Below, piece after piece: positions 1 through 64,000 of a DNA stretch of 64,000 bases. Each line of letters starts with the position of its first letter. Position 1 is the stretch's first letter. The position numbers were made by a program, and so were the translations under genes. The stretch comes from Minisyncoccota bacterium (GTDB taxonomy: Bacteria; Patescibacteriota; Minisyncoccia; JBAYJV01). The stretch covers positions 8,302 through 72,301 of the forward strand of contig JBAYJV010000002.1 in NCBI GenBank assembly GCA_041664925.1, written 5' to 3'. A model generated the notes under the pieces. It did no database searches, was not told the origin of the DNA, and worked only from the letters and a program-made list of their open reading frames with translations.

Positions 1-159
1 CTCATTCACAGCAAAGATGACAAAGTTGTTTCGTTTAAAGATTTTGAAAAATACAAAAAAGATCTGCCCATGGCAGAAACTATGATTTTTGAAGATCGAG
101 GCCATTTTGATCAACCCGAATTTCCTGAAGTTGTTGGGAAAATTAAAGAAATAGTTTAA
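1..159 (+). CDS. C-terminal fragment of an alpha/beta-hydrolase-like protein (5' partial, runs off window start)
   Basis: Frame 1 is open from nt 1 to TAA at 157-159 and translates to ...HSKDDKVVSFKDFEKYKKDLPMAETMIFEDRGHFDQPEFPEVVGKIKEIV*. The tail with conserved H is typical of alpha/beta-hydrolase C-termini. Confidence 0.4.
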   Translation, partial: LIHSKDDKVVSFKDFEKYKKDLPMAETMIFEDRGHFDQPEFPEVVGKIKEIV

Positions 160-161
160 AA

Positions 162-785
162 ATGAACATAAAAATCGCTCTTTCAATTCTCTCATCTGTA
201 ATAGGAATTGTAGCTTTCCTTCCGTACATCTCTGATGTAATTAAAAAAAAGACGCGACCACATATATTTACATGGTTGATTTCTTCTATTACTCAAGGAA
301 CGGCAACTGCCGGCATTTGGTATGGAAAAGGAGGAACAGGGGCGATAGCTTTAACGATTGGAACTTTTTTTGTAATATTAGTATTCTTTTTATCTCTTCG
401 TAATGGGAAAAAAGACATAGCTCGCATAGACATCGCCTTTCTTGCTATTGCTCTTGGTGCTATCTTTATTTGGTGGTTATTGGATTTACCAGTATTATCT
501 ATTTTTTTAGTGACTGGCATTAGAATAATTGGATATGTCCCAACATTCAGAAAGTCATATAAAAATCCTTGGATTGAAACGATTTTTGCTTGGGGAACTT
601 GGGCTATTGGCGATATTTTGATAATTCTTGCCTTAGAACAATATAATTTATTGACTCTAGCATTTGTTTCTATGCTTACTATGGTAAATGGAGGAATGTT
701 CATACTTCTTTTAGTAAGAAGAAAAAAAGTTCCGATTAATCAATCCGAATTTCCTGAAATTGTTGAAAAAATTAAGAAAGTTTAA
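162..785 (+). CDS. Polytopic membrane protein (6-7 predicted TM helices), function unknown. Its last 13 aa are encoded by a diverged duplicate of the upstream gene's 3' end.
   Basis: 207-aa ORF, strongly hydrophobic with TM-like segments. The C-terminus SEFPEIVEKIKKV mirrors the upstream EFPEVVGKIKEIV. Confidence 0.55.
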   Translation: MNIKIALSILSSVIGIVAFLPYISDVIKKKTRPHIFTWLISSITQGTATAGIWYGKGGTGAIALTIGTFFVILVFFLSLRNGKKDIARIDIAFLAIALGAIFIWWLLDLPVLSIFLVTGIRIIGYVPTFRKSYKNPWIETIFAWGTWAIGDILIILALEQYNLLTLAFVSMLTMVNGGMFILLLVRRKKVPINQSEFPEIVEKIKKV

Positions 786-791
786 AATTTT

Positions 792-1535
792 ATGGAGAAG
801 ATTTTAATTTTCATAGTCTTAGCGGCACTAACCTTTGTCAATGTTATTATACCGATTTCTGGCTCTGCGACGACTACACCATTGCTTGCTATAATAACTG
901 ATCCGCACAACGCAATTGGCTTGGCATCTTTTTATTTTGTTTTAAGTGGAATTGTAAGGATATTCGTTTTTAGGAAACATATTCAATGGAAATATATAAA
1001 GAGTTTATTGCCGATATCTGTTCTGGGGGCGATTTTCGGAGCACTATCACTAGTTGAAATAAATACGAATGTACTCTTGATAATTATCTTGCTGTTTCTT
1101 GTGTATTTTGTTTATAAAAAAATACGCGAGATTATCAATAAAAATATAAAAGAAAAGAAAATACACAAATTGACATTCTGGATTGTTGGATTATTTTCTG
1201 GCTTTCTTCAAGGATTTGGGCTTGCCGGCTCTGATTTAAGAAATGGATACTTATATTCAGAAAAGCTGACGATTATTGATGTTCAAGGCACGACTGCTTT
1301 TATTGGTACCGCTAACTTTCTTATAGCAACTATCGTTAGGCTATTTACCAATCAGGTGAGGCTAGTAGATTTATCAATATTGATATATTTGTTACCGTTT
1401 ATAATAATCGCAACTTACATTGGGAAGAAAGTATTATTAAAGATTAATAAAAAATATACTAATTATCTGATATTGGTAATTATGATTTTAATGATTGTTT
1501 TGTTGGTACTTAAGATGTTAGGAATAAAAGTATAA
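792..1535 (+). CDS. TSUP/TauE-SafE family (DUF81) membrane transporter-like protein
   Basis: 247 aa with 7-8 hydrophobic helices and an internal charged loop. Gly-rich helix ends (GAIFGAL, GFGLAGS) are typical of 'probable membrane transporter' TSUP proteins. Confidence 0.55.
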
Positions 1536-1581
1536 ATTGATATATTTACGGAAGTCGGACTTCCGTTACATTAAGAAAAAT

Positions 1582-2418
1582 ATGGCAAAAAATAATAAAA
1601 AACAAATAGCGATTTTTGAAGGCAAGAAAATTAGGCGAATTTGGGATGAAAAAAAAGAACTTTGGTATTTTTCGGTAGTGGATATTGTTGATGCGTTAAA
1701 CGCGAGCAAAAACCCAAGAAATTATTGGAAAGTACTCAAAAACCGCTTAAAACATGAAGGAAGTGAGGTGGTTACAAAATGTAACCAACTGAAAATGCAA
1801 GCCGTTGATGGTAAGTTTTATCTGACCGACTCTGCTGATACAGAAACAATGTTTAGAATTATTCAGTCAATTCCATCACCCAAAGCCGAACCATTTAAGC
1901 TTTGGTTAGCACGAGTTGGTTATGAAAGAATCGAAGAAATAAACGATCCGGAAAGGGCGCTTAATCGCAGTCGAAATTATTGGCAAAGAATGGGACGAAG
2001 TCAAAAATGGATTCAGCAAAGAATGATGGGACAAGAAATCAGAAATAAGCTGACGGATTATTGGAAAGACAACGAAGTTAAGAAACAGGACGAATATGCG
2101 ATTTTAACCAATATTATTCACGAGGAATGGAGTGATTTGTCGGTAAAAGAACATAAAAATTTAAAAAGATTAAAGACAGAAAATTTGCGCGATCATATGA
2201 CAGATGCGGAATTGGTATTTACGGCATTGGCGGAACTTTCTACTCGTCAGATTGCGGAAACCATGGAAACTAGGGGACTGGAAGAGAATAAAATACCAGC
2301 TAAGAAGGGTGGTCGCGTTGCCAAAAATGCGCGCTTGGAATTGGAGCAAAAAACTGGCAAAAAAATAGTTTCAGGAGAAAATTTTAAATTTCCAATTTCA
2401 AGAAAGCGATTACGATAA
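1582..2418 (+). CDS. DinD-like DNA-damage-inducible protein (Bro-N domain family)
   Basis: From [14 protein letters not shown]... The protein resembles E. coli DinD: N-terminal Bro-N-like segment ([37 protein letters not shown]) and C-terminal region (...NIIHEEWS...[20 protein letters not shown]...). The ORF-track start at 1537 overlaps a hairpin, so the internal ATG at 1582 is preferred. Confidence 0.55.
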
Positions 2419-2489
2419 TAAAGAAATCGGAGGCTAAGCCTCAGATTTTACATAACTGGCGTGAAGATTTTAAGGAAAATAAAAGAATT

Positions 2490-2921
2490 ATGAAAATATT
2501 ATTTGTTTGTAGAGGAAATGTTGGAAGAAGCCAAATAGCGGAAGCGCTTTTTAATAAAGAAACTAATGGCGAAATTGAAGCTATTTCTGCGGGAACAAAA
2601 CTTAGCGGACCAGAACAGCCAATCGGAAAAATTACAGCAGATGTTAAAAATGTGTTTGAGGTAATGAAAGAAGATGGTTTGGATATTTCAAAGAATATTC
2701 GCAAACAACTGACAAAAGAAATGGCCGATAGCGCAGATAAAATAATTTTTACTGTGGACGAAAGAGATCCGATTCCTGATTATTTAATTGGAAATCCGAA
2801 AGTTATAAAATGGCATGTTATAGATCCAAAGGGCCAATCTCTTGAATTCACCCGAAAATCAAGAGATCAAATAAAAGAACTTATTAAAGATTTGATTAAG
2901 GATATAAATAGAAATTTATAA
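2490..2921 (+). CDS. Low-molecular-weight protein-tyrosine phosphatase / ArsC-family arsenate reductase
   Basis: N-terminal P-loop MKILFVCRGNVGRSQIAEALF (C-X5-R-S signature). Size is 143 aa. Confidence 0.75.
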   Translation: MKILFVCRGNVGRSQIAEALFNKETNGEIEAISAGTKLSGPEQPIGKITADVKNVFEVMKEDGLDISKNIRKQLTKEMADSADKIIFTVDERDPIPDYLIGNPKVIKWHVIDPKGQSLEFTRKSRDQIKELIKDLIKDINRNL

Positions 2922-2944
2922 TAGAATCTTAGAAAAGGAAAAAA

Positions 2945-4234
2945 ATGTCATCTAACTACAATGCAAAATTAATAGCTGATCTTTATGCAACTAGCGATTG
3001 GAAAAGGGCAATCCGTCTTTCTGATGAAATGGTTGAGATTGGCGATAATATATTCCCAAGACAGATATACGAAGCCTACAAAAAATTCCAGAATACTACG
3101 ATTTCTCATTATTTCGTGTCTGACCTTACAAGCTTTAAAACTAGCGATGCTATCGAAATATTGAAAGAAATAGCGCATAAAACCAGCAGATCAGCCGATA
3201 TTTCTATGATGGTGGACTATTTTATTGATATCGGATATTTTGAGTCAGAGATTGTCGTCAAGGTAAAAAACTTATTTCGTGCAGACATGAACTCAAAAGA
3301 TATTCGAGGATATGACATAGAAACATATTCTGCTTATCTCAAAAAAGCAGACAAAGAGACGAGTAATCTGGAATTATTTTTACGGGAATGTTTTGAGGAT
3401 GAAGAACAAGAAATTGATGCAAGGAAAACAGCGCTCGAAGAACTTTTAAAGTTAAAACCAAAAGAATATATTAATTTTTATTACGATAAATACGATTCTA
3501 TTAAGGGAAAGAAAACGGAAAATATTTTTGTAGAACAAATTTCTACCTGGCACGGAGGAATTGTACCCAAACTTCATCAGAAAATACTCGAAATCGGATC
3601 TGAAAGAGCTAAAGAAATATTACAGAATGAACAATCTAGAATAAAAAAAGAAAAACAATCTGAAGAGATGAAAGAACAAGAGGAAATAAAGAGGCAGTAC
3701 GAAACCGCAGACGTGCTTCACGATATAGGAAAATTAAGATTAAACATAAATAAAACTAGTATTGCTGACGAGAGATTTGGGTTCTCTTTTTTCTCACAAT
3801 CAGAAGAAATTTATCAACAAGTGAAACCGGCAAAGACCAAAAATGAATTCGTTGGTTGTTGTATTGTATTACGATCTTTTCTTAATGATTTTGATAAGCA
3901 AATTACAGAATTAAAAATTTCTGAAGAAAGGGGCAAAGAAATATTGCCCAACATAGAGAAATTTAGTGGAAACATAAACAAATTTCATTTTATGCTTAAA
4001 GAAAAAGGCTTAAATATTGACCAAGATATTTTTGGTCTCAGAAACATAAATTGCATTGTTTCAAAATTCGCTCATCCTGGTAAAAAAACTAATCTTGAAA
4101 TTAATAAGATTCTTAAAAAAGAAGTCTTATTGTTTAAGTATTATAAAGAAAATAACTGGTCAGCGCTGCACAGGGAGGTTTTGTTAAAATACAAAAAAGT
4201 ATTAGAGGAATTAATGAAGGTCATGGCAATGTAA
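2945..4234 (+). CDS. Hypothetical protein (429 aa, Lys/Glu-rich, predicted soluble)
   Basis: Long uninterrupted ORF in the local coding frame. No recognisable motif. Confidence 0.55.
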   Translation: MSSNYNAKLIADLYATSDWKRAIRLSDEMVEIGDNIFPRQIYEAYKKFQNTTISHYFVSDLTSFKTSDAIEILKEIAHKTSRSADISMMVDYFIDIGYFESEIVVKVKNLFRADMNSKDIRGYDIETYSAYLKKADKETSNLELFLRECFEDEEQEIDARKTALEELLKLKPKEYINFYYDKYDSIKGKKTENIFVEQISTWHGGIVPKLHQKILEIGSERAKEILQNEQSRIKKEKQSEEMKEQEEIKRQYETADVLHDIGKLRLNINKTSIADERFGFSFFSQSEEIYQQVKPAKTKNEFVGCCIVLRSFLNDFDKQITELKISEERGKEILPNIEKFSGNINKFHFMLKEKGLNIDQDIFGLRNINCIVSKFAHPGKKTNLEINKILKKEVLLFKYYKENNWSALHREVLLKYKKVLEELMKVMAM

Positions 4235-4271
4235 CTAATAATTTTATGCCATTGTTTTAGGATTCAAGTTT

Positions 4272-4823
4272 ATGACTCTAAAAAACATTATTGAAAAGAG
4301 GAGGAGTGTTAGGAAATTTAAAGCGGATGAGAAAGTTCCGAAAGATTTGATTAATGAATTGATTGATGCTGCTCGGTTGGCACCGTCAGCTTGCAATGCC
4401 CAACCTTCCAGATTTATTTTAATCGAAGACGACAAAACAAAAGAATTACTCAAGGAAAATAACATTTTCAGGCAAGCGTTTGTTTATGAAGCACCGTTAA
4501 TTATTGTTTGTCTTGGCGATGCGAGCGTGTTTCCCAAAGAAAGATTAGAGAAAAATTATGGCAGTTTTGATGAAGAAGTTTTGGGAGATGTGGGGGCAAT
4601 CAGAGATGTGGCTATCGCCACGCAAAATTTGGTTTTAATGGCGACAGAATTGGGATTGGGAACTTGTTATATTGGACTCGTAGATCGAAAGAAAATAAAA
4701 GAAATCTTGGAAATTCCTCAAAACTATGTTTTGCCATTTGTGATTATCACGGGCTATCCGGCCGAAGAACCTAAATCCTCGCCAAGAAAAAGCGTAAAAG
4801 AAGTTATTATTAAAAATTTATGA
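4272..4823 (+). CDS. Nitroreductase-family protein
   Basis: EKRRSVRKF...LIDAARLAPSACNAQP signature of the NADH/flavin nitroreductase fold. Size is 183 aa. Confidence 0.8.
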   Translation: MTLKNIIEKRRSVRKFKADEKVPKDLINELIDAARLAPSACNAQPSRFILIEDDKTKELLKENNIFRQAFVYEAPLIIVCLGDASVFPKERLEKNYGSFDEEVLGDVGAIRDVAIATQNLVLMATELGLGTCYIGLVDRKKIKEILEIPQNYVLPFVIITGYPAEEPKSSPRKSVKEVIIKNL

Positions 4824-5518
4824 AAATATTTATTACCGGCAGTTCCGGTTATATCGGAAGCGAATTAATTAATTATTTAGGCGAGAAGCACGAAATCATT
4901 GAATATGACTTGGCTTTGAGACAAGACATTTTGGATTATGAAAAATTAAAAGAAGCGATGAAAGGTTGCGATATTGTAGTTCATTTGGCTGCTATTCGCG
5001 GACCTGACGAAACCAAAACATTTTCCGATTATTTTAAAGTTAATTGCCAAGGCACTTTTAATGTTGTAAACGCTGCGATTGAAAATAATATAAGAAGAAT
5101 GGTTTATGCCAGCTCAACCGGTTATTATGGACTAGAAAGAGGCGTGCCTTATATAAAGCCGATTAAAGAATCAAATTCTATCATCACTCAACATCTTAAA
5201 GCTGAGGATTTAAATTGCCGAGATTGCGATGTTGCCTATTCAACGAGCAAAGTTATTGCCGAACAAATTCTTGCCAATTATGGGTTAAGAAAGAAAATAG
5301 AAGTGATAATTTTAAGATTAGGTCCGATTGGAGGGAAAAAGGGCGAAAGTTGGGGAATTGATGGAATTAAATTAAAAATGGGGAATGCTTTGCAGGCTCT
5401 TGAAGAAGCGATTACGACCGATAAAAAATTATGGTACGAGGCGTTTACGATTACCGATGAATCAGAAAATGTTGATCTTACTAAAGCTAAAGATATTTTA
5501 GGATACAAGCCAGTTTAA
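4820..5518 (+). CDS. NAD-dependent epimerase/dehydratase (SDR family)
   Basis: MKIFITGSSGYIGSEL Rossmann GxxGxxG start and YxxxK-like active-site region (YSTSK). The ATG overlaps the upstream TGA (ATGA). Confidence 0.75.
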   Translation: MKIFITGSSGYIGSELINYLGEKHEIIEYDLALRQDILDYEKLKEAMKGCDIVVHLAAIRGPDETKTFSDYFKVNCQGTFNVVNAAIENNIRRMVYASSTGYYGLERGVPYIKPIKESNSIITQHLKAEDLNCRDCDVAYSTSKVIAEQILANYGLRKKIEVIILRLGPIGGKKGESWGIDGIKLKMGNALQALEEAITTDKKLWYEAFTITDESENVDLTKAKDILGYKPV

Positions 5519-5715
5519 AAATTTATCGAAGTAAAAATTTATCGAAGTCGGACTTCGATAAATTTGGCTGTTGAGGTCTGACCTCAACACTATAAGAAAA
5601 AGCGTAAAAGAGATTATTATTAAAAATTAATGTGCGGAGGTTCGTTCTTCGCACTTTTTATTTTTATAATATTTTTTTGTGGTAAAATAGAATATTAACT
5701 TGGTAATTTAAAAAT

Positions 5716-6321
5716 ATGTTTTTAACGAATAATAGTTTTTTCCATTTCCTTTTTTTTCTTATAGTTGCAATAGCAATTCTGATTTTGATAGCGCTGAAAT
5801 TATTGGTATTTTTTAAAATATCGAAACGATTTGACAAAACAATTCTTTTTAAAAAGATAGCAATATTTTTCTTTTTATATGAGGCATTATATTTTCTTTT
5901 CGTTTTAATCTATCCAACAGATATAAATTTTATCTTTAATCATTCTTCCGCCACAGTTCTTCTTTCTTCAATACCACTAATCCTTGTGTCATGCTTATTT
6001 TTCTTTTTAATCAATCGCTTTATGAAATTATTCAATCTCAAAAAAGCAATTGCAGTTTTTCTTTTAATGTTTTTTATCGCTACCCCTATTCTTTCTGTGG
6101 TCATTGGAAAAATTGCTACGACAATAAATTTTAAAATAGCAACAGGACATAATTTATCTTTAAGCGATGGGTCGTCTCTTTTTATTTTAGATCCATTGTT
6201 ATACCCTCCTTTCGGATCCTATCAAACTACTGCTCTTATAATTAGAAAAATTGGAGATAGCTTGGGAGAAGGCGCTGTAATTAAGGACATACTAATGGGT
6301 ATTTTTGCTAGTACGGAGTGA
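5716..6321 (+). CDS. Hypothetical integral membrane protein
   Basis: 201 aa, Phe/Leu/Ile-rich with several TM segments. A TTG..TAAAAT-like promoter lies upstream (5672-5700). Confidence 0.45.
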   Translation: MFLTNNSFFHFLFFLIVAIAILILIALKLLVFFKISKRFDKTILFKKIAIFFFLYEALYFLFVLIYPTDINFIFNHSSATVLLSSIPLILVSCLFFFLINRFMKLFNLKKAIAVFLLMFFIATPILSVVIGKIATTINFKIATGHNLSLSDGSSLFILDPLLYPPFGSYQTTALIIRKIGDSLGEGAVIKDILMGIFASTE

Positions 6322-6445
6322 TATCTGAAACAATAGAGGCAGACTTGGGACTTTTTTGTATATTTATACAAAATTTACGGAGGACGGACCTCCGTAAATT
6401 AAAAAAATCTCCCGCAACTTTATGCGGGAGTGATTTTCTATATTT

Positions 6446-7228
6446 CTAAGTACTAGTAAGAGCTTGAGAGAACATTTGAGAAGCTCTAATAACGTAGGTT
6501 TTCGTTGCTTCTATGTCGAGATCATATTCGGCATTGCGAAGGCGTCCCTGAGCATCAATGCTCAACTCAGGGAATTCTTCGACAAGTGGTTGGACAAGAC
6601 CAAGGGAATCAGGTCCTAGTCCGCCAGCGACGCCAAGACCAATATGCCAGTTTTGCCTTTTGATCTCACGAAGGATTTCACGCGCTCGTTCAGTGTCAAA
6701 GGGCTTACCGAGACCGCCACTTGGATCGAGCAAAATATCATTAATGAGATTAGCGTCAATGTAAGGACTAAGCCTTTCTACGATGCCCTGTGGCCCGCCA
6801 GCGGTTTCAATAGCTTTTTGTCCAATCTGCAACACAATTCGTGGAACAAATCCAACGTATTCTCGATACTGTTTCATCATTCGAATATCTGGCCATGCAA
6901 GATTGAGCTGGAAACCACCAAAATTTGATCCGGCAAGTCCTCCAATACCAAGTAAATCAGCGAGAACTGAATCTTCTCGACCTTCTTCGGTGCTGAAATG
7001 AACAAGATTTACTACTCGTTTGTCGGCTAGAAAAATAGGATTCATTACTGGCGGATCTGGCATTTGCTTTGCCCATTGGGGTTTTGTATTAATGCCACGG
7101 ATTGATTTCCATGTAACAAGCACGCCGACCATCAATTTGCGATTACCGTTTTCTGGCAATACGCTCAGCGCAGCCCTCACTTCGCTTGGTTTTGTGATGC
7201 CCGTGATCCCAATGTACGGTTTTCTCAT
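6446..7228 (-). CDS. TIM-barrel-like protein, possibly phosphoribosylanthranilate-isomerase-like; higher-GC cassette gene
   Basis: 260 aa with IGITGI.., LMVGVLV and DPSGGLGKPFD motifs reminiscent of PRAI/TrpF (GGTGxxFDW). Preceded by the conserved leader and SD (7229-7290). Followed by hairpin + T-run terminator (6399-6440). Confidence 0.45.
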   Translation of the reverse strand: MRKPYIGITGITKPSEVRAALSVLPENGNRKLMVGVLVTWKSIRGINTKPQWAKQMPDPPVMNPIFLADKRVVNLVHFSTEEGREDSVLADLLGIGGLAGSNFGGFQLNLAWPDIRMMKQYREYVGFVPRIVLQIGQKAIETAGGPQGIVERLSPYIDANLINDILLDPSGGLGKPFDTERAREILREIKRQNWHIGLGVAGGLGPDSLGLVQPLVEEFPELSIDAQGRLRNAEYDLDIEATKTYVIRASQMFSQALTST

Positions 7229-7290
7229 TTATCCTCCCTTAGAGATTTTTAACGAACTTTAGTGAGTTTAAAAGCTCTTAGGTCCCGGTT
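7229..7290 (-). promoter_or_regulatory. Conserved ~55-nt 5' leader, instance a (serves 6446-7228)
   Basis: mRNA sense: CCTAAGAGCTTTTAAACTCACTAAAGTTCGTTAAAAATCTCTAAGGGAGGATAA-ATG. Confidence 0.5.
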
Positions 7291-7364
7291 TGCCGGGACT
7301 GTATTTTTATTTATTTTTTAAGAACTGTTTTTATCCTAACAAATTATTGCAAAAAGTCAAGGAC

Positions 7365-7393
7365 ATATGTGGGAGGCTCAGCCTCCCACATAT
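7365..7393. repeat. Extended GGAGG-loop-CCTCC palindrome (ATATGTGGGAGGCTCAGCCTCCCACATAT), left flank of small-membrane-gene cassette
   Basis: Counterpart ATATGTTGGAGGTGAGACCTCCAACATAT at 7871-7899 on the right flank. Same family at 20978-21005, 21049-21079, 21130-21158, 6366-6386, 44221-44245 and elsewhere. Confidence 0.5.
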
Positions 7394-7550
7394 TTTTGTT
7401 GACATTTATGATATTGGATGGTAGGATTTAGAAAGGAAGAAGTCCCGATAGGCCCTGCCTACCGGCAGGCAGGCGGGAGAAGATTGGGCTTTGGGGGGAG
7501 CAGGGTCCGCCTTCGCAATGCCTGCCTATCGGCAGACAGGGCTTCGGCGG

Positions 7551-7610
7551 GACTTAAGATTTCTTAAGTCTCATCGAGTTCGACAAAGAAATCTAAAGGA
7601 GGATGATAGA
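7551..7610 (+). promoter_or_regulatory. Conserved leader instance c (serves 7611-7859)
   Basis: GACTTAAGATTTCTTAAGTCTCATCGAGTTCGACAAAGAAATCTAAAGGAGGATGATAGA-ATG. Confidence 0.45.
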
Positions 7611-7859
7611 ATGTTCGAGATGGTTTTTGTCATGTGGCTACAGTTAGCACTTGGTCTTTATGTATTGGGATGGATGTTTTATGTTATCTTAAGATTGGTT
7701 GGCGCTATTGCGCCTTGTCCTAGCCTTGGAATAGTGAATGACCTCGTATTGTTTTCTGCGTTGTCACTTTCAATTCTCTTAGTAGTTCTTTCTTTAATTT
7801 GGTGCAGAATCATAGAGCCCATAATTGAATGGCGCGATAGAAAAAAGCATCAATACTAA
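7611..7859 (+). CDS. Small membrane protein (82 aa, 2 TM)
   Basis: An internal ATG 6 nt after AAGGAGG is preferred over the 7491 start, which overlaps a repeat hairpin. The conserved leader lies upstream. Confidence 0.5.
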   Translation: MFEMVFVMWLQLALGLYVLGWMFYVILRLVGAIAPCPSLGIVNDLVLFSALSLSILLVVLSLIWCRIIEPIIEWRDRKKHQY

Positions 7860-7974
7860 GCCTAGTCAATATATGTTGGAGGTGAGACCTCCAACATATT
7901 TTATTCTATTCTTGACTTTTTTTGGAAAAATAGTAGGATAAGGGAAGGAGGAAGTCCTTCGACTTTGCTCAGGA

Positions 7975-8029
7975 CCTAAGAGCTTTTAAGCTCACAAAAG
8001 TTCGCTAAAAATCTCTAAGGGAGGGCTGT
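7975..8029 (+). promoter_or_regulatory. Conserved leader instance b (serves 8030-8449); near-identical to instance a
   Basis: CCTAAGAGCTTTTAAGCTCACAAAAGTTCGCTAAAAATCTCTAAGGGAGGGCTGT-ATG. Confidence 0.5.
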
Positions 8030-8449
8030 ATGGCGCGAGGAGTGAAGTGGTTCGGATTGACTCAGTTCGACGAAGTCATTGAGAAAAAAGATTTGGGAAA
8101 ACTTAGCATTGTTGCTTTAGCTGAAGGAAGAAAGATATTAGGAAGAAGCATACAAGGTTCTAATGTGTTTGGTATCCCAGTTGATAAGGATAACGTCATA
8201 TTTAGGTACATGAAGGGTGAAAAATTCGATGTTGTTATTCGGTACAGACGAGTTATTCGACAAGTTAGGTTAGTGGCACATGATCGTCTTAGTCTCTTTA
8301 GCGTTAGAAGCATGGCTCTAAAAGCACTTGGCAAGTCTTCTGAAATACTGGTTTTAGTCTTAGAAGATGATCAAGGAAGACGCATTTACATCAATTCTAA
8401 GTTTGCTATGTTATTTAGGCCATTACCTTCCGAAAAGAAAGCGAAATAG
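8030..8449 (+). CDS. Hypothetical protein (139 aa)
   Basis: ORF with the conserved leader CCTAAGAGCTTTTAAGCTCAC...TCTCTAAGGGAGG 6 nt upstream. A stem-loop + T-run terminator follows at 8466-8498. Confidence 0.5.
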   Translation: MARGVKWFGLTQFDEVIEKKDLGKLSIVALAEGRKILGRSIQGSNVFGIPVDKDNVIFRYMKGEKFDVVIRYRRVIRQVRLVAHDRLSLFSVRSMALKALGKSSEILVLVLEDDQGRRIYINSKFAMLFRPLPSEKKAK

Positions 8450-8597
8450 TTTTCAAGCAAATCAAGACTCGGCACAGACGCCGGGTCTTTTTTTTTATTG
8501 TTAATGTAATCCTCCTACGCTCCAACTAGCCGGAGCTTCGGAAGGATGTAAAACTTTCTAAAACTCAATCAATTCGTTAAGAAAGTTTAACAAACAC

Positions 8598-8626
8598 TTG
8601 ATTTTTGGATTGGAATGTGGTATAAT
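8598..8626 (+). promoter_or_regulatory. Sigma-70-like promoter TTGATT-N17-TATAAT
   Basis: CACTTGATTTTTGGATTGGAATGTGGTATAATGG, upstream of the 8688 gene. Confidence 0.45.
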
Positions 8627-8687
8627 GGATAGTGAAAGAGAGAGTTAGGGTTTTCATTCAAAAGTACTCAACCAACAAGGAGGAAAC

Positions 8688-9434
8688 GTGAGGAGGAAAA
8701 AAAGAACGGCGAAGTATTCAGGAAGTTGCGTCTATGTGGCGCCCGGCTTCGTTGTGAGGCTGAGCGGCACATTTGGGATAGCAGATCATGAGCCTTTCAA
8801 GGTTCTTGAAGTCGTCCGTCGGTATGGTGCCGTCGACAAGGGGAAGACGCGCCAGCGGCCAGTACTTCGCCTTCGCGGTCTCGAGACTGGCAAGCTTGAA
8901 TCTTGCGACAACGGATTCGTTGTCGAAGTGCTTGAGCGCCAGACGCTTCCCGTCGGACTTCCGGAGAACTATTTCCGGAATCTGGGCTACGAATGGGACA
9001 CATTCTACGAGAAGAAAGGAAGAGGTGTTTGGACCGGCAACCTGGGCTATATGATCGCTGTGGTCATGGCGACGCTTCCCATGCATCTTCCGCGACCGAC
9101 TTGCGACATCGAGCGCCTCTGTGATCTCTACATGAAGCAAAAGGCGGGATTCATCGAAGTCCCCGACTTTGGGGATTTGGAAGATCTCTTGGATGATCCG
9201 CGCGTGACGGTTCACGCGAAACCGTTCCGTGAGTGGGTCAGGAAGAACGCTTCCCGATTCATGGTGACGGTGGCGGAGCTGGAAGAAAGGGCGACGAAGA
9301 GAGAAACCGAGAGCAAAACAAGATTCCAAGAGGATTATTGGAATGGCCTCGAGGCAGACGAGAGGCTGATCGAAGAGAAGTTTCCTGAGGAGGGAAACGA
9401 AGCAGTGATTCCGAGCTGTCCGATAGGAGGATAG
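8688..9434 (+). CDS. Hypothetical protein, strongly GC-elevated (~55% vs ~34% background)
   Basis: GTG start 6 nt after AAGGAGG. A TTGATT-N17-TATAAT promoter is at 8598-8626. A stem-loop terminator CCCCGGCAGAACAGTCTGTCGGGG + T-run is at 9437-9478. Confidence 0.55.
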   Translation: MRRKKRTAKYSGSCVYVAPGFVVRLSGTFGIADHEPFKVLEVVRRYGAVDKGKTRQRPVLRLRGLETGKLESCDNGFVVEVLERQTLPVGLPENYFRNLGYEWDTFYEKKGRGVWTGNLGYMIAVVMATLPMHLPRPTCDIERLCDLYMKQKAGFIEVPDFGDLEDLLDDPRVTVHAKPFREWVRKNASRFMVTVAELEERATKRETESKTRFQEDYWNGLEADERLIEEKFPEEGNEAVIPSCPIGG

Positions 9435-9479
9435 CTTGGATCGCCCCGGCAGAACAGTCTGTCGGGGTCTTTTTTTATA

Positions 9480-9730
9480 TTATAATTCTATGGCTCACAC
9501 TCGGAATTTAGAAGCTAGAAGTTGGAATTATGAAAAATCTCAAATAACAAATTTCAAATATCAAATCAAATCCAAATGATTTAATGATAAATAGGAATTA
9601 AGGACAATTTCAAACGAATTCGATGGCCATCCTACGTTAAAACTTCGGAATGGCAAGCTCACATCTTATGGCTCACGCTATGGCTCATTTCTTCCATTTG
9701 AGCCATAGACTCTATGGCTCATTTCGGCTT
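9480..9730. repeat. Iteron-like cluster of TATGGCTCA repeats (5 direct + 1 inverted copy) in a 360-bp intergenic region
   Basis: TCTATGGCTCACACTCGG (9487); CTTATGGCTCACGCTATGGCTCATTTCTTCCATTTGAGCCATAGACTCTATGGCTCATTTCGG (9664-9727). Confidence 0.5.
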
Positions 9731-9802
9731 ATCGTCAGGCGGGCCGGCTTGAAATATAGGCAGAATTTTGCGGATATTTATAGAAAATGATAAAATGGCA
9801 AC

Positions 9803-10324
9803 ATGCAAAAGAAATTAAACAATTACGCTTTTATTGATAGTCAAAATCTCAATCTTGGCATCAGGAAGTTGAAATGGAGGCTGGATTTTAGGAAGTTTAG
9901 GGTATATTTAAAAGAAAAATATGGCGTAACGAAGGCATATCTTTTTATTGGCTATATGCCAGAGAATAAGGATATGTACAGCTCTCTTAAGGATGACGGG
10001 TATGCGCTGATTTTTAAGCCAATATTAAAAAATAAAGAAGGTGTTGTAAAAGGAAATATTGATGCCGATTTGGTTTTGCAGGCGATGGTTGATTATAAAA
10101 AATATGATAAAGCAGTTATTATAACAAGCGATGGCGATTTTTACTGTTTGGTAAAATATTTATACAATAACAAAAAATTGGAAAGCGTAATAAGTCCGGC
10201 TCGAAGAAATTGCTCGGTGTTGCTCACAAAAGAAGCAAAAGAAAAAATTGCTTTTATGGATAATTTGCAGAAGAAATTGGCGTATGGAAAAACAAAAAGA
10301 CACCGCAGAAGGACGGAACCTTAA
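9803..10324 (+). CDS. NYN-domain (LabA/DUF88-like, PIN-fold) protein
   Basis: AFIDSQNL..., IDADLVLQAMVD, VIITSDGDFYCLV match the NYN/LabA acidic-residue pattern. Confidence 0.6.
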   Translation: MQKKLNNYAFIDSQNLNLGIRKLKWRLDFRKFRVYLKEKYGVTKAYLFIGYMPENKDMYSSLKDDGYALIFKPILKNKEGVVKGNIDADLVLQAMVDYKKYDKAVIITSDGDFYCLVKYLYNNKKLESVISPARRNCSVLLTKEAKEKIAFMDNLQKKLAYGKTKRHRRRTEP

Positions 10325-10447
10325 GAGGTGTCTTTTTATCGTGATTCTGTCTTAAGTATAGCAAACTGCATTATTTTGTCAATAACCCTATCAATTGTTC
10401 GTAAGATGTGATACAATAGAACATATTAATTTACATAATTTAAAAAT

Positions 10448-11101
10448 ATGAGAAAAGATACTAAGAAAACTTTTGATAATGATTCTTTTGGAATGCATCA
10501 GGCGGTTTGCGCTGATTGCGGCAAGAAATGCGAAATTCCTTTTAAGCCGTCGAGCGATAGACCAGTTTATTGCGATGATTGTTTCAGAAGCAAGAGAGAG
10601 AGCAGAAACTCTGGCGGTGGTGGATCAAGCTTTGGGCGCGGGGGATCAGGTTCTTCTTATGGTGGCGGAGGAAGGGGCGATTTCAGAAGAAGTGACAGAG
10701 ACAAACGAATGTATTCGGCGACTTGCTCTGGTTGCGGAGCGAGATGCGAAGTCCCATTCCAGCCAACAAGCGGAAAACCAGTTTATTGCAATGATTGCTT
10801 TAAGAGAGATGGCAGTGGAAGGAATGATCGAGGCGGCGGTGGTGGGCAAGGACAAATTACTAATCAGCTGGCAGCCTTGAACAGCAAATTAGACAGAATT
10901 TTAAAGATTTTATCTCCGAGCGAACCGGTAAAAGTTGTTGAGGTAGTTGAAAAGAAGAAAATCATGAAGGAAGTGAATAAACCAGAACTCAAAAATGCCA
11001 TTAAAAATGCGCAGGAAGATGTAATACCAGAAACACCAAAGAAAGAAAAAGAAAAGAAGGTCGCGAAAAAATCTGCCAAAAAAGCAAAAGCGAAAAAGTA
11101 A
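10448..11101 (+). CDS. Tandem zinc-ribbon (CxxC...CxxC x2) protein with Gly/Arg-rich linkers and Lys-rich C-terminal tail; probable nucleic-acid-binding protein
   Basis: Two copies of C-x-DCG-x-x-CE-x-PF-x-P-x5-PVYC-x-DCF. Linkers are GGGGSSFGRGGSGSSYGGGGRG and GGGGGQGQ. The tail is KKEKEKKVAKKSAKKAKAKK. Confidence 0.6.
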   Translation: MRKDTKKTFDNDSFGMHQAVCADCGKKCEIPFKPSSDRPVYCDDCFRSKRESRNSGGGGSSFGRGGSGSSYGGGGRGDFRRSDRDKRMYSATCSGCGARCEVPFQPTSGKPVYCNDCFKRDGSGRNDRGGGGGQGQITNQLAALNSKLDRILKILSPSEPVKVVEVVEKKKIMKEVNKPELKNAIKNAQEDVIPETPKKEKEKKVAKKSAKKAKAKK

Positions 11102-11161
11102 AAATGAATTAGCGCAGGAGTCCAACTTCTGCGCTGTTTGTTTAGTTGATAAATTATATAT

Positions 11162-11665
11162 ATGAAAAAAGTTTCTGTTTCTGAAGCGTTTGATATGTTT
11201 AAGCCTGAAAAATGCGTTTTTGTTATATCTATTGATGAAAAAGGAAAACCATCGGGAATGATATGTGGTCATGCTATGAAATGTTCAAAAAAATCTGAAT
11301 TGTACGCAGTGGCTTTGTGGGAAGAAGGATACACCCAAGAACTTATTAGGAGTAGCAAGGAATTTGTAGTTGCAGTTTCGAATAAATCATTAGAAAAAGA
11401 AGTAATATTGTTTGGCTCTGTCTCGGGCAGAGATGTAGATAAATTCAAAGAAAGCAAAATCGCAACAGAAAAGGCGCAATTTATCAAATCGCCTTTATTG
11501 AAAGATGCAACAATAAATTTTGAGTGCAAATTACAAGAAGAAGTTAGAGTAGGCGATCACATTATGTTTATTGGAAAAATTCTTGCTGCATATGTCAATG
11601 AAGATAAAAAAGTATTACTTAATATGGGAAAAATTAACGGAGAAAGAATTTATAAAGAATTTTAA
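11162..11665 (+). CDS. Flavin-reductase-like (FMN-binding split-barrel) domain protein
   Basis: 167 aa with the typical layout and length of flavin reductase-like domain proteins. Weak motif support only. Confidence 0.5.
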   Translation: MKKVSVSEAFDMFKPEKCVFVISIDEKGKPSGMICGHAMKCSKKSELYAVALWEEGYTQELIRSSKEFVVAVSNKSLEKEVILFGSVSGRDVDKFKESKIATEKAQFIKSPLLKDATINFECKLQEEVRVGDHIMFIGKILAAYVNEDKKVLLNMGKINGERIYKEF

Positions 11666-11692
11666 TAAAACACAACTAACTAATTTAAAAAA

Positions 11693-12754
11693 GTGGATCA
11701 AGAACGATTAAATCCAAATAACGATTCAAGAGAATCAACTATTTCAAAGGTTGTTGGAGTTGATGCAACGACAGAACAAGAACTTTTAGATTATTTCAAA
11801 AGAAAATTTGAAGCTGAGGAAAAAAGCTTCAAAGAAAAAGAACACTCACAGGAATTAGATGATCTAATATCGAGATTAAATGCGCAAATGAAAGAATTCT
11901 TAGGGCGGTATGGAGTGAGCGCAATTGAAGTTCCGGCAAAAAATATTCACATTCCCGATCAATCAGCAATGAATTCCGAACAACTTGCAATATTCGGCGA
12001 AAAGTTTAAGGGTATTGCCGCTCAATATTTTTTAACAAAACAAAGAATCATAGTAGTGGAAGATTACAGGAAGGGAAATAAGCTAAATTTTCTTCAAGGT
12101 CTTTCACACGAAATGTTCCATTTAAATTCTTTTCATTCTGTTCAAAGAACGGATAGGCAGGATGTGGTAGATTTTCAGCTTGTCGCAAAATCGGAAGATG
12201 GAGAGACAGAAAATATATCTTTAATAGGAAGACGAGCGGGTTTTTCAATTGTTTCAAGAGATGCCGACGCAGCTTATTTTAGGGACATTGATGAAGCGAT
12301 TATGACTGAACTGGAAATGAGGTTTGACCAAGAATATCTTTCGAAAATTCCCGAGTTAGAAGAAGAATATCAGGCAAGAGAAGAAGCGATAACTGCGCTG
12401 GGCGCTCGTACTGGAGAAGACATTGAGTCATTGAGGAAAACTGTTGCCGCGCTAAGCGAAATACCGCAAGAAGATGGCGGGGCAAATGTTCGAATAATGG
12501 AGTATTCTTATAAAAATGAAAGAAAACAACTAAACGAATTAATAGATAATTTATATGAAAAAAATCAGAGTGAATTTTCTTCAAGGGAAGATGTTTTTAA
12601 ATTATTCGTAGAGGCGGCTATGAGTGGCAGGTTATTGCCAATTGCGCGTTTAATAGAAAAAACTTGCGGGAAGGGCAGTTTTCGAGAACTTGGAGAAATG
12701 ACAGCGAAAAGAGCGGAGGACACTAAACCGAAAAATAACGATTTAAATAATTAA
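11693..12754 (+). CDS. Hypothetical protein with HExxH motif (SHEMFHL); possible zincin-like metallopeptidase
   Basis: 353-aa ORF. Only the single HEMFH motif is recognisable. Confidence 0.45.
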   Translation: MDQERLNPNNDSRESTISKVVGVDATTEQELLDYFKRKFEAEEKSFKEKEHSQELDDLISRLNAQMKEFLGRYGVSAIEVPAKNIHIPDQSAMNSEQLAIFGEKFKGIAAQYFLTKQRIIVVEDYRKGNKLNFLQGLSHEMFHLNSFHSVQRTDRQDVVDFQLVAKSEDGETENISLIGRRAGFSIVSRDADAAYFRDIDEAIMTELEMRFDQEYLSKIPELEEEYQAREEAITALGARTGEDIESLRKTVAALSEIPQEDGGANVRIMEYSYKNERKQLNELIDNLYEKNQSEFSSREDVFKLFVEAAMSGRLLPIARLIEKTCGKGSFRELGEMTAKRAEDTKPKNNDLNN

Positions 12755-12769
12755 ATTAAAATTAAAAAT

Positions 12770-13285
12770 ATGATTCTTAAAAACATTCCTTTTGGAAAAA
12801 TTGATGAGTTTAATGTGCTTGTTGAAATTTCCAAAAACAATCAGAACAAATATGAATATAATGAGGAATTTGGGGCGATGGAACTCGATTGGGTTTTTAC
12901 GGGTGGTTTTTGCTTTCCATTTAATTATGGCTTGATCCCTCAAACTTTGGGCGGCGATGGCGATCACGCCGATGCTTTTGTTTTAACTGATCATCCGATT
13001 GAACCGGGAATAGTTGTTAAATGCCGAGCCATTGGAATTATAGAACTTTTAGACAGAGGCGAAGAAGATAATAAAATTCTTGCGGTTGCCTTGGCGGATC
13101 AGAAATATAAAAAATATCAAGATTTGGAAGATTTGCCGTTTGATTACAAAACCATTTTTGAGAATTTCTTTAAAGAACTGGGCATTCAAAAAAGCAAAAC
13201 TCTTGAAATCAAAGGTTTTTATGGAAAAGACAGGGCAATTCAAGAAATCAATAAATATTTAGAAAATTTTAAAGGAAAAGCCTAG
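12770..13285 (+). CDS. ppa: Inorganic pyrophosphatase
   Basis: VLVEISKNNQNKYEY..., FPFNYGLIPQTL..DGDHADAFVL match the family I PPase acidic-cluster signature (DGDPxDVLV). Confidence 0.7.
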   Translation: MILKNIPFGKIDEFNVLVEISKNNQNKYEYNEEFGAMELDWVFTGGFCFPFNYGLIPQTLGGDGDHADAFVLTDHPIEPGIVVKCRAIGIIELLDRGEEDNKILAVALADQKYKKYQDLEDLPFDYKTIFENFFKELGIQKSKTLEIKGFYGKDRAIQEINKYLENFKGKA

Positions 13286-13334
13286 ATTTATTACATAAAA
13301 AAATCCACGCACTTTCTTATGCGTGGGTTTTGTT

Positions 13335-13655
13335 TTATTTTCTTTTAGGAGTTATCACGAGAATGATAAATTTCATAAGGGAAAGGAAAGCAAATCCTCC
13401 TTGGACGATAATCTCTCCTAACAGACTTAATGTCCTGTCAGGATATGGGAACCAGATAGAGACAGCGGGAGATTTATACTGAGTCCACAAGGTAATCGTA
13501 TTGAATCCCAATAGCAGAGTTACGATAATCCAAAAGATTCGTGATTTTTCTAATGGTCTGATGAAAAAAAACACCAAACCAATTCCCAAAAGACCGATTA
13601 TTCCAGCAATAGTGCTCCACATTACAAGAGTATCCCAAGCAACTTGGCTTTCCAT
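13335..13655 (-). CDS. Small integral membrane protein (106 aa, ~4 TM)
   Basis: Hydrophobic ORF downstream (minus sense) of the 75-bp repeat that carries TTGACA-N17-TAGACT. Confidence 0.45.
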   Translation of the reverse strand: MESQVAWDTLVMWSTIAGIIGLLGIGLVFFFIRPLEKSRIFWIIVTLLLGFNTITLWTQYKSPAVSIWFPYPDRTLSLLGEIIVQGGFAFLSLMKFIILVITPKRK

Positions 13656-13671
13656 ATTTTTCTCCTTTATT

Positions 13672-13751
13672 TTGTTTTAAGAACTGATATGAGTCTATCA
13701 TATACACATAATTTGTCAAGAAAATCTTACGAAGTCGGACTTCGTAAGATT
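13672..13751. repeat. 75-80-bp direct repeat copy 1 (promoter module TTGACA-N17-TAGACT on minus strand + CGAAGTCGGACTTCG hairpin)
   Basis: Near-identical to 14193-14272. Each copy precedes a minus-strand gene. Each is also paired with a copy of terminator AAAAAAATCCACGCACTTTCTTATGCGTGGGTTTT (13286-13325 and 13763-13800). Confidence 0.6.
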
Positions 13752-13849
13752 GTTTGTAAGATAAAAAAATCCACGCACTTTCTTATGCGTGGGTTTTTGA
13801 TTTCTTTTATTTCTCTTATTTCTCTTTAGAGGATTGATTCATGTTTCGA

Positions 13850-14179
13850 TTATCGAATTTCCACTAAGTGATGGAAGATTCTACGCACTTTGCCATCTTT
13901 AACTCCAAGTTTTGCAAGACCAGAAAGTATACGCGATTTGTGTTTCATAGACCAAAAACCACGAGTATTTTCGTGAAGATCTCTTTGAAGTAAAAAGGTG
14001 TTTACTGTCAAGATTAGGAAATCACCACTTTGTAAGCGAGCCAATGGACCACGTTCCGCAACTTTCATTTTTAAAGGATCAGATTGAGTAATTTCTGCAA
14101 TGTATAATTCTGTCATGCCCACGATGTTAATAACCACTAAGTCGCCAACTTGCATTGAGCACGGAAAAAAACTTTCCAT
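13850..14179 (-). CDS. Hypothetical protein (109 aa)
   Basis: The internal ATG (MESFFPCSMQVGD...) is preceded by AAGGAGG. The longer track ORF runs through the upstream repeat and promoter. The same 75-bp promoter-bearing repeat as the previous gene lies upstream. Confidence 0.45.
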   Translation of the reverse strand: MESFFPCSMQVGDLVVINIVGMTELYIAEITQSDPLKMKVAERGPLARLQSGDFLILTVNTFLLQRDLHENTRGFWSMKHKSRILSGLAKLGVKDGKVRRIFHHLVEIR

Positions 14180-14192
14180 CCCTTCCTCCTTA

Positions 14193-14272
14193 TATTTTAA
14201 GAACTGATATGAGTCTATCATATACACATAATTTGTCAAGAAAATCTTACGAAGTCCGACTTCGTAAGATTT
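14193..14272. repeat. 75-80-bp direct repeat copy 2
   Basis: TTAAGAACTGATATGAGTCTATCATATACACATAATTTGTCAAGAAAATCTTACGAAGTCCGACTTCGTAAGATT. One substitution relative to copy 1. Confidence 0.6.
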
Positions 14273-14338
14273 TTTAAATAAACAATTGACATTAAAATTA
14301 AGTTTTGTTAGAATATTGTCAGTACCAAAGGAGGCGTT

Positions 14339-14614
14339 ATGGCGAAGAAAAAGGTGACGAGACAAGTCGAGGTTACTGAGTGCGATTTTTGTGGAGTAGA
14401 GGACAAGAATTGTTCTCGGTGCGTTCTTTGCGGGAAGTATGCTTGCACTAAGCGTGGAGGGTCGGAGCACATCGCTTTTAGTGTTAGTGTTTTTGATTAT
14501 GCAACAAATGAAAGGACAGAAACAGCTCATATTTGCAAAGAATGTACTGGGACTAAACCAGATTTAACCGTTGGGCAGTTGCTTAAAAAGATTCTTCATT
14601 GGGTACCTATGTAG
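14339..14614 (+). CDS. Small Cys-rich (zinc-binding-like) protein
   Basis: CDFCG..x9..CSRCVLCGKYAC and CKEC motifs. TTGACA-N17-TAGAAT promoter at 14286-14314. SD AAAGGAGG. Terminator at 14621-14650. Confidence 0.5.
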   Translation: MAKKKVTRQVEVTECDFCGVEDKNCSRCVLCGKYACTKRGGSEHIAFSVSVFDYATNERTETAHICKECTGTKPDLTVGQLLKKILHWVPM

Positions 14615-14693
14615 AAATTCGCTCCGAGATAGTGCCTCGGAGCTTTTTTTATCTCAAAGATTCTGATAGAATAGAAAGATAAAAAACAACAAT

Positions 14694-15665
14694 ATGTTTA
14701 TTGATGATGTAACAATTAAAATAAAAGCCGGTGACGGCGGACGAGGAGTAGTTGCTTTCAATAGGACAAAAATGAGCCTAGGTCCGACTGGGGGCAACGG
14801 TGGCAATGGCGGCAACATTTACTTAGAAGGCGTATCTGATATCAGCGCGCTCGCCCAATTTCGTTACAAAAAAGAATTAGTCGCAAAAAATGGCGAAAAT
14901 GGAAAATCAAGCTTGAATGACGGTGAAACCGGAGAAGATTTAATCTTAAAAGTGCCAATCGGTACTGTCGTCCATAATCTTTCAACAAAAGAAGATTCAG
15001 AAATTATTTCCATTGGCCAGCGCTTATTAGTCGCTAAGGGTGGTTTAGGCGGTTATGGCAATTTTGTTTTTCGTTCGTCAACTAACACAACACCAAGACA
15101 AGCGACAGACGGAAGCGAAGGCGAAGAACGAATCTTAAGGCTTGAAATAAAACTGATCGCTGATGTCGGTTTTATAGGATTACCCAACGTTGGAAAATCT
15201 AGTCTTTTAAACGAACTTACCAACGCCCAAAGCAAAGTTGCTAATTACCCCTTTACTACGCTCACTCCAAATCTGGGCACTTATTATGAATTGATTTTAG
15301 CGGATATTCCCGGGCTAATCGAAGGCGCGTCTGATGGCAAGGGATTGGGCATAAAATTTTTGCGCCACGTTGAACGCACCAAAACTCTTTTTCATTTCAT
15401 ATCTTCAGAATCGACAGATCTTCTCAAAGATTATCAGGTTATTAGAAATGAACTCGGTGTCTATAATAAACAGCTTTTAGAAAAACCGGAATACATATTC
15501 TTGACAAAAACTGATTTATTTGAAAAAAAAGAAATTACCAAAAAAATTAATCAATTAAAGAAAATTAATAAAGAAATTATTCCTATTTCCATAATAGACG
15601 ACGAAAGTGTTAAAAAAGTCGAAATAATCTTGCGTAAAGTTATTAAAGAAAAATATTCACAGTAA
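14694..15665 (+). CDS. obg: GTPase Obg/CgtA
   Basis: N-terminal Obg fold with Gly-rich GGNGGNGGNIY, then a G domain (GLPNVGKSS, DIPGLIEGAS, NKTD-like LTKTD). Confidence 0.85.
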   Translation: MFIDDVTIKIKAGDGGRGVVAFNRTKMSLGPTGGNGGNGGNIYLEGVSDISALAQFRYKKELVAKNGENGKSSLNDGETGEDLILKVPIGTVVHNLSTKEDSEIISIGQRLLVAKGGLGGYGNFVFRSSTNTTPRQATDGSEGEERILRLEIKLIADVGFIGLPNVGKSSLLNELTNAQSKVANYPFTTLTPNLGTYYELILADIPGLIEGASDGKGLGIKFLRHVERTKTLFHFISSESTDLLKDYQVIRNELGVYNKQLLEKPEYIFLTKTDLFEKKEITKKINQLKKINKEIIPISIIDDESVKKVEIILRKVIKEKYSQ

Positions 15666-15746
15666 GTCTTCAAAATGTTAGACACCGAGTGTCTAACATT
15701 TTGAATTATAAGCATTGCTAAGTTACGGACTTTCCAGTAAAATGTA

Positions 15747-16541
15747 ATGACTATGATTCAGGTTTCAAATTTAACTAAAAAATTCGATAAATTTACGGCC
15801 GTTGACGACATATCATTCTCCGTCAAAAAGGGAGAAATTTTTGCTTTTCTAGGACCCAATGGCGCCGGTAAAACCACGACAATAAAAATTCTTACCACTC
15901 TTCTTCATCCAACAACTGGAAAAATCAGCTTGAACGGTTTTGATCCGATCAGAGAAAAATATGAAGTCAGAGCATCTTTCGGAATTGTTTTTCAGGATCC
16001 GAGTTTGGATGATGAATTAACTGCCTACGAAAATATGGAATTTCATGGCGTTCTTTATCGAGTTCCCAAGAAGATTCGTCGTGAGCGCATTGAGCATCTC
16101 TTAAAGTTCGTTGAACTTTGGGATCGCAGAAACGATCTTGTTAAGAAATTTTCCGGAGGTATGAAGCGAAGGCTTGAAGTAGCGCGAGGATTAATCCATC
16201 ATCCCAAAATTCTCTTTTTGGACGAACCGACATTGGGACTAGATCCGCAAACCCGCAATCACATTTGGAATTATATAAAAGAATTAAGCAAAAGCGAGCA
16301 AATGACAATTTTCTTCACAACACATTACATGGAAGAAGCGGAAAGGGTAGCGCAAAAAATTGCTATTATTGATCATGGCAAAATTATTGCCGAGGGAACA
16401 TCGAAAGAACTAAAAGAAAAAACCAAAACATCATCGCTTGAAGATGCTTTCTTAGCATTGACAGGTAGTACTATCCGCGATGAAGAAGCAGGATTTATGG
16501 ATAATTTAAGGGCAATGAGGGCAATGCACCGAAGCCGTTAA
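15747..16541 (+). CDS. ABC transporter ATP-binding protein
   Basis: Walker A GPNGAGKTT, signature FSGGMKRRLEVA, Walker B ILFLDEPT. Confidence 0.85.
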   Translation: MTMIQVSNLTKKFDKFTAVDDISFSVKKGEIFAFLGPNGAGKTTTIKILTTLLHPTTGKISLNGFDPIREKYEVRASFGIVFQDPSLDDELTAYENMEFHGVLYRVPKKIRRERIEHLLKFVELWDRRNDLVKKFSGGMKRRLEVARGLIHHPKILFLDEPTLGLDPQTRNHIWNYIKELSKSEQMTIFFTTHYMEEAERVAQKIAIIDHGKIIAEGTSKELKEKTKTSSLEDAFLALTGSTIRDEEAGFMDNLRAMRAMHRSR

Positions 16542-16550
16542 TAAAACACC

Positions 16551-17297
16551 ATGAACACGATTTATATTCTCTGGCTTAGACAATTAAAAAGATATTTCCG
16601 ATCCAAGGCGCGAATCATTGGATCTTTAGGACAGCCAATTCTTTTTTTGGTAGCGCTTGGTTTTGGCATGAATCAAATGTACGAGAAAGCCGGCGGAGGT
16701 AATTATATTCAATTTCTCGCTCCGGGAGTGATTGCGATGGGCATTATTTTTACTGCGCTTTTTTCTGGCATCGAAATCATCTGGGATCGGCAATTCGGAT
16801 TTTTGAAAGAAACTCTCGTTGCTCCAACATCGCGTCTTAAAATCATGATCGGACGCACATTAGGCGGAGCAACTGTCGCTCTTCTTCAAGGTCTTATTAT
16901 CCTCTTTCTTGCTTTCTTGATTGGATTTAGGCCGCAAAATTTGCTTCTTCTTCCATTGGCAATCGTTTTCACATTTTTAATCGCTCTTCTTTTTACCGCG
17001 ATCGGCACGGCAATCGCTTCAATCCTAAAAGATATGCAAGGTTTCCAACTCATTATGAATTTTCTCGTCATGCCCCTCTTTTTCCTTTCAGGCGCGCTTT
17101 TCCCTCTTCAAGGAGCGCCAAAAGCGTTGGAAATAATTGCTAAAATTGATCCTTTGACTTACGGTGTTGATGGATTACGCGGTACTCTTATCGGCGTTTC
17201 ACAATTCGGCTTAGCTACTGACTTTCTCGTCTTAAGCATTCTTACAGGATTGATTCTTGTTTTGGGTGCTTATCTTTTCTCAAAGATCGAAGTATAA
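16551..17297 (+). CDS. ABC-2 type transporter permease
   Basis: 6 TM helices in ABC-2 layout. Lies directly downstream of the ATPase gene. Confidence 0.7.
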   Translation: MNTIYILWLRQLKRYFRSKARIIGSLGQPILFLVALGFGMNQMYEKAGGGNYIQFLAPGVIAMGIIFTALFSGIEIIWDRQFGFLKETLVAPTSRLKIMIGRTLGGATVALLQGLIILFLAFLIGFRPQNLLLLPLAIVFTFLIALLFTAIGTAIASILKDMQGFQLIMNFLVMPLFFLSGALFPLQGAPKALEIIAKIDPLTYGVDGLRGTLIGVSQFGLATDFLVLSILTGLILVLGAYLFSKIEV

Positions 17298-17383
17298 TTT
17301 ACGAACTTATAACACAAAACTCTTTGCGGCCACTAGGTCGTTTTTTTTGCGCCAATTATACTCAAGACAAATGACCAATCATT

Positions 17384-18559
17384 TTGTATAATATAATTAT
17401 GACTCAACGAGAAACAATAAAAAAAGCTTACGAACTAGCAGTTCAAAGCCTTCGCAAACTTTATACTGGCGAAGGGATTATAACTGGCAGAAATCATTTT
17501 ATTGATTATTGGGCGAGAGACAATGTTTTTGCTTGTTTTGGGGCGCTAGAAATCGGCGACGATGAAATTGTCAAAAAAACTCTTGAACATTACCTTAGCT
17601 ATCAAAAATCCAACGGGCTTTTACCTTTCCGCATTGGCGATTCAAGATTGTTTTTAGCAATCCGCGCTCTTGGTTTTAACGTCTTAGGTAAAAGCAAGCC
17701 CCATTATAAAGAAGATAAAAGATTTGACAAAAGTCCCACCGACCAAAATTCTTTAATCGTTATTTTATTCAGAGAATATTTGCGCAAAACTAGAAAAATC
17801 AGCTTCTTAAGAGAAAACATTGAAAAGTTGGAAAAAAGCATTCGTTGGTATATGACCCAAAACGCCGACACCGACCCGCTCATCGAAGAGGATTATTACT
17901 CAACTTGGGCTGACAATATAAAAAAAAGCGGCAAAGTTCTCTACACCAACATTTGCTATTGCCATGCCCTTAAATGCCTTTCCGAAATGTTTCTTCTTCT
18001 GGGAAATTACAAAAAAAGCAGTTATTACGAAAAAAAAGCTGACAATCTAAAAAAATATATTCTCAAGCTTTTCTGGAATTCTCACTATTTCATTGATTGG
18101 ATAAGCAAAAAACGCTACAATCATTTTTCAACCGATGGCAATGTCTTGGCAATTATTTGGGGTATTGCCAATCCGGAACAATCAAGACAAATAGAAATCA
18201 CTCTTGAAAATTTTGGCATCAATCGCTATGTTCCCAGCCTGACCAATGTTCCTAACTATCCTAAAAGAGTTGCCTCATCAATTTTATTGCGATTATTTGG
18301 CATGTCAGATTATCATAATGGCTTATGCTGGCTCTGGTTGGGAGCGGCAGATGCGATTGCAAAAAATAAAGTTGGCATGAGAGAAGAAGCGATTGAAAAT
18401 CTAGCAACAATTGCAAAAATCGCTTTGGGTTATGGCAGTTTTTGCGAGATTTACGATAAAAGAGGCAGGCCCATTCAGCGGCTTTTTTACAAATCTGAAA
18501 GAGATTTCGCTTGGAGCATTGGTGCATTTATTTGGGCATATCATCAAATTTACAAATAG
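17384..18559 (+). CDS. Six-hairpin glycoside-hydrolase-like protein (glycogen-debranching / amylo-alpha-1,6-glucosidase-like)
   Basis: 391 aa with alpha/alpha-toroid-like Trp/Tyr-rich segments (DYWARDN, GLCWLWLGAAD). Tentative. Confidence 0.4.
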   Translation: MYNIIMTQRETIKKAYELAVQSLRKLYTGEGIITGRNHFIDYWARDNVFACFGALEIGDDEIVKKTLEHYLSYQKSNGLLPFRIGDSRLFLAIRALGFNVLGKSKPHYKEDKRFDKSPTDQNSLIVILFREYLRKTRKISFLRENIEKLEKSIRWYMTQNADTDPLIEEDYYSTWADNIKKSGKVLYTNICYCHALKCLSEMFLLLGNYKKSSYYEKKADNLKKYILKLFWNSHYFIDWISKKRYNHFSTDGNVLAIIWGIANPEQSRQIEITLENFGINRYVPSLTNVPNYPKRVASSILLRLFGMSDYHNGLCWLWLGAADAIAKNKVGMREEAIENLATIAKIALGYGSFCEIYDKRGRPIQRLFYKSERDFAWSIGAFIWAYHQIYK

Positions 18560-18706
18560 GACATTTTCTGTCAACTTTTTTCACAAAATCATGAAAACAG
18601 TTGATTTTTTATGTTAAATATGCTATAATAGATAGTAGAGAGAGGTTGGGATTTAAATAAAGAAAACTAAATGAAGCCCCGCACCAGAGCATAGCACGGT
18701 GCGGGG

Positions 18707-18757
18707 TGTAAGAGCTTCTAGTCTTACTACGTTCGACAAGAATCTCTAACAGGGGGT
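18707..18757 (+). promoter_or_regulatory. Conserved leader instance d (serves 18758-19102)
   Basis: GTAAGAGCTTCTAGTCTTACTACGTTCGACAAGAATCTCTAACAGGGGGTATG-ATG. Confidence 0.45.
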
Positions 18758-19102
18758 ATGATGAGAAAGAGAGCTTTGTTTAAGCCACGCAATCCGAATC
18801 TCACAGAACGAGAATTCGTTCAGGAGTGGAATGATGTTCTGAGAGAGCGACATTCCAGTTTCCATCTTCAGTACGGTGGGTGGAATCCCAGACAGGGAAA
18901 GGAAATGCGCTGGTGCGATATTTGGAACTTCCCAAACGGGTGGTTCATCGGCTCAAGACTCAGAGGCGATCTTCTGTTGGTGATTGACGAGGATTACACA
19001 CAGGATGTCATCGATGCTCTCGTTGAGGGCAATCTGGCGGAGCGGCTCGATCCAGTCACCGGCGAACCCTTGGTTGAAAAAGTTCGAGAGGCGGCGAAGT
19101 AG
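18758..19102 (+). CDS. Hypothetical protein (114 aa), GC-elevated cassette gene
   Basis: Conserved leader GTAAGAGCTTCTAG...GTTCGACAAGAATCTCTAACAGGGGG upstream, preceded by the CCCCGCACC...GGTGCGGGG hairpin. Terminator GAGGCGGCGAAGTAGCGCGCCTC + T9 at 19083-19124. Confidence 0.5.
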   Translation: MMRKRALFKPRNPNLTEREFVQEWNDVLRERHSSFHLQYGGWNPRQGKEMRWCDIWNFPNGWFIGSRLRGDLLLVIDEDYTQDVIDALVEGNLAERLDPVTGEPLVEKVREAAK

Positions 19103-19142
19103 CGCGCCTCTCTTTTTTTTGTTAGAATAAGATTATATAAAT

Positions 19143-20165
19143 ATGAAAAAACTTGAAGAAATTTTAAATAGCCAGCCAAAGTATCGTTTAACGCAATGTT
19201 ATAAAGTGATTTTTTCTGATTTAATTTCTAATTGGCAGGAAGCAACTGCTTTGCCAGCATCACTTCGTGAAAAATTGGCAAAAGAATTTCCGCTTGAAAT
19301 CAAATCGGAATTTTTTGACTCGGTTGATGAAAAAACCACCAAAGCGCTTATTTCTCTTGAAGATGATTTAAAAATCGAAACTGTCTTGATGCGCCATCGA
19401 GATAATCGCCGAACTGTTTGTGTTTCTTGTCAGGTTGGTTGTCCCTTAAATTGCGAGTTTTGCGCGACGGGTCAAATGGGTTTTAAAAGGAATCTTTCTT
19501 CTTGGGAAATTGTCATGCAAGTTTTGACTTTTGCAAGATTTTTAGAAAAAACTGGAGATGGAAACAGAATTAGCAATATTGTTTTTATGGGAATGGGCGA
19601 ACCCTTTTTAAATTACGATAACGTCATGGAAGCGATCAGGCTTTTAAATAGTGAGGATGTTTTCAATATTGGCGCTAGGCACATTTCTGTTTCAACGGCT
19701 GGGATTACCGAAGGGATAGAAAAATTTTCTGGAGAAAACCTTCAAGTTAATTTAGCAATTTCTCTTCATGCGCCCAATGACGAATTAAGAAATAGCTTGA
19801 TGCCGATTAATAAAAAATATCCGCTCCAAAATATTTTCGAAGCGGTTGATAGATATATTGAAAAAACATCGAGAAAAGTTATGTTTGAATATTTGTTAAT
19901 TGACGGCGTAAACGATAGCGATGACTTGGCTTATGATTTAGCCAAGCTTATGCGTAAGCCACTTTATATGGTTAATTTGATTCCCTGCAATTCTGTGGGA
20001 ATCTTTAAGCCATCGCCAAGTGAAAGAGTAATGAGGTTTAGGGAAATTTTGGAAAGAGAAGGCGTCAATGTTACTCAGCGTTTTCGTTTTGGCCGCGACA
20101 TCAAAGGCGCTTGCGGACAATTAGCAGGGAGTAAAATTAAATTGGGGTTGAAATCCAACACTTAA
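19143..20165 (+). CDS. rlmN: 23S rRNA/tRNA (adenine-C2)-methyltransferase RlmN (radical SAM)
   Basis: CVSCQVGCPLNCEFCATG radical-SAM cluster, GMGEPFLNYDNV, conserved C-terminal Cys. Confidence 0.85.
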   Translation: MKKLEEILNSQPKYRLTQCYKVIFSDLISNWQEATALPASLREKLAKEFPLEIKSEFFDSVDEKTTKALISLEDDLKIETVLMRHRDNRRTVCVSCQVGCPLNCEFCATGQMGFKRNLSSWEIVMQVLTFARFLEKTGDGNRISNIVFMGMGEPFLNYDNVMEAIRLLNSEDVFNIGARHISVSTAGITEGIEKFSGENLQVNLAISLHAPNDELRNSLMPINKKYPLQNIFEAVDRYIEKTSRKVMFEYLLIDGVNDSDDLAYDLAKLMRKPLYMVNLIPCNSVGIFKPSPSERVMRFREILEREGVNVTQRFRFGRDIKGACGQLAGSKIKLGLKSNT

Positions 20166-20171
20166 ATTCCA

Positions 20172-20820
20172 ATGTATATTTATCTTGACGAATCATTCAA
20201 CCTGAGAAAGGGAGAGAAAAACCAATTTTTGATTATTGCGGGATTTGCCACTAAAAATCCAAAAGAAATTGCGAATATTTATAAGCGGATCAAAAAAACA
20301 CACGCTTCCGAAAAAGTTTATCAATCAGGAAATAAAAAGCACAAATCCTTTAGGGAATCGTGCGTTGAAACCAAAATTATTTTTAGAACTGAAAAAAACC
20401 GATATTCAGATTTATGCGATTTACCAACTTAAAAACCAATTGTCCAAAGATTATTTTCATAAAGAGAAGCTTTTATACGATAAGCTTTATTTAGATCTTT
20501 TAAACTATCTTTTGTTGAATGAGTGGAATTATTTTGATGATAAAATTGTTATTGTAACGATGGATTCTTTTAGGCCAGGAAAGATAAAAAAGGGAGAAAT
20601 CATCAATACATTAAAAAAGGGATTGGAAGATAAGTATTCCGGAAAGAAATTTTCCATATCTTTTGAAGATTCTGAAAAATTCCTGACGCTTCAATTGGCC
20701 GATCAATTTTGCGGTGTATTTTATCAGTTACTTCAGGAAAATCAAACTTGGTTTAAGATGATTGAGCCAAAATTAAAAAAGATAGTGAGCAATCCACTAT
20801 CCCCTTATAAAAAAAAGTAG
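20172..20820 (+). pseudogene. DUF3800-family gene interrupted by a frameshift (two overlapping ORFs, 20172-20432 and 20236-20820)
   Basis: N-terminal MYIYLDESFN (DUF3800 Y-x-DES start) in one frame. The C-terminal part, including LQLADQFCG, is in the +1 frame. An A7 run at 20294-20300 or an A5 run near 20330 are candidate slip sites. Confidence 0.5.
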
Positions 20821-20977
20821 CCCAACTGCTCGTGCTCTAATCTTCAACGGTTCGATTACTCGATACCTCAGAATAGCGTCAGTTGGGACTTACTACTTCT
20901 ATTATCATTATACTTTAATAAAATCATTTGTCAATAAGGTACTTATACACAATAAAAGAAAATAAATAAATTTTTAC

Positions 20978-21158
20978 AAAAATCGGAGGCTCAGCCTCCG
21001 ATTTTCTACAACTGGCAATGGTTTAAACAATTCAATAAAAAAAACGAGATATGTGGGAGGCTCAGCCTCCCACACATATGTTAGTTTTCTGCGAAGTATT
21101 CAATAATCAAGTCGAAAGATTGAATAGATAAATATTTGGAAGTCTCACTTCCAAATAT
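20978..21158. repeat. Three consecutive GGAGG/GGAAG-loop-CCTCC/CTTCC palindromes in one intergenic region
   Basis: AAAATCGGAGGCTCAGCCTCCGATTTT; ATATGTGGGAGGCTCAGCCTCCCACACATAT; AATATTTGGAAGTCTCACTTCCAAATATT. Confidence 0.5.
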
Positions 21159-21286
21159 TTTCAATTACCTTAATTTATTGACATTGGTGTTTTAATGTGA
21201 TAGATATAGACATAGTACCGTAAAAACAAAAATTTGTCTTTTGGCGGCTTGTTGCCAAAGTTCATAAGAAATCCAAAGGAGGAAGA

Positions 21287-21733
21287 ATGGCAGAGATTTT
21301 GGTTGTTACCGGGGAAGCGTTTTATTTAAAGACCTTATTGGAAGTTTTGGAAGAACAGGAAGGATTAAGAACAAGAACAGCGCGCTCAGGCGTAGAGGCA
21401 TTAGAACATCTAAAAAGTGGAAGGGCCGAGGAGAAAATGGTTTGCACTGATTTATCGTTTAACATTGGTGATGTTTCCCTTGTTCATGAAGACGAGAAAC
21501 ACCTTGTACGTAATGGATTTGCGGCAGGAGTAGTCCTGCTTCGAAGAATCAAGGAATGGCGTTCTGATTTTCCCGTGGTCCTTCTTACGAGTTGGCGAGA
21601 AGGTTCTCCTCCGAGAGTCTTAGCGGAGCCAGAAAAGTTCGACGGAGCTGTACTCTTCCGAGGGGAATTATATGATATGGTTGCTGAGATTAAAGCTTTG
21701 TGGGATAAATTGGTTTTAAAAAACCATAAATAG
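21287..21733 (+). CDS. Degenerate CheY-like receiver (pseudo-receiver) domain protein; first gene of a 2-gene GC-elevated cassette
   Basis: ILVVTGE (in place of DD/DE), PVVLLTS, and length fit the REC fold without the canonical phospho-Asp pair. Leader hairpin and AAAGGAGG upstream. Confidence 0.45.
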   Translation: MAEILVVTGEAFYLKTLLEVLEEQEGLRTRTARSGVEALEHLKSGRAEEKMVCTDLSFNIGDVSLVHEDEKHLVRNGFAAGVVLLRRIKEWRSDFPVVLLTSWREGSPPRVLAEPEKFDGAVLFRGELYDMVAEIKALWDKLVLKNHK

Positions 21734-21750
21734 AGGAGGCGGAACGATTT

Positions 21751-22230
21751 ATGGACAAAAGACGCATGGAGAGGCGAAAATTGGCTGGAATTCTTTTGGG
21801 TCTTTTGAAGCGACACAGGGGAAAAATCATCGCTATCGTTAAACAGGATCATCGATTTACCAATAAAGATGCCAAGAATCGCATATTGACTGCTAGTTTT
21901 CCGTTTGCAGGGATTAATAGTGATGTAAGCCAATTAGTGGTAGATATTTTTATCGGGTACCTTGAGATTCAGGGAGTGAAAGTTCCTAAAAGCGTAGGCG
22001 ATGTAAAGTACATAGAAAGTTTCACAGAAGAAGATGCTATCATTGAAATTGCTAGACGATTGAGAGAGACAGCGCCTATGTTTGGGTGTATGAATGTTGG
22101 AAATGTGCTGGGGAAAAGTCCTGTTAAGAAGCTGATTAATGCTCTTGTTCCTCCTGTTGTTTCAAGGGGATATCGCCATTACGATTCATCTTCAGATGAT
22201 GGAATAGGTTTAAGACCTGCTGTCGTATAG
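21751..22230 (+). CDS. Hypothetical protein (159 aa), co-transcribed with the pseudo-receiver
   Basis: RBS GAGGAGG 8 nt upstream. Terminator GGGGTCGCCTAGGGCGACCC + T-run at 22244-22272. Confidence 0.45.
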   Translation: MDKRRMERRKLAGILLGLLKRHRGKIIAIVKQDHRFTNKDAKNRILTASFPFAGINSDVSQLVVDIFIGYLEIQGVKVPKSVGDVKYIESFTEEDAIIEIARRLRETAPMFGCMNVGNVLGKSPVKKLINALVPPVVSRGYRHYDSSSDDGIGLRPAVV

Positions 22231-22300
22231 ATTAATAGAAAACGGGGTCGCCTAGGGCGACCCTTTTTGTTTTACCAAGACTTTGATAAAATCTAATTAT

Positions 22301-23068
22301 ATGAAATACTTTAAAATTTATTCTTGGAATGTGAATGGGATCAGGGCGGCAGTCAGGAACGGTTTTATGGATTGGTTTTCAAAAGAAAAGCCGGATATTT
22401 TGTGTTTGCAAGAAACTAAAGCTCATGACGACGATTTTCCGCCTGAAATAAAAAATATTTCTGGTTATTATTTATATCACTCGCAAGCTCAAAAAAAGGG
22501 GTATGCGGGCGTGGCAATTTTAACGAAAATAAAACCGCTTAAAGTTATAGACAAAATTGGTATTGATAAATTTGATAGTGAAGGAAGATTTTTAGTCTTG
22601 GAATGTGAAGATTTTTATCTTTCAAATACTTACTTTCCTCACACTCAACGAGAATTGGCGCGCCTTGATTTCAAGCAAGAATTCAACGAAGCCTATCTAA
22701 AATTTATAAAACAATTTAAAGACAAACCAATCATTTTAACGGGCGATTTCAATGTTGCGCACAAGGAGATTGATTTAAAAAATCCCAAAGAAAACGAAAG
22801 AAATGCCGGTTTTACAATTGAGGAAAGAAGTTTTGTTGATGAGCTGACTAAGGAGGGCTTTATTGATACTTTTCGCCATTTTCATCCCAAGGATATAAAA
22901 TATACTTGGTGGACTTACAGATTTGGCGCTAGAGACAGGGGGATTGGTTGGCGCATTGATTATTTCTTCGTTCAAAAATCATTCTTAAAAAATGTAAAAG
23001 TTGCCGATGTTTTGGATAATATTTACGGTTCTGATCATTGTCCTATATTATTAGAGGTTGACTTGTAA
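22301..23068 (+). CDS. xth: Exodeoxyribonuclease III (AP endonuclease, Xth family)
   Basis: MKYFKIYSWNVNGIRA start, ..LCLQETK.., GDFNVAH, SDHCPI EEP-fold motifs. Confidence 0.85.
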   Translation: MKYFKIYSWNVNGIRAAVRNGFMDWFSKEKPDILCLQETKAHDDDFPPEIKNISGYYLYHSQAQKKGYAGVAILTKIKPLKVIDKIGIDKFDSEGRFLVLECEDFYLSNTYFPHTQRELARLDFKQEFNEAYLKFIKQFKDKPIILTGDFNVAHKEIDLKNPKENERNAGFTIEERSFVDELTKEGFIDTFRHFHPKDIKYTWWTYRFGARDRGIGWRIDYFFVQKSFLKNVKVADVLDNIYGSDHCPILLEVDL

Positions 23069-23316
23069 TTCTATCCATATTTTTCGTTATTTGAGGCATT
23101 ATGCCCCTTTTTTTATGTTGTGGACATTTATCTATTGACTCTACCTGAAATAAGAGTATAATTGTCATACATTGTTTTTTGTGTTGTAAAACATGAAAAA
23201 CAGATGTCGTGCTCTCTGAACCCCTCTGCTAAAGCTTTTTCCCGTAAAAGGGACAACTTAGTTAAGGTTATCTGAGAGTAGGTCGATAAATTTAACTAAC
23301 ACAAGTTTCAATTACA

Positions 23317-23595
23317 ATGAACAAAAAGCTTTATGTAGGAAATCTTTCCTACAACACTACAGACAAGAGTTTGGAAGAGCATTTCTCACAAGCTGGTACC
23401 GTTGAATCTGCTGCTGTGATCATGGATCGCATGTCAGGCAGATCAAAGGGATTCGGTTTTGTTGAAATGGCATCAGACGAGGAAGCAAAGAAAGCCATCG
23501 AAATGCTTAATGGCAAAGAATTAGACGGTCGCGCCTTAAAGATTGATGAAGCAAGGCCTCCAAAAGAGAGACCAGCTTTCAAAAGAGAATTCTAA
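23317..23595 (+). CDS. RRM-type RNA-binding protein
   Basis: RNP2 LYVGNL and RNP1 KGFGFVEM. Size is 92 aa. TTGACT-N17-TATAAT promoter at 23145-23173 implies a ~140-nt 5'UTR with no SD. Confidence 0.8.
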   Translation: MNKKLYVGNLSYNTTDKSLEEHFSQAGTVESAAVIMDRMSGRSKGFGFVEMASDEEAKKAIEMLNGKELDGRALKIDEARPPKERPAFKREF

Positions 23596-23729
23596 AAATT
23601 AATTAGAATTGTACCTTACAAAACAAAAGACCTCGCAAGAGGTCCTTTTGTTTTTGTGGTAAAATGACACAAAAGATTGACTTTTTAGAATTTTAGTAGT
23701 ATAATAGGAGTAGGAATAAAGGAGGAGCT

Positions 23730-23891
23730 ATGATTGGGTGGAGTGTCGTATTTTTCTTATCTGCTTTAGCGGCGTTTTTCTTGGGTATTAGCGAAGCATG
23801 GGAAGGTAGTAAGGATTCTTCTGCAAAACTGCTCTTCAAGATGGCCGCTGTTGAGACTGTTGTTGGAATAGGTTTAATATTTATTCCTTAG
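23730..23891 (+). CDS. DUF1328/UPF0391-family small membrane protein (53 aa)
   Basis: MIGWSVVFFLSALAAFFLGISEAW... matches the family pattern (MLxWALxFFVIALIAxxLGFGG...). AAAGGAGG lies 6 nt upstream. Below the ORF-track size cutoff. Confidence 0.5.
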   Translation: MIGWSVVFFLSALAAFFLGISEAWEGSKDSSAKLLFKMAAVETVVGIGLIFIP

Positions 23892-23992
23892 TCTCAATCA
23901 TGATTTTCAAGAGGCGAAAGGAATAAATAGATCCGAAAAGTCCAGGGGTCGAAAAAGAATCTTCGACCCTCTTTTGTTTTATTTGTGCGAAT

Positions 23993-24154
23993 GTCATTCT
24001 GAGTGGTTGGTTCTATTTTTTCGGAGTAAACTTATAACAAGAGTCATTCTGAGTGGTTCGACGAGCTCACCATAAATTCCACGAAGAATCTCGTGTTTAA
24101 GAGCGATAATTCGGGATCCTTCCCCTATGCCTTACGGTACGGGGTCAGGATGAC
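23993..24154. mobile_element. MITE-like element(s) with GTCATTCTGAGTGG ... TCAGGATGAC terminal inverted repeats (two nested left ends)
   Basis: Left TIRs at 23993 and 24044; right TIR 24145-24154. The interior carries the family words (AAGAATCTCG..GGGATCCTTC). Confidence 0.4.
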
Positions 24155-24453
24155 TCATTTTTTTTTGTTTCGTTGCTTGCCCGTTCGAAGCCTAAAGGCG
24201 AAGGAGGGTAGGGTTGTAATGTTGTCTGTCTCCTGCCTGACGGCAGTCAGGGCAGGCAGGAACCATTGACATTTACCACAATTATTATAGAATGGTGAGT
24301 AGTTCTTGGAAAAATCAAAATAATGTAATCCGCCTACGTCTTTCGATAGATTCATTTCATTTCCATAAATGGACTCAAGACTACGGCGAGATGTAAGTTT
24401 TTCTATTTTTCGTCTATGACTCAAAAAGAAAGAACTAACAAAGGAGGGACAAA

Positions 24454-25074
24454 ATGAGTCCATGGTTGGGAGCAATTCTTGTGGGAGTTGGTATTTGTGT
24501 GATTTCTTGGCTGATTATTAATTGGGCAGTGGGTAAGTCTCAACATTTCGGCGATAGCTTTGGAAAGATATTTTCATCTGTAATCATAGGTGTTATAGGA
24601 ACCCTAATCTTTTTCTTGGCTTCGACAGTTTATATTTCTGGACCGGTAGTTGATACTCGGAATAATCTTATCACTCACTACGGAACAAACACGCATATTT
24701 TGAGATGGTCTGAGGAAGCCAAGGCTTATGAAAGTGGATTTTTGAAATCCATTCCTATTTACTCGCAAACATTCAGAGTCATTATTGACCCAGCGATTGC
24801 TAAGCTACATCTTGAGATTACGGTTGTTCCGGGAGAAGACGACGAATCAATCATGGCGCAATATGAGAGAATTATTTCTCATGGGGACACTCTTGAGGCG
24901 TATATCAGGCGACTGACTTTCTTGTACGAAACAAGAGGGCTTTCCCAGAATCTTGATAACTTCCCAAATGACTACATCAAATTTCTTGAGCCTTTGTTAA
25001 AAGCATCGGGAGTGAAGGGACTTAGAATCTTTATAAATGGAAACGCAGTTCCCATCGTTACGCAAATTGAGTAA
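24454..25074 (+). CDS. Hypothetical N-terminally membrane-anchored protein (2 TM then soluble domain)
   Basis: AAAGGAGGG RBS. Promoter TTGACA..TATAGAAT at 24268-24297. Confidence 0.5.
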   Translation: MSPWLGAILVGVGICVISWLIINWAVGKSQHFGDSFGKIFSSVIIGVIGTLIFFLASTVYISGPVVDTRNNLITHYGTNTHILRWSEEAKAYESGFLKSIPIYSQTFRVIIDPAIAKLHLEITVVPGEDDESIMAQYERIISHGDTLEAYIRRLTFLYETRGLSQNLDNFPNDYIKFLEPLLKASGVKGLRIFINGNAVPIVTQIE

Positions 25075-25236
25075 CAATCAGCGAACCCTGTATTCAGCGT
25101 GGTACAGGGTGTTTTTAATTGAGTGCGTTTCTGAGTGTAACGAAGACTACGCAATCAATAACCCGTCCGTAGCTTTAGCGAAGGAGGGTTTTTTGTTTTC
25201 CCCAGTTTTGATTGCGACAGGATATAAAATTTGGTA

Positions 25237-25386
25237 AAATTGTAAATTAGTCATGATAACTCAAAGCTCAAATCTTAAAACTCAAAACAAAAACTTAAAA
25301 CCATTAAACTATTTAGCTTTGAATTTTGAGCTTTGAACTCTAAGCTATGGCTTTGACCTTTAACATTTAAGCTTTAAGTTATTTTC
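25237..25386. repeat. Low-complexity AAAACTCAAAGC-word tract; inverted partner at 26990-27120 flanking pduL-ackA
   Basis: AACCATTAAACTATTTAGCTTTGAATTTTGAG (25290-25325) versus CTCAAAATTCAAAGCTAAATAGTTTAATAGTTTTAAG (27041-27078). Similar tracts at 38500-38660, 49440-49530 and 57780-58010. Confidence 0.45.
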
Positions 25387-25950
25387 ATGTTAATTAAAAT
25401 TGAAGTTTCGGCTCGCCACATTCATTTCACCAGACAAGACATTAATGTTTTATTTGGAGAAAATTATCAGCTTAGGCAGCGAAATAAGCTTTCTCAAGCC
25501 GATGATTTTGCTTCCCAAGAAACTGTCAGCGTTAAAACAGAAAAAGGTGAACTTGAGCTGCGCATTATTGGTCCTGAAAGAGCCTATTCTCAGGTAGAAC
25601 TTTCTATAACGGATACTATTAAACTTGGCATTGACACATCTCTTAAGTTATCCGGCGATATCAAGTCTGTACCCAGAGTCAATGTTCTTGGACCCAATGG
25701 CGCCATTCAAACACCTGTCATTATTGCCAAAAGGCACTTGCATCTATCAAAGGAACAGGCAAGTGAACTGGGTATTGAGGATGGCAAGATTTGTAAAATA
25801 AAAATAGAAGGCGAGAGGGGATTGGTTTTTGATAATGTTATTGCTCGGGTTGGCGAAGGTTTTGACTTAGTTTTTCATATTGATACCGACGAAGCTAATG
25901 CTTGCGGGCTTGGTAAAACTTGTGAAGAAGAAGGAGAAATAATTCTGTGA
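25387..25950 (+). CDS. pduL: Phosphate propanoyl/acetyl-transferase PduL-type
   Basis: Two PduL half-repeats with the RHIHF / RHLHLS His motifs. Directly upstream of, and overlapping, ackA. Confidence 0.7.
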   Translation: MLIKIEVSARHIHFTRQDINVLFGENYQLRQRNKLSQADDFASQETVSVKTEKGELELRIIGPERAYSQVELSITDTIKLGIDTSLKLSGDIKSVPRVNVLGPNGAIQTPVIIAKRHLHLSKEQASELGIEDGKICKIKIEGERGLVFDNVIARVGEGFDLVFHIDTDEANACGLGKTCEEEGEIIL

Positions 25951-26984
25951 AAATTTTAGTTTTAAATATCGGATCATTCACTTTCAAATGGGAGTTATTT
26001 GATGAAGATTTAGTGTCGCTTAAAAAAGGAAACAATGATTTGCTCGATATCAGCATTGAAGAGAAATTGAAATTAGCGCTTGAACAAATTGGCGATACTA
26101 GTGAAATAAAATCTATTGGTCATCGAGTTGTTCATGGTGGCAGGGAATTTGTCCAGACAACGGAGATTAAAAACGAAAATATTTTAAATCTTGAAAAATA
26201 TAATCCTCTTGCGCCGCTTCATAACCCCTATAATGTTCAGGGAATAAAAGCGAGTCTTAAATTATTGACAGGAATTCCTAATTTTGCCGTTTTTGATACG
26301 GCTTTTTACAAAGACTTGCCGGAAGTTGCCAAAACCTACGCGCTTCCCCTGAAGTATTATAATGATGGCATCCAAAAATATGGTTTTCATGGTATTTCCC
26401 ACCAATATGTCGCCGAGGAAGCGGCACAACACACGGGAAAGGCCATAGAAGAATGCAATTTAATTACTATTCATTTGGGAGGCGGGAGTTCAATTACTGC
26501 CATAAAGAATGGCAAAGCGATTGATACTTCAATGGGCTTTACTCCGCTTGAGGGATTAGTTATGGGAACGAGATGTGGCGATATTGATGCGGGAATAATT
26601 TTAAAATTAATAAGAGAAGACGGGTTATCTATTGATCGGTTGGATGATCTTTTAAATAAGGAATCTGGTGTTAAGGCACTATCTGGGTTTGTTGATTTCA
26701 GGGATGTTTTAAAGGCACGAGAAGGAGGCGACCGGAAAGCGAAACTAGCTTTTGATGTTTTTGTTTATCATATTAAAAAATATATTGGTGCTTATTTTGC
26801 GATTCTCGGAAATATCGATGCGATTGTTTTTACAGGAAGCATTGGATCAGGAATAGAAACAACGCGCAATGAAATTGTCAATGGATTGGAGATTCTTAAA
26901 GGTGTTCCTGTTTTTGCAATTCCAAGCGGAGAAAATATTGCTATTGCCAAAGAAGCGAAAAGATGTCTTGCAAATCGCAATTAA
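25947..26984 (+). CDS. ackA: Acetate kinase
   Basis: MKILVLNIGSFTFKWELF N-terminal ASKHA motif, HLGGGSS, TGSIGSGIE C-terminal motifs. Confidence 0.85.
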   Translation: MKILVLNIGSFTFKWELFDEDLVSLKKGNNDLLDISIEEKLKLALEQIGDTSEIKSIGHRVVHGGREFVQTTEIKNENILNLEKYNPLAPLHNPYNVQGIKASLKLLTGIPNFAVFDTAFYKDLPEVAKTYALPLKYYNDGIQKYGFHGISHQYVAEEAAQHTGKAIEECNLITIHLGGGSSITAIKNGKAIDTSMGFTPLEGLVMGTRCGDIDAGIILKLIREDGLSIDRLDDLLNKESGVKALSGFVDFRDVLKAREGGDRKAKLAFDVFVYHIKKYIGAYFAILGNIDAIVFTGSIGSGIETTRNEIVNGLEILKGVPVFAIPSGENIAIAKEAKRCLANRN

Positions 26985-27111
26985 TAATTCTTTATAAACT
27001 CAAAGCGCAAAGTTCAAAACTCAAAACTACAACTCAAAATTCAAAGCTAAATAGTTTAATAGTTTTAAGTTTTCCTGCCTGTCGGCAGACAGGTGTTTTG
27101 AGTTCTAAGAT

Positions 27112-28896
27112 TTGAGTTTTGAGTTTAAACACATGAGGTATTCTTGGAAAATTGGCGGACCAGCAGGATATGGCATAAAAAGTGCCGGTGAAATTTTTGC
27201 AAAAGCTTTTCTTAAAAAAGGTCTTTATGTTTTTTGTTATTCTGAATATCCTTCTTTAATTCGCGGTGGTCACAATACTGTCCAAGTTGATATTTCTGAT
27301 CAGCCCGTCAGATCTGCTTCAGACAAAGTAAGTTTTTTGGTGGCGCTTGATGAAGAAACAATAAAAGTAGATCACGAACATCTTCGCGAAAGAGGCATGA
27401 TGATTTATGATGCGTCCACAGTTACCAATAAAAGAAAAATCCCTAGAAAACACACTTTTAATGTGCCTTTTAGCGATCTTGCCAAAGAAGCAGGCAACCT
27501 GCTTTTAAGAAATACTGTCGCCTTGGGAGCAAGCTTGGCGTTTTTTGGAACAGACGCAAAAGAACTGAAAGAAATTGTCAAAGAGTCTTTTTCGGGAAAA
27601 GAAGAAGAGATGATCAGGCAAAATATAAGAGCAGTTGATTTGGGTTTTCATTATGTTATCAATCATTATAAAGTCACGCCCAATGAATTTTTTGATAAAG
27701 ATGTTATTGACAAAAAACATGTTTTAATTACTGGTAATACGACCATGGCGATGGGCGCTGTTGTCGGCGGTTGCAAGTTTTTTGCTTCCTATCCAATGAC
27801 CCCATCAACGGGACTTTTTCAATACTTAATTGCCCATGAACGAGATTATGATATGGTTGTTCATCAAGGCGAAGATGAAATCGGCGTAATTCACGAAGCT
27901 CTTGGCGCTTCTTTTGCGGGCGCAAGATCAATGATTACGACTTCTGGTGGGGGATTTGCTTTAATGAATGAAGCGATTTCTTTGTCGGGCATGACAGAAA
28001 TACCGATTGTAATCGCAGAAGTTATGAGACCAGCGCCGGCGACTGGACTACCCACTTGGACAGATCAGGGAGATTTAAGTTTTGTTTTAAATGCTGGACA
28101 CGGAGATTTTCCAAAAGTCGTGCTGGCGGCAGGAGATCCCGAAGAAGCTTATGAATTGGCTTGGAGGGCGCTCAATTTTTCAGAAAAGTTTCAGATTCCT
28201 GTCATTGTCTTAAGTGATAAATTTTTAGGAGAAAGCCAATACACGGTTTCTTCAAAAAAACTTAGTGAAATAAAAATGGCAATTGAAAGGGGAAAGATTT
28301 TAGAGAAAATTGGTGAAAACTATAAACGCTACGAAAATACCAAAGATGGCATTTCTTCCAGGGTTTTTCCTGGCGCAGAAAAAGGGGAGCACATTGCCAA
28401 TAGCGATGAACATAACGAATTTAGTTTTTCCGTTGAGGCCTATGGCGATGATAGAATTGTGCAAATGGATAAGCGCGCTAAAAAAATCAATGGCATAAAA
28501 AAAGAAATAAGACTGCCCATTATGTTTGGCAAAAAAGATGCCGATATTACGATTGTCAGCTGGGGATCAAATAAAGGGCCGATTCTTGATGCGCTCGACT
28601 CAATCAATTACTCCTCGCCTATCACAAAAAAATCAATCAATTATCTTCATTTCACCGACATCTATCCTTTCCCTCAAGGAGCAGAGAAAATATTAAGGAA
28701 ATCGAAAAAATTGATTTTGATAGAATGCAATCAGTCGGGGCAATTTGGCAAATTGATTCGCCAAGAAACGGGCATTGGTATTCAAGATAAGCTTTTGAAA
28801 TATGATGGTCGTCCTTTCTGGCCTGAAGAAATTGTTGCTTATCTAAAAAAATTACCCCTAGCAAACATAAAAAAAATCTTATGGAAGAAAAATTAA
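27112..28896 (+). CDS. 2-oxoacid(pyruvate):ferredoxin oxidoreductase, fused gamma-alpha subunit
   Basis: N-terminal gamma-like domain (GGPAGYGIKSAGEIFAKA), then alpha (GNTTMAMGAVVGGCKFFASYPMTPSTG). Confidence 0.8.
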   Translation: MSFEFKHMRYSWKIGGPAGYGIKSAGEIFAKAFLKKGLYVFCYSEYPSLIRGGHNTVQVDISDQPVRSASDKVSFLVALDEETIKVDHEHLRERGMMIYDASTVTNKRKIPRKHTFNVPFSDLAKEAGNLLLRNTVALGASLAFFGTDAKELKEIVKESFSGKEEEMIRQNIRAVDLGFHYVINHYKVTPNEFFDKDVIDKKHVLITGNTTMAMGAVVGGCKFFASYPMTPSTGLFQYLIAHERDYDMVVHQGEDEIGVIHEALGASFAGARSMITTSGGGFALMNEAISLSGMTEIPIVIAEVMRPAPATGLPTWTDQGDLSFVLNAGHGDFPKVVLAAGDPEEAYELAWRALNFSEKFQIPVIVLSDKFLGESQYTVSSKKLSEIKMAIERGKILEKIGENYKRYENTKDGISSRVFPGAEKGEHIANSDEHNEFSFSVEAYGDDRIVQMDKRAKKINGIKKEIRLPIMFGKKDADITIVSWGSNKGPILDALDSINYSSPITKKSINYLHFTDIYPFPQGAEKILRKSKKLILIECNQSGQFGKLIRQETGIGIQDKLLKYDGRPFWPEEIVAYLKKLPLANIKKILWKKN

Positions 28897-29738
28897 AACC
28901 GGAAAATTATAATACTACCCGTCAACCGACATGGTGTCCCGGTTGTGGTGATTTTGTTATTTGGCAGGCAGTCAAAATGGCTTTAGCCGAATTGGAAATT
29001 CCCTCTCATAAAATTATTATTACTTATGGCATTGGTTGCGCAGGAAATATGGTCAATAATATCAAGGCTTATGCTTTTCATTCTCTTCATGGAAGAAGTT
29101 TGCCAATCGCTTTGGGCGCAAAATTAGCCAATCATGGACTGACGGTTTTGGCAATTACGGGCGATGGCGACGCTTATGGCGAAGGCACTAATCATTTGAT
29201 TCACACGGCTCGATCAAATATTAATATTACCCATATTGTTTGTAATAATCATTCCTATTCTTTAACGACTGGCCAATCTTCTCCGACTTCAGAAAAAGGC
29301 TATGAAACAAAAACGACTCCTTGGGGAGAAGTAAAAAAACCGCTCAACCCAATTAGTTTAGCGATTTCTTCGGGCGCAAGTTTTGTGGCTCGAGGTTTTG
29401 CCGGCGACCTTGAGCATCTAAAAGAAACCATAAAAAAAGCCATCAAGCACAAAGGTTTTTCTCATGTTGACGTTTTGCAGCAATGCGTTACTTTCAATAA
29501 GGTTCAAACGCTGGATTATTTCAGAAAACGAGTTTATAAGCTTGAAGAAGAAAAAGACTATGACGCCAAAGATAAAATAAAAGCTTTTGAAAAAGCAGAA
29601 GAAACCAAAAAGATCCCCATCGGTGTTTTTTATGATATTACTTGTCCAACTTACGAATCAACCTTTTCTCAAATAGAAAAAGAAACTTTAGTTTCCAAAA
29701 AAGTTGGCGAGGTAAAATTTAAAGATTTAAAATATTAA
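28881..29738 (+). CDS. 2-oxoacid:ferredoxin oxidoreductase beta subunit (TPP-binding)
   Basis: TWCPGCGDFVI and GIGCAG..., GDGDAYGEG TPP motif. Confidence 0.8.
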   Translation: MEEKLKPENYNTTRQPTWCPGCGDFVIWQAVKMALAELEIPSHKIIITYGIGCAGNMVNNIKAYAFHSLHGRSLPIALGAKLANHGLTVLAITGDGDAYGEGTNHLIHTARSNINITHIVCNNHSYSLTTGQSSPTSEKGYETKTTPWGEVKKPLNPISLAISSGASFVARGFAGDLEHLKETIKKAIKHKGFSHVDVLQQCVTFNKVQTLDYFRKRVYKLEEEKDYDAKDKIKAFEKAEETKKIPIGVFYDITCPTYESTFSQIEKETLVSKKVGEVKFKDLKY

Positions 29739-29796
29739 AATCTTGCTTGCCCGTCCGGAGTCTTGACTGTCGTCAGGCAGGCTTGGCGTAGGAGGG

Positions 29797-29850
29797 TCAT
29801 TCTGAGTATTAGCGAAGAATCTCGGGATCCTTCATTTCATTCAGGATGAC
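29797..29850. mobile_element. 54-bp MITE-like element (TIR GTCATTCTGAG / TTCAGGATGAC)
   Basis: GTCATTCTGAGTATTAGCGAAGAATCTCGGGATCCTTCATTTCATTCAGGATGAC. Confidence 0.4.
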
Positions 29851-29903
29851 TCATTTTTTTATCGCGATTAAAAAAGCGGAGACCTTGTCTCCGCTAGTAT
29901 TTT

Positions 29904-30041
29904 TTACTTACTTTTTTCTAGCTTTCTAAGTTCTCTATATCTCTCAAAATGTAGTTTTGCAGCTACGCTGGCGCAAACGACTACAACAAGCAATGCCGCG
30001 ATTTCAAATATCTTTAGTCCGAAGATCACTCTTTCAATCAT
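29904..30041 (-). CDS. Candidate small membrane protein (~44 aa) not in ORF track
   Basis: Minus-strand AGGAGGGAAAG-ATG-ATTGAAAGA... encodes MIERVIFGLKIFEIAALLVVVCASVAAKLHFERYRELRKLEKSK. It ends at a bidirectional terminator (29868-29905). Confidence 0.3.
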   Translation of the reverse strand: MIERVIFGLKIFEIAALLVVVVCASVAAKLHFERYRELRKLEKSK

Positions 30042-30128
30042 CTTTCCCTCCTATTGATTTTCCGATTGACATATTACTATACTATCACAACAAAAATAAA
30101 TATCAATAAAAAACTCCTGAACCTATGT

Positions 30129-31028
30129 TCAGGAGCATGTTGCTGCTTCCAGCTGTCCCAGTAAACGGCTGTACTTTGGATGAGCTTCAAGCCACATTCT
30201 AATCTTTTCAAGCGATTCTTTTTCAATCTGACGAGCTCTTTCGCCAGAAATCCCATGCTGTCTGCCTATTTCCTCGAATCCTTGTTCTTCTCTTGAAGGA
30301 TTCATTCCGTAACGCGCCCTTAGGACGGCTGCTTCCCTTTGAGAAAGACCCAAGACCATCGCTTCAGAAATAAGCCTTCTTATAGAACTGTTTCTGATCT
30401 CTTCTCCGACAACTTTTTCTGGAGAAAAAGTTTCATCAATAATACCATTAACTTCAGCGGTCTCATCAGGGTCACTTTTAATGGGCGTGTCTAAAGACAG
30501 CACATCAAAAACTCCAAGAGCGGCGATTAAAGTTTTGGGATTAATCTTATTCTTTCTAGCAAAATCTACTATCGCTATTTCGGTATTACTATTGAGTCTT
30601 GCGTCGGGATGTTCTCTTGCGAATTTGACGATTGACCACTTAATATTTTGAGGCAATCTAATAGGAGAGGATATATCGTGAAGTTTTCTCCCAATCGTAT
30701 CGTCAATCCACCAAACTGCGTAAGTTGATGGTTTGCTGCCTTTTGTTGAGTCGAATTTTGCCGATGAATCGTAAAAAACACGAAGCAAAACTAAATAACA
30801 GTCATGAAGTAAATCAGCAATAGTTTCTTCGTCATTAAAGGTTTGGATCTTTACGAAAATTCTCTTAAGGATTAGCTTGGTCATGCTTAAAACTAAGCGT
30901 GCACAAGCTTCTTTATCGCCATTTCTGGCCTTTTTGGCTAGTTCTAATTGTTCTTCTTTTCTTTGAATTTCTGTGAACAAGCTTTTTTCTGGCATCTGGA
31001 CATGACTCTCAATCGTCGCTAGTGGCAT
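30129..31028 (-). CDS. Sigma-70 family RNA polymerase sigma factor (divergent paralog 1)
   Basis: Region 2 (STYAVWWIDDTIGR) and region 4 HTH (LSQREAAVLRARYGM...EEIGRQHGISGERARQIEKESLEKIR). Confidence 0.75.
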   Translation of the reverse strand: MPLATIESHVQMPEKSLFTEIQRKEEQLELAKKARNGDKEACARLVLSMTKLILKRIFVKIQTFNDEETIADLLHDCYLVLLRVFYDSSAKFDSTKGSKPSTYAVWWIDDTIGRKLHDISSPIRLPQNIKWSIVKFAREHPDARLNSNTEIAIVDFARKNKINPKTLIAALGVFDVLSLDTPIKSDPDETAEVNGIIDETFSPEKVVGEEIRNSSIRRLISEAMVLGLSQREAAVLRARYGMNPSREEQGFEEIGRQHGISGERARQIEKESLEKIRMWLEAHPKYSRLLGQLEAATCS

Positions 31029-31267
31029 TGAACATCCTCCTTTAGAATTTCCTTCTGAATGTAATGAAGAGTAGAAATTCTTAAGCCCTTCCGTAGCTTC
31101 GGCTTGCCCTGCCTACCCTGCCTACCGGCAGGCAGGCGGAGCGTAGAAGGGTAATAATTTTTTAACACTAGACTGTATTTTCATTATTAAAGAACAATAC
31201 TTGCCAACAATACTAACATATTTTTATAAAAAAGCAACCCTCCTACGCACCAGTATAAAAACAATTA

Positions 31268-31385
31268 TCCCTGAAACCCCGCACCAGTATCCTGCAGCAG
31301 AATAAATTCGCTTCAGGACAAGTAAATACGGTGCGGGGTTGTGATTGCGTATTCCTTCATAAATTCAGGAACGCACTCAATAACA
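31268..31385 (-). repeat. ~115-bp composite element copy 1 (minus orientation): TTATTGAGTGCG..CGCAATCA hairpin + long ACCCCGCACC(N~45)GGTGCGGGGT hairpin
   Basis: The reverse complement matches 35041-35156 almost base for base. Confidence 0.5.
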
Positions 31386-31478
31386 AAAAGGAGAGGGAAG
31401 CTTTCTTCCCTCTCTGGTCCCGCTTGCCATGTAGCGAGACGCCCCGAGCACTCCGCAAAGGAGGTTCGACAACGGTGC
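31385..31478 (-). ncRNA. Candidate small RNA D (promoter + intrinsic terminator unit)
   Basis: Minus-sense TTGACA (31507-31512), 16-nt spacer, TACAAT (31485-31490), then ~90 nt ending in GGAGAGGGAAGAAAGCTTCCCTCTCC + T-run (31390-31416). A DnaA-box-like TTATCCACA abuts the -35. Confidence 0.3.
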
Positions 31479-31533
31479 TTCTTTATTGTACCAAACACCT
31501 AGCCTCTGTCAAGAGATATTGTGGATAAGTTAA

Positions 31534-31896
31534 TCAAAGCGTCTTTAGAAAAGAACGAAACTTAAACTTAAAAAAGTATCTTGCGAAGAAAACGCTGATT
31601 GCGACGGGAATTGCTAGGCCGAGAAATGGCGAAACAAGGACAACTGTTCCTCCAAGAATCGTTTTATTGGTGTAGTTTTCCTTCGTAAGTAAATAGATAG
31701 CAAGATCGAATGTAATGTACATCGCAGCGGCTAGATTTAACAGAAGACCGAAGCCGATTGTCGTAATCATTTTCCCTGAAAAACCTGTAAATTGAAGTAT
31801 GATAACCAAAAGAACCGTTTCTATAATCAATGACGGAAAAAGAACTTTATAAATAAACTCTCGCAAAAACTGATCATTCTTATCCTGCGTCTTCAT
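31534..31896 (-). CDS. Small integral membrane protein (120 aa, 3-4 TM); leader-class cassette gene
   Basis: Conserved leader on minus strand (31897-31960) with SD AGAGAGGTG. Preceded further upstream by a CCTGCCTACCGGCAGG hairpin. Confidence 0.5.
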   Translation of the reverse strand: MKTQDKNDQFLREFIYKVLFPSLIIETVLLVIILQFTGFSGKMITTIGFGLLLNLAAAMYITFDLAIYLLTKENYTNKTILGGTVVLVSPFLGLAIPVAISVFFARYFFKFKFRSFLKTL

Positions 31897-31960
31897 GTTT
31901 TCACCTCTCTTAGAGATTCTTGCTGAATGACAGTGAAATTAGAAGCTCTTTACCCTGAGC
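31897..31960 (-). promoter_or_regulatory. Conserved leader instance e (serves 31534-31896)
   Basis: TAAAGAGCTTCTAATTTCACTGTCATTCAGCAAGAATCTCTAAGAGAGGTGAAAAC-ATG. Confidence 0.45.
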
Positions 31961-32266
31961 TTGTCGAAGGGTTAGACCCCGGCTTGCCCTGCCTACCGGC
32001 AGGCAGGCGGGACTACACTTGCAACTCTTTCATTATAAAACAAAAAGAAGGAAAGTCAAATGTAAACCTGTTAACCGTTAAGCGTAAACCGTGAACCGCA
32101 AACCTCGCATTTCGCGATTAACGAATAACGACTAATTTTCTTGCCCTTCCGAAGCCCTGCCTACCGGCAGGCAGGCTTGTGCGTAGGAGGGTTGCATTTT
32201 AATCAAAATGTGCTAGTATCGTTGGCAGTTATCATGGTTCTTTAATATTAACAAAGGAGGGGGGGG

Positions 32267-33256
32267 ATGATTGGACAACTAGAAGTTCTCTATGCTTATT
32301 TCAGAGAAATTAGCAGAACTCCTCTTTTAACCAAAGAAGAAGAAATTGAATTGGCTAAAAAAATTGCTCAAGGAGACAAAGAGGCAAAAGAAAAATTTAT
32401 TAGAGCTAATCTGGGATTAGTTGCTTCAATTGTACAAAGATATAGAGTAAGAGATTCTCATTTAAGTTATTTTGACTTGATCCAAGAAGGAACATTGGGC
32501 TTAATTAGGGCGGTTGAAAAATTTAATCCTTGTAAAGAATGTAGATTTGCTAATTATGCCGCTTGGTGGATTAGACAATCGGTCTTGGTGGCAGTAGCAA
32601 AACATAGTAACAATATTAGATTGCCATGGGATGCAAGACGGTTGGTTTCCAAATTTACAAGAGAGAGTTCTGACGTAGGACTTAGTATGACTAACGGCGC
32701 GATGGCAGATTTTTGCAGAAAACACGCTGGAACCAATCGTAAGATACTAATCGCTGCTCTCGGGGCTTATAATAATATTGTGTGCTTGAATTTATCTATT
32801 GGCTGCGATGACAGTGATGCTATTGAAAGACAAAGCCTAAGAGAGATTCCTATTGAAGAGGATGGATTTGGAGATACCAATACCATAAAAATTGTTCTTG
32901 TTTCTCAAGAAGCAATTTCCTTGATGACCATAATTGGCGATGATGGAGATGCTCCCGAAGAGTATGTTTTAGGCGAGCAAAATCCTCAAGAAGATGAGCT
33001 CAGAAAATTGCGCAAAAAAGAAATCTTAGAAAAGGCGATGAATGCTGTTCTTAATTCTAGAGAAATAGATGTTCTCACCTTGCGATTTGGATTGGGAGAC
33101 ATAAAAGAACTAACTCTTCAAGAAGTAGCAGAGCAATATCATCTTTCTCGAGAAAGAATCAGACAGATTGAAAAAAATGCTCTTGAAAAAATTAAATGTT
33201 ATCTCAGAGCAGAATATGGAGAACGTATTCATGAATTAGCAAGATACCTTGTGTAA
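32267..33256 (+). CDS. Sigma-70 family RNA polymerase sigma factor (divergent paralog 2, with ~100-aa insertion between regions 2/3 and 4)
   Basis: Region 1.2/2 (LTKEEEIELAKKIAQGDKEAKEKFIRANLGLV...IQEGTLGLIRAVEKF...YAAWWIRQ) and region 4 (LTLRFGL...TLQEVAEQYHLSRERIRQIEKNALEKIK). Confidence 0.8.
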   Translation: MIGQLEVLYAYFREISRTPLLTKEEEIELAKKIAQGDKEAKEKFIRANLGLVASIVQRYRVRDSHLSYFDLIQEGTLGLIRAVEKFNPCKECRFANYAAWWIRQSVLVAVAKHSNNIRLPWDARRLVSKFTRESSDVGLSMTNGAMADFCRKHAGTNRKILIAALGAYNNIVCLNLSIGCDDSDAIERQSLREIPIEEDGFGDTNTIKIVLVSQEAISLMTIIGDDGDAPEEYVLGEQNPQEDELRKLRKKEILEKAMNAVLNSREIDVLTLRFGLGDIKELTLQEVAEQYHLSRERIRQIEKNALEKIKCYLRAEYGERIHELARYLV

Positions 33257-33465
33257 AATGGTAAGCGGTCACTAAAGAATAGTGACCGCATTTATAATCC
33301 TTGCTTTTTCTTATAAATGTGTTAATATGGGGACCTAGAATAGTTCTTTAACTTAATGTAGTCCTACGGTCACGAATAAAGTCCTCCTTCACTAAAGTTA
33401 CGGCGGGACGTAAGAATCTTCATTTCTCGTAAACTCGAAAGAATCTTCTAACGGAGGTGGGAAAA

Positions 33466-34320
33466 ATGTTTGAATGGCAAAAAGGAATTAGAAGCTATCT
33501 TAAAGAAATTGGCAAAATTCCTCTTTTAACTAGAGAACAAGAATTTGCTTTAGCTGAAAGAGTTGCCAACGGAGACAAAAAGGCAACAGAAGAATTTGCT
33601 CTAGCGAATTTGCGATTAGTCGTTTCAGTCGCAAGAAACATTCATTATTATTCTCCCACGCTCAGCATGCTCGATCTGATTCAAGAAGGCAATATTGGTT
33701 TAATGAAAGCTATCGAGAAATTCGATCGCCATAAAGGCTATAAATTCTCCACATACGCGAAATGGTGGATTTGGCAAGCGATTTTGAGAGCAATATCGGA
33801 TCATGGTAGAGACATAAGACTACCGTCTCATATACTTGAATCAATTCGCAAGGCTCAAAGGAAAATTTCTCAAGAGAAAGATAGAGAAGAGGATCCAAGA
33901 GATTTAGGAGAAATTCTTGAAGAAGACGGATTGAGCGATGCGAGTATTGTTGGGATTATCTCTGCTACTCGCGGAAGACTTTCTTTGGATGTTGAACTTG
34001 GAGAAGACGGAGAAACTTTTGAAGAATATGCTGATGGCAAGCAACCTTCTCAAGAAGATGAATTTAATGCATTGAGAAAAAGAGAAATCATAAAAGAGGC
34101 GATAAATGAGACTCTTGATGATAGAGAGAAGGATATTATTAACTTGCGATTTGGGATGGATGGGACAAAAGCATTAACTCTTAAAGAAATATCAGCTCTG
34201 CATGATATTAGTCGAGAAAGAATTAGGCAAATTCAAATAAAAGCTCTTAGAAAGATCGGACACTATATTGAAACAAAATATAGGGAGCAAATGACGGACA
34301 TAGAAAAAGCGTTTTTATAG
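33466..34320 (+). CDS. Sigma-70 family RNA polymerase sigma factor (divergent paralog 3)
   Basis: LLTREQEFALAERVANGDKKA...ANLRLVVSVAR...IQEGNIGLMKAIEKFD...YAKWWIWQAI and region 4 (INLRFGM...TLKEISALHDISRERIRQIQIKALRKI). ATG is 5 nt after GGAGGTGG. The ORF track used the GTG at 33457. Confidence 0.8.
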   Translation: MFEWQKGIRSYLKEIGKIPLLTREQEFALAERVANGDKKATEEFALANLRLVVSVARNIHYYSPTLSMLDLIQEGNIGLMKAIEKFDRHKGYKFSTYAKWWIWQAILRAISDHGRDIRLPSHILESIRKAQRKISQEKDREEDPRDLGEILEEDGLSDASIVGIISATRGRLSLDVELGEDGETFEEYADGKQPSQEDEFNALRKREIIKEAINETLDDREKDIINLRFGMDGTKALTLKEISALHDISRERIRQIQIKALRKIGHYIETKYREQMTDIEKAFL

Positions 34321-34377
34321 CAGTTGCTAAGGATTGGTTAAAACTTGACAATGGGTAAAATTCTGTTAGTATAGTAA

Positions 34378-34486
34378 ACAGGAGCGCAGAGGTGATTCTC
34401 GGCGTTCTCTTGACTCCATAACGCTCCATTGGGGAGTATCTTGGTGATTCACACGGAAGGGGAAGATGGCTTTCCCTTCCTTTTTG
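34378..34486 (+). ncRNA. Candidate small RNA A
   Basis: TTGACA (34345-34350), 16-nt spacer, TAGTAT. Then ~105 nt ending in GGAAGGGGAAGATGGCTTTCCCTTCC + T5. Shares the GCG(T)TCTCTTGACTC core with sRNA B. Confidence 0.3.
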
Positions 34487-34532
34487 TTATCTGCGTTTCT
34501 GAGTTAAGCGAAGATTACGCAAATAACAATCC

Positions 34533-34650
34533 TGAGCGAAGCTTGCCCTGAACTTAGTTGAAGGGTCGAAGAATTTATCCTGAGCGAAGTTTGCCCTGAA
34601 CTTAGTTGAAGGGTCGAAGAATTTATCCTGAGCGAAGTCGAAGGATCCTC
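34533..34650. repeat. Tandem repeat, ~54-bp unit x 2.2
   Basis: AATCCTGAGCGAAGCTTGCCCTGAACTTAGTTGAAGGGTCGAAGAATTT / ATCCTGAGCGAAGTTTGCCCTGAACTTAGTTGAAGGGTCGAAGAATTT / ATCCTGAGCGAAGTCGAAGG. Confidence 0.6.
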
Positions 34651-34684
34651 TTGACATAAAATAAAATTCTGTTAGTATTATATA

Positions 34685-34792
34685 CGAGAAACAAGAAAAA
34701 TGCTGGGTTGATACCCAGCGCTCTCTTGACTCACGTTCCATAGTGGAACGTTCCAATGGTTCGGAGAGGGAAGATGGCTTCCCTCTCTTTTT
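34685..34792 (+). ncRNA. Candidate small RNA B
   Basis: TTGACA (34651-34656), 16-nt spacer, TAGTAT (34673-34678). Terminator GAGAGGGAAGATGGCTTCCCTCTC + T5 (34764-34792). Confidence 0.3.
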
Positions 34793-34912
34793 ATTGACTC
34801 TGTTTTTGAATGAAATGAAAATTACAGAGTTAACAACCCCGCACCGTATTTACTTGTCCTGAAGCGAATTTATTCTGCTGCAGGATACTGGTGCGGGGTA
34901 TTTATCCTCTTG
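34793..34912 (+). repeat. Composite element copy 2
   Basis: TTATTGACTCTGTTTTTGAATGAAATGAAAATTACAGAGTTAACAACCCCGCACCGTATTTACTTGTCCTGAAGCGAATTTATTCTGCTGCAGGATACTGGTGCGGGGT. Confidence 0.5.
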
Positions 34913-34941
34913 ACATAGAATAAAGTTTTGATAACATAAAT

Positions 34942-35047
34942 ATTGAGGAAGGTAGCTCCTCACTCCCGGTGTCCTGGCGTCCTCCTGGTGGACGTCCTGC
35001 CACCCGCCGTGCGCTGGAGAGGGAAATAGTTTCCCTCTCCTTTTTTT
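34942..35047 (+). ncRNA. Candidate small RNA C (GC-rich)
   Basis: TTGACA (34909-34914) with a weak -10 (TAACAT). GC-rich body ...GGTGTCCTGGCGTCCTCCTGGTGGACGTCCTGCCACCCGCCGTGCGCTGG. Terminator GGAGAGGGAAATAGTTTCCCTCTCC + T8 (35015-35047). Confidence 0.3.
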
Positions 35048-35156
35048 ATTGAGTGCGTTCCTGAATTTATGAAGGAATACGCAATCAATAACCCCGCACC
35101 GTATTTACTTGTCCTGAAGCGAATTTATTCTGCAGCAGGATACTGGTGCGGGGTTT
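35041..35156 (+). repeat. Composite element copy 3
   Basis: TTATTGAGTGCGTTCCTGAATTTATGAAGGAATACGCAATCAATAACCCCGCACCGTATTTACTTGTCCTGAAGCGAATTTATTCTGCAGCAGGATACTGGTGCGGGGT. Confidence 0.5.
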
Positions 35157-35204
35157 ATTATTGTACTTCGGGGTTTACGCTCTGGTGCTGGTTTTTTTTA
35201 CAAT

Positions 35205-35435
35205 TAAATATCCACCCATATCCATAAATATCATCCGCTCGGGGCGGATAAATATCCATTAATGTCTATGAATTTTAAGAATTATAATTTAAATATTGTT
35301 TCGTATTTCGGATTTTGATATTCGGATTTTATTATATATATAATATTGTAGCTCTGTTTGAGTTATCCACAGAATCTTAGAAAAGTTATCCACAGATTAT
35401 AGGCGCTTTTTCAGGTTTATCACTATCCATGCATT
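35205..35435. promoter_or_regulatory. DnaA-box cluster with adjacent AT-rich tract (oriC-like or DnaA-regulated region)
   Basis: Perfect TTATCCACA at 35363-35371 and 35386-35394 (direct, 23 bp apart). 7/9 or 6/9 matches near 35209, 35221, 35263, 35417 and 35424. AT-rich 35281-35350 (...TTTCGTATTTCGGATTTTGATATTCGGATTTTATTATATATATAATATTG). Confidence 0.35.
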
Positions 35436-35772
35436 CTTTGACAATGATCTAGTTTTTTTGGTAGGATTGGTTATAAAGAAAGAGGAGAAATATATTTCAT
35501 CGCTAACAAAAATTTGTTAGAAACAACAAAATGCATTGTTTGTCTTTGTTTGTAGGGGGGACAAACGGCTCATTTAAAAACCAACACGAGAGAGGATTGG
35601 TTTTTTTTGTTTAAAATCGTTGTGTAGATGTCCGACATCTACAGCCAAGCGAGAAGGAACAGAACCTTAAAAACGGAAAAATTATTTACACTAGTGTTGA
35701 TAATTGATTATTGAAAGTTGAAAATTAATTCGCAAGCTTAGCTAAAAATGTGTGACAACATTAAAGCTTCGC

Positions 35773-35895
35773 GTCATCCTGAGTGTTTCCTGTCATTCCG
35801 CACTTGATGCGGAATCCAGGAAATAAAACAGATTCCTGCTCGCCTTGCTGTCGAAGCAGGCCTATGCAGGAATGACAGGATTATATCAGGATGAC
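35773..35895. mobile_element. 123-bp MITE-like element with nested inverted repeats
   Basis: GTCATCCTGAGTG...CCTGTCATTCC...GGAATGACAGG...ATCAGGATGAC. Inner hairpins TTCCGCACTTGATGCGGAA and CCTGCTCGCCTTGCTGTCGAAGCAGG. Confidence 0.4.
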
Positions 35896-36110
35896 AAACA
35901 TAAAATGGTCGACCACACATCTAAGCTTATTATTGAAAGGTTAATTAACCTTTTCTCTGATTTTCAACGTATCGTAGGGCGTAGTACGAAATACGCAATA
36001 CGAAATACGATTTGAAAAATCGAGAACTTAAATTGATCTTAGTTATGAAAAAAGAATGAAGAAACCAAAGGAGGCTTCTGCATTTCAAAATCATAACTTA
36101 AATTAAAAAA

Positions 36111-37208
36111 ATGAAAAAAGTAATAGCAATTTACACTATCTTAGCAACTATTTGCTGGATAGTAAGCCCAGCATTCGTTGGCGCTATTGATACTGGACTA
36201 ACGAAGGATTCGGGCAGTGGAGCAAACCCAATTGTTAAAGCAAGTTGGGAAATGTATCCATCCGCGACACAAGGACTTAATGGTCGTGATGACTCGACAG
36301 ATCCAGCTTCACAATTTAAGGCATCAGGAATTTATGATTCAGATAAAACCATTCAAGTTTGTTCCATTGTAACAGATACTGATGGCATGACTGACATTAA
36401 TAATGTTTATGCTGATATTTATTATCCAACAGGAATATCGGGAAAACCAGTTCATCCAACTTGGGGATGTGGCAATCCTCATGGTAATGAATTTCTTTTG
36501 AGCCAGCTTCTTAAGGCTGATGGCATAACACTTGTTTGCAACGAATTGCAAAATAGTACTACTAATTCCAACTTAATTACTTGGGAAACAGGTTATAGCT
36601 ATACCGAAGTCTGTAATCCTGACGGAGAGCTAATGAAGGGCACTGCTTATGTGTATTGTGGATCAGCAGTACTTGATTACGAAGACCCATCAGGTGATTA
36701 TCGAACATTAGTCTTAGCTCAAGATAAGAGTGGTAAAAATGGAACCAACGGAACATCAGGACATCCTTTCACTTATCTTGCTACAACTGCTTACGAAGTT
36801 GATTTCAACAAAATCTCTTATGGTGCAGTTAAGTTGGGTACTACCAAAACCATCAATGGTAATTTAGCTTGGGATAGCGTTGGAACCAATAACGCTACTG
36901 TAAGAAATGTAGGAAATACACGATTAGCCATGACGGTACAACAGAACGATATGGGTCTTGGTATGACTGGCTCAGACTATAATGTGTCTTATGGTGCAAG
37001 ATTAGGCAATGATGCCGCATTTGCTCCATACGCTCCAAATGCTGCAGCGAAACAATTATTAGCTGAATTGGATCTTTCATCATCGAATGAAATGGATTTC
37101 ACAATTAATGTGAGTAAATTCCCAGTTACTGGATCAGACACATTCACTGGTACGATGACTCTCGGTGCTGTTTATGTAGATCATCTACTTTCACCTTGCG
37201 AAAACTGA
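36111..37208 (+). CDS. Secreted protein (signal peptide; Thr/Gly/Asn-rich), unknown function
   Basis: N-terminal MKKVIAIYTILATICWIVSPAFVGA signal. First gene of the surface locus. Confidence 0.55.
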   Translation: MKKVIAIYTILATICWIVSPAFVGAIDTGLTKDSGSGANPIVKASWEMYPSATQGLNGRDDSTDPASQFKASGIYDSDKTIQVCSIVTDTDGMTDINNVYADIYYPTGISGKPVHPTWGCGNPHGNEFLLSQLLKADGITLVCNELQNSTTNSNLITWETGYSYTEVCNPDGELMKGTAYVYCGSAVLDYEDPSGDYRTLVLAQDKSGKNGTNGTSGHPFTYLATTAYEVDFNKISYGAVKLGTTKTINGNLAWDSVGTNNATVRNVGNTRLAMTVQQNDMGLGMTGSDYNVSYGARLGNDAAFAPYAPNAAAKQLLAELDLSSSNEMDFTINVSKFPVTGSDTFTGTMTLGAVYVDHLLSPCEN

Positions 37209-37445
37209 ACAGATAATGATATAGGCGGGGGATTTCCAGCGCCTTGATAGGCACGGAAAAATTCCTTCGTGAAGGGGGAGGCTCTCACTGTCTCAATGAG
37301 ACATGAGCGCCTTCTCCGGAGAGGCTTGTGGCTGACCGTAGCCGTTAACCGCGAATCCTCCTTCGTTTCGGTTTAACCGGGACTACGGACGGACGCAGTC
37401 GTTAATCGTGAATCGTCGGCGACAAACTTCTCTGAACATATAATC
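37205..37445 (+). promoter_or_regulatory. GC-rich (~52%) structured intergenic leader between two AT-rich secreted-protein genes; candidate cis-regulatory RNA
   Basis: Multiple stems: TGTCTCAATGAGACA; GCCTTCTCCGGAGAGGC; CCGTAGCCGTTAACCG...CGGTTTAACCGGGACTACGG. Confidence 0.25.
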
Positions 37446-37501
37446 AATATTTAGGAAGTGCGGACTTCCAAAGGAAGACCGACTTCCACTTTAATAAAAC
37501 T

Positions 37502-38455
37502 ATGAAAAAGATTTATTTAGCCATTACATTACTATTAGCTTCAATTTTTGTCTTGCCTCAATTTGCCGGTGCAATTGGACAAGTAACTCAACCAATTGTC
37601 TTAAAGGATGTTTTAAGGGGACAGACAGTCCAAGCAGATTTAATATTGCTTAATTCGGACACAAAAGTTATTACCTATGAATTATCAGCCGAAGGAGCAA
37701 TTGCTAAATGGGCGAAGTTTTACAAGAAAGATGACTCAATTAATCCAATTACGACAATTCAAGTTCCAGCTACAAGCACAATAGGTTGTGTTATAAAATT
37801 AACTATTCCTCAAGATACGCCCAACGGTGAATATAAAGGACAAGCAATGATTACAACCATAGAAACAGAAGGCGAAACAGCAGGAGAATCAAACGCCTCT
37901 ATTAGATTGAGGATTGGAAGAGATATTTCCATTACTATTACAGACCAAGAAATTCTTAAATTCACAGCATTAGTAACCCCCATGAAGTATGTAATTGCAA
38001 GCAACGAATTACTAAAAACGAGAATTATTTACAGCAACCAGGGCAATATTTTAATTAAACCAACGGTTGATTTTAAAATTTTGAAAGATAATCAGGTTAT
38101 TTTTAACGCGATTTATCCTTATCCAGAAGGAGATGAAGGAGTTATTCCTTTTACCCAAAAAATCATCCCTCTAATTGAATGGCCTACTAGTGGACACGAA
38201 AATGGTATGTATCAAGCACAGATTAAAACACTATTAAATGGCGTAGTACAAGGTGAGTATAAATTTGCATTTGAAGTTGGTCGTGATCTCTCTTGGTATT
38301 TGGCAGCGCTTGCTTCAATCGGTCCAGGAAAAGTTGGTTTGATTTTGATTGCGATTGGAATTGTGCTGATTGGGATATTTGCGGTAAGGACATTCGTCTT
38401 TAAAAAAAAAGATTGGGAACTAGCCGCAGGGTTTTTTAGAAACCTATTCTCGTAA
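37502..38455 (+). CDS. Secreted protein with C-terminal TM anchor
   Basis: Signal peptide MKKIYLAITLLLASIFVLPQFAGA. C-terminal LILIAIGIVLIGIFAV followed by a basic tail. Confidence 0.55.
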   Translation: MKKIYLAITLLLASIFVLPQFAGAIGQVTQPIVLKDVLRGQTVQADLILLNSDTKVITYELSAEGAIAKWAKFYKKDDSINPITTIQVPATSTIGCVIKLTIPQDTPNGEYKGQAMITTIETEGETAGESNASIRLRIGRDISITITDQEILKFTALVTPMKYVIASNELLKTRIIYSNQGNILIKPTVDFKILKDNQVIFNAIYPYPEGDEGVIPFTQKIIPLIEWPTSGHENGMYQAQIKTLLNGVVQGEYKFAFEVGRDLSWYLAALASIGPGKVGLILIAIGIVLIGIFAVRTFVFKKKDWELAAGFFRNLFS

Positions 38456-38675
38456 GAGTAAGTTTAAAACTCCTGCCTACCGGCAGGCAGGCAAAAGTCA
38501 AAAGTTAAAGCCACAGTTCAAAAATCAAAACTTTAGTAGCTCATAAGTTTTAAGTTATGGTTTTGCACTTTAAGCTTTGCGCTTTGAATTAAATACAATG
38601 AAATTAAGATTTAAACATTGTTTCGAGTTTCGGATTTAGAAATTCGAATTTAAGCAAGAGATTTTTAAAAGTATA

Positions 38676-41600
38676 ATGATTAAAAAACGATACAACAAAA
38701 TATTATTAAGCAGCTTAACGATCTTAATGCTCGTTTTGCAGACTTGTAGTTTTGGAACAACGAATGTTTTGAATACTTTTAAGGTGGAAAAATCTCTTGC
38801 CAATGATATGTGTTCTGTTGACACGGATACGATTTTAATTATGGACAGGTCTGGTAGTATGGCGGATGGAGCAGCTCAAAGCAAATGCGAATGGTGGAGA
38901 ATGGAATGGGTAGTTAATACTTTTCAATGGGTTTTTCATACGGATTACAATGTAACACAAGAATGGTGTAGTGCAAAAAATCTTCCAAATCCAAGAAATT
39001 CAGTATTTTATCCTGCAGTTAAAAGTAAGATTCAGAATGCCAAAGATGCAGCGGATACATTTTTGGATAATTTTAAATCAAATGATCAAAGCGCCTTGGT
39101 GTCTTACGCGACCACTGCAACTCTTGACAAAACTCTTTCAAATAATCATGCCTCCACACTTACGGCCGTCAACGCTTTAACGCCTTCAGGCGCAACAAAT
39201 ATCGGCGATGCCATCAAATTAGGCATCCAGGAATTATCGTCTGTGAGAGCCCGAGCGCAGGCGACAAAAGCGATGGTGCTTTTAACGGATGGCTTGGCAA
39301 ACAAACCCAACGGCGATGGACAAAATGAAAATCCCTTGGATGTCGCTTATGCTGAATCTCAGGCAACAATCGCTGCTGGTCTTGGTTATAAAATCTTTAC
39401 CGTCGGATTGGGTGACGATGGACAAATTGACCAAACAATGTTACAAAATATTGCGACGATTACGGGTGCGACTTATCACCATGTGCCCAATGGCAGTGAT
39501 TTATCGCCAATTTATGATGAAATAGCTTATCAAGTTTGTCAATACGGTTCAATCTCGGGTTGCAAATACGAAGACAAAAATAATAACAGCGCTCTTGACA
39601 ATGGCGAAGAAGGATTGTCTGGCTGGGAAATGGTTTTATCCACCGGCACCTCGACGACTTTATATCAAGACACCGATCAAAACGGTTGTTATCAATTCGC
39701 TGGACTGACCGATGGCAGCTATGCTATCTTCGAAGGTCCTAATTTGGACAAAGGCGACTTCACGCTTACCAGTCCGAGCGTCAACCTCTACGACAATTTA
39801 ATTATTTCAAATCATAACAATATCGCTGATATTGACTTTTTGAATTATTTACCTTCTTGCGGAAACAGCATTACTGATAGTAGCGAACAATGCGATGATG
39901 GTAATTTAATTGATGGCGACGGCTGTTCAGTGACTTGTACGACCGAACAAATTGATTGCGATCAAATCGGTTCAACAGAAATTTCCCGCGAATGCTCTTC
40001 TGACGGCGAAGCTAGCGTTACTTATGCTTGGAATAACGATCAATGCGGTCAAAACTACACTCAAGATGAAACAGATTCTTTGTGCGCTTGTCAAGCGTCA
40101 GATACCGGAGTACAAGGCGAGTGCGTTTCTAATGGCGAGAGACAGCATTACTATACATACAATTACGAATACTGCGGCGCGGATTACGAAGAACCTCAAG
40201 CCGATGCAACTTGCAATTGCGTTGCTTCAGAATCAGGTAGAGAATGTGTCGGCGATAATTCCGCAGAAGTTACCTATTCATACAATTACGATTTTTGTGA
40301 AGCGGATTATACCGAGACTAAAGAAGATTTATCTTGCGGGTCTGAATATCAATGCGGCGATTGGCAAGACGAAGAATGTGTTGATAATGCCTTGAGACAG
40401 CAAACCCGAACTTGCGAGGATCAATATGGAACTTCTTATCCAGAATCGCGATCAGTCAGTGATGATACTTGCGGCTGCCAATCTTCAGAAACAGATCGAA
40501 CTTGCGCAGGCGATGGTTACGCCGATGTCAGCTTCACTTACAATTTTGGATATTGCGGAACGGATTATCAGTCCCAAGAAACTGATAGCTCTTGCGGCTG
40601 TCAGTCATCAGACACTAATCAAGAAGGTGAATGTGTGGGAGATGGCTTGAGGCAACATTATTTTACATACAATTACGGTTACTGCGGCTCAGATTTTGAA
40701 AATCCCCAATCCGATCCGACTTGCGCTTGTGTCGCCTCTGAATTATCAAGAGAATGTAAAAATTCTTCTGAAGCGGACGTAACCTATTCTTATAATTTTG
40801 AATATTGCGGAGCAAATTATACTCAAACCGAAGAAGATTTATCCTGCAATTCGGATTATGAATGTAGCGCTTGGGAAGATGGCGATTGTTCAGGTGATGG
40901 AACAAGAGAACAATCAAGAACTTGCGAAGATCAATACGGAAGCTCTTATCCAGATTCGCGATCAACCAATGATGCTGCTTGCGGATGTGTTGAGACGGAA
41001 GTTTCAGGATCTTGCACGGACACAACTTACAGAGAATTTACTTTCACTTACAATTTTTCATACTGTACTCAAAAACCAGCTGAACAAAGAGATGACTCAA
41101 GCTGTGGCGGTGGAGGCGGCGAGACCTGTGAATATTCTACTTGGCAAGACGGTGAATGTTATGCCGATGGAATGAGACAACAAACGAGAACTCAAACAAA
41201 CACTCTTGACGGTTGCACCGATTTAACACAGAATATTTCAGACACTTCTTGTGATTGTGTTGAGACGGAAGTGCAAGGATCTTGCACAGACACAACTCAC
41301 AGAGAATTTACTTTCACTTATAATTTTTCATATTGCACCCAAAAACCAGCTGAACAAAGAGTTGACTCAAGTTGCGGCGGTGGTGGGGGAGGCGGTGATA
41401 GTCTCGGTTCTATTTCTGGTTGTAAATATTTAGATGCAAATTATAATTATAATATTTTAGACGATACCGTGACACTTTCCGGTTGGGACATATTATTATC
41501 GGGTTCGGCTAGCACAACCACGGCGACTGATGTTAATGGTTGTTATATTTTCAGAGATTTATCGGCAGGAACTTATCAAGTAAAGGAAGGTGTTAATTTT

Positions 41601-42881
41601 AGCAAGATGCCGTTTATCCAAACTTATCCGACAAGCACGCCGACATATAATTTTACTCTTGGAGAAAGCGAGGATAAATTAAATATAAACTTTGGCAATT
41701 ATTTGCCCGTCTGCGGAAATGGAGTTTTGGATAATAATTATAATGAAAAATGCGATGACGGCAATTTAACCGATGGCGATGGCTGTTCAAAAACTTGCCA
41801 AGTAACTTATCAATGTAATGACGGTGTTGATAATGATGACAACGGCAAGATTGATTATCCCGAGGATTCAGGGTGTTCAAGCTCAACTGATAATACTGAA
41901 AAAACCGAATCTTCAGGTGGCGGTGGCGGCGGATCGGTGATTCTTCCACCTGTGGCAGAACTTAATATATTTAATGAAGGCGAAAGCGTCGGCGGCGATA
42001 TTGCCCATTTCATATGGGAAACCAATCTTAATTCCAACAGCACAATTATTTATTCAGCTGAGGACGAAGGCCATGTTTTAAATAAAAATAATCCAGGGCT
42101 TTACGGCTATGCCCATTCCTATAAAAATCCCAGCGATGACTTAGGTGTGATTTTGCACAGTGTAGATATTCCATGGCTTAGAGTTTGCACAACTTATTAT
42201 TATAGAGCAGTTTCAATGACTGGATCCGTCGGCACAGCTTTTGGCAACGAAAGATCATTTAAGACTCTTTGCCCAGCGACGATTGTTGAGCCGATACCTT
42301 CCGGGGTGGGTGGTCCGACAGGGGAGTTGGGCGAAGTTAAAGTCGTAACTCCTGTAGTAGAACAAACTGAACCGGAAGTTACCCATTCGACAAGCTCAGG
42401 GCAAGCAACTCCAGAAGAAATTGCTCAAACAAATGGCGGATTTTTGGCAAGTCTCGCGAATCTTCTTAATGGTTTTGGCGGAACGTGTTTTGCTGGTTTT
42501 CCTTGGTGGCTGATCTTCGTCTTCGCTCTCTATCCTGCTTTTAAAATTTACGAAGCTTACAGACAGAAAAATAAAAGACATTCGCTTTTCTCTTGGGTTG
42601 CCTTATTTATTGTCCATATCGCATTGGCGCTTGCTTTCTACTTTGCGAATGTGTTGATTATTTTTATCTGGGTTTTCCTTGCGCTTGGATTTGCCAACTT
42701 TTTCACTAACTATTTTGTATCATTTAGAAAAGAAGAAGATAAAAATATATTTCTTGTTGAACTTCTGACGATTTTAATTTTAGAAATTCTTACTCTAATT
42801 CTTAGTTGTCTTTATCTCTGGCTGGTCTTATTTATTCTTTTGATCTGTTTGGCGATTACCCTTTCATTTAAGAAAAAATAA
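38676..42881 (+). CDS. Giant surface protein (1401 aa). Domain order: signal peptide, vWA (MIDAS) domain, SdrD-B/Cna-B-like domains, ~10 Cys-rich repeats, two Myxococcus-type Cys-rich (DUF4215-like) repeats, poly-Gly linkers, C-terminal polytopic membrane anchor.
   Basis: vWA: ILIMDRSGSMAD ... TNIGDAIKLG ... MVLLTDGLAN. DUF4215-like: CGNSITDSSEQCDDGNLIDGDGCSVTC and CGNGVLDNNYNEKCDDGNLTDGDGCSKTC. SdrD-B-like: ISGCKYEDKNNNSALDNGEEGLSGWEMVL...DQNGCYQF. Repeated ...C..D...R...TYNY.YCG.DY....D..C modules. C-terminal ~150 aa form multiple TM helices. Confidence 0.75.
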   Translation: MIKKRYNKILLSSLTILMLVLQTCSFGTTNVLNTFKVEKSLANDMCSVDTDTILIMDRSGSMADGAAQSKCEWWRMEWVVNTFQWVFHTDYNVTQEWCSAKNLPNPRNSVFYPAVKSKIQNAKDAADTFLDNFKSNDQSALVSYATTATLDKTLSNNHASTLTAVNALTPSGATNIGDAIKLGIQELSSVRARAQATKAMVLLTDGLANKPNGDGQNENPLDVAYAESQATIAAGLGYKIFTVGLGDDGQIDQTMLQNIATITGATYHHVPNGSDLSPIYDEIAYQVCQYGSISGCKYEDKNNNSALDNGEEGLSGWEMVLSTGTSTTLYQDTDQNGCYQFAGLTDGSYAIFEGPNLDKGDFTLTSPSVNLYDNLIISNHNNIADIDFLNYLPSCGNSITDSSEQCDDGNLIDGDGCSVTCTTEQIDCDQIGSTEISRECSSDGEASVTYAWNNDQCGQNYTQDETDSLCACQASDTGVQGECVSNGERQHYYTYNYEYCGADYEEPQADATCNCVASESGRECVGDNSAEVTYSYNYDFCEADYTETKEDLSCGSEYQCGDWQDEECVDNALRQQTRTCEDQYGTSYPESRSVSDDTCGCQSSETDRTCAGDGYADVSFTYNFGYCGTDYQSQETDSSCGCQSSDTNQEGECVGDGLRQHYFTYNYGYCGSDFENPQSDPTCACVASELSRECKNSSEADVTYSYNFEYCGANYTQTEEDLSCNSDYECSAWEDGDCSGDGTREQSRTCEDQYGSSYPDSRSTNDAACGCVETEVSGSCTDTTYREFTFTYNFSYCTQKPAEQRDDSSCGGGGGETCEYSTWQDGECYADGMRQQTRTQTNTLDGCTDLTQNISDTSCDCVETEVQGSCTDTTHREFTFTYNFSYCTQKPAEQRVDSSCGGGGGGGDSLGSISGCKYLDANYNYNILDDTVTLSGWDILLSGSASTTTATDVNGCYIFRDLSAGTYQVKEGVNFSKMPFIQTYPTSTPTYNFTLGESEDKLNINFGNYLPVCGNGVLDNNYNEKCDDGNLTDGDGCSKTCQVTYQCNDGVDNDDNGKIDYPEDSGCSSSTDNTEKTESSGGGGGGSVILPPVAELNIFNEGESVGGDIAHFIWETNLNSNSTIIYSAEDEGHVLNKNNPGLYGYAHSYKNPSDDLGVILHSVDIPWLRVCTTYYYRAVSMTGSVGTAFGNERSFKTLCPATIVEPIPSGVGGPTGELGEVKVVTPVVEQTEPEVTHSTSSGQATPEEIAQTNGGFLASLANLLNGFGGTCFAGFPWWLIFVFALYPAFKIYEAYRQKNKRHSLFSWVALFIVHIALALAFYFANVLIIFIWVFLALGFANFFTNYFVSFRKEEDKNIFLVELLTILILEILTLILSCLYLWLVLFILLICLAITLSFKKK

Positions 42882-42969
42882 ATTTTTCCCACTTCAATTC
42901 ACTAATGTACGAGATTCGACCTCGTACATTTTATATCTTGACAAAAAGAACGGTTTTGATAATATAGAT

Positions 42970-43072
42970 AGTGGCAATCCTGCAACCCACGGATGCTGGA
43001 TGCCAGGGGTAATTGGTACCCCACCGTACCCTCCCGCGCAGAGAGGGAGGACGAGCCTCCCTCTCCCTTTTC
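42970..43072 (+). ncRNA. Candidate small RNA E (same promoter/terminator architecture; shares TCCTGC(A/C)ACCC(A/G)C..GCTGG motif with sRNA C)
   Basis: TTGACA (42938-42943), 16-nt spacer, TAATAT. Terminator GAGAGGGAGGACGAGCCTCCCTCTCC + T-run (43041-43071). The overlapping 72-aa minus ORF is judged spurious. Confidence 0.3.
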
Positions 43073-43152
43073 TTCGATTCATAGGAATTGAAAAAAACAA
43101 ATCCCGCATCACACGATACGGGGTTTTTTGATTGCGTTTCTGAATTATTATT

Positions 43153-43482
43153 TCAGCTTCCTCTTACTTTCCACAAAAAATAATTAAAATAATTCTGCCA
43201 CTGTTTGTTGTTTGAATGATACTCGTTGTCGTAAATAAAATAATCCACTAATGCTTCGCGTGTTTTTGTAATCTCTCTAAGTCGCGATTGATTTTTTACA
43301 TCGCTAATCGTTAAATCTATAAGTTCAAGTCCTCTGAAAAATGCTTGGCGAGAGTAATCAGGATTATTTTTATTTTTCCATGAAATTGTTCTTTCGATTT
43401 CACTTCCGACATTTGCCATCTGTTCAAAAAAAGAAAGCTTAACCCATCCACCATCCGCCAACTGTTTATGTTGAAAAGCCAT
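43153..43482 (-). CDS. Hypothetical protein (109 aa; helical, possibly HEPN-like)
   Basis: ORF only. Lies next to the TA pair. Confidence 0.4.
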   Translation of the reverse strand: MAFQHKQLADGGWVKLSFFEQMANVGSEIERTISWKNKNNPDYSRQAFFRGLELIDLTISDVKNQSRLREITKTREALVDYFIYDNEYHSNNKQWQNYFNYFLWKVRGS

Positions 43483-43683
43483 AATTTGATTAAATTATTG
43501 ACCGATTTGTGTCTTCCTTCTAATCCTATCAAAAATTCAGTCGATTGACAACTAACAAAACAAAACCCACAACGATACAATTTTACATTAAACAACATTA
43601 AAACACGACAGTTGTGGATAAATAATATTGATTAATTAATACAGTTGTATTACAATAGAATTATATCAACTAACTACAATTAT

Positions 43684-43917
43684 ATGCGCCAAGTAATAAG
43701 TTTATCTTTTGCAGAAAATGTCGCCAAAGAGGTTAAAACCCTTTCTAGAAAAAGAGGATATTTTTCTGTTAGTAAATATATTCAAGGATTAGTAGAGATG
43801 GACAAGGAAATCATTTCTGAACAGGAGTTGTTAAGTTCAATTAAACAGTCAAGACAGGAATACAAAAAGGGCAAAGCGATTACTGCTAAATCAATGGCAG
43901 AACTATATGATAATTAA
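43684..43917 (+). CDS. Putative antitoxin of RelE/ParE-type TA pair
   Basis: Small ORF (MRQVISLSF...) overlapping the toxin gene start by 11 nt. Start chosen at the internal ATG. Confidence 0.45.
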   Translation: MRQVISLSFAENVAKEVKTLSRKRGYFSVSKYIQGLVEMDKEIISEQELLSSIKQSRQEYKKGKAITAKSMAELYDN

Positions 43918-44179
43918 GGCTATTTATTATTCTAAAAAATTTCAGCAAGAATTAAAGAAACTGCCAAAAGAAATTGTTAATTTAGCAATTAAAAAAGAAT
44001 CGTTGTTCAGAAAGAACCCACTACACACTTCTTTGCGCCTTCACGAATTACATGTAAAGTTTCAAGGCATTTGGTCTATATCTATAACGGGAAATTATAG
44101 AATCATCTTTGAGAGGATGACTAATGGCGATATCCTGTTCATCTCTATCGGCAAGCACGATATTTATAGATATTTATAA
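43907..44179 (+). CDS. RelE/ParE-family type II toxin
   Basis: 90 aa with ...LHELHVKFQGIWSISITGNYRIIFERMTNGDILFISIGKHDIY, the characteristic RelE/ParE C-terminal pattern. Confidence 0.7.
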   Translation: MIIKAIYYSKKFQQELKKLPKEIVNLAIKKESLFRKNPLHTSLRLHELHVKFQGIWSISITGNYRIIFERMTNGDILFISIGKHDIYRYL

Positions 44180-44249
44180 AAAAAGTTTACTTGCGCAAAC
44201 TTCTTTTGACGGAAGAATGATTTACGGAGGTCCGTCCTCCGTAAATTTT

Positions 44250-45143
44250 TTATTCCCTTTCCCTTCTTTTTTGCCAAAGAAGAATTAAAAGAAGAATAAG
44301 AAGTAAGATAAAGAAAAGGAGAATAAGAAAAAACCTTGTTTCGTTACTATTGTCGACGAGATCCTTCATTTCATTCAGGATGACAGGTGGCAAGATAGAA
44401 AATAAATTGGACTGAAGGGGAAGGGGAGACAAGGAATGCAGAGGAGATATGGGATATATAGGAATAGTGGAAGATGAGGACGAGGGATAATACAAAGGAG
44501 ACAGAGAAGATGTGGGAGATAAGGGGGATACAGGAATAATACTTTCTGTCTGTATTATATTTTCCGGTTGAGAACTTGTAGAGTTCTCATTTTTTGTATT
44601 ATTTTCTGGTGAATTCATTGGCGAATCTTCTTTATTTGGCGAACTATTATAAATTCCTGGCAAAACAACAGATCCGAAAGTTTCATGACTGTCGCCAATC
44701 TGAGTGACATTAATTTTAAAATCAGCCCCAAGAGATCCTGCTTGAAATTCATTTCCAGAGTTTTGGAGAAAAACTATTTCAAGGGAAATGTTTTTACTTG
44801 AGTTTCGCGGAATATTGGCAACAAAAATACCTTCTTTAAATAATTCTGAAAGCGAAATCGGTTTGTCTTTATCAAAAGACAAGAGAAGAACTGAAGCGAG
44901 ATTCTTTTTTTCAGAAATTTTATTGGCTCCCAAATAGACACTAATATCAAAATTTTCGTGGTTATCAATGGTAATTTCTTTAGTTTCGCTTTTCCCCGGG
45001 ATTAAATTATTTAGATTAAAAGGCAGGCTGCCAAAATCAATAAAAATCTGCTTATCGCCAAATTGTTCTGTTTTGGCAAAAAACAAAGACGGAATTAAGA
45101 GGAAAGCAATGATTAAATATTTTAGCAATTTAATTTTGGTCAT
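44250..45143 (-). CDS. Secreted protein with Pro/Ser-rich linker and C-terminal TM anchor; part of TasA/SipW locus
   Basis: N-terminal signal. C-terminal ILLFFILLLILLLILLWQKRRERE. The linker is SPLSPTSSLSPLYYPSSSSS... Confidence 0.5.
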   Translation of the reverse strand: MTKIKLLKYLIIAFLLIPSLFFAKTEQFGDKQIFIDFGSLPFNLNNLIPGKSETKEITIDNHENFDISVYLGANKISEKKNLASVLLLSFDKDKPISLSELFKEGIFVANIPRNSSKNISLEIVFLQNSGNEFQAGSLGADFKINVTQIGDSHETFGSVVLPGIYNSSPNKEDSPMNSPENNTKNENSTSSQPENIIQTESIIPVSPLSPTSSLSPLYYPSSSSSTIPIYPISPLHSLSPLPLQSNLFSILPPVILNEMKDLVDNSNETRFFLILLFFILLLILLLILLWQKRRERE

Positions 45144-46182
45144 TATTTAATTTATTAACGCTTCCCATCGTGGGGGCGGGATCGTACCAAGCGCCAGTTC
45201 CATCAGGAATTCGGGCATACGATTTATTTTCTGGCACCGCAAGAACAGTATTACATGTCGAGGAAGTTGTCAGGGAATTGGTTTGTTGAGGAGTGGGGGA
45301 TAGTTCACAATTTGTGCCGTGGTAACTATAAGAATCAATTAAGGTATTGGCATTATCGTATAAATAAACAATGTCGGCAGGAGTGCTGCTGCCAGAAGTA
45401 TTGTTTAAAACAGAATGATTTAAATAAACAACCAACCAATCTTTGGCGCCAACAATTGTTGTAGCGGGCAAAGTATTGGTTGCGGTGATAGCGATAGCAT
45501 GATCGGTTTCGTCGTTGATGTGCCAGCCAGCAACATCAATTGGCTGGTCACTAGTATTATAAAGCTCAACCCATTCCCCCTCGGGCATAACGAGAGAGTC
45601 GGATCCGATGGGATTGGGCAGGAATTCATTAAGAAAAACGCCGGATCTCCAAGTTCCCGAAGAAAGCGTTAACTCTAGCTCTCTATTTTTATAGAAGCCC
45701 TGAGAATTGTTTTCTAAGTTTAATTGCCAAGCCTCAAACAATAATTTAAAGCTGCAAGATTTTTGAAAAAGGGATTCGTCTTGGGAAGCAAGAGAAAATT
45801 CAAAAGACCAGTCTTTAAAAGTTTGAGTACTGGAAGCTTGATAGGAAAAACCAGAAAGCAAATCTTGTTCTTTAAAGTCGCCACCAAGATTCGCCTTGAT
45901 ATTTAAATAATCACAAAGTTCTCCTGATAAATCAGAAGTTTTTATTTGATATTGAAAATCTAAACTGCCCTCTTTTTCAACAACTAAATCAAGGTGTCCT
46001 GATTGCGAGGGCGTGATGCTGGATAGCGAAGAAGTGGCGATTTGGTCTAAAGAAAAATCCAAGGTTCCCACCTCAAAACCATTCGCTTGCTTTGTTTCTT
46101 CATCGGTAAAAAAGGCAAAAGAAAAGTTAGTAAAAAATATAACAACTATCAATATTAAAAGGTAACTGAAATATTTAGACAT
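45130..46182 (-). CDS. SipW-cognate-signal protein with Lamin-Tail Domain (LTD)
   Basis: N-terminal ...FAFFTDEETKQANGFEVGTLDFSL (SipW-cognate class signal). LTD signature LNEFLPNPIGSDSLVMPEGEWVELYNTSDQPIDVAGWHI. Confidence 0.6.
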   Translation of the reverse strand: MSKYFSYLLILIVVIFFTNFSFAFFTDEETKQANGFEVGTLDFSLDQIATSSLSSITPSQSGHLDLVVEKEGSLDFQYQIKTSDLSGELCDYLNIKANLGGDFKEQDLLSGFSYQASSTQTFKDWSFEFSLASQDESLFQKSCSFKLLFEAWQLNLENNSQGFYKNRELELTLSSGTWRSGVFLNEFLPNPIGSDSLVMPEGEWVELYNTSDQPIDVAGWHINDETDHAIAITATNTLPATTIVGAKDWLVVYLNHSVLNNTSGSSTPADIVYLYDNANTLIDSYSYHGTNCELSPTPQQTNSLTTSSTCNTVLAVPENKSYARIPDGTGAWYDPAPTMGSVNKLNNDQN

Positions 46183-46194
46183 ACTTATATCATC

Positions 46195-46383
46195 GTCATC
46201 CTAAGAACATAGTCATCTTGAGGTCGCCTAAGGCGACCGAAGAGTCTCGGGATTCTTCACGGAGTTTATCCTGAGAAACTCGAAGGGTTCAGAATGACAG
46301 ACGCACACGGGATTCTTCGTGGAATTTATAGTGAGCTTGCCTGTGGTGAGCTTATCGAATCCATCGAACTACTCAGAATGACA
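46195..46383. mobile_element. MITE-like elements (one complete at 46195-46298, one truncated to 46383) between LTD-protein and SipW genes
   Basis: GTCATCCTAAG...TTCAGAATGAC, then ...CTCAGAATGACAC. Interiors share GATTCTTCACGGAGTTTATCCTGAGAAACTCGAAGG with the 47571 copy. Confidence 0.4.
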
Positions 46384-46839
46384 CTTTATTTTTCTAACCT
46401 CACTAAAAATTACTACCAAGCAGGGAATTGACAAGAGAATAATAATTCCAATCGGAGTTCTCGTCAGATTAAAAATATAACCGAGATAAGGGACTGCCAA
46501 AACAACTTTTCCCAAGATTTGATCTTGCCTGATTTTTTTTAAATCAGAACTAGGATTAGCATCGCCTCTGGTGGTATATAAATTTTCATCTTTGTTAAAG
46601 ATGCGATGAGTGATTTTTCTTTGGTGATTTTCCTTTTCAAAAAATGTTATAACATCTCCTATTTTGTATTCTGCCATTCTCAAAATAACAATAATACCTC
46701 CTTGTCTGATAGCGGGCGCCATTGATCCAGAAGTGACCATAAGTATTTTATGAGGAGCGCTGGGTAAAAGCGAAGTCAATAAAAACAAAACCAGCGCTCC
46801 CAAAAACCAATAAAAATACTTTGTCGTTAGTCTTTTCAA
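46369..46839 (-). CDS. sipW: Signal peptidase I, SipW/archaeal-ER type (S26B)
   Basis: TSGSMAPAI (catalytic Ser), RIFNKDENLYTTRGDANPSSD (TKGDNNxxxD signature), VPYLGYI. Confidence 0.75.
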   Translation of the reverse strand: MKRLTTKYFYWFLGALVLFLLTSLLPSAPHKILMVTSGSMAPAIRQGGIIVILRMAEYKIGDVITFFEKENHQRKITHRIFNKDENLYTTRGDANPSSDLKKIRQDQILGKVVLAVPYLGYIFNLTRTPIGIIILLSIPCLVVIFSEVRKIKCHSE

Positions 46840-46851
46840 GATATTTCTAGA

Positions 46852-47472
46852 TTACTTCTGTTTGAAGTCAAAAGTAATCGAGAAACCAGTACTATCGCTT
46901 TGAAAAATATTGCCGCCCAAATGAGCAGGATCAGCTTCCCATTTAACTTTAATATCGGCTGTTTGATCGGCAGAAAGACTGACTTCAGATGACGGTTGAG
47001 AAATTACCCCATTAAGCAAAATTAAACTTTGACTAGAAGAAACAAAGTAAGTTTCTGTTCCATCCAAAACACCATTGCCATCTGTGTCTATCCAAACAGT
47101 CAATTTCAAATAATCATCAAGTTCGCCTTCGCCAGTACCGGGATTTCCGCAAGTTGTGTCTATAAGCGCTTCAGGGGAATTGCAATTGTTTTCTTTATCG
47201 TCAGTTTTATTAATTGTGGCAGCAATAATATCTCCCGTAATTGTCCCAGCGTTTTTTAATCTAATAACGCCGGAATCAAAGTCACCGGGCTTGATATTAG
47301 TAACTTGAATAGGCAAGGTTGTGTTTGGTCCATCTGTTGTCAAATCCAAAGTACCGGCAGCGAAAACATTTGTCGGAGAAGTTTCGGTATCGGTAAAGTA
47401 AGCGCCAGTTGCGCCTAAAACGACGCCAACAATAATAGCGATGAAAGAAAAGGCATTAATAATTTTTTTCAT
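46852..47472 (-). CDS. TasA/camelysin (M73)-like fiber protein with SipW-cognate signal peptide
   Basis: ...GATGAYFTDTETSPTNVFAAGTLDL closely matches the TasA/CalY N-terminus (AAFNDIKSKDATFASGTLDL). Size is 206 aa. Confidence 0.7.
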   Translation of the reverse strand: MKKIINAFSFIAIIVGVVLGATGAYFTDTETSPTNVFAAGTLDLTTDGPNTTLPIQVTNIKPGDFDSGVIRLKNAGTITGDIIAATINKTDDKENNCNSPEALIDTTCGNPGTGEGELDDYLKLTVWIDTDGNGVLDGTETYFVSSSQSLILLNGVISQPSSEVSLSADQTADIKVKWEADPAHLGGNIFQSDSTGFSITFDFKQK

Positions 47473-47484
47473 GGTTTTTATACT

Positions 47485-47648
47485 GTCATCCTGAATATGG
47501 TGAAGGATCCGTGTTTAACAGTTTTTTTCGAGATTCTTCACTTCGTTCAGAATGACACCTTAATTTTATTGTCATCCTGAATGAATGAATGATCCCCGGG
47601 ACTCTTCACGGAGTTTATCCTGAGAAACTTCGAAAGACTCAGAGTGAC
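47485..47648. mobile_element. Two tandem MITE-like elements (47485-47556 and 47571-47648)
   Basis: GTCATCCTGAA...TTCAGAATGAC and GTCATCCTGAATGAATGAATGATCCCCGGGACTCTTCACGGAGTTTATCCTGAGAAACTTCGAAAGACTCAGAGTGAC. Confidence 0.4.
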
Positions 47649-48246
47649 ATACTTTTGTTTAATATTTTATGACAGGAAAACAGATCACTCGACCTTTAAA
47701 ACAAAAAAAGCTCACAAAAAAATGAGAGCTGTTAAACTAATCTATTTCCCCTCCTATCATGATGAAATGTTTCGATGAAATACTTAAGAGAATATTTTAT
47801 CAAATCCTGAAGGTATTTTTCAATGTGGATAACTCATTATTATGTTTCCGAGGTAACGAGGAATTACATAATAATGACCCCGGCACGCCGGGGTTATTGA
47901 TTGCGTAGTTTCTCATTTTATTCGAAAACGCGACACCCTCCTTCACTAAAGTTACGGACGGGTTATTGACTCTGTAATCTTTCGCATAGACTTAAGAATA
48001 GAGTCAATAAAATGAGGGCCTGTTTTTCTTACAGACCCTCGCAATGCATTAGCCCACTATAGAGGTTATTGTGACTCCACTCTTATGATTATACTAAAAA
48101 ATTAATCGTTTGCAATATCTTGGAATTATCCGCCTTAACTAAAGTTACGGCGAGATTATTAACTGTGTAATCTTCGCCTTGCTCAGAAACGCAGTCAATA
48201 AAAAGAGAGCCCGCGCACTTTGCACGGGCTCCTACTTTGAAACTCT

Positions 48247-49287
48247 CTACTGAACGGTTACTTCGTACCGTCCAGTCACCTCCTCTCCGTTAAGAGAGGC
48301 GGTAACCGTCCATGTTCCGGAGTGGAAGAACTTGACCTTGATGTATTGGCCAAAATCTCCCCACACCTTCACGATCTCGAAGTCATCGCCGAGAACCGGC
48401 GACGAATCGCCGCAGCACCAAGCGAAGTCCCAAGAGATCTTCGTCTTGTTGCAGCCACAGCCACAATCTGGCTCCGATGGGCAAGGGACGATACCTTGAA
48501 TTCCGACGCTCTGTTCATCGAAGACATTTCTGCACTGGTCGCATTCATCGAAACACGGCCAGTCGTTGAAGAGAACTGCGATCTCGAATTCATCGTATGC
48601 CGAGACGCATCCTCTCTCCGGTTCCAGACGGTCCAATACGATCGAATCGCATGGGTCATCGCACGGATCGTCGGGACAAGGCGGCGTTGGGTCGCAGCAC
48701 TCCTCAACCTTTAGGGTTGCGGTCTTATATGCGACCGTTCCCGCATCGTCCCGTACCGTCAGGTAAATGGTCTTCGTTCCGGCCGATCCGAATGTGAAAG
48801 TCGTGGACGAGTCGGAACTCACGTGGCCATCACTTGAGGACCATTCATAGGTAATCGGGCGACTGTGTTCGATAACCGCCGATACCCGCGTCGGGATGTT
48901 CTTGCAGACAGGATTGAGGTCGATGTTGATAGACGTAATCCTGACGAACGGCTTCTCTCCGACGGTGATGGTAATCGAGTCGCTTGCCGTCTCGGTGCCA
49001 CACATCCCGCTGTTGGTCACCGTAACCGTTGCAGTGTAGGTGCCAACGTTTTGGTAGACGTGGATTGGGTTCTCTTCGGAACTTGTTCCACCGTCTCCGA
49101 ATGACCATGCGCGCGTCTTATCTGCACAAGTAGTTACGGCACTGAACGCGACCGTCAAGGGCGCGTAGCCGCTGGTTCGATCAGCCGAGACTTCGACTGT
49201 GGGCGGAACTGTCATACATCCGCCCAGACCGAGCGCCAGTACTACGACCAGCGCGCCAAGCAGTACAAACATCCGTCCTCGCTTCAT
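48247..49287 (-). CDS. Lipoprotein with PKD domains and Cys-rich C-terminal domain (GC-rich island)
   Basis: Lipobox LALGLGGC. PKD: GYAPLTVAFSA...WSFGDGGTSSEENPIHVY..GTYTATVTVTN. C-terminal EECCDPTPPCPDDPCDDPCD...CGCGCN...WCCGD. Confidence 0.7.
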   Translation of the reverse strand: MKRGRMFVLLGALVVVLALGLGGCMTVPPTVEVSADRTSGYAPLTVAFSAVTTCADKTRAWSFGDGGTSSEENPIHVYQNVGTYTATVTVTNSGMCGTETASDSITITVGEKPFVRITSINIDLNPVCKNIPTRVSAVIEHSRPITYEWSSSDGHVSSDSSTTFTFGSAGTKTIYLTVRDDAGTVAYKTATLKVEECCDPTPPCPDDPCDDPCDSIVLDRLEPERGCVSAYDEFEIAVLFNDWPCFDECDQCRNVFDEQSVGIQGIVPCPSEPDCGCGCNKTKISWDFAWCCGDSSPVLGDDFEIVKVWGDFGQYIKVKFFHSGTWTVTASLNGEEVTGRYEVTVQ

Positions 49288-49561
49288 TCTGAACCTCCTT
49301 AGGTTCGTATTTGTTTTTTTTGTTTGTGTACATAGGGAATCTTAACTTCCCTTTCTACTATCCATTATAGCATATTAGAACACTAAAGTCAAGGATTTTG
49401 GTGAAATATTTATATTTGTGAACTTAATATGTAAAAAGAAACAATAAATAATATAACTTAAAATTCAAAACTCAAAGCGCAAAACAACAATTTAAAACTT
49501 AAAACTATTTAATTTTTATTAACTATGCAAACAAAAACCCCGTATTGTTTGATACGGGGAA

Positions 49562-50488
49562 TTAGTGATCATTAGTGATTACCCAAAGAACTTTTGGTAA
49601 AACGCTAATCTTGATTGTATTCGTTGGCAATTCAATCGGTTCGCCGTCAACTTGAGCGGAAAGGATGTCATCGTCTTCGTCTTCATCTTCTATAATAATC
49701 TTTATTTCTTTTCCTTCAAATGTGTGTAAACGCGGCAATCTGTCAAGTTTTCCCGTTGTCATTTGAATGACATATTTGAGTCTTTCTTGAAGCGATGGCA
49801 GATCCTCAATTACAAGCAGATTCAAGATGCCATCGGAAATACTGCCCTGAAGATTGATTGGAAAATAAGAACCTTCGCGCTTGCCGTTGTGAACGCCGAC
49901 AAAAAAGGTTTCACCTTCAAAAGCAACTCTACCGTCAATCTCAATTCGCACCTGTCTAATATTGGGATTTTGCAATTCATTAATCATTGGCAGGCCATAG
50001 CGAAGTTCTTTGAAAGGCAATCTTCGAAAGATTGGATGTTTGTGAGCCAAATGATCAATATCTGCATCAATGCCGATACTAAAGACATTCAGGAAGATAA
50101 GCTTATCAACTAGCCCGACATCAGCTTGAATTCTTGCGCCAGACATAAGCGCCTCAAGAGCTTTCTTGGGATTTTGGGGCATTCCAAGAGAAGCAATCGC
50201 AAAATCATTGGATGTGCCAAGCGGCAGAACTCCGAGAGCGACATCTGTACCCATAAGTTCTCGGCCAATGAGATTGACAGTGCCATCGCCGCCACAAGCG
50301 ACAATGATTTTTTCACCTTTTAAAATTGCTTCCTGACAAGCTTTTTGCGCTTCTTCTTGATTATTCGTAATCCTGAAATCAAAGGCGATGCCGCTCTTTT
50401 TAAGCAACGGCAAGATTCTTTTCAAAAATATTTGACAACCAATACTTTGAGATGCGTTTCTATTAATTATAAAGAACATTGAGAACAC
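49562..50488 (-). CDS. Diacylglycerol/lipid kinase catalytic-domain protein (YegS/DgkA-like)
   Basis: ...KIIVACGGDGTVN..., GVLPLGTSNDFA. Conserved leader upstream on minus strand (50489-50556). Confidence 0.65.
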   Translation of the reverse strand: MFSMFFIINRNASQSIGCQIFLKRILPLLKKSGIAFDFRITNNQEEAQKACQEAILKGEKIIVACGGDGTVNLIGRELMGTDVALGVLPLGTSNDFAIASLGMPQNPKKALEALMSGARIQADVGLVDKLIFLNVFSIGIDADIDHLAHKHPIFRRLPFKELRYGLPMINELQNPNIRQVRIEIDGRVAFEGETFFVGVHNGKREGSYFPINLQGSISDGILNLLVIEDLPSLQERLKYVIQMTTGKLDRLPRLHTFEGKEIKIIIEDEDEDDDILSAQVDGEPIELPTNTIKISVLPKVLWVITNDH

Positions 50489-50556
50489 CTCCTTTAGAGT
50501 TTCTTGACGAACGAAGTGAGTACTAGAAAATCTTAAGTCCCGCCGTAGTTCCGGTA
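50489..50556 (-). promoter_or_regulatory. Conserved leader instance f (serves 49562-50488)
   Basis: CTTAAGATTTTCTAGTACTCACTTCGTTCGTCAAGAAACTCTAAAGGAGGTGTTCTCA-ATG, preceded by a GTTCCGGTTTACCGGAAC hairpin. Confidence 0.45.
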
Positions 50557-51174
50557 AACCGGAACAGAGGAGGACAACTTCATTAGCTTATTTAGTCTTG
50601 ACGAGGGCGGACTTTATTTACGACCGTAGGACTACCATCATCTCCACTCATATCTTACTCTTTTGGAGTTTGGTTGCAATGGATAAAACAATTACCCGTC
50701 TACGCTGTCTCCTACGCTAAACCTGCCTGCCCTGACTGCCGTCAGGCAGGCGTCAGGCAGGGCTATGGATGACCGAGGAAAGCTTCGGCAGGGTTATTGA
50801 ATCTGTAAATCTTTCATTATGCTCAAGAACAGAGTCAACCCTGACACCAGAGCAAAGCTCGGTGCAGGGTTTGATTTTCGTTTCCCTTCATAAATTCAGG
50901 GACGAAAATCAATTAAAAAAAGGGACAGAATGAGATTCCTAGGTAAATCTCACCTGTCCCTTGCGCTAGCTAGGCTGCGAAGTTGGCATCACTCTTGCGC
51001 GAGAGCAACGCTTTCCTCGTAGGTTTTGACTGCGGCTCTCTGGAATGAAAGCGCAATCGGACTGAAAGAACTGTGCCATCTCCATACGAGGGAGTTGGCG
51101 GTACTCTACTTTTTCCTGTGCTCTATACGATGGAGCGACAGGGCGACAAACTTACTTGGTTAGACTACCAGATT

Positions 51175-52107
51175 TTACTCCGGGAGGTTGTTGGTTCCGC
51201 GGAAATCAATGAGGTAGCCGACGCTGGTGTGCTGTGGCAACGACGGCCAGTAAGCACCGGTACCAGCCCCAGACTGCAGGTTCAGGGGAACCGTATCAAC
51301 ATAGTTCACGTTATTAGCGAACGTTACCTGATGGGTAATTGATCCGACGACATTATCGGCATCAACTTCCTGATTGTGAGTCGTGTCGGTCGTACCCTTT
51401 GCATTGAAATCCATACCAACCGGGTTGTTCGTGCCTGCTCCGATGTAAGAAGAACCAGAACCGGAAGCGGCGACATCACCCATAAGGGTATTGGAGAGGT
51501 ACTGACAGTAAGACGTCGGCTTAACCATCGTCACAATACCAGCGTCATTCGTTGCCAGAGCGACCTGAGCGGTATGCGTGATGGTCGAACCGGACTGGTT
51601 GAAGAGCACATTCGCGACACCGCCGCCACCAGGGATAATGATCGTAGCATCAAGAGCGCTTTCAACATCGAAGGTGTCGTTCTTGGTGCGGATCGAGACA
51701 TCGTAGTTACCAGCCACGCTGGTGTCGACAAGGAATCCGTTGGTGGGGTTCAATCCGTGCACATCATCGTTCGCGTTGTGTCGGAATCGAATCGCCTGCG
51801 CCTGATTATACCCAGCCGCATCCAGGGTCTGATTATCCAGGTTAAACGTCCCGTAGTAGGGGTTAACCGGAGTAGTCTTTACCTGACTCGTCAGAGTTCC
51901 CTGAGAAATACCGTCAACATTGACGGTCGTCGTTACGGGATTGATGGAGCCAGGGAAGTTGGACGGGCCGACATTTGTGGTAGCGTCGATCTGCATGCTT
52001 CCGCTGTCCATGTACCAAGAATTGGTCACGGTTGCATCCGCAAACGTCGCAACACCCACACCCAACGCCATCACGAGAGCCAGAACACAGATCATTACTC
52101 GCTTCAT
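51175..52107 (-). CDS. Secreted Thr/Asn/Gly-rich protein, unknown function (GC-rich island)
   Basis: Signal peptide MKRVMICVLALVMALGVGVATFA. The 'both strands open' pattern is typical of high-GC coding DNA. Minus strand chosen by signal peptide and SD. Confidence 0.5.
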   Translation of the reverse strand: MKRVMICVLALVMALGVGVATFADATVTNSWYMDSGSMQIDATTNVGPSNFPGSINPVTTTVNVDGISQGTLTSQVKTTPVNPYYGTFNLDNQTLDAAGYNQAQAIRFRHNANDDVHGLNPTNGFLVDTSVAGNYDVSIRTKNDTFDVESALDATIIIPGGGGVANVLFNQSGSTITHTAQVALATNDAGIVTMVKPTSYCQYLSNTLMGDVAASGSGSSYIGAGTNNPVGMDFNAKGTTDTTHNQEVDADNVVGSITHQVTFANNVNYVDTVPLNLQSGAGTGAYWPSLPQHTSVGYLIDFRGTNNLPE

Positions 52108-52305
52108 CGCTTACTCCTTTTGTGATCCGACCTTTTGCCGGATCGGCTTTTTGGTTGGTTTGTTCTTTGCTTCTTTGCTGCTCGCATCTCTACTCAGTCG
52201 ATTTTAAATGGGTCTAATCACCTTGTCTCCTTTCTTCTTGTATGAAGAGAACTTTATCGTCTGAGCATTCTAATCTATTTTTCTTTCTCTGTCAAGAGTT
52301 GTAGA

Positions 52306-53268
52306 TTAGATATTGACGTTGGTTAAGAAAGGAATGTAGGCGACCGCGTAAACACCGTTACCGAACATTCCGCCAACATCAATAATGAAGCCGACGAAGT
52401 CATGATCCGGGTCTTGGTCAGTATTTCCAAACCACCAGTAATTCCAGCGTGCCTGAAAAACTTTAACGGCATCGTCCGGAATTGGCGGTAAGGAGAATCT
52501 GATCGTCGTCGTTTCTCCGGGCTTGAGGGTAATTCTGCCAAGACTATTGCTGTCCTGCCAGAACCATGTTCCCTTATTCCAGTCATCTTTGATATCGGGA
52601 TCATTATAGAAACGACCTTCTGGAACCCAATCGGCCCAGTAAGACAGTCCAGCTGTAACGGTTGCAGGCCCCTTGATCACCTGATTGCCGGTATTCTTGA
52701 GGGTTACGACCAGCTCCATATTCTCAATTTTCCACTCCAGAACCTTCATAGATTTTCTTGGAGATGGATTACTGTCGCGCTCATTAAGCGAAAATCTACC
52801 ATTAAGGTAGAGCCAAACGCTTCCTGAGCAAGGATCAACGCCGCCAATATAAATTGCTTCATCAATATTTCCAGTTCCACTGAAAGACGAACTTAGCGAG
52901 ATCGAGGAAGTCAAAGTAGAATTATTCATAATTCCAAGTTCAATATCAAGCTGTCTTTCAAGGGTCACAGAATCGGATCCAAGAGTTAATTGCTGGCGAA
53001 GATCAAGAGAATAGAGACTAGTAGCTAGAATATTGTCAGTTAAGAGATTATTGGGCGGACATCCGCAATCATTCACATTAGTGAAAATACCTGCGGTTCC
53101 GGTTCCAAAGATTCTCAGGTCAATGAAACCTTGATTTTCGATGCCGAAACTTAACCAAGTTTCTTCGGTGAAAAGATCTGTCGTGTGACTAGCAAAAGCA
53201 GCCACAGAAGAAATCAACACAACCCCCAACAACCCAACCAACAACATCTTCGACGCTCTGTTTCGCAT
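52306..53268 (-). CDS. Secreted protein, unknown function (GC-rich island)
   Basis: Signal peptide ...LLVGLLGVVLISSVAAFA. SD GGAGAGGG upstream. Confidence 0.5.
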   Translation of the reverse strand: MRNRASKMLLVGLLGVVLISSVAAFASHTTDLFTEETWLSFGIENQGFIDLRIFGTGTAGIFTNVNDCGCPPNNLLTDNILATSLYSLDLRQQLTLGSDSVTLERQLDIELGIMNNSTLTSSISLSSSFSGTGNIDEAIYIGGVDPCSGSVWLYLNGRFSLNERDSNPSPRKSMKVLEWKIENMELVVTLKNTGNQVIKGPATVTAGLSYWADWVPEGRFYNDPDIKDDWNKGTWFWQDSNSLGRITLKPGETTTIRFSLPPIPDDAVKVFQARWNYWWFGNTDQDPDHDFVGFIIDVGGMFGNGVYAVAYIPFLTNVNI

Positions 53269-53545
53269 ATCCCTCTCCTTTTTTCTTTTTATGAATGCGT
53301 TTGTAAAAGAACTTTAACATCCTAGCATACAAAAATATAATTGTCAATAGCTGATGATAATTTGATGCGATTAACCCTGAAGTACAATAAATTGACTTCA
53401 GGATTATTGACTGCGTAATCTTCGCTGTTAATGTATTATCCTCCTTCGCCAAGGCTTCGGAAGGATTTTAATTTTGTTTCTCTTTATAAATTCAGAGACG
53501 AAATTAAAAAATAGCCAGTATGCTTTTCATACTGGCTAAACGAGA

Positions 53546-54592
53546 TTACTCAGAAATAGTGTACGTTTTTGTTTCGTAGTTCGTTGCGCCATTGCAGGTG
53601 AGATAAGCCTGAACCGTCAAACTTCCCGTCTGCTCGGGGGTGTAGTATACACAATTGCCGTATTCAATGGTTTCACAACCATCAAGTTCGAAGTGCCATT
53701 CCCAGTCACCGTCGCGGCATCCATTGCAACCACCACACGAATTCTCACAGTCGCATGGCTCAGGATCGCCACAATAATTCTTGGGATCGATGTTGAGTGA
53801 TTTGGCGGCAAGGGCAGCGGCAAGATCCTGACAGCCGTTATGACCGTGGTTGTCAGGTACGCCGCAGAACTCCATCGCGCAGTCAACCTTGTAACAACCG
53901 GAAGCATCAATCGAGATCTCCGGAACACAAGGCCTACAACACTCCTCGATAGTGATTTTCCCTTCAAAGGTATTCGATACGCCTTCGTTATCAGTCAAGG
54001 TGACTCGCACGGTGTAAACGCCAGGGAGGTTATAGTTATAAACAACAGGATTACCCGAAACAGGTTGGCTATCATCGCCAAAGTCCCAGTCGTAGCTTAC
54101 AATGTAATTGCCATCAACCGGATGTGTTGGATCAACCACGAAGAATTCGATCTGATCTTTTGAGGCGCAATAAGGCGGCACTCCATCACAGTCAGAACAT
54201 CCGCCATTGACCTTTCGGTAACTAATCCCCTTAGAGTCCGGTCCAGGATTGGTTGCCTCAATTGACTGGCTGAATGTGTCCACTGATCCATACTTGTCGG
54301 TGATAGTGAGATAGACGACGAAATTGCCGACAGTTGTAAAGGTATGACTGGGTGCTCGCTCATGGCTGGTAATGCCATCGCCAAACTCCCAGTAATACTC
54401 CAGTTCTGCAATCTCGCCATCGTCGGTCACATTCGGCGTGAACTTGACTGTAAGAGGCACTTTGCCTGTCAGGTGATCAACCGTGATTCCGACAATGTTG
54501 GGCTTCTGATTAAAAAGATTGCATCCAGCAATCACCAGAAGCGACAACACTAACACTCCGACTCCGGCTCCTAACCACAATCTCTTTTTCAC
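53546..54592 (-). CDS. Lipoprotein with two PKD domains and Cys-rich C-terminal domain (paralog of 48247-49287)
   Basis: Lipobox LLVIAGC. PKD: VPLTVKFTP...WEFGDG..HTF..GNFVVYLTITD and YDWDFGDD...GVYTVRVTLTDNEG. Shares the EECC and Cys-cluster tail. Confidence 0.7.
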   Translation of the reverse strand: MKKRLWLGAGVGVLVLSLLVIAGCNLFNQKPNIVGITVDHLTGKVPLTVKFTPNVTDDGEIAELEYYWEFGDGITSHERAPSHTFTTVGNFVVYLTITDKYGSVDTFSQSIEATNPGPDSKGISYRKVNGGCSDCDGVPPYCASKDQIEFFVVDPTHPVDGNYIVSYDWDFGDDSQPVSGNPVVYNYNLPGVYTVRVTLTDNEGVSNTFEGKITIEECCRPCVPEISIDASGCYKVDCAMEFCGVPDNHGHNGCQDLAAALAAKSLNIDPKNYCGDPEPCDCENSCGGCNGCRDGDWEWHFELDGCETIEYGNCVYYTPEQTGSLTVQAYLTCNGATNYETKTYTISE

Positions 54593-54604
54593 TTTGTACC
54601 TCCT

Positions 54605-54787
54605 TTAGGTACCTTCTGTTTTTGTTGCTTCTTCTTCTGGAATATACCATTCTATACCAGAAAGATCCATTACGTTAAGAAAAGCACAGATAAATTCTCT
54701 TAAAAGAGAACGAATCTTCAAAATTAAACCAACAAGAACTGTAAAGAAGAGTATCAACAACCACCCCCACCAAGGCATATTTTTCAC
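54605..54787 (-). CDS. Small membrane protein (60 aa)
   Basis: MKNMPWWGWLLILFFTVLVGLIL... with SD and conserved leader (54788-54850). Confidence 0.4.
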   Translation of the reverse strand: MKNMPWWGWLLILFFTVLVGLILKIRSLLREFICAFLNVMDLSGIEWYIPEEEATKTEGT

Positions 54788-54850
54788 CTCTCTTAGAGTT
54801 TTTTCTTGAGTATAACGAAAGTAAAAAACTCTTATATCCTGAGCGAAGTC
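54788..54850 (-). promoter_or_regulatory. Conserved leader instance g (serves 54605-54787)
   Basis: TATAAGAGTTTTTTACTTTCGTTATACTCAAGAAAAAACTCTAAGAGAGGTGAAAAAT-ATG, preceded by GTCCTTCGACTTCGCTCAGGA (as upstream of instance b). Confidence 0.4.
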
Positions 54851-55020
54851 GAAGGACTTATCCTGAGTTTATCGAAGGATTAATTTTTTCAAGTACTACC
54901 TCCCTTGTATCATAATATAAGTGCTGTGTCAAGAGATTTAGCCTTTAATAACAGATTTTAAGGCAAAATCAATTAAAAATGGCACTACTTCTTTGTAGTG
55001 CCAAAAGAACTGAGGAACTT

Positions 55021-55551
55021 TTATTCAGTGATTGCAAACCCAATCATGGTTGGAGAATATATCTTTCCATAAGAAGCCCTAATAACAATGTAAACAATGT
55101 AACTACCTATGTCCAGACTAGTCACATCCATAGAGAGTTGATATTCTTGGTGAGGCGCGTAGAAAGAGAACGGCAGGTATTCATAACCATAGATAGGGGC
55201 AACAGCTTCATTTTCGCCATTATATCTGAAAATGGCAGCATATGGCTCATTGACGGGGCATTCCCCAGTAGCCAAATCAATTACTTTGAAGTTGATGATG
55301 ATAATTTGTTTGGCGCTAGCTGTGTGTCTTACAGCTGGTAACCCGACCTTTGAACCGAGTCTTGCTCCGCCAGAATAGTCATATTGATTGTTGAATTGGA
55401 CTCCAAAAAAAGGTATGCTAATAAACTGACTGCTGGCTGTTGTCGCTGTTCCTGTCGTAGTCCCTGAAAATTCTTTTGCAAATACACTTGGAACGACGGC
55501 AAAACCGATTGTTAACATTAACACCAAGACCGAAACGACCAATCTTTTCAT
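55021..55551 (-). CDS. Secreted protein (176 aa), unknown function
   Basis: Signal peptide MKRLVVSVLVLMLTIGFAVVPSVFA. GGAGGAG SD. Confidence 0.5.
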   Translation of the reverse strand: MKRLVVSVLVLMLTIGFAVVPSVFAKEFSGTTTGTATTASSQFISIPFFGVQFNNQYDYSGGARLGSKVGLPAVRHTASAKQIIIINFKVIDLATGECPVNEPYAAIFRYNGENEAVAPIYGYEYLPFSFYAPHQEYQLSMDVTSLDIGSYIVYIVIRASYGKIYSPTMIGFAITE

Positions 55552-55783
55552 TTCTCCTCCTTCTGGAGACGAACTTGAAACGAAGCCTCAAGCGCTTCAT
55601 TAATCAGAAATTTTGTTCTTTTTGCGGCGATCACCTCCTCTTATATATTTTAAAAGAACTAAACCATAATTTGATTATAACTCGCCACAAAATCTTTTCA
55701 ATGAAGTTACGATCAATTAAAAAAAATCCCCGTACCATACGATACGGGGTTGTTAGAGGTTTTCCTTTCTCTAACCAAACTGC

Positions 55784-55870
55784 TTAGCAACAGCCGCCTC
55801 CGAAGAGAAACACAATCGCTGCGATCGCTGCTAATACTCCAAGAACGAGACTCCAGTTGATGCAGCACAT
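55784..55870 (-). CDS. Candidate 28-aa hydrophobic peptide MCCINWSLVLGVLAAIAAIVFLFGGGCC
   Basis: ATG 8 nt after GAGGAGGTG, and 22 nt downstream of the stop of the preceding Cys-rich secreted protein. Below ORF-track cutoff. CC at both ends. Confidence 0.3.
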   Translation of the reverse strand: MCCINWSLVLGVLAAIAAIVFLFGGGCC

Positions 55871-55892
55871 AGTTCTGCTCACCTCCTCAGAC

Positions 55893-56426
55893 TTAAGGAT
55901 TACAGCAACAGAAACAGCATCGCTGGCAACAATCCTTAGAGAAAAGAGAGAACGACTCAATGGCTACAAACCCGCAACGGGGGTAACCAAGGAAGTTCCA
56001 AGAACCGAGAGTCTCATATTGTCCAGCAATTCCGAAGAGTCGCGTTGTCGACAGAATCAGGGTGACCGTCTGGTACCCCAGATGGAATGTTCCCTGCCCA
56101 TCATTGTATCTTGACGGGACAGGAATAAGGAAGTCGCCGTTTCTTTGGATCTGCCTCCAAGAAATCAGCTGATTTCCATCAAGAATGATATACCAATATG
56201 CCTGTTCGCAGAGACCGAGTCCTCTTACGGTGAGAGTGAAGGTGCCTGTCTCGCAAGGACCTTTCGTGATCGTTGCGTCAAGGCAACTTCTCCAACATCC
56301 CTGATTGGCTTGATCCTGAAGAGTAAAGTCTCCGATCTGGACCGAGCCAGCCCAAGTCACTGCTGTCAGTACGAGTACCAAAGCGAGTGACACCACCAAA
56401 CCTCTTCGCAGTCTTTTCATATGCAT
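55893..56426 (-). CDS. Secreted Cys-rich protein (177 aa) ending ...DCCQRCCFCCCNP
   Basis: Signal peptide MHMKRLRRGLVVSLALVLVLTAVTWA. SD AAGGAGGG. Confidence 0.5.
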   Translation of the reverse strand: MHMKRLRRGLVVSLALVLVLTAVTWAGSVQIGDFTLQDQANQGCWRSCLDATITKGPCETGTFTLTVRGLGLCEQAYWYIILDGNQLISWRQIQRNGDFLIPVPSRYNDGQGTFHLGYQTVTLILSTTRLFGIAGQYETLGSWNFLGYPRCGFVAIESFSLFSKDCCQRCCFCCCNP

Positions 56427-56594
56427 CCCTCCTTAGGATGACCTAACTACCTAAATCCTACCAGATTGTATTGATGATGTCAATATTTTTACCATTTTTC
56501 TTGACAAAAGTAAAAAACAGGAGTATGATGTTGGTAGTTCTATAAAAAGATAGGTCTTGTTTCACTCGGCAAAAAAGCTAACAAAGGAGGAAGC

Positions 56595-57401
56595 ATGAAG
56601 AAAGCGTTAGTAGCTGGACTTGGTTTGTGTATGGTGCTGTTTGCTGTCGCTTGCGTAGGATTTACAGCAGATGGCGCTACTCAAATTGGCGCATCTCTGT
56701 GGTCTGGGCTTGAGGTCGAGAATGCGGGTAATATTGGCGGATATATTGGGGGTCAAGCCAATGTTGTCGTCGCCAATCATTTGGCTTTTGACGCTCAAGT
56801 TGAAGAAACATTCTACAGCACTACTGATCTGTCTGCGATTTTCGGACTAAGAGGCGTTTTTGCCGATTGGTCAATGGGTGTTGGAGGAGGATTTAATGCC
56901 TATGACCTAGAAGGCAATAGTCCATATTGTTTAGGAAAAGCGGATATCTGGGCATCTACTTATGCGCCCGGTTTCTTTGCTAAGCTCTATATTGACGGGA
57001 TTCCGCGTACTGAGTATGGCAAGGTCAGTATTGCTTTAGACTGGCGAAATAAGCCAGTTGGGTTTGCTGGATCATACTTTTTCAGCAATAACCCTGGCGG
57101 AATCTATAATGAAACAAGAGGCGACCTGTCAGCTTCACTCTTCTATCCGTGCAGTATTTGTATAAAGAGCGAATACGACTGTGATTTTCGCCTTTTTGCA
57201 GGAGCGCGCTACGCGAATTTCGATAACCTCAATATTGGCAATCCATATTGGAGTCATACCTACGGGTGGTTGGCAGGATTGCGCTTGATTGCCTTTAATA
57301 TCACGCTTAAAGCTGAATTACAAGGCAATTACAAAACCGATCCTTGGGTGAATAATAACTTTGCGCTCAAGTTTGTCTTGAACAGCAGTATTTCTTTCTA
57401 G
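56595..57401 (+). CDS. Secreted beta-strand-rich protein with C-terminal Phe (outer-membrane-beta-barrel-like)
   Basis: Signal/lipobox-like MKKALVAGLGLCMVLFAVAC. Alternating hydrophobic pattern. Terminal ...NSSISF. AAAGGAGGAAGC SD. Confidence 0.45.
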   Translation: MKKALVAGLGLCMVLFAVACVGFTADGATQIGASLWSGLEVENAGNIGGYIGGQANVVVANHLAFDAQVEETFYSTTDLSAIFGLRGVFADWSMGVGGGFNAYDLEGNSPYCLGKADIWASTYAPGFFAKLYIDGIPRTEYGKVSIALDWRNKPVGFAGSYFFSNNPGGIYNETRGDLSASLFYPCSICIKSEYDCDFRLFAGARYANFDNLNIGNPYWSHTYGWLAGLRLIAFNITLKAELQGNYKTDPWVNNNFALKFVLNSSISF

Positions 57402-57573
57402 AAACACAAAGCGGCTCTCAGTGAGCCGCTCTTTTTTAATTGATTTTCGTCCCTGAAATTATGAAGGGAAACGAAAATCAAACCCTGAGGTCAATTTATT
57501 GTACTTCGGGGTTGATTGTGTTCCTGAGTTTGCCGAGCGGGGTTACTTACCTATTTTTACTATTTTCAAAATC

Positions 57574-57795
57574 TTATATTTTAATTTCTAAATATTTTTC
57601 TTTCTTTGTTTCGCCTGATTTAATTGTGATAGCGGATTTGGAAATATGAAAATAATCAGCCAAAAATTCTATGAGTTTTTTGTTGGCTTTTCCTTTTTCA
57701 GGATTTGCGGCAATTTTAACACGCATAAAATTAGCCGTATGCTCAACGATTTCATTTTTTGCTGAATTGGGAGTAACTTTGACTTTAAAAAGCAT
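57574..57795 (-). CDS. DUF167/YggU (UPF0235) family protein
   Basis: MLFKVKVTPNSAKNEIVEH...RVKIAANPEKGKANKKLIEFLADYFHISKSAITIKSGETKKEKYLEI matches the DUF167 consensus. Confidence 0.6.
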   Translation of the reverse strand: MLFKVKVTPNSAKNEIVEHTANFMRVKIAANPEKGKANKKLIEFLADYFHISKSAITIKSGETKKEKYLEIKI

Positions 57796-58009
57796 GGACT
57801 TAGCTCAAAGCTTAAAGCTTAAAGCGCAAAAACACAGTTCAAAACTAAAAATTAAATAACCCTTGAATCTTAGATTTTTGTTTTAACACTTGAGTCTTGA
57901 GCTTAAATTAAATTACATTACATTACAATAAAAACCTAAAACTGAAACAGTTTTAAGTTTTGAACTGCAACTTTTAACTTTTAATTTTAAACTTTTAATT
58001 TATCTGAGA

Positions 58010-58351
58010 TCAGATATAATACTGTTTCAAATGTTCTTTTGTTTTTTGAATCGTTGTCGCTCTTGTTGTTGTCCAGCGCAAAGTTCTTGAAAGTTTTTTA
58101 TCACCCAAGACAAGATTTATCCACCTAGCAAAATCATTTTTCTTTGAATTAACATGGCTTCTAAAGGTCAAGTCATCCATAGTTTCAAGCGCTTTTATAA
58201 AATCTCTGATGTTATATAATTTTCTTTTGTCAGAAGTCCAGAAAACTTTTCCTTCAGGAGAATTGGCTAAAATTTTCTTTATATTTAATTTTGCTCGTTT
58301 TGTTTTTAACATATTTTTAATAACATCTATTACATTTATAGATTTTATCAA
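58010..58351 (-). CDS. Hypothetical protein (113 aa)
   Basis: ORF only. Low-GC native-like composition. Confidence 0.4.
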   Translation of the reverse strand: MIKSINVIDVIKNMLKTKRAKLNIKKILANSPEGKVFWTSDKRKLYNIRDFIKALETMDDLTFRSHVNSKKNDFARWINLVLGDKKLSRTLRWTTTRATTIQKTKEHLKQYYI

Positions 58352-58398
58352 AAAGTGGAGGTAGTAGCAATCTAATTATCCACACGCAATAGAAATAA

Positions 58399-58701
58399 TT
58401 ATTTAATGGCAGAAAATCTTTCTTTTATTCTCTGTTCTTCTTCCTTAAGCCAGTCATTTTCGTTGCTATATTCGCCAGAATGGGCAGTATTTCCTCCGTA
58501 AGATGGCGCCTTCACATCGAGATGGATAGTAATGAAATTATTATCTTTTTCAAAATAAACGTGAAATTTAGGATAATCAGCGCCTGATAAACGGCGGGAA
58601 AAACTCAAAATGCCTAATTTTCTTTGCCTGTCGGGATGATAACCCAATTCTCTGAAAAGAAGCGTAAAGTTTGAAGGACGATTATTGAAGAATATTCTCA
58701 T
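58399..58701 (-). CDS. Hypothetical protein (100 aa)
   Basis: ORF only. Abuts the downstream gene. Confidence 0.4.
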   Translation of the reverse strand: MRIFFNNRPSNFTLLFRELGYHPDRQRKLGILSFSRRLSGADYPKFHVYFEKDNNFITIHLDVKAPSYGGNTAHSGEYSNENDWLKEEEQRIKERFSAIK

Positions 58702-59859
58702 TTATGTAATCAGACTAACTAAGTAATATCCGCCTAAAATAAGAAGAATTATGCCTTCGATCAGAGTAATCATTTTTGTCGCTTTTCCAGACGACAGCCA
58801 AAGCTTCATTGTAAAGAAAGCAATCAAAAAGACAATAATTTCGTCTAGCAGATACATCACTAAATAAATAGCGATATAAAGGAAGTATTGAAAACCGCCG
58901 ATATTCGCTTGCGCAAGGACACCAGAGAATACCAGAGGGACTGCAGCAGAGCAGGGGAATTCAATGACCGTAACAAGTCCAGCAAAGATAAGGACGCTGC
59001 CAGCAACAAGTAGAATATTTCTAGTATTATTAAAGGTATTTCCTAATTTCTGGGTAAGTTTATTGATAGTCTTATTTTCGTTAGCTTCGCACAAAACTCC
59101 TTGCTTTCTAAATTTAATAAATTGCTTAAAGAAATACCAGGCGCCGACAAAAGAAATTACCACGACTATAATCTGCATCAAAAACATATAAGAAGAAAGC
59201 AACGAAAATAGCTGATACCAAACACCCATCAATGCTCCATAAACAAGAGCTGTCGTTAAAAGAAAAATACTGCCAAAAATCAGCGTTTTTTTGCGTGAAC
59301 GAAAAGCTAAAACCAATCCTAAAATAAAAACCAAGGCTCCCAAAGAACAAACATTGAAACCGTCAAGGAATCCCAAAACAACTGCTAATGCTGGTATGGA
59401 ATATTTTGACGTATCTATGTTGCCTAAAATAGGAAGATTAATTTTATCTTTGTTTATTGGAGGAGTGGTAGTTGCATCATTTAAAATAGCATTTTTTATA
59501 GCTGATTCGATTTTGCTCCCCATGCCTTGATCATTATCAAAGCCGAGAAAAAATTCATCTTGAACAAAAGTTAAAGGCACGAGCCCCAAATATCTTTCTG
59601 CGCTAATTTTATCGAGAAGCGACTTGAGTAATTCTTGTTTTGATTGATCGGTATTTAGATAACGCAAAATTTCAAGGTCTGGGTATTTCACCTCCATTTT
59701 ATCTAAAAACTTCTCTTCGGCAGCGCAATGAGGACAAGTTTTTGAGTAAAAAAAGAAAAGCTGAGTCTTTTCTTTGACCTCTTGAGCCAAAATTGGCTTA
59801 GAAAAAACAAAGCCTAATCCAATAATTAAGAACAGTAAAAAAAATACAATCTTTTTCAT
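58702..59859 (-). CDS. Thioredoxin-fold / CcdA-DsbD-like transmembrane thiol:disulfide oxidoreductase fusion
   Basis: N-terminal signal + thioredoxin CPHC motif (FFFYSKTCPHCAAEEKFL). C-terminal 6-TM domain with the two conserved Cys (FNVCSLGAL, EFPCSAAVP) as in CcdA/DsbD. Confidence 0.7.
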   Translation of the reverse strand: MKKIVFFLLFLIIGLGFVFSKPILAQEVKEKTQLFFFYSKTCPHCAAEEKFLDKMEVKYPDLEILRYLNTDQSKQELLKSLLDKISAERYLGLVPLTFVQDEFFLGFDNDQGMGSKIESAIKNAILNDATTTPPINKDKINLPILGNIDTSKYSIPALAVVLGFLDGFNVCSLGALVFILGLVLAFRSRKKTLIFGSIFLLTTALVYGALMGVWYQLFSLLSSYMFLMQIIVVVISFVGAWYFFKQFIKFRKQGVLCEANENKTINKLTQKLGNTFNNTRNILLVAGSVLIFAGLVTVIEFPCSAAVPLVFSGVLAQANIGGFQYFLYIAIYLVMYLLDEIIVFLIAFFTMKLWLSSGKATKMITLIEGIILLILGGYYLVSLIT

Positions 59860-59945
59860 AAATTTATACTAAAAATTGTAGCAAAACAATGCCTATTTTG
59901 CAATACAAAAGACGGAATTTTTTTATTCCATCTTTAATGGGGGGA

Positions 59946-60581
59946 TTATTCAATTATTTCTTTTGGTTCTAAGATTTTCGTTGTTTGCGAATAAAGAATG
60001 TATTTTGAACTTCCGTCATCGGAAACAACAGTTATAGAAGCATCATCTTTTTGAGTGATTTTTCCAAAAATTGTTTCCATTTGACCAGATAGTCTTTGAC
60101 GACCCTGATCTCTTGCTGTTCTCATTTTTTCTAACTCTTCTGGTGAGAGATCTTGAAAACCTTGAGGAGGATTTCCTCTGAACCTGTTTTCTTGCTTAGT
60201 AGTATTTCCATCGGGCGAGCTGGCAGTATTTGGATTTTGACCAGGTTCTCCTCCCATAAATTGACCTGGTTGGTTCTTAAAATCTTCTTGAGTCATACCA
60301 AGCACAATTCTTTCAGATGAAATTACACCATTACTATCTTTTAAACCAAACACCATCACAGATTCTCCTACAATTAAATCATTCGGAGTTGTTGTTGAAA
60401 AATTTTCATCAAATCCTGACTGTATATTGCTTTGAACTTGAGTAAGCCTTGCCTCAGATTGATTTTCTACGGTGTCATTTTTTTTAGATAGGACAAAGAT
60501 AAGAATAATGACAGATATTATAATAAAAACGATAATAATAAGAATCGGTAATGGATTTTTTGAAAGAAGATTATTTTTCAT
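59946..60581 (-). CDS. Membrane-anchored Gly/Gln/Pro-rich protein, unknown; first gene downstream of efflux operon
   Basis: N-terminal TM PLPILIIIVFIIISVIILIFVL. Confidence 0.45.
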   Translation of the reverse strand: MKNNLLSKNPLPILIIIVFIIISVIILIFVLSKKNDTVENQSEARLTQVQSNIQSGFDENFSTTTPNDLIVGESVMVFGLKDSNGVISSERIVLGMTQEDFKNQPGQFMGGEPGQNPNTASSPDGNTTKQENRFRGNPPQGFQDLSPEELEKMRTARDQGRQRLSGQMETIFGKITQKDDASITVVSDDGSSKYILYSQTTKILEPKEIIE

Positions 60582-60598
60582 TTTACTTTTTACAATTA

Positions 60599-61825
60599 TT
60601 ATTCGTATCTCAAAGCTTCGATGGGATTAAGTTTGGCGGCTCGTCTGGCTGGATAATAACCAAACACAATACCAATAAGACCGGACACACCAGCAGCCAA
60701 CAAAATAGAAAATAACGAAACTTGAGTAGCAAGAGATCCTAGTTTTGTAATTAAGAAAGCGGTGAGACAACCAATAATTATACCGACAATACCACCCAAT
60801 GAAGTCAGAACAGTTGCTTCGGTTAAGAATTGAGTGCTAATGTCTTTATTTTTTGCTCCTAAGGATTTTCGTAAGCCGATTTCTCTGGTTCTTTCTGTAA
60901 CCGTTGTCAACATCATATTCATAATGCCGATTCCGCCAACGACCAGAGAAATGCCCGCGATTGCACCTAAAAGCAAAGTGAGTGTTCCTGAAACTGACGA
61001 CATTGTGCCTAAAATATCTGCTTGATTCATAATCGAAAAATCAGCACTTGCGGCATCGGAAATATTATGCCTTTTTAATAATAAATCAGAAATTTCCTGT
61101 TGCACTTGGTCCATCAATTTTTCTTGAGTTACTTCAATATTTATCATACTCACCGATTCACTTCCCGTAATATATCTTTGAGCAGTTGTAAGAGGAATAT
61201 AGATCAAATCATCTGAATTATTCATACCGCTTCCTCCTTTTGTCACCGTTACGCCAATAACGGTAAATTCCTGGCTATTAATACGAATTTTTTGTCCAAT
61301 TGGATCTGAATTTTCTCCAAACAAATCATCGCGAGTAGTCGGTCCAATAACTGCCACTTTCGATAAATTATTAATATTTAAATCAGTTAAAAGTTCTCCT
61401 AACTCAGCTGTTATATTCTTTACGGAGAAATAATTTGGCATAACGCCGTATATGCTTGTATTTGTGTTCGTGCCATTCTTGCTGGTTACCTGTTTTCTTG
61501 ACGAAACAACGGGAGCGATAGTTTTGATTGAATCAATTTCTTGTTCAATTGCCTCTGAATCATCAATTGTCAACGAAGTCGCTGACCCCATACCGCCTCT
61601 TACTTGTGAACCAACGCCCTTTGATGATCCTGGCATAACAATTAATAAATTTGATCCTAAGGCCTGAATATTTGATTGAATATTGCTCGTTGCTCCTTGT
61701 CCAATAGAAATCATAGCTATTACTGATGCAATACCAATAACAATACCCAGAATTGTCAATCCTGATCTGGATTTATTGGATATTAAAGCTGAGTATGTTT
61801 CTTGGAGTAAATCTGATGTTCTCAT
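60599..61825 (-). CDS. ABC transporter permease, MacB/FtsX-like
   Basis: N-terminal TM, large periplasmic domain, C-terminal FtsX 3-TM bundle (...RTREIGLRKSLGA...). Confidence 0.8.
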   Translation of the reverse strand: MRTSDLLQETYSALISNKSRSGLTILGIVIGIASVIAMISIGQGATSNIQSNIQALGSNLLIVMPGSSKGVGSQVRGGMGSATSLTIDDSEAIEQEIDSIKTIAPVVSSRKQVTSKNGTNTNTSIYGVMPNYFSVKNITAELGELLTDLNINNLSKVAVIGPTTRDDLFGENSDPIGQKIRINSQEFTVIGVTVTKGGSGMNNSDDLIYIPLTTAQRYITGSESVSMINIEVTQEKLMDQVQQEISDLLLKRHNISDAASADFSIMNQADILGTMSSVSGTLTLLLGAIAGISLVVGGIGIMNMMLTTVTERTREIGLRKSLGAKNKDISTQFLTEATVLTSLGGIVGIIIGCLTAFLITKLGSLATQVSLFSILLAAGVSGLIGIVFGYYPARRAAKLNPIEALRYE

Positions 61826-62541
61826 GATAATTTATCAATAGCGCTGACAATTTTTCTTTTGTTTTTTTCATCTGAAACGATTTTGCCGTCTCTTATTTCA
61901 ATAATTCTGTCTGCGTGTTCAGCAACATAGCGTTCGTGAGTGATAAGAATAATGGTATGACCTTGATTATCATTTAGATTTTGAAATGTTGCCAAAACCA
62001 CCTCTCCTGTTTTACTGTCTAAATTTCCAGTTGGCTCGTCCGCTAAAATTAGATCTGGTTCATTAACAAGCGCTCTTGCAATAGCAACGCGTTGCATCTG
62101 ACCTCCAGATAATTGATTTGAAAGATGATGCCACCTTTCCTTATTCAACCCTGCAGCAATTAAGGCTTGCTTTGCTCTATCTTCTCTTTCTTCAGGCGCA
62201 GTTTTTCTATCATAAATTAATGGCAGAATAACGTTTCTGATGACGCTAGTGCGGGGCAATAAATTGAATGATTGAAAAACAAATCCAATATCATGAGCTC
62301 TAATTTCAGCCAAGTCATTATTAGAAAGATTTAGCATATCTTTCCCGTTCAAGTAATATGTCCCGCTCGAAGGTCGATCAAGCGCTCCTAAGATATGCAT
62401 TAAAGTTGATTTTCCTGAGCCGGATGGTCCCATGATAGCCACGAACTCGCCTTTTTCTATTTTAAAGGAAGCGTCATTTAGCGCGTAAGTTTCTGTATCG
62501 CCAGTTTTATAAATTTTAGTTAAATGTTCACACTTAATCAT
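61822..62541 (-). CDS. ABC transporter ATP-binding protein (MacB/LolD-like)
   Basis: GPSGSGKSTL Walker A, LSGGQMQRVAIARAL, ILADEPTGNLD. Confidence 0.85.
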   Translation of the reverse strand: MIKCEHLTKIYKTGDTETYALNDASFKIEKGEFVAIMGPSGSGKSTLMHILGALDRPSSGTYYLNGKDMLNLSNNDLAEIRAHDIGFVFQSFNLLPRTSVIRNVILPLIYDRKTAPEEREDRAKQALIAAGLNKERWHHLSNQLSGGQMQRVAIARALVNEPDLILADEPTGNLDSKTGEVVLATFQNLNDNQGHTIILITHERYVAEHADRIIEIRDGKIVSDEKNKRKIVSAIDKLS

Positions 62542-62542
62542 T

Positions 62543-64000
62543 TTAAAAAATTCTCATTAGTTCACCTGCTCCACCAGGTCCGCCCCTGTCAGTGTTATTA
62601 TTTTTACTTGAAGAGGAGTTTGATGAAGATGAAGATGTGTTACTATTGCTGGTCGAAGCTGAGGTTTTTATTACTACCTTATCATTTTCGCTAATACCGC
62701 TAATTATTTCTGTTTGAGTATCATTACTTATACCAATTTCAACTGTTTTGCGAGTTGGGGCTGTTTGATCTTTTTCCATAATTTCAACATAATAACTACT
62801 TCCTTGGGTCTTAACCGCTGAATTGGAAACCAATAAAACATTTGATTTGTTTTCTGTGATAATACTTACACTTGTACTCATACCCGGTCGGATGTTCTCG
62901 TTGTTCACATCAAGAATAATTTGAACATCATAACTAACAACTCCTTGATTTACCGTTCCAGAGGCATCTATATTTGTGACACTACCCGTAATTGATAAAT
63001 CACTAAGCGCATCAAAAGTAAGGATAGCTTTTTGATTAACCTTAACTTTTGTCACATCAACTTCATTAAGGGTAATAACGGCGATTTTTTGATCAGTCAT
63101 TAGTGTAGCAATAGTTGCTCCTGAGCTTACTTCTTCTCCGAGAGTTGGAACAATATCGGTTATTGTGCCGTCAAATGGCGCGTAAACATAATAATCGGCT
63201 AATTTATCCTTGGCGTTCTGCAGAGCAACTTGTTTTTGTTCCAAAGAAAGCTTTTGTGATCTAATGTCTAATTCATCTGCGCCTGCCTTCAAATCAGCCA
63301 GAGATTCGGTTTTCTCTTCGATAGTTCTTTCGTAATTAATAATTTGTTGTTTCGCGGAAATAATATTATTTTGATTAGAAATCAAAGATGATACATATCC
63401 GCCTACTTTTGAAGAATAAGATGATAAGTCGCTGCGATAAGCGGTAACTGTCGCAAACACAGACATTTCTTTATCAGTGCGATAATCCATCCAATAATCA
63501 AGAGTGTTAATTAAATCCTTAATAGCTTCGGACATTTTTTTAACAGTTTCTACGGTTTTATCCAGTAATACTTGAATTTTTTCATTGTCGGAATAACGAT
63601 TAAGAGCTGTATAATCTACCAAGTTCTGATCATAGCTTTCTCTAATTGTTTTATAACTGTTTTCGGCTCTGGTCACTAAGTTTTCAATCGTAGTACGATC
63701 CTCTGGATTGATAGTATCTATATAGACCGAGTTGTTTTGTTTGGAATCAATAACAGTCAATTCTGCTTGACCAATATCATATCCGTGTAAAACATTATCA
63801 AGTTTTGTTATGACAGAAGGAAGAACCAGAAACGAATCAGAAATATTACCAAAAGTATCCTCGTAAGATTTCTCCAGATTAGTTTCTGAAGTAACCTTAT
63901 TCTCCTTAGCTTGTTCCAAAGAATTTTCTGCCTGTAAAATCGTTAAGTCGTCTGCAGGCGCTATTAATTTATCATAAGAAATTTTGGCGTTTTCTAAGCT
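62543..64000 (-). CDS. HlyD/MacA-family periplasmic adaptor (membrane-fusion) protein, 5' partial (frame stays open to window end)
   Basis: Coiled-coil segment, then beta-barrel/lipoyl-like motifs (YVYAPFDGTITDI). Ser/Asn-rich C-terminal tail. Confidence 0.65.
   Translation of the reverse strand, partial: SLENAKISYDKLIAPADDLTILQAENSLEQAKENKVTSETNLEKSYEDTFGNISDSFLVLPSVITKLDNVLHGYDIGQAELTVIDSKQNNSVYIDTINPEDRTTIENLVTRAENSYKTIRESYDQNLVDYTALNRYSDNEKIQVLLDKTVETVKKMSEAIKDLINTLDYWMDYRTDKEMSVFATVTAYRSDLSSYSSKVGGYVSSLISNQNNIISAKQQIINYERTIEEKTESLADLKAGADELDIRSQKLSLEQKQVALQNAKDKLADYYVYAPFDGTITDIVPTLGEEVSSGATIATLMTDQKIAVITLNEVDVTKVKVNQKAILTFDALSDLSITGSVTNIDASGTVNQGVVSYDVQIILDVNNENIRPGMSTSVSIITENKSNVLLVSNSAVKTQGSSYYVEIMEKDQTAPTRKTVEIGISNDTQTEIISGISENDKVVIKTSASTSNSNTSSSSSNSSSSKNNNTDRGGPGGAGELMRIF

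Follow-up and report, generated by a model that had tools for sequence, protein, structure and literature searches.

The locus lies on contig JBAYJV010000002.1 of assembly GCA_041664925.1, from a Minisyncoccota bacterium (uncultured Patescibacteria). We analysed positions 8,302 to 72,301 of the forward strand, a stretch of 64,000 nt referred to here as the window. The window begins within a gene for a serine hydrolase, which is followed immediately by a gene for a membrane protein (Table 1), and the order of genes around them is DUF5652, Exo_endo_phos, hydrolase, membrane gene, TauE, Bro-N and LMWPc. An identical hydrolase/membrane-gene locus was present in independent JGI, ENA and Logan assemblies, which shows that the arrangement did not arise through faulty assembly. 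In base composition and GC3, the membrane gene was no different from the neighbouring genes.

Table 1. Positions of the features discussed, numbered from the first nucleotide of the window
Feature	Position	Strand	Remarks
Ser_hydrolase gene (PF06821), 3' end	1-159	+	last 52 codons and stop; window begins within the gene
Repeat copy R1	107-161	+	last 17 hydrolase codons, stop and 2 nt; abuts the ATG of the inserted gene exactly
Membrane protein gene	162-785	+	207 aa; 7-TM PQ-loop/SWEET/KDEL-receptor-like fold (predicted); without own promoter
Membrane gene, native part	162-735	+	ends ...RRKKVP; last few native codons missing
Repeat copy R2	736-787	+	hydrolase-derived; codes the last 16 residues of the membrane protein (INQSEFPEIVEKIKKV) and stop
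TauE/SafE-family membrane protein gene	792-1535	+	downstream neighbour; not in sister locus L004
Bro-N domain gene	1582-2418	+	in the sister genome, between hydrolase and membrane gene
Case 2, copy 1	4784-4822	+	last 36 nt of nitroreductase gene; overlaps the ATG of the following epimerase gene
Case 2, bracketed insert	4820-5593	+	NAD-dependent epimerase gene (4820-5518) and two hairpins
Case 2, copy 2 (5594-5632) and intrinsic terminator	5594-5664	+	non-coding; apparently original TAA kept

The repeat and the two proteins

The membrane gene is bracketed by two copies of a direct repeat, R1 and R2. A gapped alignment of R1 (55 nt) with R2 (52 nt) contained 47 identities, five mismatches and a single 3-nt gap, while a repeat finder reported 40 nt at 88% identity (107-146 vs 736-775) with a spacing of 629. 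The two copies are read in the same frame, end on the same stop codon and both finish in GTTTAAAA. R1 codes for the end of the hydrolase (...GHFDQPEFPEVVGKIKEIV, with the stop at 157-159), and R2 for the last 16 residues of the membrane protein (...VPINQSEFPEIVEKIKKV, then stop). The local alignment scored 64 (z ~20), whereas shuffled queries reached no more than 24-26. A 21-nt core of the repeat, searched with up to three mismatches, occurred in the 64 kb only at the R1 and R2 sites, and two or more matches to the pattern were obtained in 0 of 100 shuffles. A third copy of the hydrolase end was sought after the TauE gene, with nothing significant, and inverted repeats linking the ends of the insert were absent.

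A sequence-only reading of this DNA had proposed that the 3' end of the hydrolase gene recurs downstream as the last 13 codons of the membrane gene, whose ATG lies 2 nt past the hydrolase stop. The recurrence was borne out, with a repeat slightly longer than described, as was the position of the ATG at 162; the duplicate does form the C-terminus of the membrane protein, its contribution being 16 residues rather than 13. The same reading had allowed that the similarity might merely reflect low-complexity, K/E-rich sequence. This was not so, because the longest identical block was CCGAATTTCCTGAA; R1 and R2 share an identical core of 14 nt. It had also suggested looking for the motif elsewhere, and the 21-nt core, as noted above, was confined to two places in the 64 kb.

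The 52 hydrolase codons in the window (LIHSKDDKVVSFKDFEKYKKDLPMAETMIFEDRGHFDQPEFPEVVGKIKEIV, then stop) gave by themselves just a weak match to Abhydrolase_1. On the source contig (L001) the full gene occupies 7862-8464 and encodes 200 aa, and PF06821 was recorded for the full gene in all four loci L001-L004. Relatives of the hydrolase were found in Patescibacteria (Jorgensen-, Wolfe-, Nomura-, Vogel- and Falkowbacteria, among others), and its C-terminus, GHF.Q.EFPE[LI][VI]..IK.., is conserved in ~95 loci from metagenomes and genomes. The catalytic-His motif GHF lies immediately before R1, so that the duplication begins right after it. The hydrolase retains its full C-terminus after the insertion.

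The membrane protein matched no Pfam family at E <= 1 bar a chance match to YfhO. Its 61 homologues all came from uncultured sources, mostly CPR (those named were Falkowbacteria and Gracilibacteria), and none of them had a precomputed Pfam assignment. An AlphaFold2 model built with 26 family members had a pLDDT of 89.7 and seven long helices. When this model was searched with Foldseek, the top 12 PDB matches were all to cystinosin, SWEET proteins (including SWEET13) or KDELR, with TM scores of 0.50-0.59 (0.53-0.59 for the hits to cystinosin, SWEET13 and KDELR) and E values of 0.01-0.8. The protein is thus most likely, on the predicted fold, a PQ-loop/SWEET-type 7-TM protein, a superfamily in which the helices are arranged 3+1+3. 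A short terminal helix was predicted in the tail encoded by R2 (residues 198-206, pLDDT ~73). With a spacer of only 2 nt from the hydrolase stop, the membrane gene is positioned for what would be co-transcription and translational coupling with the hydrolase.

Related loci and the sister lineage

Fifty-nine of the 61 homologues of the membrane protein lacked the tail; across the whole match list they were 174-233 aa long, with ~92% query coverage. In an alignment of 26 family members, all save the window protein and one other (P0001) ended 0-15 residues past an RRxx[VI] motif, with unrelated tails. The peptide is native to the hydrolase in ~95 loci and absent from the membrane-protein homologues, and the tail is therefore captured hydrolase sequence. 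From these comparisons we regard the direction of transfer, from hydrolase to membrane protein, as settled. The proposal that the duplicate had been captured as the C-terminus of the membrane protein was thus upheld, the homologues stopping just past RRxxVP.

A second copy of the last 60 nt of the hydrolase gene, lying up to 4 kb downstream, was detected only in the lineage of the window (z ~20) and in L004/L012 (z ~10). Such a copy was missing from ~85 other hydrolase loci, and the membrane family did not occur in the flanks of nearly all of these loci. In the nearest outgroups (L013, L014 and others), different genes stand next to the hydrolase, and no adjacency to a membrane gene was seen. 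The L014 hydrolase ends in EFPELVEKIKKL and its stop codon, followed by a 125-nt spacer and an unrelated gene. In both L004 and L014, one copy of the repeat closes the hydrolase gene and other sequence comes next, so that these are unoccupied sites. We take the membrane gene to be an insertion, not ancestral synteny, because the neighbours of the hydrolase differ in nearly all relatives. The sequence-only reading had placed an insertion at the hydrolase 3' end and had suggested comparing orthologous loci. On this point it agrees with the comparison, in which the hydrolase of ~90 relatives was without such a neighbour or a second 3'-end copy. In three distant loci from other orders (L095, L105 and L115), a gene of the membrane family, without the tail, lies within 1.5 kb of a Ser_hydrolase gene. 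These loci may reflect a loose, older, operon-like association of the two families.

The second tailed protein, P0001, is 91% identical to that in the window and is encoded on Ga0247841_10002138 (L004), where the order of genes is DUF5652, hydrolase (4452-5051), Bro-N (5093-5929), membrane gene (6001-6624), MazG, GDSL and LMWPc. The genes common to the window and L004 are 82-91% identical at the DNA level. The L004 hydrolase carries one copy of the repeat and then a terminator hairpin, and the membrane gene with its tail lies 0.9 kb away, behind Bro-N. Since the tailed protein is common to the two lineages despite their different gene order, the fusion predates the split between them. The sequence-only reading had regarded a tail native to the membrane family, away from any hydrolase, as telling against capture. 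L004 does hold a tailed protein that is not beside the hydrolase, but the tail is derived from the hydrolase and is not native to the family.

In L004 another direct repeat, R' (5939-5992 and 6613-6666; 54 nt, 94% identity, z = 28), flanks the membrane gene; R' is the sequence that follows Bro-N in that locus (AAAACTGTATAGGACCGTCCCGAAAAGAAATCGGGATAAATyCTCGAwAGAyAA). R and R' were not significantly similar, nor were the stretches beyond Bro-N in the window and in L004, and folding of R' as single-stranded DNA gave no attC-like structure. The L004 membrane protein ends in ISQPEFPELVEKIK, then TV and the stop codon; the hydrolase-derived part stops after KIK, where R' begins. Upstream of its ATG, the sequence ...CAATTTTAAAA matches the last codon, stop and following 2 nt of the window hydrolase, with TTTTAAAA corresponding to the last codon and stop. 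The sequence TTTAAAAATG occurs just once on this strand in the 64 kb; it is therefore not a generic start context, and the L004 unit descends from an arrangement in which the gene was adjacent to the hydrolase. In this unit, the last 9-16 nt of R precede the gene and its first 42 nt follow it. Its make-up is suggestive of a circular permutation, as if a circle of the gene and one repeat had been opened at one point. Both L004 breakpoints lie in an A-run, which might also be a microhomology hot spot. L004 also contains a truncated second copy of the 5' end of Bro-N (9828-10079), and from its sequence the region is clearly prone to rearrangement.

Comparison of the hydrolase genes of the two lineages for a mosaic or recombination tract revealed no clear breakpoint at the repeat, identity varying from 68% to 100% along the gene. 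R1 is the more derived of the two copies in the window, with one extra codon and V/G substitutions. In length and sequence, R2 (EFPEIVEKIKKV and stop, then AATT) is nearer to the hydrolase ends of L004 and L014 than is R1 (EFPEVVGKIKEIV and stop). Between the window and L004, non-synonymous changes affected 4 of 16 codons in the tail and 14 of 191 in the core of the membrane protein (Fisher p = 0.04), which is consistent with the tail being a tolerated but weakly constrained appendage.

Search for integration machinery and similar arrangements

Flanking direct repeats built from the 3' end of the target gene, as expected of an att-type element, are present at this locus. Pfam domains of integrases, recombinases, resolvases and transposases were absent from the unit, from the 40 larger ORFs of the window and from the 8 kb upstream (72 kb in all), and neither intI nor attI was found in the window or those 8 kb. 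Rfam searches of the whole window at gathering thresholds, and scans for tRNA and tmRNA, returned nothing. Single-stranded folding of R1 and R2, on both strands, gave energies of -2.3 to -4.4 kcal/mol (z -0.04 to +1.2 relative to shuffles). The same gene and tail are bracketed by R in the window and by the unrelated R' in L004, so that one att sequence has not been reused. The ends of the insert bear no inverted repeats, the duplication is 52-55 nt long, and the 72 kb contain no transposase domain. A transposon, IS element or MITE would be expected to show terminal inverted repeats, a target duplication of short, fixed length and a transposase. Searches for the membrane family among viral contigs gave no matches.

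When the 3' ends of all ORFs in the window were scanned, only two cases emerged, both within 0-6 kb; a third match (~40.2-40.7 kb) was rejected as an internal protein repeat. In the second case, the last 36 nt of a nitroreductase gene, together with the next ATG, recur beyond an epimerase gene (39 nt, 92% identity). The right-hand copy has a plain TAA stop, followed by an intrinsic terminator (5632-5654) and a T-run, and looks from its sequence like the original end of the nitroreductase gene. The nitroreductase and epimerase genes are also adjacent in L004, where the right-hand copy is gone.

The scan of ORF 3' ends was extended to 680 kb of related loci. On an unrelated CPR contig (L026), a small GIY-YIG gene is followed by two unrelated single genes in succession, and behind each of these stands another copy of the last 51-54 nt of the GIY-YIG gene, the third copy being derived from the second. 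In L107, a relative of L026, the GIY-YIG gene is followed directly by a terminator and the next gene, i.e., the site is empty. The window itself contains no GIY-YIG gene. Look-alikes in L020 (a pair of tandem paralogues) and in L054, L021 and L022 (multi-copy intergenic or terminator elements) were rejected. Single genes bracketed by short direct repeats were in general common in the fetched CPR loci, most of them being intergenic promoter or terminator elements or tandem paralogues. A search of the literature for such a pattern in CPR/Patescibacteria found no description.

Possible origin of the insertion

The evidence shows the repeat, its origin in the hydrolase, the chimeric ORF, a fusion older than the lineage split, unoccupied sites, and neither a recombinase in 72 kb nor a folded structure; how the joining took place at the molecular level, and in which order the later rearrangements followed, we infer. 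In our reading, with a probability of about 0.55, the locus is no active system but the scar of an old single-gene insertion, in which homology- or microhomology-driven joining duplicated the 3' end of the target. Before two closely related lineages diverged, a copy of a PQ-loop-like gene, promoterless and with its last few codons missing, would have been joined exactly at the stop codon of the Ser_hydrolase gene, and the same joining event would have duplicated the last ~55 bp of the hydrolase. The left copy, R1, would have left the hydrolase complete, and the membrane gene, with its ATG 2 nt behind the hydrolase stop, could have been read off the hydrolase transcript. The right copy, R2, by chance in frame, would have given the membrane protein 16 residues and a stop. 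Candidate routes are a replicative template switch with re-entry 55 nt behind the point of departure (the FoSTeS/MMBIR model) and 'ends-in' or single-crossover recombination of incoming or looped-out DNA. Later, in the sister lineage, the unit (the gene and about one repeat of hydrolase sequence) would have been relocated behind Bro-N, creating the new 54-nt flanking duplication. Template switching that gives duplication-flanked insertions is an established model (PMC2621351).

A single event is favoured over duplication followed by deletion because, in both cases in the window, the match of the right-hand copy stops exactly at the junction with the inserted start codon. The duplications vary in length (39, 52-55, 54 and ~170 nt) and in sequence, and are therefore more readily explained by homology or microhomology than by a staggered cut of fixed length or an enzyme that recognises one sequence. 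Some points tell against our reading. Given that R2 is closer than R1 to the hydrolase ends of L004 and L014, an origin of R1 in another lineage, together with the insert, fits better than simple duplication in situ. The same detail would favour DNA that arrived with its own hydrolase end; the four copies are too short for a tree. A donor locus bearing the native 3' end of the membrane gene was not found, and after ~12% divergence the microhomology at the junctions is not readable with certainty. Two clean start-codon junctions out of two are tidier than random illegitimate recombination, and selection for expression must be invoked to explain them.

Other readings of the same evidence appear less probable. 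The sequence-only reading had pictured regeneration of an att site by site-specific integration, for which a small circle would have carried the membrane gene and an attP mimicking the 3' end of the hydrolase gene, with a tyrosine or serine recombinase acting in trans and with R1 and R2 as attL and attR. Direct repeats of 39-55 nt from the 3' end of a target gene are typical of att sites, and islands that target the 3' ends of protein genes are known (SGI1 at trmE, PMC8409611). The 14-nt identical core, the single-copy empty sites in L004 and L014, the resemblance of R1 to a foreign allele and the repeated gene-end fragments in L026, which begin at the same position every time, would also suit integration of this kind. 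However, a recombinase is absent from the unit, from the 64-kb window and from the 8 kb upstream, and the unit is one 574-bp ORF fragment from a family not seen on viral contigs. Moreover, the L004 unit is flanked by an unrelated repeat, and that of case 2 is yet another sequence. Because there is no recombinase in the 72 kb, no fold and no viral occurrence, and because two unrelated repeats flank the unit in two genomes, the att/integrase route was not supported and we consider it improbable. Convergence on a functional peptide, e.g., a common C-terminal signal, without common descent, might be entertained since both copies are translated, K/E-rich and predicted or expected to be helical. It is, however, effectively refuted by identity at the DNA level, which extends to third positions, the stop codon and bases beyond. 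In addition, none of the 100 shuffles reproduced the repeat, the tail occurs in no other member of the family, and it evolves faster than the core.

Two further schemes invoke recombination in other ways. If the hydrolase and membrane genes were old neighbours, a 629-bp tandem duplication, extending from the last 55 bp of the hydrolase gene almost to the end of the membrane gene, could have placed the duplicated hydrolase end at the tail of the first membrane copy, and the second, intact copy would have been lost later. Tandem duplications are the commonest spontaneous rearrangement, and one would account for the native-looking junction TAAAAATG and for the exact period of 629 nt; the loose co-location of the families in L095, L105 and L115 and the rearrangements in L004, with its truncated second Bro-N copy, point the same way. 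This scheme is nevertheless unlikely, in that it needs two events, with a deletion starting exactly at the second ATG, a coincidence repeated in case 2, where the copy on the right comes with a stop and a terminator of its own, like an original gene end. In addition, L013, L014 and other nearest outgroups lack the adjacency that it presupposes. Unlikely too, in our view, is an integrase-free cassette, in which the gene and one repeat would loop out as a circle and re-enter by homologous ('Campbell' or ends-in) recombination at short matches, e.g., after DNA uptake, the repeats being the homology used and not a target-site duplication. The L004 unit does look like a circular permutation of that in the window, its pieces meeting at the same A-rich point of R, and the L004 hydrolase is left with a single R, as after excision; variable repeat lengths suit homology over a fixed staggered cut, and copies that differ by 6-15% resemble donor and recipient alleles. 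On the other hand, re-entry at R' needs a circle carrying R', and nothing shows that. The likeness to R upstream of the L004 gene is short (9-16 nt) and AT-rich, the A-run that holds both breakpoints could simply be a hot spot of microhomology, and only two contexts of the unit occur among 5.8 billion proteins plus contig collections.

Elements that integrate in the 3' end of a protein-coding gene and supply a replacement end include e14 and phage 21 in icd. The closest known things to the present locus are islands that regenerate the 3' end of their target and integron cassettes; a recombinase (in 72 kb), repeated use of one att site and an attC that folds were each looked for, and none was found. 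As with islands and prophages that target 3' ends (SGI1 at trmE, PMC8409611), the insert is flanked by repeats of the target end, the target is intact and the copies are similar, not identical. Unlike them, the present locus has no integrase in 72 kb, and it carries a single ORF of 574 bp, promoterless and truncated at its 3' end; the right copy now serves this cargo as coding sequence, and in the sister genome the same cargo lies between another repeat pair. Integron cassettes (an ORF and attC, inserted at attI by IntI) likewise consist of a single promoterless ORF, with its start codon at the 5' boundary, that runs into the 3' repeat, with genes all in one orientation and possibly a circular intermediate, whereas here the repeat copies the coding end of a neighbour, lacks the imperfect palindrome of an attC and does not fold, and no intI or attI was found. 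Transposon target-site duplications are also direct repeats of the target that flank an insert, but they measure 2-15 nt, compared with 39-55 nt here, where there are neither terminal inverted repeats nor, in the 72 kb, a transposase. FoSTeS/MMBIR and homology-facilitated illegitimate recombination share with our locus a templated insertion, a duplication behind the point of departure, short A-rich junctions and variable length. Those models come mainly from eukaryotes (PMC2621351) or from transformation experiments, whereas here the process is deduced from an old, diverged scar.

Taken as a single scar, the locus is an ordinary product of illegitimate recombination. It is also a base-by-base record of how a gene was added to a streamlined CPR genome while the gene at the landing site stayed intact, and of how a protein gained a new C-terminus out of the coding sequence of its neighbour. 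These episymbiotic bacteria have few classic mobile elements. If the pattern (single inserted genes bracketed by a gene-end duplication, without a recombinase) were general, it would offer them a simple route for gene gain and operon extension, and would provide a sequence signature with which to find recent insertions in metagenome-assembled genomes. Case 2 and the L026/L107 pattern give hints of recurrent, integrase-free addition of single genes. It is conceivable, if speculative, that Patescibacteria add and shuffle single promoterless genes by a cassette-like route that needs no integrase. New genes would be attached where a resident gene ends, with 40-55 nt (sometimes more) of that 3' end duplicated, after which the gene and one repeat could loop out and re-enter elsewhere, possibly coupled to DNA uptake. 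Candidate events for such a route number five, in three lineages: the two in the window, the R' pair of L004 and the two serial insertions of L026.

Duplicated gene ends in the window and in related genomes

The arrangement seen in case 1, where a PQ-loop-like membrane gene behind a Ser_hydrolase gene is bracketed by copies of the hydrolase 3' end, was observed again in the window, with a nitroreductase gene as the source (coordinates of this and the other features are collected in the table below). The two copies, of 39 nt and 92% identical, correspond to the last 36 nt of the nitroreductase gene plus an ATG. The right-hand copy, which sits 3' of an epimerase gene and keeps the original stop plus a terminator, is missing in the sister genome L004. 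In the latter, the tailed membrane gene is flanked by a 54-nt repeat of a sequence found downstream of Bro-N, and a second Bro-N 5' end, truncated (83 codons), lies immediately upstream of the nitroreductase gene.

Of about 95 loci, 10 carry small GIY-YIG genes (about 85 aa) at distances of up to 4 kb from Ser_hydrolase (L095, L077, L032, L107, L026/L070/L086, L099, L047 and L071); there was none in the window. On the CPR contig L026, and also in L070 and L086, the 3' coding end of such a gene is repeated, with one copy after each of two consecutive single genes. The relative L107 has the unoccupied arrangement.

Members of the membrane family also occurred within 1.5 kb of Ser_hydrolase in three distant CPR genomes, with differing gene orders and with membrane proteins lacking the hydrolase-derived chimeric tail. 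Genes for nitroreductase, GDSL lipase and Bro-N also turn up repeatedly around the hydrolase in various genomes.

Coordinates of gene-end copies, neighbourhoods, paralogues and repeats
Feature	Sequence	Positions	Strand
Nitroreductase 3' end and duplicate	window	4784-4822, 5594-5632	
Repeat flanking tailed membrane gene	L004	5939-5992, 6613-6666	
Truncated Bro-N 5' end	L004	9828-10079	
GIY-YIG 3' coding end	L026	6591-6641, 7545-7608, 8154-8207	
Unoccupied arrangement	L107	2846-3400	
Membrane family + Ser_hydrolase	L095	4001-5448	
Membrane family + Ser_hydrolase	L105	4001-5801	
Membrane family + Ser_hydrolase	L115	3501-6116	
Duplicated expression frame (putative)	window	13287-14275	
Small neighbouring genes	window	13335-13655, 13850-14179	minus
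Shared upstream block	window	13648-13755, 14172-14275	
GC-rich palindromic elements	window	7444-7476, 7511-7543, 31107-31139, 31978-32010, 32146-32178, 29743-29797	
Sigma-70 paralogue	window	30129-31028	minus
Sigma-70 paralogues	window	32267-33256, 33457-34320	plus
ORF-poor stretch with repeat units	window	34344-35154	
VWA/SdrD-B/DUF4215 protein	window	38676-42881	
Direct repeats, first family	window	46248-46302, 47597-47652	
Direct repeats, second family	window	47937-47981, 48130-48174, 50768-50812, 53378-53422, 53440-53484	

A shared frame around two unrelated genes

Two small neighbouring genes, unrelated to each other (BLASTP E = 0.03), share an upstream block (108 aligned columns, 89%; core of 86 nt at 95%) that includes a hairpin and a TTGACA promoter-like site, as well as a terminator block (60 nt, 83-88% depending on method). 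It looks as if one expression frame was duplicated and the gene inside it exchanged.

Repeats and paralogues in the window

Three sigma-70 family paralogues lie inside 4 kb, the two plus-strand copies having a common 132-nt block with 77% identity (32297-32428 versus 33496-33627). An ORF-poor stretch, with zero ORFs of at least 110 aa between 34320 and 36111, contains repeat units of about 255-308 nt, each with a promoter-like site (CTTGACA...TAGTATA) as well as a hairpin (GGGAAG...CTTCCC), and a 48-nt tandem duplication (34529-34624). An Rfam scan gave no match here; the units possibly form a small-RNA gene array.

The GC-rich palindromic elements (CCCTGCCTACCGGCAGGCAGGC), a family dispersed at intergenic sites in surroundings of 38% GC, are REP-like. 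Two more direct-repeat families, of 45-56 nt, lie between minus-strand surface-protein genes (PKD, LTD, camelysin-like). The strongest repeat families of the window are accounted for by Cys-rich internal repeats (123-270 nt) of the VWA/SdrD-B/DUF4215 surface protein (1401 aa).

Follow-up and report, generated by a model that had tools for sequence, protein, structure and literature searches.

The short hairpins dispersed through a 64,000-nt stretch of Minisyncoccota bacterium DNA (hereafter the window) are, with a probability of about 0.8, REP elements of a Patescibacteria genus, with RAYT-like Y1 (HUH) tyrosine transposases as their protein partners. Since the palindromes flank and also sit within a RAYT-type gene, they are best read as REP elements and not as ribosome-binding mimics. 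The GGAGG/CCTCC hairpins are a real, lineage-specific, extragenic family in an ultra-small Patescibacteria genome, and no REP/RAYT-type system seems to have been described before in Patescibacteria.

Palindrome Family in the Window

About 19 perfect or near-perfect palindromes, every one intergenic, were found in the 64-kb window, where they span positions 1548 to 44246; the segment from 44.3 to 64 kb contained zero copies. A dispersed hairpin family had been reported in the initial annotation of this DNA, and each copy cited there was recovered, at the same place or a few bases off, together with two that it did not list, at 15669 (atypical core) and 29875 (borderline). A frequency equal to the expectation for shuffled sequence had been named there as a refutation. 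Compared with 100 dinucleotide-preserving shuffles of the window, the palindromes were far in excess: perfect stems of at least 10 bp numbered 19 against 0.78 in the shuffles (maximum 3), and those of at least 12 bp numbered 9 against 0.04. The pattern GGAGG-N3-7-CCTCC occurred 7 times (0.04 in shuffles), GGAAG..CTTCC 7 times (0.28) and GAAGT-N3-ACTTC 5 times (0.08), and the reverse order CCTCC..GGAGG was found 0 times in the window. The purine arm is 5' in every copy, which makes the family one-directional. A generalised core, GANGYNNNRCNTC, gave 13 matches against 2.16 expected, a number reached in none of the 100 shuffles, and 12 of these 13 matches are intergenic palindromes.

The copies have in common the core 5'-GARGY-NNN-RCYTC-3' and AT-rich, covarying outer arms, with a unit length of 19-37 bp in the window and up to 43 bp in relatives. 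GGAGG, which had served with GGAAG to define the family, is indeed the commonest motif, but the invariant part is the G-A at positions 6 and 5 from the centre. Other core variants include CGAAG, GGAAG, TGAGG, and AGATG, and about one-third of the copies have GAAGT, GATGT or GACAC cores without similarity to a Shine-Dalgarno (SD) sequence. Because the units are perfect palindromes about one central base, the minimal loop is 3 nt; the 5-nt loop described earlier applies where the closing pair is mismatched. The centre is constrained: the GGAGGC type has TNA and the GAAGT type has CSG, with reverse-complement pairs. Among 71 distinct copies, stem positions 7-12 carried 3-4 Watson-Crick pair types with 93-100% pairing, and G.T made up 5 of the 42 mismatches, which is no bias; judged from these sequences, the absent bias is more in keeping with hairpins of DNA than of RNA. 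As DNA, the hairpins have stabilities of -7 to -14 kcal/mol (z -4.3 to -8.7). Neither a conserved asymmetric head of the GTAG type 5' of the hairpin nor the REPIN doublet form was found.

The first copy, ACGGAAGTcggACTTCCGT (1548-1566; GAAGT/CSG type), has a TauE stop 12 nt upstream and a Bro-N start 15 nt downstream, and its orthologue in the related contig L084, GCGGAGGTccgGCCTCCGC, is two compensatory pair changes apart. The P1-type palindrome AATCGGAGGCtaaGCCTCaGATT with its conserved tail TTTACATAACTGGC (2425-2460) is carried with the same mismatch in L105 and is missing at this site in L084. At 5519-5565, a left-arm duplicate, AAATTTATCGAAGT, precedes the palindrome AAATTTATCGAAGTcggACTTCGATAAATTT, the arms of which are identical to those of both palindromes around the RAYT-like gene P0140 on contig L123; Logan contigs L002 and L003 terminate here. 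It is followed by TGTTGAGGTctgACCTCAACA (5569-5589), a similar copy of which is present at L123:10590. The palindrome AATTTACGGAGGacggaCCTCCGTAAATT (6372-6400) adjoins a canonical bidirectional terminator at 6409-6430. The P2-type palindrome ATATGTGGGAGGCtcaGCCTCCCACATAT (7365-7393) is flanked by divergent sigma-70-like promoters, and its type also brackets RAYT-like genes in L095, L117, and L120. The next copy, ATATGTTGGAGGTgagACCTCCAACATAT (7871-7899), identical to copies in L098 and L114, has a stop codon 11 nt upstream and a -35-like TTGACT 12 nt downstream. The palindrome AATCTTACGAAGTcggACTTCGTAAGATT (13723-13751), with a canonical terminator (13765-13798) on one side and a minus-strand promoter on the other, lies within a segment missing from L091 and L088, and AAAATCTTACGAAGTccgACTTCGTAAGATTTT (14241-14273), within which Logan contig L130 begins, has divergent promoters on either side. 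A 37-nt perfect palindrome, TTCAAAATGTTAGACACcgaGTGTCTAACATTTTGAA (15669-15705), with the Obg stop 3 nt upstream, is missing in L091 and L084, where the ancestral sequence is similar to its left arm; its core is atypical, and its place in the family is uncertain.

Tandem clusters of mixed subtypes (P1-P2-P3) exist. A P1 palindrome, AAAATCGGAGGCtcaGCCTCCGATTTT, with the tail CTACAACTGGC (20979-21016), is followed by the P2 palindrome ATATGTGGGAGGCtcaGCCTCCCACAcATAT (21049-21079) and the P3 palindrome AAATATTTGGAAGTctcACTTCCAAATATTT (21130-21160). Orthologues of the P1 copy in L088, L089, and L091 differ only in the centre (tca, tga, tcg), the P2 orthologue in L088, TGTTGGAGGT..ACCTCCAACA, shows two compensatory pair changes, and orthologues of the P3 copy have the centre ggg. 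The borderline copy AGCGGAGACcttGTCTCCGCT (29875-29895), flanked by A and T runs, may be an ordinary bidirectional terminator. The remaining copies are TGTAGATGTccgACATCTACA (35623-35643), the short tandem units GGAAGTgcgGACTTCC and GGAAGaccgaCTTCC (37454-37487) with a start codon 14 nt downstream, AATGTACGAGatTCGacCTCGTACATT (42904-42930), which has the core GAGGT and one A.C mismatch and lies 22 nt past the stop of a 1401-aa ORF, and ATTTACGGAGGtccgtCCTCCGTAAAT (44220-44246), which has convergent genes on either side.

RAYT-Like Y1 Transposase Genes Flanked by the Palindromes

ORFs bracketed by identical palindromes were found in related contigs, two in L095, one in L117, and one in L110. 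They belong to Y1_Tnp (PF01797; 42 bits against a cutoff of 23 in a Pfam run on the relatives rayt1 and rayt2), and their sole NCBIfam match was NF047646, REP-associated tyrosine transposase, at 40.7-46.4 bits, under the 80-bit equivalog cutoff. With 46 bits against 80, the transposase is therefore a distant relative of the curated RAYTs. Flanking palindromes are present at transposase genes in L095, L117, L120, L121, L036, L126, L127, and L128.

A homologue, P0140, is encoded on contig k141_481756 (L123) of the same ENA assembly as the window. On either side of the gene, at -92 and +33 nt, lies AATTTATCGAAGTccgACTTCGATAAATT (L123:5881-5909 and 6738-6766), which has the same arms as the window palindrome at 5535-5565. 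Based on the shared assembly, the Logan run and the identical REP arms, and not on binning, this contig probably belongs to the window's genome. P0140 lies between miaA and glyA, as does its orthologue P0177 in a second species, and a tnpB partner is lacking. The HUH motif and the catalytic Tyr are invariant in the transposase family. The AlphaFold model of P0140 (pLDDT 76, pTM 0.78) gave as its best Foldseek match 4ER8 (E 1.7e-5, probability 1.0), the structure of E. coli RayT in complex with a REP hairpin, followed by the TnpA proteins of IS608, ISDra2, and IS200; in hhalign alignments, the HUH, QxRF, and YIxxNP motifs align with those of E. coli RayT. In this genus, the rayt1/rayt2 clade pairs with GGAGGC-TNA-GCCTCC hairpins and the P0140/P0177 clade with GAAGT-CSG-ACTTC hairpins. 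No transposase gene was found within the 64-kb window, nor was a rayt1-type gene found for the window's own population, despite the common GGAGGC-type copies there. Among the roles suggested at the outset, the REP-like one is supported: RAYT-like Y1 genes are flanked by the palindromes in relatives as well as in the assembly from which the window comes.

Distribution Among Patescibacteria

The family is confined to a single genus of Paceibacteria. Across 80 other species of Parcubacteria (1.17 Mb), GGAGG..CCTCC occurred 3 times, against 7 in the 64-kb window, and the core pattern was at chance level. Relatives at 84-90% nucleotide identity keep orthologous copies with varying centres and compensatory arm changes. 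The presence/absence polymorphism that had been suggested as a check applies to some copies (2425, 13723, and 15669 are missing in some relatives), and others are kept at orthologous sites. Short-read contigs break within the palindromes, as they would at repeats. The exact flanking 16-mer had only 3 occurrences in 81 kb, and the diversity of the copies far exceeds that of classical REPIN populations. The Neisseria DUS and Haemophilus USS paired terminators are likewise lineage-specific inverted repeats past genes, but no enrichment of the half-site was found here outside the palindromes, and the uptake-signal reading was therefore rejected.

The same flanking layout was found in four more distant lineages, L036, L126 (Nealsonbacteria), L127 (Gottesmanbacteria), and L128. 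The palindrome is genome-specific in each of them, and the GARGY core is common to L126, L127, and L128. In three of these four lineages and in the window's genus, a third palindrome lies within the transposase ORF; it falls at +161 to +187 nt, within a disordered loop, and its reading frame varies. The distant genomes sampled contained few copies besides the three at the transposase gene, and their arrangement could equally be an insertion sequence (IS) with hairpin ends.

Alternative Explanations

Another reading takes the copies for plain Rho-independent (bidirectional) terminators or for hairpins that stabilise 3' ends, and their likeness would then come only from a strong-stem constraint in an AT-rich genome. 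In line with this, 9 of the 19 copies lie 3-50 nt past a stop codon, 4 sit between convergent genes, several are followed by T-rich sequence, and the copies at 7365 and 7871 pass a terminator scan. However, these two are the only ones of 10 copies in 1-20 kb to pass on the + strand (2428 is one more weak match on the - strand), a T run is missing from most copies, and those at 7365 and 14241 separate divergent promoters, so that assignment to the intrinsic terminator class was rejected. Ordinary terminators, with loops of 4-8 nt and runs of 6-9 T, are present in the genome as well (8464, 9443, 14621, 49538, 53512, and 55728 in the window), and three palindrome sites directly adjoin canonical T-run terminators (5535/5569 with 5632, 6372 with 6409, and 13723 with 13765). 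The shared core and fixed centre represent sequence conservation beyond stability, the family is absent from other Parcubacteria, the copies flank and sit within a transposase gene, and G.T is not tolerated. This explanation is very unlikely, and the terminator function proposed initially is at most a secondary use. It is unlikely as well that the hairpins are the ends and miniature derivatives of an active IS200/IS605-type IS and not partners of a domesticated single-copy RAYT. The TnpA of such elements (IS608, ISDra2) has the same fold and a hairpin-bounded gene, the sources name the protein 'transposase', L095 holds two diverged paralogues, and L126, L127, and L128 show no flanking-type palindrome beyond the three at the gene. 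On the other hand, the orthologues P0140 and P0177 hold their syntenic position in two species at 84-90% nucleotide identity, tnpB is lacking, related contigs of about 0.3 Mb in total yielded no identical gene duplicate, fold and family match are nearest to RayT, the left and right hairpins are identical instead of being distinct LE and RE, and solo hairpins are dispersed.

Site-specific recombination, with the palindromes as integron attC-like or dif-module-like crossover sites that move single-gene cassettes, is highly improbable. Copy pairs do bracket single genes (7365/7871 and 13723/14241), copies lie within segments variably present among relatives, and a length of 27-35 bp suits a tyrosine-recombinase core site. 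The bracketing of cassettes noted initially thus stands for the gene between 7365 and 7871 and for the RAYT genes of relatives, but no recombinase-type mechanism was found: Pfam detected no integrase or recombinase in 50 window ORFs, and none appeared among the genes called at related loci. Indel boundaries do not match the palindromes; at two insertions they are instead formed by direct repeats in which about 40-55 nt from the 3' end of a gene are duplicated. The arms are too variable for sequence-specific arm binding. The attC class, with imperfect repeats of 57-141 bp, R''/L''-L'/R' cores (GTTRRRY), extrahelical bases and an IntI nearby, was rejected for the perfect 19-37-bp palindromes. 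Least credible is a role in which the SD-like GGAGG and the anti-SD-like CCTCC control translation or sequester ribosomes, or in which the palindromes are operators bound by a dimeric regulator near promoters. GGAGG is the commonest core, and of 38 palindrome flanks, 9 have a -35-like TTGACW no more than 26 nt away (background 3.4%); its distance from the palindrome is not fixed (0-21 nt), however, and variable yet always-paired arms indicate structure and not a protein-binding sequence. In no copy does GGAGG stand 5-12 nt upstream of a start codon, cores such as GAAGT and GATGT occur, GGAGG is confined to some subfamilies, the conserved positions are GA..TC, and the half-site shows no enrichment outside the palindromes, so that the earlier reading as SD/anti-SD mimics is not supported.

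Comparison With Known REP Systems and Proposed Mechanism

The REP reading is in agreement with the REP/BIME system and RayT (TnpA_REP, yafM; PDB 4ER8) of E. coli, where many copies of short extragenic palindromes are also often located just past stops, BIMEs also form tandem clusters of differing subtypes, and the Y1/HUH gene is also flanked by the repeat (REPs at L132:159-213, 901-955, and 1002-1056; rayT at 338-835). The differences are that the palindromes described here are perfect and centred on one base, with neither a GTAG head nor bulges; that the protein has about 230 aa, against 165 aa in E. coli RayT, with an extra conserved C-terminal region (YRWSS..DY); that a third palindrome lies within the ORF, whereas none lies within E. 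coli rayT; and that the host has an ultra-small Patescibacteria genome. In Pseudomonas, as here, a genome contains several RAYT clades, each with its own repeat type, and REPINs are doublets of inverted REPs in hundreds of near-identical copies (Bertels and Rainey 2011, PMC3116915; Bertels et al. 2017, PMC5581495). Here too the repeats flank the RAYT gene, and its syntenic position fits single-copy, vertical inheritance; unlike REPINs, each unit is a single perfect palindrome with diverse but paired outer arms, and flanking 16-mers are rare.

The unit would fold in single-stranded DNA, with the conserved tip GARGY-N3-RCYTC on an AT-rich lower stem that is variable yet paired. For E. coli RayT and IS200/IS605 TnpA, binding of a dimer to the folded hairpin on single-stranded DNA is the established model. 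By analogy, folded hairpins on single-stranded DNA, as in IS200/IS605, are the likely substrate: a transposase dimer would bind them and would cut and rejoin beside the hairpin, by which copies would be spread and homogenised. We infer from this analogy that the transposase may bind, cut, and mobilise the hairpins, and that the host may use many copies secondarily as transcript-end hairpins or promoter-side insulators; such terminator or insulator roles are plausible but secondary.

For the Patescibacteria as a whole, a phylum-wide, vertically inherited RAYT-like family with its target palindrome on each side and a third in the ORF is a tentative and rather doubtful proposal. The three hairpins at each gene may co-evolve within a genome, and the internal one could serve in self-regulation or self-targeting. 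An expansion of the hairpins to a density of about one per 3 kb in an ultra-small genome may have taken place in some genera. If this is true, the expanded hairpins at promoters, gene ends and accessory genes may be portable boundaries that aid the gain and loss of cassettes.

Palindrome Census and Architecture

An exhaustive scan of the window located about 19 palindrome units between positions 1548 and 44246 and none at 44.3-64 kb. Copies were found at the places listed in the initial annotation, and in the frequency comparison it had proposed, made with 100 dinucleotide-preserving shuffles of the window, the palindromes far exceeded chance. Perfect stems of 10 bp or more numbered 19 against 0.78 in the shuffles, and those of 12 bp or more numbered 9 against 0.04. 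The arrangement GGAGG-N3-7-CCTCC was present 7 times (0.04 in shuffles) and the opposite arm order 0 times in the window, GGAAG..CTTCC was present 7 times (0.28 in shuffles), and the generalised core GANGYNNNRCNTC occurred 13 times against 2.16 expected, a count reached in 0 of 100 shuffles. Neither the Rfam scan at gathering thresholds nor the tRNA scan of the window returned a match.

Each unit is a perfect palindrome centred on a single base. Position statistics were obtained from 71 distinct copies of the window and its relatives, in which the selection rule fixes G at position 6 and A at position 5, counted from the centre. Most copies (63 of 71) have G at position 3; at position 4 the counts are 47 G, 18 A and 5 C. 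Positions 7-12 hold three or four Watson-Crick pair types and are 93-100% paired, a value partly imposed by the collection rule. The centres fall into reverse-complement pairs (TCA 12/TGA 11, CGG 11/CCG 9, TTA 7/TAA 5), as expected if the unit can lie in either orientation. Predicted folding energies of the units as single-stranded DNA range from -7 to -14 kcal/mol (z-scores -4.3 to -8.7). G.T pairs made up 5 of 42 stem mismatches, and this lack of excess speaks for DNA pairing over RNA pairing. Some copies contain a tandem duplicate of one arm (arm-AA-arm-centre-arm') or a partial right-arm repeat, which would allow alternative hairpins (window 5519-5565; in other genomes L084:9950-9987, L088:6430-6465, L091:7979-8020 and L127:2244-2285).

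Lineage Restriction and Conservation Among Relatives

Based on Obg and other genes, the window belongs to Patescibacteria/Paceibacteria. The comparison set, 1.17 Mb of sequence surrounding Obg in 80 other Parcubacteria species, contained GGAGG..CCTCC 3 times and the reverse order 2 times, and the density of the core pattern equalled chance. A general Parcubacteria terminator style was therefore rejected, and the palindrome family is a feature of the window's genus.

In close relatives (Obg identity 93-97%, DNA identity 84-90%), some copies are kept and others are variable, which is the outcome of the presence/absence check suggested by the initial annotation. The triple at 20979/21052/21130 after the radical-SAM gene is kept in place, its centres differ among relatives (tca, tcg, tga; ctc, ggg), and its arm changes are compensatory (TGTGGGAGGC..GCCTCCCACA vs TGTTGGAGGT..ACCTCCAACA). 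Copy 1548, before Bro-N, has an orthologue in the relative L084 with two compensatory pair changes. Copy 2428 is not in L084, copies 13723 and 14241 lie within a three-gene segment that the relatives L091 and L088 lack, copy 15669 is missing from L091 and L084, and the Obg leader of L088 contains one additional palindrome. The left arm of 15669-15705 (37 nt) resembles the ancestral sequence of relatives (L091:3375-3425, L088:3405-3435), and its right arm appears to be a newly formed inverted copy. At the same spot, L088 carries another palindrome, at the junction of a two-gene ABC-transporter deletion.

RAYT-Like Transposases Bracketed by Palindromes

The defining traits of systems with a REP-associated tyrosine transposase (RAYT) were taken from PMC5581495. 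When JGI metagenome contigs were scanned with ATATGTKGGAGGYNNNRCCTCCMACATAT, 26 contigs matched. Contig L095 has two ORFs, each between two identical palindromes, and both were identified as Y1_Tnp (PF01797, about 42 bits vs a cutoff of 23). Their sole NCBIfam match was REP-associated tyrosine transposase at 41-46 bits, under the 80-bit equivalog cutoff; the protein is a distant relative of curated RAYTs. The same arrangement recurs on contigs L117 and L110. The family comprises at least about 7,900 homologues, mostly unnamed, and the named ones are nearly all from Patescibacteria MAGs and labelled "transposase".

A further gene, P0140, on contig L123, lies between miaA and glyA and comes from the same ENA assembly and the same Logan run as the window; L123 and the window are assigned to one genome by assembly and repeat identity only. 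It is flanked by AATTTATCGAAGTccgACTTCGATAAATT at L123:5881-5909 and 6738-6766, whose arms are identical to those of window 5535-5565 and whose centres, ccg vs cgg, are reverse complements. In a sister species, its orthologue P0177 is likewise located between miaA and glyA. In the second clade, P0121 is 90% identical to the L095 protein; a half-site precedes its start codon, and a complete GGAGGC-type palindrome overlaps its 3' end. The flanking palindromes of P0140/P0177 and of P0121/L095 thus indicate that two transposase clades pair with two hairpin types. A rayt1-type gene, of the clade that goes with the GGAGGC type, was not found for the window's own population.

Searches of the PDB by sequence alone, with one protein or a profile, gave marginal matches to Y1 transposases, and a fold search was needed. 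The AlphaFold model of P0140 (pLDDT 76, pTM 0.78) matched best to 4ER8, E. coli RayT with a REP hairpin (E 1.7e-5), and the HUH, QxRF and YIxxNP motifs line up with E. coli RayT in hhalign. The next fold matches were the IS608, ISDra2 and IS200 transposases; no tnpB is present at the P0177/P0140 locus, and an active IS200-like element with miniature derivatives is considered improbable.

Sampling was extended to four more genomes, L036, L126 (Nealsonbacteria), L127 (Gottesmanbacteria) and L128. Each has a homologous gene between two copies of a genome-specific perfect palindrome, and the GARGY core is present in 3 of these 4 palindromes, L036 being the exception to the conserved tip. A third copy, matching the flanking copies of the same genome, is located within the transposase ORF, 161-187 nt from the start, at L123:6170-6198, L121:6174-6194, L126:5188-5216, L127:1704-1726 and L128:5171-5203. 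In the P0140 model it falls within a low-confidence loop, read as disordered (residues 57-66, KSIEVGLQYID). Its reading frame varies by lineage (SYEASPRKI vs VRGSTSY); therefore, what is conserved is the nucleic-acid palindrome and not the peptide. The E. coli rayT gene is bordered by REPs on either side, but none lies within it.

Genomic Context and Alternative Readings

The position of the copies relative to stops and starts, a check named in the initial annotation, showed that 9 copies lie 3-50 nt past a stop codon. Neighbouring genes are in tandem at 13 copies, convergent at 4 and divergent at 2, and copies 7365 and 14241 lie between divergent sigma-70-like promoters. Ordinary T-run terminators adjoin copies 6372, 13723 and 5535/5569. 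Elsewhere the genome uses canonical terminators, whose loops are 4-8 nt and whose T runs are long, so the palindromes constitute a separate class; we infer that many copies have a second use as hairpins at transcript ends or as insulators. The proposal that the hairpins mimic SD/anti-SD pairing was not sustained, because the SD-like sequence is only one core variant and no copy is positioned to act on a start codon. An uptake-signal reading was also rejected, since half-sites such as GGAGGC and GAAGTC show no enrichment beyond the palindromes themselves.

A -35-like TTGACW was found within 26 nt of 9 of 38 palindrome flanks vs a 3.4% background, at no fixed distance. A fixed cleavage or target motif in the flanks was rejected: TTGAC is about 3.6-fold enriched, and its scattered distances indicate that the sites are probably promoters and not a target site. 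No recombinase or transposase was detected within the window by Pfam analysis of 50 ORFs or by tblastn with the RAYT-like proteins. Cassette mobility was not borne out either, as 13 accessory proteins, compared by tblastn with every retrieved locus, showed no second genomic context.

Other Repeats and Insertions in the Window

After each of two inserted genes, about 40-55 nt of the upstream gene's 3' end recur as a direct duplicate (108-161 vs 740-785, 47/55 identical; 4786-4824 vs 5593-5631, 36/39 identical). In L084, window 162-1535 is missing and the nitroreductase 3' end is reduced to a remnant. This pattern suggests that cassettes were inserted through short homology or by site-specific integration. 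Unrelated small genes are surrounded by a 95% identical duplicated module, made up of palindrome, promoter and 5' UTR, and by a duplicated terminator (13670-13755 vs 14190-14275; 13287-13346 vs 13753-13812; 7311-7344), and segment 13286-14620 is wholly absent from L091 and L088.

At least 8 unrelated genes share a conserved 5' leader, about 60 nt long, GGGACYTAAGAGCTTTTA..TTCG..AAGAATCTCTAAGGGAGG, immediately ahead of the start codon (7229-7305(-), 7950-8032, 18685-18760, 31029-31105(-), 31897-31975(-), 33385-33459, 50489-50565(-), 54788-54865(-)); within this leader TAAGAG can pair with CTCTAA just 5' of the SD sequence. The hairpin CCTGCCTACCGGCAGGCAGG forms a second repeat family, found mostly in leaders (7454-7473, 7511-7543, 31117-31136, 31988-32007, 32156-32175, 38472-38491, 50721-50753) and also in relatives (L084:19973, L088:8623). 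Dispersed intergenic GTCATYCTGA...GAATCTCGGGATYCTTC repeats are located at 24040-24154, 29790-29855, 46183-46340 and 47480-47660. A-rich low-complexity AAAGCTCAAA-like repeats with complementary T-rich partners, upstream of genes (25258-25313, 26997-27052, 38480-38600, 49462-49517, 57802-57857), could form long AT-rich hairpins. Three sigma-70-family paralogues are located within 4 kb (30129-31028(-), 32267-33256, 33457-34320).

Interpretation and Significance

The palindrome family is real, lineage-restricted, extragenic, structurally constrained and physically tied to RAYT-like genes. The best reading, with a probability of about 0.8, is that palindromes and transposases form a REP/RAYT-type system, in which the copies are far more diverse than classical REPINs. 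By analogy with RayT and IS200/IS605 TnpA, the transposase would bind the folded hairpin on single-stranded DNA and cut beside it, and such cutting may cause palindrome copies to spread and homogenise.

Most known REP/RAYT systems come from Proteobacteria, and what they do is still under debate. Within the literature library searched, no paper was found linking RAYT or REP elements or palindromes to Patescibacteria. The palindromes could be mis-scored as terminators or ribosome-binding sites. Moreover, Logan short-read contigs stop within them (the ends of L002 and L003 at window 5563, the start of L130 at window 14244), and the repeats therefore fragment short-read assemblies of this organism's MAGs. 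With perfect palindromes, a tip conserved in most sampled lineages and the internal copy, the system lends itself to simple tests of hairpin recognition by a Y1 transposase and of the control of its expression. That an ultra-small, streamlined genome holds palindromes at such density is an argument that the elements are tolerated or useful despite strong genome reduction.

Follow-up and report, generated by a model that had tools for sequence, protein, structure and literature searches.

An NAD-dependent epimerase/dehydratase-family gene in this genome is bracketed by an intact nitroreductase gene and, on its far side, a 39-nt relic of the 3′ end of that nitroreductase gene. We consider the resulting repeat to be, very probably, the scar of a gene-gain event that was not site-specific, with no function of its own. 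As to how the scar arose, we favour, tentatively, recombination through the short shared nitroreductase tail between two alternative gene orders. The window analysed is the whole 64-kb stretch of DNA, which comes from an uncultivated Candidatus Paceibacterota (CPR/Patescibacteria); all features described below lie on its + strand, apart from two hairpins to which no strand is assigned.

The nitroreductase gene (4272-4823, 183 aa), recognised from the ORF list, its translation and Pfam, and the epimerase gene (4820-5518, 232 aa) keep the names they had in the preliminary description, both being upheld by Pfam (PF00881, E 9e-32, and PF01370, E 2e-23, respectively). The two genes overlap at 4820-4823, where, as already described, an ATGA combines the TGA stop of the first with the ATG of the second, an arrangement that would suit translational coupling. 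The epimerase gene shows no anomaly in base composition. Copy 1 of the direct repeat (4784-4822) covers the last 12-13 residues of the nitroreductase C-terminus (..RKSVKEVIIKNL) and ends in the epimerase ATG; copy 2 (5594-5632) is identical to it at 36 of 39 nt, with the two starts 810 nt apart and the epimerase gene between them. A pattern search allowing up to three mismatches returns only these two sites, and none in 100 dinucleotide-preserving shuffles. The repeat reported in the preliminary description is thus borne out, although its position for copy 2 (5587-5630) was some 5 nt off, the true start being 5592/5594 and the end 5632. That copy 2 is non-coding also stands, since it falls in no listed + strand ORF of at least 50 aa. 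It is a dead nitroreductase 3′-end stub, which retains the old frame (reading I-R-K-S-V-K-E-I-I-I-K-N-stop) together with a TAA stop. Three changes separate the copies, namely GAA/GAG (synonymous), GTT/ATT (Val/Ile) and TTA/TAA (Leu/stop), and any choice between an allelic origin and later drift rests on these three sites, for which the tails of the two relatives introduced below, L004 and L185, favour neither; at the Ile codon (ATT/ATA) copy 2 is closer than copy 1 to both of those tails. Copy 1 is maintained by selection as the C-terminal end of the enzyme; copy 2 sits in a 3′ UTR as a passive stub.

Between the epimerase stop and copy 2 lie the two hairpins that had been noted there, and both prove to be perfect palindromes. 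H1 (5535-5565) has 15-bp arms and a GTCGGAC centre and belongs to the genome's family of intergenic palindromes (33 of 36 such palindromes being intergenic), while H2 (TGTTGAGGTCTGACCTCAACA, 5569-5589) has 8-bp arms, with the novel joint 4 nt beyond it. A 16-nt tandem duplication, two copies of AAAATTTATCGAAGT at 5518-5549, runs into H1. There is furthermore a 12-nt perfect direct repeat, TTAAAAATTTAT, found at 4810-4821 and again at 5515-5526 across the epimerase stop, with 11 nt of it at 5532-5542. This motif of gene boundaries is rich in A and T and could have acted as a microhomology, though it is weak when taken alone (E 0.027). On the other side, copy 2 is directly abutted, with no gap, by GTGCGGAGGTTCGTTCTTCGCAC and the T-run of an intrinsic terminator (GTGCGGAGG..CTTCGCAC plus T-run; 5632-5664, of which 5632-5654 form the hairpin and the remainder the tail). 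No other canonical + strand terminator lies between the nitroreductase and epimerase genes and ORF201, and we infer that this one is the original nitroreductase terminator. Downstream are the promoter region and gene of ORF201, an orphan membrane protein (5676-6321), of which 5676-5825 is homologous to L185; protein searches returned no ORF201 homologue, and one was recovered only through the truncated copy in L185. Because the stub abuts the sole canonical terminator and is followed by a promoter-like stretch and ORF201, it looks, as far as its layout tells, like an old gene end with its terminator still attached. Rfam and tRNA scans of the window gave no match.

The nitroreductase-epimerase-stub structure is fixed in the source population, since a second assembly from another sample (L186) is 99.89% identical to the window across 15.4 kb with zero indels, and no structural variant of the locus is found over those 15.4 kb. 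An NCBI MAG and a 192-kb metagenome contig from ENA both encode an identical nitroreductase protein. Three variants of a hypothetical empty-site nitroreductase allele are absent from a collection of ~15 billion proteins, and neither the protein collection nor the L186 comparison yields an excised circle or an empty site. Metagenome and genome scans with the nitroreductase as query gave few close relatives, and those used at this locus are L004 (also L004/L014), an 86% relative, and L185, a 75% relative.

In L004 the nitroreductase-ATGA-epimerase pair is present, and the stub, the terminator and ORF201 are all absent. Nucleotide homology between the window and L004 (88.9%) starts 2 nt ahead of the nitroreductase ATG and runs as far as the epimerase stop; beyond this stop the L004 sequence is unrelated to the window and has neither H1 nor H2. 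Within the nitroreductase-epimerase segment no breakpoint in identity between the two is found, and there is thus no visible crossover point. In L185, the nitroreductase is followed, 5 nt past its stop, by an unrelated 126-aa gene and then by the promoter and N-terminus of ORF201, which match window positions 5676-5825 with 73% identity over 150 nt (E 1e-23). Nitroreductases of at most 77% identity stand in other contexts, with no adjoining epimerase. Both parental gene orders therefore occur separately in relatives, nitroreductase-epimerase in L004 and nitroreductase...ORF201 in L185. The insertion reading of the preliminary description, in which the epimerase is flanked by the nitroreductase on one side and by a relic of the nitroreductase 3′ end on the other, is supported by the comparative check that it had called for, because L185 keeps nitroreductase...ORF201 and L004 keeps nitroreductase-epimerase without the relic; the relatives at or below 77% identity back it as well. 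Judged from these gene orders, nitroreductase...ORF201 is probably an old adjacency. The epimerase is a widely shared “floating” gene. It belongs to a 232-aa family with 60-84% identity across CPR bacteria and DPANN archaea, whose neighbourhoods differ in the three contexts of L174, L177 and L178; around the epimerase in these three loci there are no bracketing repeats of at least 17 nt, and H1 and H2 follow the epimerase at no other locus compared. Downstream of the L177 epimerase, a candidate degenerate copy of a tRNA-Gln 3′ end was dropped as not significant. More broadly, the variable region is a mosaic, in which the window and L004 carry different genes at nearly all intergenic boundaries. 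Values of dS per gene between the two are heterogeneous (0.28-0.94), with the two cargo genes on the low side, which is not decisive.

A second case with the same architecture, likewise claimed before, has been verified independently through its tail duplication, the ends of its homologues and the L004 comparison. Here copy 1 (107-159) is the 3′ end of a Ser_hydrolase gene (..FDQPEFPEVVGKIKEIV-stop), the inserted gene (162-785) encodes a 207-aa membrane protein and starts two bases after the Ser_hydrolase stop, and copy 2 (736-785) makes up the last 16 residues of that membrane protein (..INQSEFPEIVEKIKKV-stop), in frame and with a 3-nt indel. Among 1.8 billion representative proteins, alignments with homologues of the membrane protein reach no further than about residue 190 of its 207, and the homologues themselves stop 5-10 residues beyond that point. 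Both the distant Ser_hydrolase in L174 and the orthologue in L004 also terminate in the FPE[IV]V motif of the tail, which can therefore be taken as native to the Ser_hydrolase family. With the homologues stopping near residue 190 and the tail hydrolase-native, the membrane gene has lost its own end and captured the Ser_hydrolase tail. In L004, a hairpin and then Bro-N come directly after the hydrolase, and the membrane gene with its captured tail sits past Bro-N, inside a new 51-nt direct repeat (49/51) that provides its final three codons and stop. A single cargo gene thereby appears to display two successive joints of the same style. The 51-nt event in L004 duplicates an intergenic target rather than a gene tail. 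The four hydrolase-type tails (hydrolase and membrane gene, each in the window and in L004) were compared by eye, and their informative sites conflict as to which tails are orthologous.

These tail duplications are confined to a small part of the genome examined. For 66 window genes, the terminal 55 nt were aligned to the 3 kb downstream of the gene. Only two genes exceeded the null of ~10-14, the nitroreductase with a score of 31.5 and the case 1 Ser_hydrolase with 30; the sole higher null value (60) was a query matching itself. No further tail duplication was found in the 8 kb upstream of the window, so that ~72 kb of genome hold two, both inside one ~8 kb variable stretch at the window start. 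The genome-wide recurrence proposed earlier is consequently not seen; what we have are two cases in that one stretch and one more in L004. Other insertions in the variable stretch (TauE in the window and the 126-aa gene in L185) show no long repeat.

Nor is there support for recombinase-mediated integration, which the preliminary description had offered as one possible mechanism. Pfam finds no integrase, transposase, reverse transcriptase or Cas1 domain in the ~50 window ORFs, and PHROGs no recombinase among the ten window ORFs without known function. The three repeat pairs share no motif, their pairwise local alignments being no better than those of shuffles (P 0.28-0.86), and there are no terminal inverted repeats at the insert ends, either in the sequence itself or among the 25 longest inverted repeats. 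The claim of a target duplication of ~40-45 bp holds in part: the repeat is real, but a strict reading as a target duplication is awkward, with the epimerase ATG inside the repeat and the ATGA of L004 present without duplication.

The window thus unites two arrangements that are each found alone, nitroreductase-ATGA-epimerase in L004 and nitroreductase...ORF201 in L185, and directly past H2 it has a joint at which the 39-nt nitroreductase relic still has its terminator and ORF201 attached. In the route that we favour, the older locus would have had the order nitroreductase, terminator, ORF201, and incoming DNA that already held “nitroreductase tail-ATGA-epimerase-hairpins” would have recombined with such a chromosome through the short nitroreductase homology. 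A small circular molecule could have entered by a single crossover, or the incoming DNA could have been joined by homology at one end and illegitimately at the other (homology-facilitated illegitimate recombination, HFIR); either route would duplicate precisely the segment common to both partners. Host recombination acting on DNA from a close relative would suffice, and a dedicated recombinase would be unnecessary; gene turnover in this region is rapid. Because the repeat contains the epimerase ATG, the left junction seems to have been inherited and not made anew. L004 has no H1 or H2 after its epimerase, and it is therefore not itself of the donor type. There is also a hint as to age. The nitroreductase-epimerase junction lineages of the window and L004 are separated by a dS of 0.40-0.55, and the stub differs from copy 1 at 3 of 39 positions; about 8 differences would be expected if the joint were as old as the junction, which hints that the joint is the younger of the two, but this argument is weak, with 3 differences, P about 0.05 and an assumption of neutral stub evolution. 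We favour recombination for case 2 because both parental orders exist, the ATG lies in the repeat, the L004 ATGA is free of a repeat and the stub looks younger. Against it, on the other hand, the duplications are alike and short (39, ~53 and, in L004, 51 nt), and recombination of random fragments should often yield longer repeats than 39-53 nt. Furthermore, no donor arrangement is seen for case 1 or for the relocation of the membrane gene in L004, and at least some of the events must therefore be de novo illegitimate joins.

The same considerations give some room to an insertion de novo with a true target duplication, arising by fill-in of a staggered break or by a template switch during replication, which we regard as possible for this locus but doubtful. 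The epimerase piece would have been ligated or copied into the region of the nitroreductase stop. A switch of this kind, the second mechanism offered in the preliminary description, would return 37-39 nt upstream of its departure point, guided by AT-rich microhomologies at gene ends and starts and perhaps provoked by the hairpins. All three events (39, ~53 and 51 nt) would be covered without unobserved donors, including the intergenic rather than gene-tail target in L004 and the truncated insert of case 1, whose in-frame fusion to the old hydrolase tail is an illegitimate joint; the motifs GTTTAAAA(ATG) and AAAAATTTATG at gene ends and starts would supply microhomologies of 7-12 nt at the left junctions, and the repeat stops at the foot of the terminator hairpin just as the insert stops 4 nt past H2. 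What speaks against it is the epimerase start codon inside the repeat, together with the same ATGA junction in L004 without any duplication, and the insertions of TauE and of the L185 126-aa gene, which show no long duplication. We also know of no bacterial process that routinely makes duplications of 37-53 bp around arbitrary ORF-sized DNA. A bolder proposal is an undescribed Paceibacterota route that would move single ORF-sized pieces of DNA (0.63-0.81 kb) with no element-borne recombinase, which we consider unlikely. We likewise give little weight to the particulars of such a route, whose pieces would begin 0-10 nt from a start codon and whose targets would be gene 3′ ends or terminator regions, with 37-53-bp duplications. 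It could be brought about by an integrase that acts in trans and makes staggered cuts, or by a template switch of replication or retro type, and the membrane-gene cassette with its captured hydrolase tail would have moved twice by it. Site-specific integration proper, in which an integrase-less cassette carries an att site mimicking the target 3′ end and is served by a recombinase encoded elsewhere, after the manner of cis-mobilisable elements or tRNA-targeting islands, would account for the architecture, with the target 3′ end restored and the displaced copy on the far side as in integrative elements, and cassette arrays with these gene types do exist in L182, L174 and L178. The window, however, has no recombinase domain in ~50 ORFs, the three repeat pairs have no common core by the shuffle comparison above, the pseudo-tRNA element family of those arrays is missing from both the window and L004, the cargo gene of case 1 is truncated at its joint, and no excised or empty form occurs among the data examined, all of which makes this decidedly improbable.

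The remaining alternatives concern the stub itself. It could be the last remnant of a second nitroreductase copy of which the rest was deleted; duplication in tandem with later deletion is frequent among bacteria, and the stub does retain its frame, its stop and its own terminator. This would, however, require a clean deletion and no fewer than two or three additional events. The 75 nt from the epimerase stop to the stub are nearly all taken up by the two hairpins and hold no other nitroreductase-like sequence, and no relative examined has two nitroreductase copies. It also fails for case 1, in which another gene, itself truncated, carries the second tail as a fusion, and we judge a remnant of this kind very unlikely. 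That the stub has changed less than we would expect of a neutral sequence would instead agree with its being kept for a function, for example as an A-rich arm of the terminator or as a regulatory RNA in the epimerase 3′ UTR, and a predicted fold pairs its A/U-rich 3′ half with the U-tract past the terminator (z = −6.2 for the whole 176 nt). The low folding energy is, on the other hand, owed mostly to the three perfect hairpins, A/U pairing near a terminator is expected from composition alone, there is no match to an Rfam family and L004 manages without a stub, so that a retained function seems highly improbable.

Recombination through the shared tail places the locus among scars that have been described elsewhere. 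In E. coli, a single crossover with a circular molecule duplicated a gene end, with repeats of 109-950 bp (PMC3240628), and HFIR has been used to explain both the shifted-back effector 3′ ends of T6SS arrays in V. cholerae and the strings of orphaned 3′ regions in Rhs loci (PMC5361080). As in those scars, a new gene stands here beside a conserved one, a fragment of the old 3′ end has been displaced downstream together with what used to adjoin it, a dedicated recombinase has no part in the event and both parental arrangements are found in relatives (PMC5361080, PMC3240628). Unlike in the HFIR scars, the CPR genome here has an ordinary metabolic gene as its cargo rather than a toxin/immunity module, and the stub measures 39 nt. 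The locus thus fits the known class of insertion-duplication/HFIR scars and not a new kind of element. The literature searched contained nothing specific on such gene-end scars in CPR/Patescibacteria.

Several classes of mobile element share part of this architecture. Integrative and cis-mobilisable elements (dusA-specific islands, PMC4482086; tycheposons) also duplicate the target end on both sides and leave the gene intact. Short direct repeats around a small set of genes that brings no recombinase are likewise known, and the 39-nt repeats could in principle release the epimerase as a circle, although no excision product appears in the data examined. The present case differs in that the window contains no integrase, the “element” would be a single gene of 0.63-0.81 kb, the repeat sequence is different for each event and the cargo of case 1 is truncated; att duplication by an integrase was rejected for want of a recombinase in the window and of a shared core, even though the architecture agrees. 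Integron cassettes are alike in consisting of single promoterless ORFs with a hairpin-forming site and in their high gene turnover, but here there is no intI and the hairpins are perfect palindromes without R''/L''/L'/R' boxes. No GTTRRRY occurs in the boundary sequences AAATTTATGAAAA and CAACACTATAAGAAA, and an integron cassette was rejected on these grounds together with the missing integrase domain; moreover, integron insertion does not duplicate 39 nt of a neighbouring gene. Transposons make target duplications that are short and of fixed length (2-15 bp), and a transposon or insertion sequence was rejected given duplications of 39-53 nt, no terminal inverted repeats and no transposase. 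Integration of the Cas1 type (CRISPR, casposon) was likewise set aside, with no Cas1 domain in the window ORFs scanned and two copies per repeat. So was a tycheposon-like tRNA-linked array in the window, which has no tRNA and no copy of the pseudo-tRNA element.

Arrays of the latter sort are present in other Paceibacterota. At L182, L174 and L178, genes for nitroreductase, Ser_hydrolase and epimerase lie within or beside arrays of 1-4-gene cassettes. The separators at L182 and L174 are one repeat family, in which a terminator and a promoter accompany a degenerate tRNA-Trp 3′ end, and L178 has only short GGTTCTAA motifs flanking its epimerase. L182, an unrelated Paceibacterota locus, has a complete tRNA at one of its ends and partial copies of the tRNA 3′ end between its cargo blocks, with no integrase within 10 kb. 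The same partial-tRNA signature has been described for tycheposons (bioRxiv 10.1101/2020.12.28.424599).

CPR genomes are small, and the 64-kb window holds no recognisable mobile-element gene, yet close relatives differ sharply in gene content. Scars at gene ends such as those described here are rare direct footprints of single-gene gain in CPR. The joints fall at gene 3′ ends, and one cargo gene took over the end of the gene next to it before moving on. The genes for nitroreductase, Ser_hydrolase and epimerase are part of a common flexible pool, which also appears in the tRNA-linked arrays of other Paceibacterota. If the similar lengths of 37-53 nt reflect a rule, they would point to a new insertion mechanism; if they do not, the locus would be an ordinary, well-documented example of illegitimate recombination.

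The preliminary description set the epimerase insertion beside a case 1 of the same architecture, and case 1 is borne out: the protein encoded by an inserted membrane-protein gene (162-785) ends with the last 16 residues of the adjoining Ser_hydrolase, the two repeat copies lying at 107-159 and 736-785. The native C-terminus of the 207-aa membrane protein is gone and the Ser_hydrolase's final 16 residues stand in its place. In L004, an 86% relative, the fused gene is found at a different position, after Bro-N, where it is bracketed by a fresh 51-nt direct repeat (49/51 identical; L004 3841-3895 and 4517-4570) that provides its last three codons and stop.

At window positions 13287-14275, two unrelated small genes on the minus strand (13335-13655 and about 13850-14180) have upstream regions of 81-86 nt that are 95-97.5% identical; the match takes in both a hairpin, GAAGTCGGACTTC, and the opening codons, ATGGAAAG. 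Their terminators are identical (37/37), and the two copies adjoin with a 3-nt overlap (TTT); the arrangement resembles an expression cassette that has been duplicated, its cargo differing between the copies. A 54-nt stretch, 92.6% identical, is common to the window (7973-8026), where it precedes ORF139, and to L004 (9374-9427), where it precedes another small ORF, with the epimerase to one side and the shared bidirectional terminator to the other; one 5' region therefore fronts different genes. Several intergenic regions (window 46190-47650; L004 9250-9330 and 9600-9690) contain short repeats in scattered positions, with GTCATCCTGA.../...TCAGAATGACA and CGGGATTCTTCACGGAGTTTATCCTGAGAAACT as their types. 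Two further minus-strand genes (46369-47472) stand between the members of a 53-nt pair that are 89% identical.

The region 5' of the nitroreductase gene is occupied differently in the window and in two relatives. L004 has, immediately upstream, an 83-aa ORF that is a second copy of the Bro-N gene's N-terminal portion, with 88% nucleotide identity (L004 7732-7983 paired with window 1588-1799), and L185, a 75% relative, has the end of a Bro-N-like gene and a hairpin of the palindrome family; the window has a 429-aa orphan ORF (2945-4234) instead. Repetition within coding sequence is seen in a 1401-aa ORF (38676-42881), with internal repeats at 40132-41389 of period about 123-510 nt. Three sigma-70-family genes also lie near one another (30129-34320): one on the minus strand (30129-31028) matches region 4 only, and the others (32267-33256 and 33457-34320) are paralogues with nucleotide repeats of 72-77%.

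The window contains 36 perfect GC-containing palindromes with arms of at least 8 bp, 33 of them intergenic, which fall by centre into GAAGTCGGACTTC, GGAGGCTCAGCCTCC and GGAGG..CCTCC families (for example at 1548-1566, 5535-5565, 6372-6400, 7365-7393, 7871-7899, 13723-13751, 14241-14273, 20979-21005, 21052-21074 and 44220-44246); L185 also carries one, ATTGAAGTCGGACTCAAT. Most of the 36 have no T-run; a terminator-like or REP-like nature is probable for these palindromes. Two independent short assemblies of the same strain (Logan contigs L002 and L003) both stop 45 nt past the epimerase stop, within the 31-nt perfect palindrome H1, and this shared end is probably an assembly break at H1 rather than a biological one.

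In another Paceibacterota locus, L182 (also L012; 59-4260), an array of about six small cassettes comes after tRNA-Trp, beginning with one that comprises a nitroreductase and a 161-aa gene. Each is set apart by a 67-129-nt repeat in which a degenerate tRNA 3'-end copy is combined with a terminator and a promoter. Within 10 kb of this array there is no integrase. The same separator family flanks a small block directly downstream of the epimerase in L174 (3838-3931 and 4321-4410), and in L178 only short GGTTCTAA motifs flank the epimerase, on both sides (around 2907 and 3719). The epimerase/dehydratase-like protein itself (window 4820-5518; 232 aa) retains 60-84% identity at constant length across CPR bacteria and in proteins labelled Nanoarchaeota, Diapherotrites and Marsarchaeota. 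Such conservation is unusual and suggests that the gene has spread widely by horizontal transfer among small-genome symbionts.
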